Made by a program: the position numbers and the translations under genes. 29,561 bases of DNA from positions 1-29,561 of the forward strand of contig CANQZF010000001.1 of assembly GCA_947628265.1 (NCBI GenBank), in the 5' to 3' direction. This stretch comes from an uncultured Oscillospiraceae bacterium. GTDB taxonomy: Bacteria; Bacillota; Clostridia; Oscillospirales; Oscillospiraceae. Shown in pieces: positions 1 through 29,561 of this stretch. The notes below the pieces were generated by a model. It searched no databases. It was given only the letters and a program-made list of their open reading frames with translations, and was not told where the DNA came from. Position 1 is the first letter of the stretch; the number at the start of each line of letters is the position of its first letter.

Positions 1-1
1 T

Positions 2-77
2 GCTGGTGTAGCTCAGCTGGTAGAGCAGCTGATTTGTAATCAGCAGGTCGGGGGTTCGAATCCGTCCACCAGCTCCA
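2..77 (+). tRNA. tRNA-Thr (anticodon UGU)
   Basis: Cloverleaf: acceptor GCTGGTG paired with CACCAGC, anticodon arm GCTGA-TT TGT AA-TCAGC, T-arm GGTTCGAATCC, encoded CCA end at 75-77. Confidence 0.97.
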
Positions 78-88
78 AAATTGCATAC

Positions 89-173
89 GGAGGAGTTCCC
101 GAGTGGCCAAAGGGGACAGACTGTAAATCTGCTGGCGATGCCTTCGGTGGTTCGAATCCACCCTCCTCCACCA
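89..173 (+). tRNA. tRNA-Tyr (anticodon GUA)
   Basis: GGAGGAG acceptor paired with CTCCTCC, anticodon arm CAGA-CT GTA AA-TCTG, long variable arm, GGTTCGAATCC T-loop, encoded CCA. Confidence 0.97.
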
Positions 174-175
174 CG

Positions 176-209
176 AAAGAGCCGATTTTGGTAACAAAAT
201 CGGCTCTTT
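176..209 (+). terminator. Rho-independent terminator after the tRNA pair
   Basis: Perfect 15-bp inverted repeat AAAGAGCCGATTTTG-gtaa-CAAAATCGGCTCTTT starting 3 nt after the tRNA-Tyr CCA. Confidence 0.8.
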
Positions 210-284
210 GTGTATTTCTGGAACTTCGCGGATGGAGGAATCAGCTGTCCGAATCGTCTATATCGCGTTTTCGCCGTTTCTCCG

Positions 285-304
285 TTCTGACCCACTTCTG
301 ACCC
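285..304 (+). repeat. Tandem 9-bp direct repeat TTCTGACCC, candidate integrase arm-type binding sites
   Basis: TTCTGACCC at 285-293 and 296-304 (11-bp period) between the tRNA and the integrase 3' end, where arm sites of an att junction are expected. Confidence 0.5.
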
Positions 305-340
305 CAACGGGATTTCGGAGCGGAAAGGACGGGATAGCAT

Positions 341-375
341 AAGGCCGTGGGATTTTCCGTCCCACGGCCTTTTTT
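341..375. terminator. Hairpin terminator downstream of the integrase
   Basis: AAGGCCGTGGGA (341-352) / TCCCACGGCCTT (360-371) inverted repeat with a T-run, ending about 24 nt from the integrase stop. Confidence 0.7.
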
Positions 376-398
376 AGTTATGGCGGGGTAGATTTTAC

Positions 399-1547
399 TC
401 ATACGCTCGCCCTGATCAGCTTGCCCATCGTGGCCGCGGCTTCCTCCTGCATCTTTGTGGTGACGTGGGTGTAGGTGCGGAGGGTGAAACCGGCGTCGTA
501 GTGGCCGAGGATACTGGAGACGGTTTTCACATCCACGCCGTTTTGGAGAGCCAGAGTTGCAAAAGTGTGGCGGAGGTCGTGCAGACGGATGTGTGGGAGT
601 CCCGCTGATTTGAGGATTTTGTTGTGGATGGCAGTGACGGAATCGGGGTAGTACATGCCCAGCGTCTTCGGGGAAGGGAACATGATCTCAAGCTCCGGGT
701 GCTTCTCATGCTCCCGTTTCAGGATGTCGACGGTTTCCTGGGATAGGGAGATTCTGCGGATAGACGTTTCCGTTTTCGGACGTGTGACCTTCACCCCTCC
801 GCCTTTGATGCCGACGGCCTGTTTGCAGACGTTCAGGGTCATGGTCTTTTCATCGAGGTCAGACCAGAGGAGGGCGACGAGTTCGCTTTTTCTGAGTCCG
901 GTGGTCAACTCCAGAAAGAACATCGCCAGAACGCCCCGTTTATCCGCTTCCTTGAGGTAGGCGCTGATGTCCTCGGGATGCAGGATGTGCATCTCCTTCT
1001 TCTCCAGCTTCGGCACGATGCAGTCCTCGGTCGGATTCCGCAGGATCAGCCGCTCCTTCACCGCCCGGTCCAGGCAGTTGTGAAGCATCATGTGGAGCCC
1101 GCGGACGTAGCTTGCACTCATGCTTGTGTCCCCGTCCGCCTTCTTCCTGATCCGCCCCTTTGCCTTAACGTCGTTGTACATCTTCTGTATGTCCCGCCCG
1201 GTGAGCTTTGCGAGTTTAATGCTCCCAATCCTCGGCACGACATGGTGCTCGATGTAGTCCTCGTAGGACCGCTGCGTACTCTCTCGGACGTGCGGCTTTG
1301 AGTAGGTTTCATACCATGTCTTAACCCACGCCCCGACGGTATATTCCTCGGCTCTCTCGATGTCAACCTCCGCGCACTCCCCGATGGCCCTCTTCAGCTT
1401 CTCCTTGACCTCCGCCTGTGTCCTGCCGAGTACGTTCTTCCGAATCGCCTTCCCGTTCTCGTTATGTCCAGCAACGTACCGTCCTTCCCAACGCCCATCC
1501 GGCCTCTTGCGTATATTCCCCTCGCCATTCGCTCTGCGTTTACTCAT
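399..1547 (-). CDS. Tyrosine recombinase/integrase (phage/ICE type, 382 aa)
   Basis: N-terminal KRRANGEGNIRKRPDGRWEGR arm-binding motif; catalytic residues in GLRKSE, PKT, RLHDLRH, LGH, TLRTYTH. Start moved to ATG 1547 behind an AAGGAG RBS. Confidence 0.95.
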   Translation of the reverse strand: MSKRRANGEGNIRKRPDGRWEGRYVAGHNENGKAIRKNVLGRTQAEVKEKLKRAIGECAEVDIERAEEYTVGAWVKTWYETYSKPHVRESTQRSYEDYIEHHVVPRIGSIKLAKLTGRDIQKMYNDVKAKGRIRKKADGDTSMSASYVRGLHMMLHNCLDRAVKERLILRNPTEDCIVPKLEKKEMHILHPEDISAYLKEADKRGVLAMFFLELTTGLRKSELVALLWSDLDEKTMTLNVCKQAVGIKGGGVKVTRPKTETSIRRISLSQETVDILKREHEKHPELEIMFPSPKTLGMYYPDSVTAIHNKILKSAGLPHIRLHDLRHTFATLALQNGVDVKTVSSILGHYDAGFTLRTYTHVTTKMQEEAAATMGKLIRASV

Positions 1548-2153
1548 GCTGCGCGTCTCCTTTCCGCCTTTCGGCAAACACACAACATACCATCTTCCGC
1601 GCGAAATAGCCAGGGCAAAATTGTGTACAAACGGATAACTTTTCTCCCTCAGTGGGTCCGGGCTGCCGCCCGGAAAAAGCGCCCGACCGACAAAGTCGGA
1701 CCGGCGCTCTGCTTGCCTCTCCCAAACGGGAGAGTATCCTCCCCACGCTCATGACCACCTCATGACGGAGGCGTTTTCCTTAGAATCACTGCCAAAACCG
1801 CCCACACCGACCCCCTAAAGCTGGCCTCGCCCCAAAAACCGACCACCTACTCGGAACTCAGAAAAACCCCGCCCTGCGGGGCTTTGTGCCCGGACCGCGC
1901 CGCCAAACGGTGCGGTACTTTATCTTGTTCAAAAATCGAACGGCCTTTTTTGCCCGAAAAAGGGCCGGAAATACGCTTCAGTGTTGCCTTCTCGGAGCTT
2001 GAGAATTATGTGTAGAGAAGAAAGTCCGTTCCCCTCACAATTGCCCAACACGGCGTTTTGCTACTTGGGAGGTGTACTCGTCCTATCCTCTGCCCTAAAA
2101 CCGCACACGGGGGCAACAACGGGGCCGCGGCGCTGGGTGGGATCGAATTACCG

Positions 2154-2182
2154 TGGACTTTTTCAAGCGCACATGGTATACT
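2154..2182 (+). promoter_or_regulatory. Sigma-A-type promoter of the MBL-fold gene
   Basis: TGGACT (2154-2159), 17 nt, TATACT (2177-2182), with an extended -10 TG; about 55 nt upstream of the ATG. Confidence 0.6.
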
Positions 2183-2236
2183 TTTCTTGGCAACCAATGA
2201 TTCTGCAACTTGTGGCTTGATTGAGGGCGGGTTTTT

Positions 2237-3001
2237 ATGGGTACTTGGTTTACGGTAGAGGCAATCGACAGCGATACATTTTCAATCAGCGAGTATAAGC
2301 ACTGGGAGGAGACGCACTGCTACCTGGTCTGCGGTACGGATAGAGCGCTCCTAATCGATACGGGATTGGGCGTTGGGAATATCAGGGAGGCGGTTGACGG
2401 CCTCACGGACCTCCCGGTGACCGTGGCCACGACCCACGTCCATTGGGACCACATCGGAGGGCACAGATATTTCGACAGAATCGCCGTGCACGAGGCCGAG
2501 AAGGATTGGCTGGCGGTGCGGTTCCCCATCCCGTTGGAGGTGGTCAAGCACAACCTGACTTGCCATCCGTGCGATTTCCCGGAGGACTTTGTTCTTGATG
2601 ATTACCGGCTGTTCCAGGGGACACCGCAGGAGCTCCTGCGGGACGGCGATCGTCTGCCCTTGGGGGACAGGACACTCACGGTGATCCACACGCCCGGACA
2701 CTCCCCCGGACATTGCTGCTTTTATGAGTCTAAGCGCAAATATCTGTTTTCCGGCGACTTGATCTACCGGGGCTGCCTGGACGCCTTTTATCCGACTACG
2801 GACCCGCAACTGTTCTGGCAGTCTGTCAGGACGATGCAGGATTTGGAAATCGCCCGCATCTTCCCCGGCCACCACGAGCTCTCTGTCCCGGTCAACATTG
2901 TGGGTAGGATCGAAAAGGCATTTCGGGAGCTATCCCAGGAGAGAAAGCTGAGACAGGGCGGCGGCGTATTTCAGTACGGAGACTTTCAAATCCATATTTG
3001 A
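2237..3001 (+). CDS. MBL-fold metallo-hydrolase (254 aa)
   Basis: HVHWDH (HxHxDH) motif plus HTPGHSPG, FSGD and FPGHH metal ligands; LLIDTG strand. Substrate unknown. Confidence 0.92.
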   Translation: MGTWFTVEAIDSDTFSISEYKHWEETHCYLVCGTDRALLIDTGLGVGNIREAVDGLTDLPVTVATTHVHWDHIGGHRYFDRIAVHEAEKDWLAVRFPIPLEVVKHNLTCHPCDFPEDFVLDDYRLFQGTPQELLRDGDRLPLGDRTLTVIHTPGHSPGHCCFYESKRKYLFSGDLIYRGCLDAFYPTTDPQLFWQSVRTMQDLEIARIFPGHHELSVPVNIVGRIEKAFRELSQERKLRQGGGVFQYGDFQIHI

Positions 3002-3110
3002 GAGGGTTTTATATTTGTTGCCTTTTTGACGGCTGTGGCCTAATCTGTGTGATACGCCTCGGTGTGTAGGGACGGCTTGCCACGGATGATCAGCATTTCC
3101 CCCCGTATAC

Positions 3111-3146
3111 ACGCCACTACGCCGGAGGAATCCGGCGTAGTGGCGT
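3111..3146. terminator. Hairpin between the convergent MBL and SLH genes
   Basis: Perfect 16-bp inverted repeat ACGCCACTACGCCGGA-ggaa-TCCGGCGTAGTGGCGT, 7 nt from the SLH gene stop. Confidence 0.75.
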
Positions 3147-3152
3147 AATTTA

Positions 3153-6100
3153 TTACGATAACGATATAAGAAGATTATAAATTCTTTGGGTGAGGGCGGC
3201 AAATTCGCTGCGAGTGGTGTAGCGCAGGGGCGCCATGTACATATCGCCGATGCCCATGAAGATCTTCAGCTTGTAGAGGGCCTGGAAGGCGTTCAGCGAG
3301 TCCTCCGTCATCTCGTCAGCGTCGCCGAAAACATAGGGTTCAGCCGGAGCGCTCACGTCAACGCCCATGCTCTGGAGGAATTTGACGAGCATGATCGCCA
3401 TATCCGCGCGGGAGCTGGCCGCCTCCTCCGTGAACTCCCCGTCAGGCAAAAGCCCGGCCTGCTTGGCCCAGATCACGGCGGGGGTGTACCATCTGCCATC
3501 AGGAATGCCGGGATAGCTGACGCCCTCGTACCGGGTGAGGTCAACGCCCTGCATCCTGGCCAGGACCGCCGCGATTACCGCCTGGGAGACAGGGGTGTCC
3601 GGGTCGAACTGAGTATCCGAGATGCCCACCATCCATCTGTGCTCATAGGCCCATTTTACCTCCTCGTAGTCCCAATCCCCCACCAGGACATCGGTAAAGG
3701 GAAGGCCGCCGTTCCACTCCTCCTCGGGCTCCGAGGTCTCCGGCGTATGGGACGAGCCGGGGTTGGAGCTTCCGCCTGAACCGCCGGAGGTAATATTGAT
3801 GGTGAAGTTCTGGGCGGCTCGCTTCACGGGCTCCTTGGGCTCCTCATTGACGGTGGTGCCGTCGGTGCGGAACTCCGCGGCGATGGTGTGGGAATTGCCG
3901 TCGTTGACGCCTTCGATGGTCTCGTCAAATAACGTGATGATCGTGCTGCCGGACCTGGAGGAATAATCCTTCCCCTCTTCCAACCGTTTGCCGTCCAGGT
4001 AGAACGCTACGAACTGGCCATAGGTGCCTTCACTGGAGAAGGTCTGATCTCCCGCTTGAGTGAGCTCAAAATGGTATTCGCCGGATTTCGTGCCCACATA
4101 CTGTATGACATCATAATTGGCATCCGTTTTGTTCCAGACCGTCTCATCGGTGTTGTCATCTACGTTCAAAACGAATGGCTTGCTGTCAAGGACGACTTTC
4201 CCGCTCTGGGCGCTGTCGTAAACAAGGTTAACGGTAAAGCTGTACTCTCCGCTATTGCCCACCGGGACGCCGTAAAGGGCGCCTCCGGGCGAGAGCGTGA
4301 TGCCCGCCGGGAGTACGCTGTCACGGGCGAGCTCAAATCTGACCGGGGTCTTGCTGACGTTATTGGACTGGATCATGACGCCGTAGGGGACCCATTTTAC
4401 CGCGTGCTGGTCGGACAGGGTCTCCGTGACGATGCTGGGCGTACCGGCGACACCGGTGATCTTGACCTTTACTTCCTTTTCTCCGGCCTTGATGACAAGA
4501 ATGCCGTCAATCACGCCGTGATTGATCCTCCCGTCCGCGTCGTAGGTCGGGACGAGCCGGACCTTTCCGATATTGCCGAGGACTCCATAAGTAAGATTAT
4601 TTCCATCATGAACAGAGTCAAACGCACCAAGCTCCGCACCCTCTACCACGGTCCAATAGTCGTCGATAGCCACGTTCTGGGGGGTGCCCTCCCACGAAAC
4701 GGAAATACCCGTCAGCGTCGTGTTCCCGATGTTGGCGAACATGATGTCGTAATACGTCTCGCTGCGCTCAAGGTCCCCCAGATGGACTTCACGGCCAGGA
4801 ATGTTGAGCGTCTTGTCATAATTGTTGTCCTGCACATTTTCACCCAGAACGTAAAGCTCTGCTTCTGTCTTCTGGGCGATAAAGGTGACATAGTAGTTGG
4901 TCGTGTCTCCGTTTTCCGCTTGCACGGTTATGAGCTTGGGTACGCCCGGATCAAATTTGAGCGGGGATTCTCCACTTGTCCGCACCTCCGCCGCGCCATT
5001 TTCGTCAGCCCATGAGACCTTTGCGACACTTGCCGCACTCCAGGTGGGATAAATATATCCGCTTGAGTTGGCCTTTATATTATCCTCCGTTTCAAGGATG
5101 AAGACTGTCTGGTATATGTCTTTCATGGTGTCGGTCTGCTGATCGACATAGGAGGAGAAAATTTGATAATCAGTCCCACCTTCACGCTGTACTTTCGTTT
5201 TCACACCAGTAAGCTTGAAGGAGGTACTGCTTGAAGGTATCCGCTCGGACTCAACATACGGGGTCACCTGGATTTTGAAACGGGAAATCTCATCATTATT
5301 ATCAATGATCGTGAAGAAAATGCCCTCGCCAAATCCTGTGCTTTTATAGCCGTCGCCGAAAAGCTGATCTTTAATATCCGGTTGCCCAGCTGCTTTCTCC
5401 GCCGATTCATACAGTCCAACATAAGCGGCCTTTATATTACCCCTACCATTATTCACGTTGTTATTTTCCAGAAATTCGGGATCGCGCGCGGACATCGTGA
5501 GGGTAAACTCGTCGCTGGTTCGCATACCCTCTTCGAGCATATAAGTATATGAATCATATGGCATGTTGGAATTACTAACACGCTTACTATCTGACAACGA
5601 GAAGGAGGATATACTATCCTTTTTTAGACTAGCGCTTACAGAAATTCCTTCAGACCCCAAATAAACATAGAAACATTTGACACAGTCGTTTCCACGATTA
5701 TTCTTATAAAAAGCTGTAAAATACTTAGAGGACCAAGAATAATCAAACATGGCCGTATAAGTGTTGTCCGCTAACCGCTCTGAATCGATTCCCTCTTTGG
5801 TGGAATGCGTTCCCTCATATATTTCCAATTCAGAAAATCCATTTAGCGAAGTCTTGAAATCCATTTTCAGACTTATCTTTTTCCCTCTGCAGGAACGAGG
5901 GATGTAAATGCTATAGCGCTCAATATCTGTATTTGTCGTTTCGTCGAGGGTATCCATCCTTTCATATTTGCTGAGTATCTTGACTGCTTGGTTATTCTCT
6001 CCCTCAGTTACGCTGAAATCAATGATCATGTTTTCCTGGGGCAGAAGAGCCTTGACCACATATCTCTTGTTGCTTGCGTCAAGCTGATTATCCGCATTCT

Positions 6101-6608
6101 CTCCCACAATCAGCAACATATAGACACAGGCCGGATCGTTGGTGTAGAAACATTTTAAATCATAGTACTCGTCATACGATATTAAATTATTGTGATATAG
6201 ATTCTCAATCTCAGTGACGGAGTATCCCGCAGTCAGATCAATGTTTTCCCGGGCATCGGTCAGCTTATAATTGTCGCTCTCCGCATCAATATCGTACCTG
6301 TAGTAACGCTTGATCCACGCCACTTTGCTGTTCTCAGCATCGACCTGTTTGTCCTGCTTTTGAAGTTCGACCAGCTTGGCGTTCAGCCTTTCCAGAATGG
6401 TTTTCACGGGCACCTGGTCGAGCTTGTCCGGATCCTGGTCTGTGAGATCGATCTCGATTGGAGCATACCTGCTTCCAACTTCCTCCAGCGGCTGGAGAGA
6501 CATGGGGGCGATGCCTGTGTCACCGTCGTCCGCCAGGGCCGCGGGCAGTACGGAGGCCAGCATCAGCAGAGCCAGCAGTACAGCCACATGCTTTTTGAAT
6601 TTCTTCAT
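3153..6608 (-). CDS. Secreted SLH-domain surface protein with Ig/cadherin-like domains (1151 aa)
   Basis: Signal peptide MKKFKKHVAVLLALLMLASVLPAALA; beta-rich body with a cadherin-like ITVQAENGDTTNYYVTF segment and an Ig-like LPAGITLSPGGALYGVP segment; Gly/Ser/Pro linker; C-terminal SLH repeats (PFTDV, FDPDTPVSQA, SSRADMA, TTRSEFA). Confidence 0.9.
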   Translation of the reverse strand: MKKFKKHVAVLLALLMLASVLPAALADDGDTGIAPMSLQPLEEVGSRYAPIEIDLTDQDPDKLDQVPVKTILERLNAKLVELQKQDKQVDAENSKVAWIKRYYRYDIDAESDNYKLTDARENIDLTAGYSVTEIENLYHNNLISYDEYYDLKCFYTNDPACVYMLLIVGENADNQLDASNKRYVVKALLPQENMIIDFSVTEGENNQAVKILSKYERMDTLDETTNTDIERYSIYIPRSCRGKKISLKMDFKTSLNGFSELEIYEGTHSTKEGIDSERLADNTYTAMFDYSWSSKYFTAFYKNNRGNDCVKCFYVYLGSEGISVSASLKKDSISSFSLSDSKRVSNSNMPYDSYTYMLEEGMRTSDEFTLTMSARDPEFLENNNVNNGRGNIKAAYVGLYESAEKAAGQPDIKDQLFGDGYKSTGFGEGIFFTIIDNNDEISRFKIQVTPYVESERIPSSSTSFKLTGVKTKVQREGGTDYQIFSSYVDQQTDTMKDIYQTVFILETEDNIKANSSGYIYPTWSAASVAKVSWADENGAAEVRTSGESPLKFDPGVPKLITVQAENGDTTNYYVTFIAQKTEAELYVLGENVQDNNYDKTLNIPGREVHLGDLERSETYYDIMFANIGNTTLTGISVSWEGTPQNVAIDDYWTVVEGAELGAFDSVHDGNNLTYGVLGNIGKVRLVPTYDADGRINHGVIDGILVIKAGEKEVKVKITGVAGTPSIVTETLSDQHAVKWVPYGVMIQSNNVSKTPVRFELARDSVLPAGITLSPGGALYGVPVGNSGEYSFTVNLVYDSAQSGKVVLDSKPFVLNVDDNTDETVWNKTDANYDVIQYVGTKSGEYHFELTQAGDQTFSSEGTYGQFVAFYLDGKRLEEGKDYSSRSGSTIITLFDETIEGVNDGNSHTIAAEFRTDGTTVNEEPKEPVKRAAQNFTINITSGGSGGSSNPGSSHTPETSEPEEEWNGGLPFTDVLVGDWDYEEVKWAYEHRWMVGISDTQFDPDTPVSQAVIAAVLARMQGVDLTRYEGVSYPGIPDGRWYTPAVIWAKQAGLLPDGEFTEEAASSRADMAIMLVKFLQSMGVDVSAPAEPYVFGDADEMTEDSLNAFQALYKLKIFMGIGDMYMAPLRYTTRSEFAALTQRIYNLLISLS

Positions 6609-6609
6609 G

Positions 6610-9564
6610 TTATTTCTCCTCCTGATTTGTAAGAGCGATGAGCTCCTTTAATGTATAAACGCGGCTTTGCCGCAGGGTACCCAGCATATCGTCGAATAGG
6701 AGCGTCCCGTCGGGGAGGGCGTCGCAAAGACCGGGCAGCTCCGCCAGCGGCTCCAGCGCGTCCGTGAGCAGCAGCCCGTAGCGCGCGCCCTCGCCGGTCA
6801 TAAACTCCGCCACGGTGAGGCCGGCGCAATCGTATATGTAAGTGAGGTAGTCCTCAGATGGCAGCTGTCCCACGAGCTCCCCTGTGGCTCTGTCGTACAC
6901 GGTGGGTGCGCCGTTCATGGGCGCCTCCACGCGGAATTTGTCCGTGGTGTATGTGACGTTCAGGGAGGGATCGGGGGGATCTGCGCGGGTTTCCTCCATA
7001 AGCGAGCCGCCTCCGGCTGAATAATTGCGGACAGTCCCGTCGTACCATGTGACCTCAAGCCGGCTCTCCCCGCCCTCGCGCCGGAACTGCTGGTCATAGA
7101 TTTTGTCCGCGTCCGGGAGCTCCACGTCCGCCAGCACCGTCCCGTCCACGGCGCAGACCCTGAGACGGTCGTAGCGGAACATGGTCACGGTCCTCCCGTC
7201 CGCGCTGAGCCGCGCCTCGCTGTGGGGATATTCCGGGTCATAGTGGAAAAGATCGAGCTCGCCGTTCGTTTCCAATCCGAGCACACGGACCCTCGTTGTG
7301 TCAATGGCTGTGACGACCGCGACCCCGTTGGCAAGAGCGACAATGGAAATATCATCCGTCCATGTGCCCATGGACCTGGCGCCGGGGCCGAAAATGGAGA
7401 ACTTCCCGTTTTCCGTTGCCACGACAGCGTAGCTGCCGGATCTCATGAATGAGGTGATGTCACTGTCGGTATAGGCGACCTCGGTTTGCGCGCCGCTCTC
7501 CGGGTCGAGGCCGACGAGCACGTCCTCAAGACTTAACCATATCCCGCTGGCGTCGGCCTGTACGTGGAAGGGACTGGTGGAGGAAAAGCCGCCGGTCTGC
7601 TTGGCGCTGTCCGCATCTATGACCGCGAACACGCTCTGCCCGCCGCCGGAGGCGGAGAAGGCCAGGTATTTTCCGTAAAAGCCCCCCTCAAAATGGGTGT
7701 AGTCGGAGCTTTCAAAAATGACGATGTCGTTATTTCGGTCATCCGTGTCCAATATCCGAAGTCCGCCGCCGGCGACGCTGACCGCCAGACGCTTGGCGTT
7801 GTCGCTCAACACGAAAAGGTCGTTTTCGTTATCCAGGAGGATGTCGTTTTCCGGGACCTTCTGCAAGGGGCCTGGAAGCTCCAGCGTTTTAAGAACCGCT
7901 CCTGTGCGCAGATTGTAAAGATATGCCGTCGCATCATCACGATATACAGCGGCGACAGTGCCGCCGTTAACGGAAATATTTGTGGCGGGCGCCGCCGTCC
8001 ACAAAACTGCGTCCTTTTCAATATCATAAGCCGTCAAAGCGCCCTCTCCAGCATAGGCGAGCAGCTCTTCCCCGGCGAACACGGCGTCGGAAAGGGCCGA
8101 TTTGTCCACGGGAAGCGTCTTGATAAGGGTGCCGCCAGCTGTCTCATATAGCAGGAGCGTTCCACCGGATATAACGGCGAAATGGCCTCCGTCAGGGGAG
8201 ACGGCAAGCTTTTTCGGCTCGGCGGGGAACTCTACGCACAGGCGCGGCTTGAAGCCGTCACTGAGATCGTAGATCCCAAGAGCGTCTGTCAGGGCCTTCT
8301 GCGCCCGTGCTGTGTATGGGGAGTCGTATTTCAAAGCGTCAAGAGCCAGCGCCGTGGCGTTGGGGATATCGCCGCTTCTATAGGCGTCCTCTGAACCCGT
8401 AACAGCCGCCAGGGCCGCCCGCGCGGCCTCCTCACGCTCACGCTTTAAACGCTCCTCCTCTTCGGCGCGCTGGGCCTCCAGTCTTGCCGCCTCCTCGGCC
8501 CTTCGCGCCTCCTCCTCGGCCTGACGCGCCGCCTCCGCAGCGCTTTGCATCTGGCGAAGGCCCACGAAGGTCATGGCCCCGCCCAGGATAAAGGCGCCTA
8601 TAAGGCAGGCCGCTGCAATCCGGCATCTCCGCTTGTGACGGAGGACCCGGGGATCTCTGTCGTGGAGTGAATGGAGGTCGTCCAGCATCTCCTGGGCGGT
8701 CTGGTACCGGTCATCGGGGTTGGGCGCCATGGCGCGTCTTACGATGGCCGCCACCGCCGGGGAGACGCCGCCCCCCTCGATGGGCCGCACTTTTTGAGCG
8801 TCGGGATCGGGACGTATCCCTGTCAGCAGGTGATAGAGCGTAGCGCCCAGACTGTAGATGTCCGAGCGGACATCCAGAAGCACCGTCTTTTTTGAGGAGC
8901 TGTAGGACCCTCCGTGCCGGGACGGATCCTCCGCCGGGGGCCCGGGGACTACCGTCCCCGTCTGGGAATCAGGCAACCGCGTGGAAATATCTGTACCCAG
9001 ATTTGTGGCGCTGATGCCGGAATAATCGACCCCGTAATGCTCCGGGGAGGCATAACCGCGACTGAGACCGACCCGGACCGCACCCTCCTCCCCGAGGGCC
9101 AGGGCGATGTTGAAGTCAATAAGGCATATGTCCCTTTGCGGCGTCAGCATCACGTTGGCGGGCTTGATGTCGCTGTGCAGAATCCCGTGAGGCGGGCGGC
9201 TGTGGAGGTAGACCACGGCCTGAAGCATCTGATCGGCCCATTTGAGCACCTCCGTCTGCTGGAAACGCTCTCCGCGCTTTAAGGGCTTATCCAAGCTCTC
9301 GCCCTCGATGTAATCCATCACCGTATAGACGATTCCGTCCTCGGTGAAGAAGTCGTACACCTGCGGGATATACGTGTGATTGAGGTTTTTCAGGGAGTCC
9401 ACCTCGCGGCGGAGAGATTCCGGCTTTGCCTTTAACGATCTCTTGTCCGCCTTGAGGACCACCAGCTTATTGAGGCGAAGATGGCGCGCCAGATAGACGT
9501 TGCCGCCCCCGCCGAAGCCGATCTGCTCTATGATCTCATAGGTGTTGAATACGATCTGGTTCAT
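6610..9564 (-). CDS. Transmembrane Hanks-type Ser/Thr kinase with C-terminal beta-propeller-like ectodomain (984 aa)
   Basis: IGFGGGGNVY Gly loop, VVLK lysine, HSDIKPAN catalytic loop, LIDFN, YASPE, SDIYSLG; TM segment IAAACLIGAFILGGAMTFVGL; E/R/A-rich helix; repeated blade-like segments such as LAVSPDGGHFAV and ARLSADGRTV. Confidence 0.93.
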   Translation of the reverse strand: MNQIVFNTYEIIEQIGFGGGGNVYLARHLRLNKLVVLKADKRSLKAKPESLRREVDSLKNLNHTYIPQVYDFFTEDGIVYTVMDYIEGESLDKPLKRGERFQQTEVLKWADQMLQAVVYLHSRPPHGILHSDIKPANVMLTPQRDICLIDFNIALALGEEGAVRVGLSRGYASPEHYGVDYSGISATNLGTDISTRLPDSQTGTVVPGPPAEDPSRHGGSYSSSKKTVLLDVRSDIYSLGATLYHLLTGIRPDPDAQKVRPIEGGGVSPAVAAIVRRAMAPNPDDRYQTAQEMLDDLHSLHDRDPRVLRHKRRCRIAAACLIGAFILGGAMTFVGLRQMQSAAEAARQAEEEARRAEEAARLEAQRAEEEERLKREREEAARAALAAVTGSEDAYRSGDIPNATALALDALKYDSPYTARAQKALTDALGIYDLSDGFKPRLCVEFPAEPKKLAVSPDGGHFAVISGGTLLLYETAGGTLIKTLPVDKSALSDAVFAGEELLAYAGEGALTAYDIEKDAVLWTAAPATNISVNGGTVAAVYRDDATAYLYNLRTGAVLKTLELPGPLQKVPENDILLDNENDLFVLSDNAKRLAVSVAGGGLRILDTDDRNNDIVIFESSDYTHFEGGFYGKYLAFSASGGGQSVFAVIDADSAKQTGGFSSTSPFHVQADASGIWLSLEDVLVGLDPESGAQTEVAYTDSDITSFMRSGSYAVVATENGKFSIFGPGARSMGTWTDDISIVALANGVAVVTAIDTTRVRVLGLETNGELDLFHYDPEYPHSEARLSADGRTVTMFRYDRLRVCAVDGTVLADVELPDADKIYDQQFRREGGESRLEVTWYDGTVRNYSAGGGSLMEETRADPPDPSLNVTYTTDKFRVEAPMNGAPTVYDRATGELVGQLPSEDYLTYIYDCAGLTVAEFMTGEGARYGLLLTDALEPLAELPGLCDALPDGTLLFDDMLGTLRQSRVYTLKELIALTNQEEK

Positions 9565-9580
9565 GGGTCCTCACTCCGGG

Positions 9581-9724
9581 TCAATGGTGTTTTTCACCGA
9601 ATTCGCTGACGAGTCTGCGCTTGAGCCTTCGCCCGCTTACGCAAAAGGCAATGGCTACGGCGATGCCGCCCAGCACGCACACGCCCATGAGGACCGACCC
9701 CGCGATCACCAGTATCTCGCCCAC
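9581..9724 (-). CDS. Small single-pass membrane protein (47 aa, absent from the ORF track)
   Basis: Manual translation: MGEILVIAGSVLMGVCVLGGIAVAIAFCVSGRRLKRRLVSEFGEKHH*. GTG start behind GGAGGAG at the FHA gene end; it fills the gap between the FHA and kinase genes. Confidence 0.8.
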   Translation of the reverse strand: MGEILVIAGSVLMGVCVLGGIAVAIAFCVSGRRLKRRLVSEFGEKHH

Positions 9725-9726
9725 GG

Positions 9727-11025
9727 TCACTCCTCCCAAATGTAGTCGGCGCCGCCTGTCCCGAAGGAGACCCGGCAGCCGCTTGTCAGCTTGAAGGGGA
9801 TGTTCGGCGTGAGCCGCGCTCCCTCCACATACGTCCCGGCCTTGGAATTCAGGTCCACGATGGTATATTCCCCGTTCTGGCCCCGCTCGATGGCGGCGTG
9901 CCGGCGGCTCACCGCCACGGTCCTTTTATCAAACTCAAAGCTGTTCTGCTTGACGCCCAGCTCCGCGTCAAAGCGCCCGATGGTAAATACCCCCTTGGGT
10001 CCGATATTCACCTCGATGATCCGCGGAAGCGAGGAGTTGCCCACAAGACGGAGCCCTGTCGCGTAGACCTCCGTCTCGCCACCCTCAGTCTCCGGGGCGG
10101 CGACCGGCCCGGAATGGGCGGGAGGGGAGACAGGGGAATACAGGGGCTTTTCCCGCTGAGGTTGCGGATCGGACTTTTCGGCCGCCCCGCCTATGACCTC
10201 CCCACCATGATTGCCGTCTTTCTTCCTTTTGAAGATCGACTCCTTGGGGGCGCTTTCGGTCTTCTCCTTTTGGGCTTTCGGGTGCTTTGGGGCTTTTTGG
10301 CCCTTCTTGGCCTTCGCGGCCCAACTGCCGTCCAGGTTGATCTGTATATCTCTATCGCCCGGGGCGGGTCTCTCAAGGGGCCTCTCCTGCTTTGGCTCGG
10401 TTTTTTGCGCGGGAGGTTCAAACCTTGGCGCCTCCTGCCGAACAGGGGGAGGCGGAGAGGGAACGGGGCGCTTTTCCTCCTCCGGGGCGGCGGAGCCCTC
10501 CCGGAGCATCTCCAAGAGCCTCGCCGGACGGAAGCCCTGCATGATCTCCCGCAGGACCTTATTTTCCGTATTGAGATCGTCCACCGGGTTGCGCTCCGCT
10601 ATCTCGTGGGCCATATTTGAAAGCGCGTTTGCCCCCATAACGTCCCTGCGCGAGGGGACATATAAATAGCTTATCGTTCCCTCGTCGCGCCCGACAAAAA
10701 TGCATTCCACATCCAGCACGAACGAGGATTGCTTCAAAAACCAATCCTCGCAGTCCAAAATTGGCCGAAGAAGGCCGTTCCAGAGCTTGGAATATTCCGC
10801 CGTGGACCTGCGGCCAAAACGGTAGAGAAGCTTGGAGCGGTCACCCAGCTGATAGACGCACTCAATCTCGCCGTCGATGCTCCTGTGCCGGAAGGGCACG
10901 ATGAAGGGCGGGCAATCCGCCTCGATGGTATAGAGCGCCTTTTTGTCCAGGTCCTCCTCCGGGAAGCGTATGACAAGGCAGGCCCCGGCGGAAAGATCGT
11001 TTCGGCTTTGTATCTCATAAATCAT
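9727..11025 (-). CDS. DUF6382-like N-terminal domain, Pro/Lys-rich linker and C-terminal FHA domain (432 aa)
   Basis: FHA motifs FTIGR, VSRRHA, IVDLNSKAGTYV at the C-terminus. The N-terminal about 165 aa resemble DUF6382 as recalled from Clostridial Tad loci (HMM confirmation needed). Confidence 0.85.
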   Translation of the reverse strand: MIYEIQSRNDLSAGACLVIRFPEEDLDKKALYTIEADCPPFIVPFRHRSIDGEIECVYQLGDRSKLLYRFGRRSTAEYSKLWNGLLRPILDCEDWFLKQSSFVLDVECIFVGRDEGTISYLYVPSRRDVMGANALSNMAHEIAERNPVDDLNTENKVLREIMQGFRPARLLEMLREGSAAPEEEKRPVPSPPPPVRQEAPRFEPPAQKTEPKQERPLERPAPGDRDIQINLDGSWAAKAKKGQKAPKHPKAQKEKTESAPKESIFKRKKDGNHGGEVIGGAAEKSDPQPQREKPLYSPVSPPAHSGPVAAPETEGGETEVYATGLRLVGNSSLPRIIEVNIGPKGVFTIGRFDAELGVKQNSFEFDKRTVAVSRRHAAIERGQNGEYTIVDLNSKAGTYVEGARLTPNIPFKLTSGCRVSFGTGGADYIWEE

Positions 11026-11030
11026 ATGAC

Positions 11031-12338
11031 TTACTCCTCCTCGTACTCAAGAAGTGTGATGAACTGCCAGCCGGCATCGGTTTTTACGGCTGCGCTGCCG
11101 TTTGAAAAGCTCCGTGCCTCAAGGAATACGGGCTCGATGACCACTTTGCCCCGCAGGCTCACGTATCCCCAAAGACCGTCCCTTTTGACGGCCGCCAGGT
11201 GCTGCCCGAAGGAGAGGGCATCCTCGAATTGATAATCGATCATGACCTCGCCGTTCGTATCGATAAAGCCCCATTTTCCGTCTTTCTTTACAGCCGCCCA
11301 GCCGTCGGCAAAGGGCCGGGCATCCTCATAGGGGCCGCCGGTTTGAGCGCCTCCCGACAGGAGTACGACAGTTCCGTCGTCCTGCCGGAAAAACACCGAG
11401 TTTTGGCAAAAGCACCGGCCAAGCTCGTCCATGACCACTCCGCTCCAGCCGGGCTCCACAAGCCAGCTGACGCCATCTGTGGCGATGAGGCCCCACTTGC
11501 TCCCTGACTTGGCGGCTGCGTAGCCGTTGGAGAACATGCCCAGCTCCTCAAAGCGGTGATCGGACACGCCGAACGCGCAGTTGGCCAGTACCACGGCTCC
11601 GTCCATGTAGAGCCCGAACCGGTCTTGCGCGGCGTTGGTAAAGCCGCCGGCCTCCCGGCGCAGCAGGGCGATCCGCTCGTTCCCGGAGTTCACGGCAGAG
11701 ATCGTGTCTCCCTTTTTCACGATGAAGCGGTCACCGCTCCAGGTGCTGACGCTGTCGTATTCGCAGGGGAGAATGAGCGTGCCGGTGGAGGTGGCGGCGC
11801 CCCAAAGACCGCCGCGCATTACCTGAATGGCCCCGGCGTAGACAGCCGTCACATCCTCGTAGACGTTCCCCACCGTGAGGTAGTCGTACCGTGTGTCCTC
11901 ATACCGCTCGTCCAGCTCCGCGCTGCCGGTGGCGCTGTAGCCGTCCCGGAGCACCCGCAGGGCCTCGGCGTACTCGTCTTGGGCAAAATAGAAGTCCGCC
12001 GCTTCCTGAAAGATTTCAGGGCCCGCCGTGTCCTCAGACATCTGCTTTATAAGCAGAGCCTCGTACTTATCCTCGTAGTCGTATTTGGAAAGGTCCTGCT
12101 TGTAGATCCCCTTCAGCCGCTCCTGGGCGTAGGAGGTGTATTCGCCGTTATAGCCCGCAGCCTCCTCGAGAAGTGGGACAGAGTAGACGTAGATATCATC
12201 GGCGAGATACCTCTCGGCCTCGTTTATAAGCTCGATCTGTTTCTCTGTATCGGTTTTTCCCGACAGGGCGACGACCCAAGAGATACCCAGGAACACCACG
12301 CACACGATAATAAGGAGAATTCGGTTCCCTTTTTTCAT
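11031..12338 (-). CDS. Membrane-anchored WG-repeat (KWG-type) protein with TPR-like helical region (435 aa)
   Basis: N-terminal TM ILLIIVCVVFLGISWVVAL; repeats FSNGYAAAKSGSKWGLI, FADGWAAVKKDGKWGFIDTNGEVMI, FGQHLAAVKRDGLWGYV. Start set at ATG 12338 (GGGGG RBS). Confidence 0.9.
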   Translation of the reverse strand: MKKGNRILLIIVCVVFLGISWVVALSGKTDTEKQIELINEAERYLADDIYVYSVPLLEEAAGYNGEYTSYAQERLKGIYKQDLSKYDYEDKYEALLIKQMSEDTAGPEIFQEAADFYFAQDEYAEALRVLRDGYSATGSAELDERYEDTRYDYLTVGNVYEDVTAVYAGAIQVMRGGLWGAATSTGTLILPCEYDSVSTWSGDRFIVKKGDTISAVNSGNERIALLRREAGGFTNAAQDRFGLYMDGAVVLANCAFGVSDHRFEELGMFSNGYAAAKSGSKWGLIATDGVSWLVEPGWSGVVMDELGRCFCQNSVFFRQDDGTVVLLSGGAQTGGPYEDARPFADGWAAVKKDGKWGFIDTNGEVMIDYQFEDALSFGQHLAAVKRDGLWGYVSLRGKVVIEPVFLEARSFSNGSAAVKTDAGWQFITLLEYEEE

Positions 12339-12352
12339 TTTTGACTTACCCC

Positions 12353-12904
12353 CTATTGAAAAAAGACCGTCAGGAGCATTCCCGCAAATAGGAACGGCAC
12401 GAGCGCAAAAGAATCCTTGCGCCCCATTTTCCGGCATAAAATCAAGACCCCCGCTGTCAGCGCCGCCAGCACCGAGCCGTACAGCATGGTCGGCATCACG
12501 CCGTTAAACCCCAGATACAGCCCTGAGACCGCCATCAGCTTCACATCGCCTCCGCCCAGGCCCCCACGGGAGATGAGGTAGACCAGCAGGAATACCACCC
12601 CACTGACGGCAAAGCCCACAAGGCCGCTGATGAGAAGGAGCAACCCCTCCTGGGTCCTCACAAAGAGCTGCGGGACCATAACGCACAGCCACAAAAGGAG
12701 CATGACGCCCACAAGCGAATTGGGGACCCGCTTTTCCCGGATATCCGTGACAGACGCTAAGTAGACGAAGACGAGAAGGACCGCGCGCAAAAGGAGGACC
12801 GTCGCGTCTGTTTCCCCGTGCTTGACGATCCAAAAAACCGCGAGGATGACCGGGAGCCCCGCGTAGGGCAGGAGCTTTTTCAGATTTTTCTTCTTATCCG
12901 CCAT
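12353..12904 (-). CDS. Prepilin peptidase, A24 family (TadV/CpaA-like)
   Basis: Hydrophobic 183-aa protein with aspartate motifs TDIREKRVPN and GGGDVKL; no methyltransferase/Zn domain. Confidence 0.92.
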   Translation of the reverse strand: MADKKKNLKKLLPYAGLPVILAVFWIVKHGETDATVLLLRAVLLVFVYLASVTDIREKRVPNSLVGVMLLLWLCVMVPQLFVRTQEGLLLLISGLVGFAVSGVVFLLVYLISRGGLGGGDVKLMAVSGLYLGFNGVMPTMLYGSVLAALTAGVLILCRKMGRKDSFALVPFLFAGMLLTVFFQ

Positions 12905-13676
12905 AGCCCTCGCCTTCCCCCTGGAGCCACGCCAGGGTCTCGGCCTGCTGGGTGACCACCAGATCCGGGAAGGGCAGGGGCAGCGCTCCGAAGGTATAAT
13001 CGATCTTATATTCTACGATGATCCGGACGCTCTTTTCCGAGGTGAGAAAATGGCTGTCGTGGTTTCCGCGGCTTGCCCAGTCAAGATAGACGGTGGGCGT
13101 AAAGTCGAGGCCCTCTACGCTCTCAATGACTCCGTACGTCCGCAGATACTCGTCTCCGTCCAGGGTCCCGTTGGAGAGATACCGGTCCATCAGCACCTGG
13201 AGGAGCTGCTCAAAGCCGTGGCTGGCAATCTGTTCGAGGGTGAGGGACAGGAAATTTTGAAAGGTCTCCTTCGGGTCTGTCTTCAGGAGCTTCTTACCCT
13301 CGTCGTAGAGCCCCTTTCCCGATTGGCCGATCTTCTTCCCGGACTCGTAAACACCCTCAAAATCCTTGGCTTTCATGAGAGTGTCCAATTCCTTTATAAG
13401 AACGCCTACGTTCTCTTTAACGGAGTCGATCTCCTTCTGGGCCTTCCCTGCGTTCTCTTCTATGCCCATGAGCGGGTCGGCAAAGCCGATCTTGTCCAGG
13501 GCGTAGCAGTACATGGAGACTGTTTCAGCCGTCTGCGTCAGCGCGTAGTGCATCCGGGCCTGGACCGTCACGATATTGATGAGCGAGAGGATCGACACCA
13601 TCAGAAAGACAAGGAGCGTGAAGCTCAGTACAGTCTCCACCACGATATACCCATTCTCATCCCTTTTCACGGTCAA
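12894..13676 (-). CDS. TadE-family pseudopilin (260 aa; start may be GTG at 13670)
   Basis: Class III signal ENG|YIVVE followed by a hydrophobic helix and ARMHYALTQTAE; overlaps both neighbours. Confidence 0.85.
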   Translation of the reverse strand: MTVKRDENGYIVVETVLSFTLLVFLMVSILSLINIVTVQARMHYALTQTAETVSMYCYALDKIGFADPLMGIEENAGKAQKEIDSVKENVGVLIKELDTLMKAKDFEGVYESGKKIGQSGKGLYDEGKKLLKTDPKETFQNFLSLTLEQIASHGFEQLLQVLMDRYLSNGTLDGDEYLRTYGVIESVEGLDFTPTVYLDWASRGNHDSHFLTSEKSVRIIVEYKIDYTFGALPLPFPDLVVTQQAETLAWLQGEGEGYGG

Positions 13677-16198
13677 TACCCCCTGTACCCTTCGGCTGAA
13701 ATCGCAAGCGTCTTTGGCGGTATGAGGCCGTCCAGCCCCTTTTGTGCAAAGGGCATGGAGAGAAACAGCATATCCATATCGGCGCTCACCGTCAAAACAA
13801 AGCCGGTCTTGGCGGAGGAAAGCTCAAAAAGCTCGGTCTTCTCCATGAGGCTCTCCCGCTCTTCTCGGCTCCTGTCCTTATCGGACCCGATCTTGTTGAC
13901 CTTGTTGGTCATGTTGACCTGGATGAGGCTCTTAACGCGTTCAGCCATTTCATCCCCATCGACAAAAAGCAAAAAGACGCGCAGATAGTCAAAATAGGTG
14001 AGCCCGTTTTTGTCGTCCAAGCCGTCGTCCGACCCCCCGGAGCTCTCAGAGCCCTCCGCGCCTCCTGAGTCTCCTTGGCCCCCTGTGAGGCCCTCCAGGG
14101 TGCTCTTCAACGCGTCTTTTGAGGCGTCCAGCAGGCTGCTGAGCTGAAGCTTCCAGGTGTCGTCCGTTTTTAGAAAGGCCACCTTGTGCCCCTGCCGAAG
14201 AAGGCTCAGGTCCACAAGGGCCTCGCCTGCGGCCATACCGAGCCTGGCCAGCTCTCCCACCGCTATGGCGATGGGCCCCAGCCCCGCAAGGGCAGATTTA
14301 ATGGAGCCTACCACTGTCTTTACGGACTCTATTGTAAAGGACGCGATATAGTCCATGACGAGACGGAGAATCACGATCAAAAGTCCCACGGCGTTGTGGT
14401 TGCTTTTGGCGTCGCTCTTACCGTGATAGACGTACTCCAGCTCCGACTGAAACATGAAGTTAACGTCGATGCTCATGGGGATGCCGGCCATGTTCTTTTC
14501 CCCACTCTTGGTGGTGTAGCAGGAGAACATCTCGGTGGTGTATGTAAGCAAAAGGATCTTGTTCGCCACGGAGTCCATAAGGGTCCCGAGACTGGCAAAA
14601 TCGCTGAGAAGCTTGCTCCACCCGCTCTCCCCTGAGGGTTCGTCTTCGCTGCCATTGACAAGTTTGGAGCAGTGCCAGGCGCCCTCCGGTTTTGGGTCGA
14701 GGCCGGCGTACAGGTCCTTGACCGTGTCAAAGAGCCTCTCTACGGACTTTGTGGCGCTTGCCTTGGTCGCGCTCTTCTCACCGCTGTAGAGCTCCTTCAG
14801 AATATCCAGGAACTTCTTGTTGTTCTCGGAAAACTCAGGCCACGCCTTATATTCGCTGTACGGCTTTATCTCCTCAGGCGAGTCGGCTGAACCGTTCCCC
14901 AGGTCCCACAGCACGTCAGGCCGGGGAGACGCCCCCGACGAGACCAGATGCGCGTTGGTGGCAGTGATGTCGATATCCATACCGTCTATGGCGCTTATAA
15001 GGCCATCCACCGTATAAGAGCCCAGACACTCCTCGCTCCCGATATTCCTGAGCCTGATCACGAAAGCACTGATATGGGGCTCATCAACGTTATACATCTC
15101 CTGGGCCATTTCCCCGAGATCGTATTCCACCAGGTCCTCATATTTATCCAGAAGACCGTCTGGACCCACCAGGCTTGCCTTCAGCGTGTCGTCGCAGTCG
15201 CTGGAATTCACCTTTGTCCGAAGCGCTTGGATCTTTTCCTTGAGGCCTTTTTTCGCTTTATCCGCCTTGTCGCACTGATCCTTCAGGTCGGTCAGGTTAG
15301 GGATGTATTTATTAAGCTTGTCGGCGTCGTCTTTCGCGTCCTTCTTAAGATCGGAAAGGAGGTCCTGGCACGCTTCCTTAAGCTCCTCATAGTTATCCTC
15401 GTGCTCTTCGACCTCCGCCTCGGCCGCCTCTTTTTCTTCATCCGTCTCCGCGTTGGCCAGATCGTCCAGGGCGTTTTCATAGGCGTCTCTCTCGCGAAGC
15501 ATTTCGCGCAGCTTGGAACTGACGCTGCTGAGGGCATCATTGATCTTTCGGACGGCGGCATTTTCCTCTACCTTGTACCCCGGAGCACCCTCGGAGGAGA
15601 CGCCCACCTCTTCGCCGCCGTCCAGTTTCTTCAGAAGGTCAAAGATTTTTTTGTAATATTTATCCAGCTTATCGAGCTCTTTTTCTATGTCCGTCTTGGC
15701 ATCGATAATCTCGGCGTCCGCGGTCACCTTTTTGAAGAGATCCAAGCGATCTAAGAGCTCATTGGCGAGTACGATGGGGGCGCGGATCTTGGAATATTCC
15801 TCTATTTGACGGCGGAGCTGGTTGATATCGTCTAAATTCTGCGCCTCGTCCGATTTTAGCTCCGCCTTCACATCCTTGCCGTAGAACAGCCGCAGGAGGT
15901 TATTCCCCGTGACGCTGGAGTCCTTGGCGAAGATGGTCTTTTCCACGTATTTGTTTACAAGCTCCTGGAGCTTTTCGTCCTCCATGGTGACGCCGAAAAG
16001 CCCGTACAGGTCCTGAAGGAGGGCGTTGTAGTCGGCCAGCACGGAGTTGAGCGCCAACTGGTCCGCGTCCTGAAGCACGGCGCGGGAGGTATAGATCCTT
16101 GCGAGGTCCACGCCTGTCCCGGTGATCAGGATCGCCGGGATCAGCAGGAGCGTGACCAGGACCGTCACCGCCCCCCGATTGCCTAACCCTCTTTTCAT
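13673..16198 (-). CDS. Large TadG-like pseudopilin with coiled coil and DUF5702-like C-terminus (841 aa)
   Basis: NRG|AVTVLVTLLLIP...VDLARI TadG-type N-terminus; long heptad-rich region; ELEYVYHGKSD and YFDYLRVFL motifs recalled as DUF5702. Confidence 0.82.
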   Translation of the reverse strand: MKRGLGNRGAVTVLVTLLLIPAILITGTGVDLARIYTSRAVLQDADQLALNSVLADYNALLQDLYGLFGVTMEDEKLQELVNKYVEKTIFAKDSSVTGNNLLRLFYGKDVKAELKSDEAQNLDDINQLRRQIEEYSKIRAPIVLANELLDRLDLFKKVTADAEIIDAKTDIEKELDKLDKYYKKIFDLLKKLDGGEEVGVSSEGAPGYKVEENAAVRKINDALSSVSSKLREMLRERDAYENALDDLANAETDEEKEAAEAEVEEHEDNYEELKEACQDLLSDLKKDAKDDADKLNKYIPNLTDLKDQCDKADKAKKGLKEKIQALRTKVNSSDCDDTLKASLVGPDGLLDKYEDLVEYDLGEMAQEMYNVDEPHISAFVIRLRNIGSEECLGSYTVDGLISAIDGMDIDITATNAHLVSSGASPRPDVLWDLGNGSADSPEEIKPYSEYKAWPEFSENNKKFLDILKELYSGEKSATKASATKSVERLFDTVKDLYAGLDPKPEGAWHCSKLVNGSEDEPSGESGWSKLLSDFASLGTLMDSVANKILLLTYTTEMFSCYTTKSGEKNMAGIPMSIDVNFMFQSELEYVYHGKSDAKSNHNAVGLLIVILRLVMDYIASFTIESVKTVVGSIKSALAGLGPIAIAVGELARLGMAAGEALVDLSLLRQGHKVAFLKTDDTWKLQLSSLLDASKDALKSTLEGLTGGQGDSGGAEGSESSGGSDDGLDDKNGLTYFDYLRVFLLFVDGDEMAERVKSLIQVNMTNKVNKIGSDKDRSREERESLMEKTELFELSSAKTGFVLTVSADMDMLFLSMPFAQKGLDGLIPPKTLAISAEGYRGY

Positions 16199-16210
16199 GC
16201 CGCTTCTCCC

Positions 16211-16870
16211 TCACTTCACGCCCAGAAACTTCCAGACCTTATTAAACGCGTCGGAGAGCTTATCTAACCCTAAGCCGTATTTTGTGTTGAGATACTCCAC
16301 AAAATCCGACGCGATATCCATAGTTCTTACAAACTCGTCGCCGTTTTGGACGATGGCGGTGGAGCTCACCGTGATGGGGATCTCCTTCGGGAAGCCCACC
16401 AGGGACAGATCCACCGGGGAGACCACGGTGCGCGTGGCGGTGACGGTGACTTCCTTATATATAATGTAGTTTTGAAGCCGCACATCCACCTCCAGATCCC
16501 CGCTTTTGGCGACGATGCTGTCTCCCTCGATCTTCGTGACGGTCTCTTTGGCCCCGGACTTGTCCACCTTTCCGGACAGCACCGAGAAAAACGCCACGTA
16601 CACGTTGGGAAGGGCCTTTTTGTCCCTCTCCCACTCATACTTCACCTGCTTGTCGTCAAACTTGAGCCAGGTGTCGGACTGCTCCACGGTGAGAGCGGTG
16701 GCGGCGTACTGCGTGGCCTCCTGGAGCACCGCCCGCTCCGGGAGGTAAACGGACAAAAGAGCCAGTCCCGTGAAGACCAGGAGGACGATGGGGAAGAGAA
16801 TGGTCGCCTCGACCACGGCGTAGGCCCTTGTATTCATCATAAAGCGCTTTAGACGTTGTCTCACGGCCAT
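16211..16870 (-). CDS. TadE-family pseudopilin (219 aa)
   Basis: TRA|YAVVEATILFPIV N-terminus and LQEATQYAA helix. Start moved to ATG 16870 behind a GGGAGG RBS. Confidence 0.87.
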   Translation of the reverse strand: MAVRQRLKRFMMNTRAYAVVEATILFPIVLLVFTGLALLSVYLPERAVLQEATQYAATALTVEQSDTWLKFDDKQVKYEWERDKKALPNVYVAFFSVLSGKVDKSGAKETVTKIEGDSIVAKSGDLEVDVRLQNYIIYKEVTVTATRTVVSPVDLSLVGFPKEIPITVSSTAIVQNGDEFVRTMDIASDFVEYLNTKYGLGLDKLSDAFNKVWKFLGVK

Positions 16871-16904
16871 TCTCCCTCCCTTTTTGAATGTTCGCGGAGT
16901 GATA

Positions 16905-17195
16905 TTATACTGGACCATCTCCGCCCGCAGGCGGATTCTGATTCCAGCTCCCTGGTTCCGACAGATCGCCCTTTTTAATGATTTTGTCCCATACACCCTT
17001 CAACCAACCGCTGAGGGCTTCCCAGAACACCGCGATAAGCAGCACCGCGATGAGGATGAGCAGTACCGCCACAACGATCCCGGAGAGGCCGCGCTCATCG
17101 CTGAAGAAGGACTTGATCTTTGCCTTGCAGGCGTTGACGGCCGCAACTCCTTTAAAATAGAGGGCGATGCTGGCGTTATTGATCGCTTCAAACAT
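16905..17195 (-). CDS. Flp-type major pilin (96 aa)
   Basis: Leader ending FFSDERG, hydrophobic LSGIVVAVLLILIAVLLIAVFW, strong AAGGAGG RBS, canonical position after tadC. Confidence 0.85.
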   Translation of the reverse strand: MFEAINNASIALYFKGVAAVNACKAKIKSFFSDERGLSGIVVAVLLILIAVLLIAVFWEALSGWLKGVWDKIIKKGDLSEPGSWNQNPPAGGDGPV

Positions 17196-17250
17196 CAGCG
17201 TGATCCTCCTTTCCTAAAAAATTATGCAGACCGGTCACCCGGAGAAGCAT

Positions 17251-18309
17251 TTACATGAGCGAGGTAAAATTGACCACCACCGGCGCCATGATCATGATGA
17301 GGATCGCGATGAACAGCAGCATAGTGGGGATCATGAGCTTGGTATTGGCCGCCTCGGAGGCCTTTTTGGCTGTGTGGCGGCGCTCCTGCCACGCCTCATG
17401 GGCCATGTCCTTGAGCAGCCGTCCGATCTCCGCGTTGCCCTTTGTGAGGTTCTGGATAATGGCGGAGGCGAGCTTCGTTGTCTCCTTGGTGTTACACCTG
17501 TCGATAAAGTTGGAATACGCCTCCACCGGCTCCACAAGGTTATTGAGCTCATCGGCTGTCTTGCGCATCTCCATATAGAGCTCATCGCTCCGGCTGAGGC
17601 TCGTCTCGGCCCAGGCCTTGTCCATGATCATCCCGGAGGTGACCAGCAGGGCCAGCTTGGATACCACGTTGGGGAACTGGCGGGCGATGGCCGCCCGGCG
17701 CTTTTTCAGCTTGTCGTCCACCTCGTCAAAAAGGGCGTAGACGAACACGGCCACCAGGGCCGTCCCGATCCCCAAAACAGCCAGCCCCTGGGTGGAGCCG
17801 CTGGCGGTCATGACCGCGGCGCCCAGGGCGAAGACTGCGGGAATGGCCAGCAAGGGGTAGGAGATGAGCTTTGCAAGCAGGGCCTCGGCCCGTTTGTCCG
17901 CGTACTTTTTCCCGTAGAGCTCCGCGTTTTTCTCATAGAGGCCCTTGTGCAGGGACTCCAGCTTCAGTTTGGGGTAGAGCCGCTGCGCCGCGTATCCCGG
18001 GAGGACCAGCAGCGAGACGCCCCGCATATTGCCCTGCTGGATGGCGGCGTTTTGCGCCTGGAGCTTGGCGATCTTCTTTTCGGAGTCGGAGGCCAGGAAA
18101 AGGCCCATGACCTTGCGCTCCAAGCCGCGGCAGGCCTCCAAACGCTGGGCGTTTGTCGCATCCTTGGCGCGGAGCTTGTCGATTTGCAGCATATTTTCAA
18201 GAATCTTTCCGAATGCCGCCGAGACCCACTCCTGGCGTCCAGCCACGCACAGCAGGACGATCCACGCGGCGAGGGCCGCCGTGGCAAAAACGAGCAAAAT
18301 CAGCTTCAC
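17251..18309 (-). CDS. tadC: TadC-like T2SSF-family platform protein
   Basis: ARQFPNVVSKLALLVTSGM, TKLASAIIQNLTKGN and ASEAANTKLMIPTMLL motifs; position after tadB. Confidence 0.9.
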   Translation of the reverse strand: MKLILLVFATAALAAWIVLLCVAGRQEWVSAAFGKILENMLQIDKLRAKDATNAQRLEACRGLERKVMGLFLASDSEKKIAKLQAQNAAIQQGNMRGVSLLVLPGYAAQRLYPKLKLESLHKGLYEKNAELYGKKYADKRAEALLAKLISYPLLAIPAVFALGAAVMTASGSTQGLAVLGIGTALVAVFVYALFDEVDDKLKKRRAAIARQFPNVVSKLALLVTSGMIMDKAWAETSLSRSDELYMEMRKTADELNNLVEPVEAYSNFIDRCNTKETTKLASAIIQNLTKGNAEIGRLLKDMAHEAWQERRHTAKKASEAANTKLMIPTMLLFIAILIMIMAPVVVNFTSLM

Positions 18310-18322
18310 GCCGCCACCTCCG

Positions 18323-19117
18323 TCAAATCTTTACGTTACTGAATATCTTCGTCAGGACGAAGCTGATGATGAACACGATAAGGCCCCCGGTAGCCACGGC
18401 CCTGCCCATGGGAGTCGTATATATGGCGTCCATAAAGCCCGCGCCGGCGGTGCCAATCACCGCTAGGATCACCAGCGGCATGAAGAGCATGATGTTTGCC
18501 TCGGATTTGGCGGCGGTCATCATGGCGTCGATCTCCATCTCAATCTCCATCTTGTCGGCGATGATCTGCTGCGTCTCACGGACGATCTCGTTAGCGCGGC
18601 TGGATTTGCCCTCGATGGTGGCGTAGATGGAGGCGAAGCTGTCAATGTCCTCCAGTCCGCTCCTGTCGGCCATGTCCTGAAAGGCGGCGGACAGCGGGAT
18701 GGCGTTGTTGAATTTTCGGATGATAATGTCCAGCTCCACCATGATGTCCGTCTCCGGGGAGTAGATCATCCCAAGGTCGTTTTTGGCGCTCATGAGCGCC
18801 GTCAAAACGGGATTGCCCGCGCGCATGGCCACAGACAGCGCCTCCAGAAGGTCGAAAAACTGGACCCGGAGCTTCAAAAGCCGCTTTTTGATGGCGCTTT
18901 TGGACGAGGCGTAGATATTGGCCGCTCCCACCACCAGGCCCCCCAGAGCGGAAATGACCGGGATCCTGTAGAAGATGTACAGGACCACGGCTCCCGCAGC
19001 GAAGCCCACCAAAAACGCCAAGATATGCTCCACCGGGCCGTTTGGGGTCTTGGAATAATCCGGTACCGGCTGTCTGTTGCTCACCGCGGGAGCTTGTTCT
19101 TCGACGGCCTTTTTCAT
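18323..19117 (-). CDS. tadB: TadB-like T2SSF-family platform protein
   Basis: QFFDLLEALSVAMRAGN, AFQDMADRSGLEDIDSFA and AAKSEANIM motifs; position after tadA. Confidence 0.9.
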   Translation of the reverse strand: MKKAVEEQAPAVSNRQPVPDYSKTPNGPVEHILAFLVGFAAGAVVLYIFYRIPVISALGGLVVGAANIYASSKSAIKKRLLKLRVQFFDLLEALSVAMRAGNPVLTALMSAKNDLGMIYSPETDIMVELDIIIRKFNNAIPLSAAFQDMADRSGLEDIDSFASIYATIEGKSSRANEIVRETQQIIADKMEIEMEIDAMMTAAKSEANIMLFMPLVILAVIGTAGAGFMDAIYTTPMGRAVATGGLIVFIISFVLTKIFSNVKI

Positions 19118-19129
19118 CTCTCCGCCTCC

Positions 19130-20410
19130 TTATATCTTGGTGTAAATACCGGCGCTCTCCAGCTTATAGGTGTTGCGCATGGGGTTTTCCGTTCTTCTGA
19201 GCTGCCCCTTTACTGTGGCCTTCGTGCTGTCCTCTGACTCCACGAACTCATAGAGCGGATTGAGCTCATAGGTTCTGGTCGCCGGGTCATATCCGATGAC
19301 CTCCACGATTTCCATGGTCTTCCTGCTCTTATCCCGCAGTCTTGAAAGGTGGATGATGATATCCACCGCCGAGGCGATCTGCTGGCGGATCGCCTCCAGG
19401 GGCAGCCCCTCCGCGCCCTGGAGGACCATGGTCTCAAGACGGCTCATCATGTCCCGGGTGGAGTTGGCGTGGCCGGTGGAGAGGGAGCCGTCGTGGCCGG
19501 TGTTCATGGCCTGGAGCATATCCAGCGCCTCGGCGCCGCGTACCTCGCCCACTACGATCCTGTCCGGTCTCATACGAAGGGCCGAGCGGATCAGGGCTCT
19601 TATGGGGATGGCGCCGCTGCCATCGGGGCCGGCGTTTCGCGTCTCAAGCCGCACCAGGTTGTCCACATTGCGGATCTGGAGCTCCGCGGAGTCCTCGATG
19701 GTTATCACACGCTCATCCCTGGGGATGAAGTTGGAAAGGGCGTTTAAAAATGTGGTTTTACCGCTGCCGGTGCCGCCGCTTATAAAGATGTTGTATCGCG
19801 CGGTCACAAGTAAGCGCAGCACCTCGGCGACCTCCGGAGTGATGGACCCGTAGGCGATGAGCTTTTCCACCGTCATGGCTTCCTTGGGGAACCGCCGGAT
19901 GGTCACGATAGGACCGTTGAGCGCGATGGGAGGCATGACCACATTGACACGGGAGCCGTCCTCCAGGTGCGTGTCCACAATGGGCTCGCTTTCGTTGACG
20001 ACTCTTCCGGCCTGAGAGACGAACTTGGTGATGATGGTCTCCAGCTCTTGGCGGCTCTCAAAATGGTTCTCCGTCTTGCTAAGCTTTCCGGCCCGCTCAA
20101 TGAAAATATCCTTATAGCCGTTTATCATGACCTCGGTTATGTCGGGGTCGTTGATGATCTGCCCCAATATGCCAAGGCCGCGAATGGCCTCGAACACGGC
20201 CTCCAGGATATATCTGCGCTCGCGAAAATTGATGGATGCCACCTGACGGCCAAGCTCCGGATTCTCCGTAGCTGCCCGCTCCACGGTCCTGTCAAGGACC
20301 GCCTCAATCAAACACTTCAGCTCATCGTCGTCCAATACCGTGAGGTCCGGGTTTTGGTGTATCTCCGTCTTTATCCTGCCGATGAGCAGATCGCGGTTTT
20401 TTTCTGTCAT
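19130..20410 (-). CDS. tadA: TadA/CpaF pilus assembly ATPase
   Basis: Walker A GGTGSGKTT, TIEDSAEL Asp box, ALRMRPDRIVVGEVRG Walker B, MNTGHDGSLSTGHAN His box. Confidence 0.96.
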   Translation of the reverse strand: MTEKNRDLLIGRIKTEIHQNPDLTVLDDDELKCLIEAVLDRTVERAATENPELGRQVASINFRERRYILEAVFEAIRGLGILGQIINDPDITEVMINGYKDIFIERAGKLSKTENHFESRQELETIITKFVSQAGRVVNESEPIVDTHLEDGSRVNVVMPPIALNGPIVTIRRFPKEAMTVEKLIAYGSITPEVAEVLRLLVTARYNIFISGGTGSGKTTFLNALSNFIPRDERVITIEDSAELQIRNVDNLVRLETRNAGPDGSGAIPIRALIRSALRMRPDRIVVGEVRGAEALDMLQAMNTGHDGSLSTGHANSTRDMMSRLETMVLQGAEGLPLEAIRQQIASAVDIIIHLSRLRDKSRKTMEIVEVIGYDPATRTYELNPLYEFVESEDSTKATVKGQLRRTENPMRNTYKLESAGIYTKI

Positions 20411-20435
20411 ACTATGTACACCCGCCCTTCAGAGC

Positions 20436-21428
20436 TTAAGAGAAATAGGCGGAAAGGGTCTTATAGACCACGATGGGGTCATTGGACTGGACATAGGGCA
20501 GGGCAATGGCATCGCTAAGGTCCGGCGTCTTTGGGTTCCCGCCCTTGTTTACGACGACCTTCAGCTTCCCCCGGATTTGACCGTAGGTGTTGTGCAGCGC
20601 CGTGAATTGTGTCCATTTCGCGCCGCTGTTTTGATCGATGACGGCGATGACGGTGTCGGCAAGGCTGAATACCCGGCTCACCTTGTTGTTCCATTCGCTG
20701 GGCAGGTCCACCACAAGCTCATCCGCCCCGTAAGCACACCCCAAAAGAAGGTCCTCCACGTCCTCGGGCGTAAGCTCGCTTATGTCATCGTAGTTTGTGG
20801 GATCGCAGAAGTACATAATCCCCGAACCCTGGTCCAAAAGCCTTATGCTCTGGGCGAGAAGGCAGATGCTCCCGGAGCCGGCACCGAAGATGGTGCTGAT
20901 GCTCTTCCCACTCTGCGGGAAAAAGGAGACCCCGTCGGCAAACGCCTGAAGGGAGAGATAGGCGACCTTTTTCCCCTGAGAGACTTTTTTCGCCGCGTAC
21001 GCCAGGGCCGCAGAGGTCTTGCCCGCGCCGCCCGCCGGGGACCAGAAGGCCACGGCGCGACCCACGTTGTTTCTGTCCACATCGGAGTCGGGATTTGACC
21101 GGGCATATTTCTCCAGAATTTCGCCAACCAGCGACCCTATCCGCTGATATTTATTGATCTGCTGGACGCCGGCGGGGAGATGGACAAAAGAGATGTCCGG
21201 GCCCCGGAGCGCCAGGGGGAGGGCGACCCCTGACATGCCGGCGGGACCCACAAATTCCGGCTCCATGAGGGCGATGTCGTACCGTTTTCCCGCAAGTACG
21301 TCCTTTAGCCGCTCTTCGCTTGAGCATACGTAGATATCAAAAGTATCCGAATACTTATTCGAGATCACTTTGGAAAGATGTTCCACGTAATCGGTATCCT
21401 TTGCCGCGATAAGGAGCTTCATGATCAT
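20436..21428 (-). CDS. TadZ/CpaE-like protein: pseudo-receiver domain plus MinD/ParA-like ATPase
   Basis: N-terminal receiver-like fold with Glu at the phospho-Asp position (YDIALME); deviant Walker A SPAGGAGKTS; LVVDLP. Start set at ATG 21428 (GAGG RBS). Confidence 0.85.
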   Translation of the reverse strand: MIMKLLIAAKDTDYVEHLSKVISNKYSDTFDIYVCSSEERLKDVLAGKRYDIALMEPEFVGPAGMSGVALPLALRGPDISFVHLPAGVQQINKYQRIGSLVGEILEKYARSNPDSDVDRNNVGRAVAFWSPAGGAGKTSAALAYAAKKVSQGKKVAYLSLQAFADGVSFFPQSGKSISTIFGAGSGSICLLAQSIRLLDQGSGIMYFCDPTNYDDISELTPEDVEDLLLGCAYGADELVVDLPSEWNNKVSRVFSLADTVIAVIDQNSGAKWTQFTALHNTYGQIRGKLKVVVNKGGNPKTPDLSDAIALPYVQSNDPIVVYKTLSAYFS

Positions 21429-21438
21429 TTTGAAAACC

Positions 21439-22116
21439 TCAACTTTCACAAATAACTATGGCTAAAGAAATATTGTCCCTCTCTCCGTGGTCAATCGCGC
21501 TTTGCGCTAATCGCTGAATTGTCTTTTTGCATATTTTGTGATTTACATTTTCCAGCGCTGTTTTCAGGATGTCCTCGCCCGTCCTCTTATAGAGCCCGTC
21601 AGAGCAAAGCAGAAACCGCCTGTTGGTACAGCGCCCCTCATTATAATAAATCGTCGGTTTTTTTCCGCCGCCCAGGCAGGAGGTGAGCCTCCCGTTATTG
21701 ACCTGGTCATAGGTCAGCTGCCGGATCTCCCCGTTTTCCAGGCTGTAGATGCGGCTGTCTCCGGCATGGACGATATAATAGTTCTCTCCGTCCAGAAGAA
21801 GAACTGACGCGGTGGTTCCGGTCCGCAGACACATATTGTCCGCGCTGATGGAAATATCATGATCGATCTCTACCAGCTTGTCCCTGAGGCGCAGCCCGAT
21901 CCTGGTGACGTCTGTTATCGAATCGAACCAGCTTCCGAGCATCCGAACGACGCCGACAGACGCAAACGCACCGTCCGCTCTGCTTCCGATCCCATCACAT
22001 ATTACGGCAAGACAGACGGCTCTATCTGACAGGACCTTCTCCTTTATCAGGATGCTGTCCATATTTGTCTCACGCCCGTTCTGTATGCTCAGACCATCAA
22101 AAAAGAAGGAATTCAT
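21439..22116 (-). CDS. PP2C/PPM-family Ser/Thr protein phosphatase (225 aa)
   Basis: GRETNMD, ICDGIG, HAGDSRIY, LLCSDGL and DNISL motifs; AAGGAG RBS before ATG 22116. Confidence 0.93.
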   Translation of the reverse strand: MNSFFFDGLSIQNGRETNMDSILIKEKVLSDRAVCLAVICDGIGSRADGAFASVGVVRMLGSWFDSITDVTRIGLRLRDKLVEIDHDISISADNMCLRTGTTASVLLLDGENYYIVHAGDSRIYSLENGEIRQLTYDQVNNGRLTSCLGGGKKPTIYYNEGRCTNRRFLLCSDGLYKRTGEDILKTALENVNHKICKKTIQRLAQSAIDHGERDNISLAIVICES

Positions 22117-22142
22117 CGCTTCGCTCCTTTCGCGCGGCATAC

Positions 22143-22151
22143 ATTATATCA
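22143..22151 (-). promoter_or_regulatory. Proximal extended -10 element (P2) of the Tad operon
   Basis: TGATATAAT on the minus strand about 27 nt before the PP2C start; no good -35. Confidence 0.55.
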
Positions 22152-22194
22152 GGCACAAACAGACTGTGGTGACATAGGTACACTTTTTGCACCA

Positions 22195-22208
22195 TAATTC
22201 GCGAATTA
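22195..22208. promoter_or_regulatory. Perfect 14-bp palindrome TAATTCGCGAATTA, candidate operator
   Basis: Self-complementary sequence lying between the two promoter elements. Confidence 0.5.
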
Positions 22209-22245
22209 GAAATATACGTAGATTTGGCGAAATGTTACATATTTT

Positions 22246-22274
22246 ATTATATCAGCATTACTTTCTAAATGCAA
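22246..22274 (-). promoter_or_regulatory. Near-consensus sigma-A promoter (P1) of the Tad operon
   Basis: TTGCAT (22269-22274), 17 nt, TATAAT (22246-22251), with extended -10 TG. Confidence 0.75.

Positions 22275-29561: not shown

Follow-up and report, generated by a model that had tools for sequence, protein, structure and literature searches.

The window analysed here is a stretch of 29,561 nt from an Oscillospiraceae bacterium of the rabbit gut. It carries an operon of 15 minus-strand genes that extends from 22116 to 3153 (Table 1). After refinement of the start codons, consecutive genes overlap or are separated by at most 55 nt. The domain searches recovered a complete Tad gene set, and the locus represents a full monoderm operon for Tad/Flp (type IVc) pilus assembly, with a signalling cassette. 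Domain hits and refined starts thereby confirm the original prediction of 15 tightly packed co-directional genes comprising a Tad core together with signalling, WG and SLH genes. The arrangement is far beyond chance, because 36 other loci, all from Oscillospirales, have the same genes in the same order.

Table 1 Genes and sequence features of the Tad operon and its upstream region, in the direction of transcription
Feature	Position	Strand	Characteristics
Small serine recombinase, resolvase/invertase type	22265..22903	-	Directly upstream of the operon; Pfam Resolvase 1.3e-29
Candidate invertible promoter	22179..22298	-	Inverted repeats 22283-22298 and 22179-22194 around 88 bp
Second extended -10 element, TGaTATAAT	22143..22151	-	Outside the repeat-flanked segment; read from the sequence
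PP2C/PPM Ser/Thr phosphatase (TsxF-like)	21439..22116	-	First gene of the operon; PF13672/PF00481
TadZ/CpaE-type protein	20436..21428	-	N-terminal atypical receiver domain and ParA/MinD-like domain with P-loop
TadA/CpaF secretion ATPase	19130..20410	-	T2SSE 1e-57
TadB platform protein	18323..19117	-	T2SSF 4.7e-7; three hydrophobic segments
TadC platform protein	17251..18309	-	T2SSF 4e-8
Flp1-like prepilin, 96 aa	16905..17195	-	Flp1_like PF16982 1.6e-7; good ribosome-binding site
TadE-like pseudopilin	16211..16867	-	PF07811 weak (0.005); position kept in 32 loci
TadG-like protein, 841 aa	13673..16198	-	PF13400 3e-4 and PF18960 3.8e-28
Minor pilin-like protein, 260 aa	12894..13676	-	Prepilin-type N-terminus; N-terminal match to ComGE minor pilin
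Prepilin peptidase, TadV type	12353..12904	-	Peptidase_A24 5e-17; without methyltransferase domain
Membrane-anchored WG-repeat protein	11031..12338	-	PF14903 (WG_beta_rep) 7.8e-44; five repeats
DUF6382 (pseudokinase)-linker-FHA protein (TsxJ-like, J)	9727..11025	-	PF19909 and PF00498; soluble
One-TM microprotein, 47-52 aa (TsxK-like)	9581..9739	-	Hydrophobic helix, then tail GRRLKRRL..EFGEK
Receptor Hanks-type Ser/Thr kinase (TsxD-like)	6610..9564	-	Pkinase 8.6e-36; weak PQQ_2
Secreted surface protein, 1151 aa	3153..6608	-	C-terminal SLH repeats (2.9e-10); signal-peptide-like N-terminus
Probable terminator (strong palindromic hairpin)	3111..3146	.	Between the operon end and a convergent metallo-beta-lactamase-fold gene

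The hairpin at the downstream end has a stem of 16-17 bp (about -36.1 kcal/mol, z -6.2), with a T-rich tail on the plus strand only; the operon strand has no U-tract. The locus is flanked by tRNA-Thr/Tyr and a tyrosine integrase on one side and by a serine recombinase and an AEP primase-helicase on the other. The window sequence is present only in low-depth DNA contigs of one rabbit-gut sample.

Among the Tad proteins, TadZ matches PF21194 (7e-6) and is homologous to E. rectale TadZ (PDB 3FKQ, 5.7e-19), with the KYQ motif inside the aligned region. Apart from TadA, no T2SSE ATPase was found in the assembly; the best NCBIfam model for TadA is a 'conjugal transfer-associated' TadA-family ATPase, with a score below the cut-off of the model. 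The Flp1-like prepilin reaches 31.1 bits against PF16982, slightly below the cut-off of 33.5 bits, and its translation has a long leader ending in DERG, followed by LSGIVVAVLL. A 63-aa frame at 17000-17191 was rejected as the pilin; the Flp1_like match belongs to the 96-aa frame. The start of the TadE-like gene was corrected to about 16867 relative to the ORF list. The TadG-like protein consists of a Tad N-terminal domain, a long helical region and DUF5702, and the minor pilin-like protein, with an N-terminal TM segment, is conserved across 36 loci. TadZ, TadA, TadB, TadC, an Flp-type pilin, TadE/G-like pseudopilins and a TadV-type peptidase are shared with the canonical Tad/Flp pili of Aggregatibacter (tad) and Caulobacter (cpa). 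In contrast to these, the operon lacks a secretin, RcpC and TadD, as expected of a monoderm, and adds the WG-repeat, SLH and signalling genes. Its pilin also lacks the usual Glu5 and the Flp motif of canonical Tad pilins.

The signalling genes occupy both ends of the operon. The phosphatase matches the NCBIfam Stp1/IreP model (5.6e-28) and most likely starts at 22116, where an AGGAG ribosome-binding site precedes it. The receptor kinase comprises a kinase domain, a TM segment (316-334), a charged helical stalk and a propeller-like ectodomain. In an ortholog alignment it shows a G-loop, Lys38, HSD, DFN and SPE, with DFN in place of the usual DFG and HSD in place of HRD. The G-loop, Lys, Glu, catalytic Asp/Asn and Mg-binding Asp are retained in 25+ orthologs, and a Ser/Thr-rich insert carries a conserved [ED]T[VQ]. 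In the FHA domain of J, the phosphothreonine contacts R351, S373 and H376 are invariant, and an Ala (S-x-A-G-T) replaces the peptide-contacting Asn of most FHA domains. By these features, kinase, PP2C and FHA look functional. T318 of J is invariant in 35/35 sequences within an otherwise unconserved, disordered linker and is a candidate phosphosite.

The remaining genes encode putative envelope components. In 17 further type-1 loci (L019 excluded), the FHA and kinase genes enclose an equivalent small ORF with the same RL..L..E[FY]G tail. The WG-repeat protein, which likely starts at Met34 of a long frame opening at 12437, has a single N-terminal TM segment and is conserved in type-1 and type-2 loci. 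The SLH protein is found in 17 type-1 loci at 26-58% identity and is encoded 1 nt from the kinase gene, to which it is translationally coupled. It shows a weak, feature-based likeness to He_PIG/Ig-like wall-anchored proteins and may carry Ig-like domains. A termite-gut branch of the operon family has neither the SLH protein nor the long kinase ectodomain. Of the 'SLH adhesin' that had been proposed, secretion and SLH anchoring hold; the adhesin role stays putative. The contact-sensing also proposed is a speculative reading of the kinase ectodomain.

In the AlphaFold2 model of J, residues 1-178 and 321-432 form confident domains joined by a disordered linker. The DUF6382 fold matches EssB (4ann; VIA Z 10.5), PAN3 (4bwp) and TraF of pIP501 (8cba; 10.8), all three at Z 10.5-10.8, as well as true kinases (about 10.3). 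As modelled, the DUF6382 domain is an EssB-like pseudokinase fold, which is counted as new here and bears out the earlier pseudokinase reading. EssB/YukC of T7SSb and the N-terminal domain of TraF share its compact, kinase-like fold of ~180 aa without catalytic motifs, and all three proteins belong to Gram-positive envelope machines; no sequence similarity between J and EssB/YukC or TraF was detected. Whereas EssB sits in the membrane and binds EssC via the FHA domains of the latter, J is soluble and has its own fused FHA domain. In T7SSb, this binding between the EssB pseudokinase and the EssC FHA domains does not require phosphorylation (PMC11217815).

Structure prediction places the DUF6382 domain on the receiver-like domain of TadZ. 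The pair reached an ipSAE of 0.79 in three runs (best control, 0.00), in a docking test whose mark is reached by 51/78 solved complexes and 2/108 mismatched pairs and, more often than by random pairs, by pairs of neighbouring genes (7/44). The predicted interface consists of family-conserved motifs on both sides: helix 1 and NKYQRIG in TadZ, and D27, T33, D37 and the C-x-D-W-F motif in J. The J interface residues do not differ clearly between T7SS-linked and Tad-linked J proteins. This predicted docking is counted as new here; the TadZ receiver-like domain itself has already been proposed as a docking domain (bioRxiv 10.64898/2026.07.08.737194).

Cassette genes lie near Tad genes in other Clostridia as well. 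In 10 further genomes, the gene just upstream of TadZ is a PP2C ortholog, and in a second, divergent operon type, FHA, PP2C and kinase genes stand together at the end of the Tad genes. In a class-wide Clostridia sample, TadZ/A/B/C were found within 10 kb of DUF6382 in at least 15 of 20 loci, and EssC or WXG100 in none (0/20). In this and the family-wide sample, DUF6382-FHA genes adjoin Tad genes far more often than T7SS genes. Together with the 36 loci, these samples strongly support the expectation that signalling and Tad genes go together in other genomes.

The same four signalling parts, in the same architectures, are known from the accessory set of T7SSe/j in Bacillota: the TsxD kinase, the TsxF PPM phosphatase, the DUF6382-FHA protein TsxJ and the one-TM TsxK (PMC11217815). 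The accessories also include TsxI, a large Ig-like envelope protein (Garrett, Higginson and Palmer 2024, PMC11217815), for which the SLH protein may be a stand-in. In L100, a Pfam-confirmed T7SS locus of the same bacterial family, J, PP2C and kinase are detectably homologous to those of the operon, and T7SS J proteins group with Tad-linked ones in the DUF6382 tree; no sequence homology was detected between the SLH protein and the Ig-like protein of L100. The kinase ectodomain is helical or TPR in T7SSe/j but a propeller in the Tad operon, and the surface protein is TM-anchored in the former and SLH-anchored in the latter. An EssC/TsxC ATPase, WXG100 and a YukD-like gene are absent from the window, 39 related loci and the 74%-complete genome; the locus is therefore a Tad machine with a T7SS-type cassette and not a T7SS. 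Tad genes beside T7SSg/h have been noted (PMC11217815). In the literature searched, neither a cassette of kinase, PPM, DUF6382-FHA and small-TM genes inside Tad operons nor an experimental description of such an operon was found. The claim of an undescribed system is thus narrowed: the signalling set is published for T7SSe/j, and its presence inside Tad operons is the part that may be new.

Phosphorylation control of envelope machines has other precedents. The threonine-phosphorylation pathway of T6SS, with the PpkA kinase, the PppA PP2C and Fha1/TagH in Pseudomonas aeruginosa and TssL-Fha in Agrobacterium, is a post-translational firing switch. There, too, a membrane Hanks kinase, a PP2C and an FHA scaffold are encoded within the operon of the machine, but the machine differs and the proteins are non-orthologous; in the Tad operon, where a switch function is putative, the FHA protein carries a pseudokinase domain. 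The likeness to this set and to T7SS EssB/EssC was aptly drawn in the original prediction. The T6SS pathway is summarised in PMC11217815. Class III CpaF/TadA ATPases, mostly from betaproteobacteria, carry an N-terminal FHA domain (PMC12019362) and likewise tie a phosphothreonine reader to the Tad motor. Their FHA domain is fused to the ATPase, whereas the operon has a separate pseudokinase-FHA protein and a predicted route via TadZ. This suggests that phospho-control of Tad pili arose more than once.

We consider it fairly probable that the Tad motor hub is under threonine-phosphorylation control by a T7SSe/j-type cassette, with a promoter switch upstream. The membrane receptor kinase would sense an envelope or external cue via its propeller-like ectodomain and autophosphorylate, probably on the [ED]T[VQ] threonine, and/or phosphorylate T318 of J. 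The resulting phosphothreonine would be read by the FHA domain of J, whose pseudokinase domain would contact TadZ, the putative recruiter and positioner of TadA, at its atypical receiver domain. Phosphorylation may thus license or localise TadA-driven assembly of the Flp1-like pilin on TadB/TadC, and PP2C would reset the switch. The microprotein, the WG-repeat protein and the SLH-anchored protein would be partners on the envelope side.

J could instead be a constitutive structural scaffold of the clostridial Tad lineage, comparable to EssB in T7SSb, with phosphorylation dispensable or a lineage-specific addition and with kinase and PP2C modulating something else, e.g. the surface protein. Several class-wide Tad loci (including L123) carry J, right after TadC, without a kinase or PP2C hit within 10 kb; the missing Asn, the phosphorylation-independent EssC-EssB binding and a predicted J-TadZ contact that is itself phosphate-independent point in the same direction. 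We nevertheless regard this as unlikely, given the invariant phosphate-contacting Arg, Ser and His, the invariant T318 and the joint occurrence of kinase, PP2C and J in two divergent operon types and in T7SS loci; kinase-less loci could be served by kinases encoded elsewhere. More doubtful still is a reading in which the cassette and the large surface protein are an independent unit for surface display or envelope sensing that travels with secretion machines (Tad in the window, T7SS in other loci) and controls export or anchoring of the SLH protein and not piliation. It would fit the coupling of the SLH and kinase genes and the same cassette beside a large Ig-like protein in T7SS loci, but J is predicted to bind TadZ, a component of the Tad motor, the Tad genes of the termite-gut branch are accompanied by J and a short, ectodomain-less kinase but by no SLH protein, and in minimal loci of TadZABC, pilin and J a large surface protein was not detected. 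It is very improbable that the Tad-like machine works in DNA transfer or uptake (conjugation or competence) for its mobile island and not in adhesion. The flanking mobility genes, the name of the best TadA model, integrase hits beside related loci (in L023 on the downstream side of the SLH gene, in L135 and L136 on the upstream side of PP2C) and the absence of DUF6382 from all 6 same-genus genomes would agree with such a role. However, a relaxase, a coupling protein, ComEA and ComEC were not seen within the window, the operon is kept in many chromosomal contexts without the primase-helicase, and Tad loci are known to move horizontally as colonisation islands (PMC6668835).

At the DNA level, the repeat-flanked segment contains a promoter (TTGCAT, 22274-22269; 17-nt spacer; TATAAT, 22251-22246) with an extended -10 (TGaTATAAT, 22254-22246) directed towards the operon, i.e. 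ON. The adjacent recombinase consists of a catalytic domain and a C-terminal HTH. Among solved structures, it is closest to Sin/Bin3, gamma-delta resolvase and Gin invertase, and it matches the Mpi master-invertase model weakly over its full length. Orthologs occupy the same position in L078 (74% identity) and L081 (55%), so that recombinase, repeats and PP2C keep a constant order in three genomes of different genera. At the equivalent place, related repeat pairs occur in L078, L079, L081, L136 and L137, whereas the pair in L132 is a different one. A single strong promoter is found in each of the related segments; it is in sense orientation in the window and L081 and antisense in L078, L079, L136 and L137. 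Small serine recombinases also drive the invertons Hin/hix of Salmonella and Mpi of Bacteroides fragilis, where the recombinase likewise lies beside a short promoter segment with imperfect inverted repeats upstream of a surface-structure operon; the window family shows both orientations among related genomes. Unlike in these systems, its segments measure only 88-125 bp and the recombinase is not always adjacent.

The repeats could alternatively be operator sites for a looping transcription factor, with the recombinase derived from a mobile element, a real possibility that we rate as somewhat less probable. Each repeat arm is nearly palindromic, 88-125 bp is very short for a serine invertase, the recombinase adjoins the repeats in 3 of 7 repeat-bearing loci and is missing beside the other 4, and its homologs are multi-copy on other contigs. 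No inversion joints were seen in the contigs, and no reads or contigs show both orientations within one population. Against operators speaks, besides the constant gene order, that the promoter differs in orientation (facing the operon in two genomes, facing away in four) between flanks that remain collinear, and that the -35 and extended -10 elements of L078 can be aligned with those of the window only after one segment is reverse-complemented. The two orientations suggest phase variation: the promoter segment beside the serine recombinase probably flips the operon on and off heritably, which is counted as new here. Invertible segment and recombinase would then set the whole operon above the protein-level switch, and the pilus is probably switched at two levels, DNA and protein.

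The original prediction described 15 co-directional, tightly packed genes, and this organization was recovered on the minus strand, where the genes overlap slightly or are separated by gaps of ≤55 nt. The operon is closed by a very stable hairpin with a T-rich tail on the opposite strand. An Rfam search for a leader RNA or riboswitch yielded two tRNAs only. The genes and the flanking features are listed in the table.

Features of the Oscillospiraceae Tad operon and its surroundings (operon genes in order from the 5' end)
Feature	Position	Strand	Remark
tRNA-Thr, tRNA-Tyr, then tyrosine integrase	1-1583		flank beyond the operon's 3' end
Hairpin	3111-3146		closes the operon
Operon, 15 genes	22116 to 3153	minus
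PP2C		minus	domain searches
TadZ/CpaE-like		minus	domain searches
TadA/CpaF ATPase		minus	domain searches
TadB		minus	domain searches
TadC		minus	domain searches
Pilin	16905-17195	minus	domain searches; 96-aa frame
TadE-like	start near 16867	minus	domain searches; start differs from plain ORF list
TadG-like/DUF5702		minus	domain searches; 841 aa
Minor-pilin-like		minus	domain searches; 260 aa
A24 prepilin peptidase		minus	domain searches
WG-repeat protein		minus	domain searches; membrane-anchored
DUF6382-FHA		minus
One-TM protein		minus	52 aa
Receptor Hanks kinase		minus	984 aa
SLH-repeat protein		minus	1151 aa, secreted
Low-GC stretch	5001-6000		N-terminal half of SLH gene
Inverted repeats, 16 nt	22283-22298 and 22179-22194		enclose 88 bp; between recombinase and PP2C
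Small serine recombinase	22265-22903		ends 150 bp before PP2C start
Primase-helicase	23191-26088		965 aa, stand-alone
115-aa ORF	26862-27209
Trypsin-like protease	27223-28065		next after the 115-aa ORF

Judged by its parts, as assigned by homology, the encoded machine is a Tad system. The TadA/CpaF-type ATPase matches T2SSE at 1e-57, with the TadA family as the best NCBIfam model, and TadB and TadC are two adjacent, separate platform genes with one PF00482 (T2SSF) domain each. The TadZ/CpaE atypical-receiver protein falls just below the cut-off of PF21194 and shows homology to the TadZ structure 3FKQ (5.7e-19). The prepilin peptidase is TadV-type, consisting of 183 aa with Peptidase_A24 alone and no methyltransferase domain. 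For the pilin, the Flp1_like match (E 1.6e-7) reaches 31.1 bits against a cut-off of 33.5 bits; the pilin at the equivalent position of the related locus L123 exceeds the cut-off at 1.2e-17. The mature part of the window's pilin comprises ~60 aa and lacks Glu5. An overlapping 63-aa frame was set aside in favor of the frame with the Flp1_like match. Matches to TadE, Tad and DUF5702 are weak, yet conserved in position across loci. At the end of the operon, GC content drops to 0.43 in the N-terminal half of the SLH gene, compared to 0.55-0.63 around it, and SLH protein orthologs share 26-58% identity as against 48-71% for the neighboring kinase, which suggests a fast-changing or exchanged outer domain. 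A feature search of the SLH protein's N-terminal region gave weak Ig-like leads at most (score 0.82).

The signaling genes were expected to accompany Tad genes in other genomes as well, and this is the case. Full-length homologs of the DUF6382-FHA protein number several hundred, and a profile of the DUF6382 domain matched 892 clusters (50% identity), including 159 with E ≤ 1e-30. Around such homologs, 36 Oscillospirales loci were fetched that share the order TadZ-TadA-TadB-TadC-(pilin)-TadE-DUF5702-minor pilin-A24-WG-FHA-(microprotein)-kinase-SLH. Carriers include Flintibacter faecis, Anaeromassilibacillus senegalensis and Flavonifractor sp. An100 as well as gut genomes from humans, mice, rabbits and termites. 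PP2C is located immediately 5' of TadZ in 10 further genomes, and the microprotein, with its RL..L..E[FY]G tail, is kept in 17 further loci. The termite-gut branch (L021, L022, L024, L025, L027-L030 and L035) retains the Tad genes, the WG gene, the DUF6382-FHA gene and a short kinase reduced to its catalytic domain (~285-385 aa); it is devoid of the microprotein, the kinase ectodomain and the SLH protein, and the PP2C-first order is absent where checked. One locus is rearranged (L020:8272-11383), with PP2C and TadZ now placed between WG and DUF6382-FHA, so that TadZ adjoins its predicted partner (see below).

Within the window's family, DUF6382 was found in 28 of 401 genomes and 19 of 134 genera, but in none of six genomes of the same genus. 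Twenty places from the family were classified: eight are of the window's type, seven belong to a second, divergent Tad type, in which the DUF6382-FHA, PP2C and kinase genes are grouped 3' of the WG gene, three are type VII secretion (T7SS) loci and two are unclassed. A class-wide sample contained the domain in 22 of 400 genomes, spread over Clostridia. Here, one of 20 places is of the window's type, TadZ/A/B/C or other Tad genes occur within 10 kb at 15 and four are unclassed, while EssC or WXG100 was encountered at none of the 20. L123, for example, has the order TadZ-like, TadA, TadB, TadC, Flp1-like pilin, DUF6382-FHA. On these counts, the DUF6382-FHA protein is mainly Tad-linked in both samples.

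The sole paper found to name the domain treats DUF6382 as a T7SS component (Garrett et al. 2024, PMC11217815), and membership of the operon in such a system was considered. The transmembrane Hanks kinase, PPM phosphatase, DUF6382-FHA protein and one-TM microprotein encoded together in the window correspond to TsxD, TsxF, TsxJ and TsxK, the accessory set of T7SSe/j, by comparison with both that paper and L100. This locus from the window's family (L100:1321-19900) encodes, according to Pfam, an FHA-EssC, two WXG100 proteins, a Big_2 protein, DUF6382-FHA and PP2C, followed by a tandem array of six TPR proteins and a TPR kinase, and thus has the published T7SSe/j layout. The secretion machinery itself is missing from the window's operon, and T7SS membership was rejected because EssC and WXG100 are both absent: no EssC/EccC-type multi-P-loop FtsK-family ATPase is encoded by the window or any of 39 related loci, and no WXG100 match above cut-off was found in the genome (74% complete) or in the related loci. 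The single FtsK-like gene of this 74% complete genome is located on another contig. Elsewhere in the genome, a 1245-aa frame, possibly an LXG-type polymorphic toxin, begins with a WXG100-like N-terminus (G000:C24:6188-6433) whose match is weak (24 bits, below cut-off). The relationship between the two settings was also addressed with a DUF6382 tree, in which the window's type forms one clade (100/100) and two T7SS sequences stand beside the second Tad type (95/89), in a half dominated by Tad-linked sequences. The root is not known and T7SS is represented by two rows, so the tree does not fix the direction of exchange.

Other known systems are more distant. Domains of the type VI secretion core (TssA-M, Hcp, VgrG) are absent among the window's proteins, and the likeness to PpkA/PppA/Fha1 is one of working principle alone. 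The FHA-fused CpaF of proteobacteria is a separate case. No description of a kinase, FHA protein or PP2C in Tad loci was found in the literature searched; kinases and FHA proteins of Tad loci go unmentioned in open surveys covering Gram-positive type IV pili and the type IV filament superfamily, and the T7SS paper leaves the Tad adjacency unexplained (PMC11217815).

The signaling parts look functional from their conserved residues. The kinase retains the G-loop, Lys38, the helix-C Glu, the Mg-binding Asp and SPE; its catalytic loop reads HSD in the window and HGD, HRD or HAD in orthologs, whereas the Mg-binding motif is always DFN. Its Ser/Thr-rich insert is variable apart from one conserved [ED]T[VQ] threonine. 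In PP2C, which fits the Stp1/IreP model, the usual metal-binding motifs are present. Other genomes have, in addition, a separate housekeeping PP2C-kinase pair, and the operon copies are thus extra ones. The phosphothreonine-contacting Arg, Ser and His of the FHA domain are invariant, while the Asn of S-x-N-G-T is replaced by Ala. The linker of the DUF6382-FHA protein is disordered and unconserved save for T318, which is invariant in 35 of 35 sequences and located a few residues N-terminal to the FHA domain. This pattern recalls self-regulated FHA proteins such as GarA and OdhI.

The AlphaFold2 model of the DUF6382-FHA protein is confident at residues 1-178 and 321-432. A sequence search of the DUF6382 domain against the PDB gave no match and Foldseek with the full model returned FHA matches only; a kinase-like fold emerged solely with an exhaustive aligner. 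Residues 1-180 match the N-terminal domain of TraF from pIP501 (8cba, Z 10.8), the PAN3 pseudokinase (4bwp, Z 10.7), Staphylococcus aureus EssB (4ann, Z 10.5, rmsd 3.8 over 151 residues) and many true kinases (about Z 10.3). The Gly-loop, catalytic Lys, HRD and DFG motifs are absent among the invariant DUF6382 columns. Since a kinase-like fold is thus combined with the loss of conserved catalytic motifs, the earlier reading of this domain as a pseudokinase is borne out. EssB differs in having a TM helix and an extracellular domain; no TM segment was found in the DUF6382-FHA protein, nor did the PDB sequence search link it to EssB.

In T7SSf, TsfJ occurs together with an ATPase bearing a TadZ-like receiver domain (PMC11217815). 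For this reason, and because the DUF6382-FHA protein travels with TadZ, its residues 1-178 and TadZ were selected for complex prediction. The pair scored 0.79 in three of three runs, and the best of three controls scored 0.00. Of 78 solved complexes, 51 attain this mark, as do 2 of 108 mismatched pairs. The predicted interface comprises helix 1 of the receiver domain and the NKYQRIG stretch of TadZ, whose KYQ motif, K93/Y94/Q95, is conserved class-wide and also present in the solved Eubacterium rectale TadZ (3FKQ), and on the DUF6382 side residues 27-37 and 93-96 with the invariant C-x-D-W-F motif, in which D94/W95/F96 lie. DUF6382 is therefore predicted to dock on the TadZ receiver-like domain, the prediction being support and not proof. 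Alignments of Tad-linked and T7SS-type proteins are too divergent to separate their interface residues. In the T7SS locus L100, no TadZ-like receiver protein was found as a potential partner, only TPR proteins.

Upstream of PP2C, a serine recombinase gene and inverted repeats bounding a promoter-bearing segment form the layout of an inverton. Related repeat pairs (core AAAGT[GA]TAC, 88-125 bp apart) occupy the same place in L078, L079, L081, L136 and L137, and L132 has a different 26-nt pair there; overall, 7 of 10 loci with examinable upstream DNA contain a repeat pair. L079 comes from Oscillospiraceae bacterium 50-16 and L081 from Anaeromassilibacillus senegalensis mt9, both of them cultured. 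The window, L078 and L081 have the recombinase gene alongside. Five more genomes encode recombinase homologs on other contigs, non-adjacency being certain in the two with long enough upstream DNA. A uniform promoter scan identified one strong site per related segment, usually with an extended TG. In the window and L081 this site faces the operon; in L078, L079, L136 and L137 it faces the other way. To align the -35/-10 elements of the window with those of L078, one segment must be reverse-complemented, although the flanks are collinear. Comparison of the middle segments by alignment score alone is weak, and the promoter scan is clearer. The segment thus looks like a candidate invertible promoter caught in different states between genomes.

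Opposite orientations were observed between genomes only. Within one population, low-depth contigs (3-4x) from four runs of one rabbit-gut sample showed a single orientation and no strand-change joints; the two contigs that span the switch have the window's orientation. The repeat arms themselves are near-palindromes, and a second extended -10 element lies in the window outside the repeat-bounded segment. The repeat core was found at this site only when the window's own genome was searched, so no regulon is seen.

The window is one entire contig of a 1.75-Mb MAG that is 74% complete. Public runs holding its sequence come from one rabbit-gut sample only, and its relatives are Oscillospiraceae and neighbors. 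One flank carries tRNA-Thr, tRNA-Tyr, the tyrosine integrase and a metallo-beta-lactamase-fold gene, the other the serine recombinase, an AEP(TOTE-type) primase-helicase, the trypsin-like protease and an HTH protein. Such mobile-element-type flanks, together with the absence from same-genus genomes, fit a Tad operon on an island acquired by horizontal transfer, the usual situation for Tad loci (PMC6668835). Within the contig, no att repeat corresponding to the tRNA end was detected. The primase, fused to a ResIII/DEAD helicase (PF22548, 1.2e-93), may belong to a conflict system or else serve to replicate the island. The 115-aa ORF has no significant Pfam match (DUF7881_N, 0.017).

The original prediction thus holds at the gene level (operon and linkage), while its interpretation holds in part only. 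The locus combines known kinds: a Tad pilus, a phospho-switch cassette and a candidate inverton. In the model that we consider reasonably probable, the kinase would act through the FHA/pseudokinase adaptor on TadZ and from there on the TadA motor. A wider joint reading is distinctly more tentative, and we rate it as rather unlikely in its entirety. Here, the clostridial DUF6382-FHA protein would primarily be a Tad component docked on the long-enigmatic atypical receiver domain of TadZ, which would serve as the input port for threonine phosphorylation; the T7SSe/j cassette would have been borrowed from Tad loci; and the protein switch and the DNA-inversion switch of Oscillospiraceae would exert two-tier control, heritable and acute, over one pilus.

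Tad pili are major colonization factors whose construction and regulation in Gram-positive gut anaerobes are scarcely understood, as are the ligands of the TadZ receiver-like domain. The present analysis adds the Oscillospiraceae SLH/WG variant, family-wide and class-wide counts, the DUF6382 fold, the predicted TadZ docking and comparative evidence for promoter inversion. The operon family is widespread in Oscillospiraceae, with looser forms across Clostridia, and a portable phospho-switch cassette common to both connects Tad with type VII secretion. Cultured carriers are available in Flintibacter faecis BX5 and Anaeromassilibacillus senegalensis mt9. Should the invertible promoter prove real, piliation would vary from cell to cell in these commensals, which bears on gut colonization and immune recognition.
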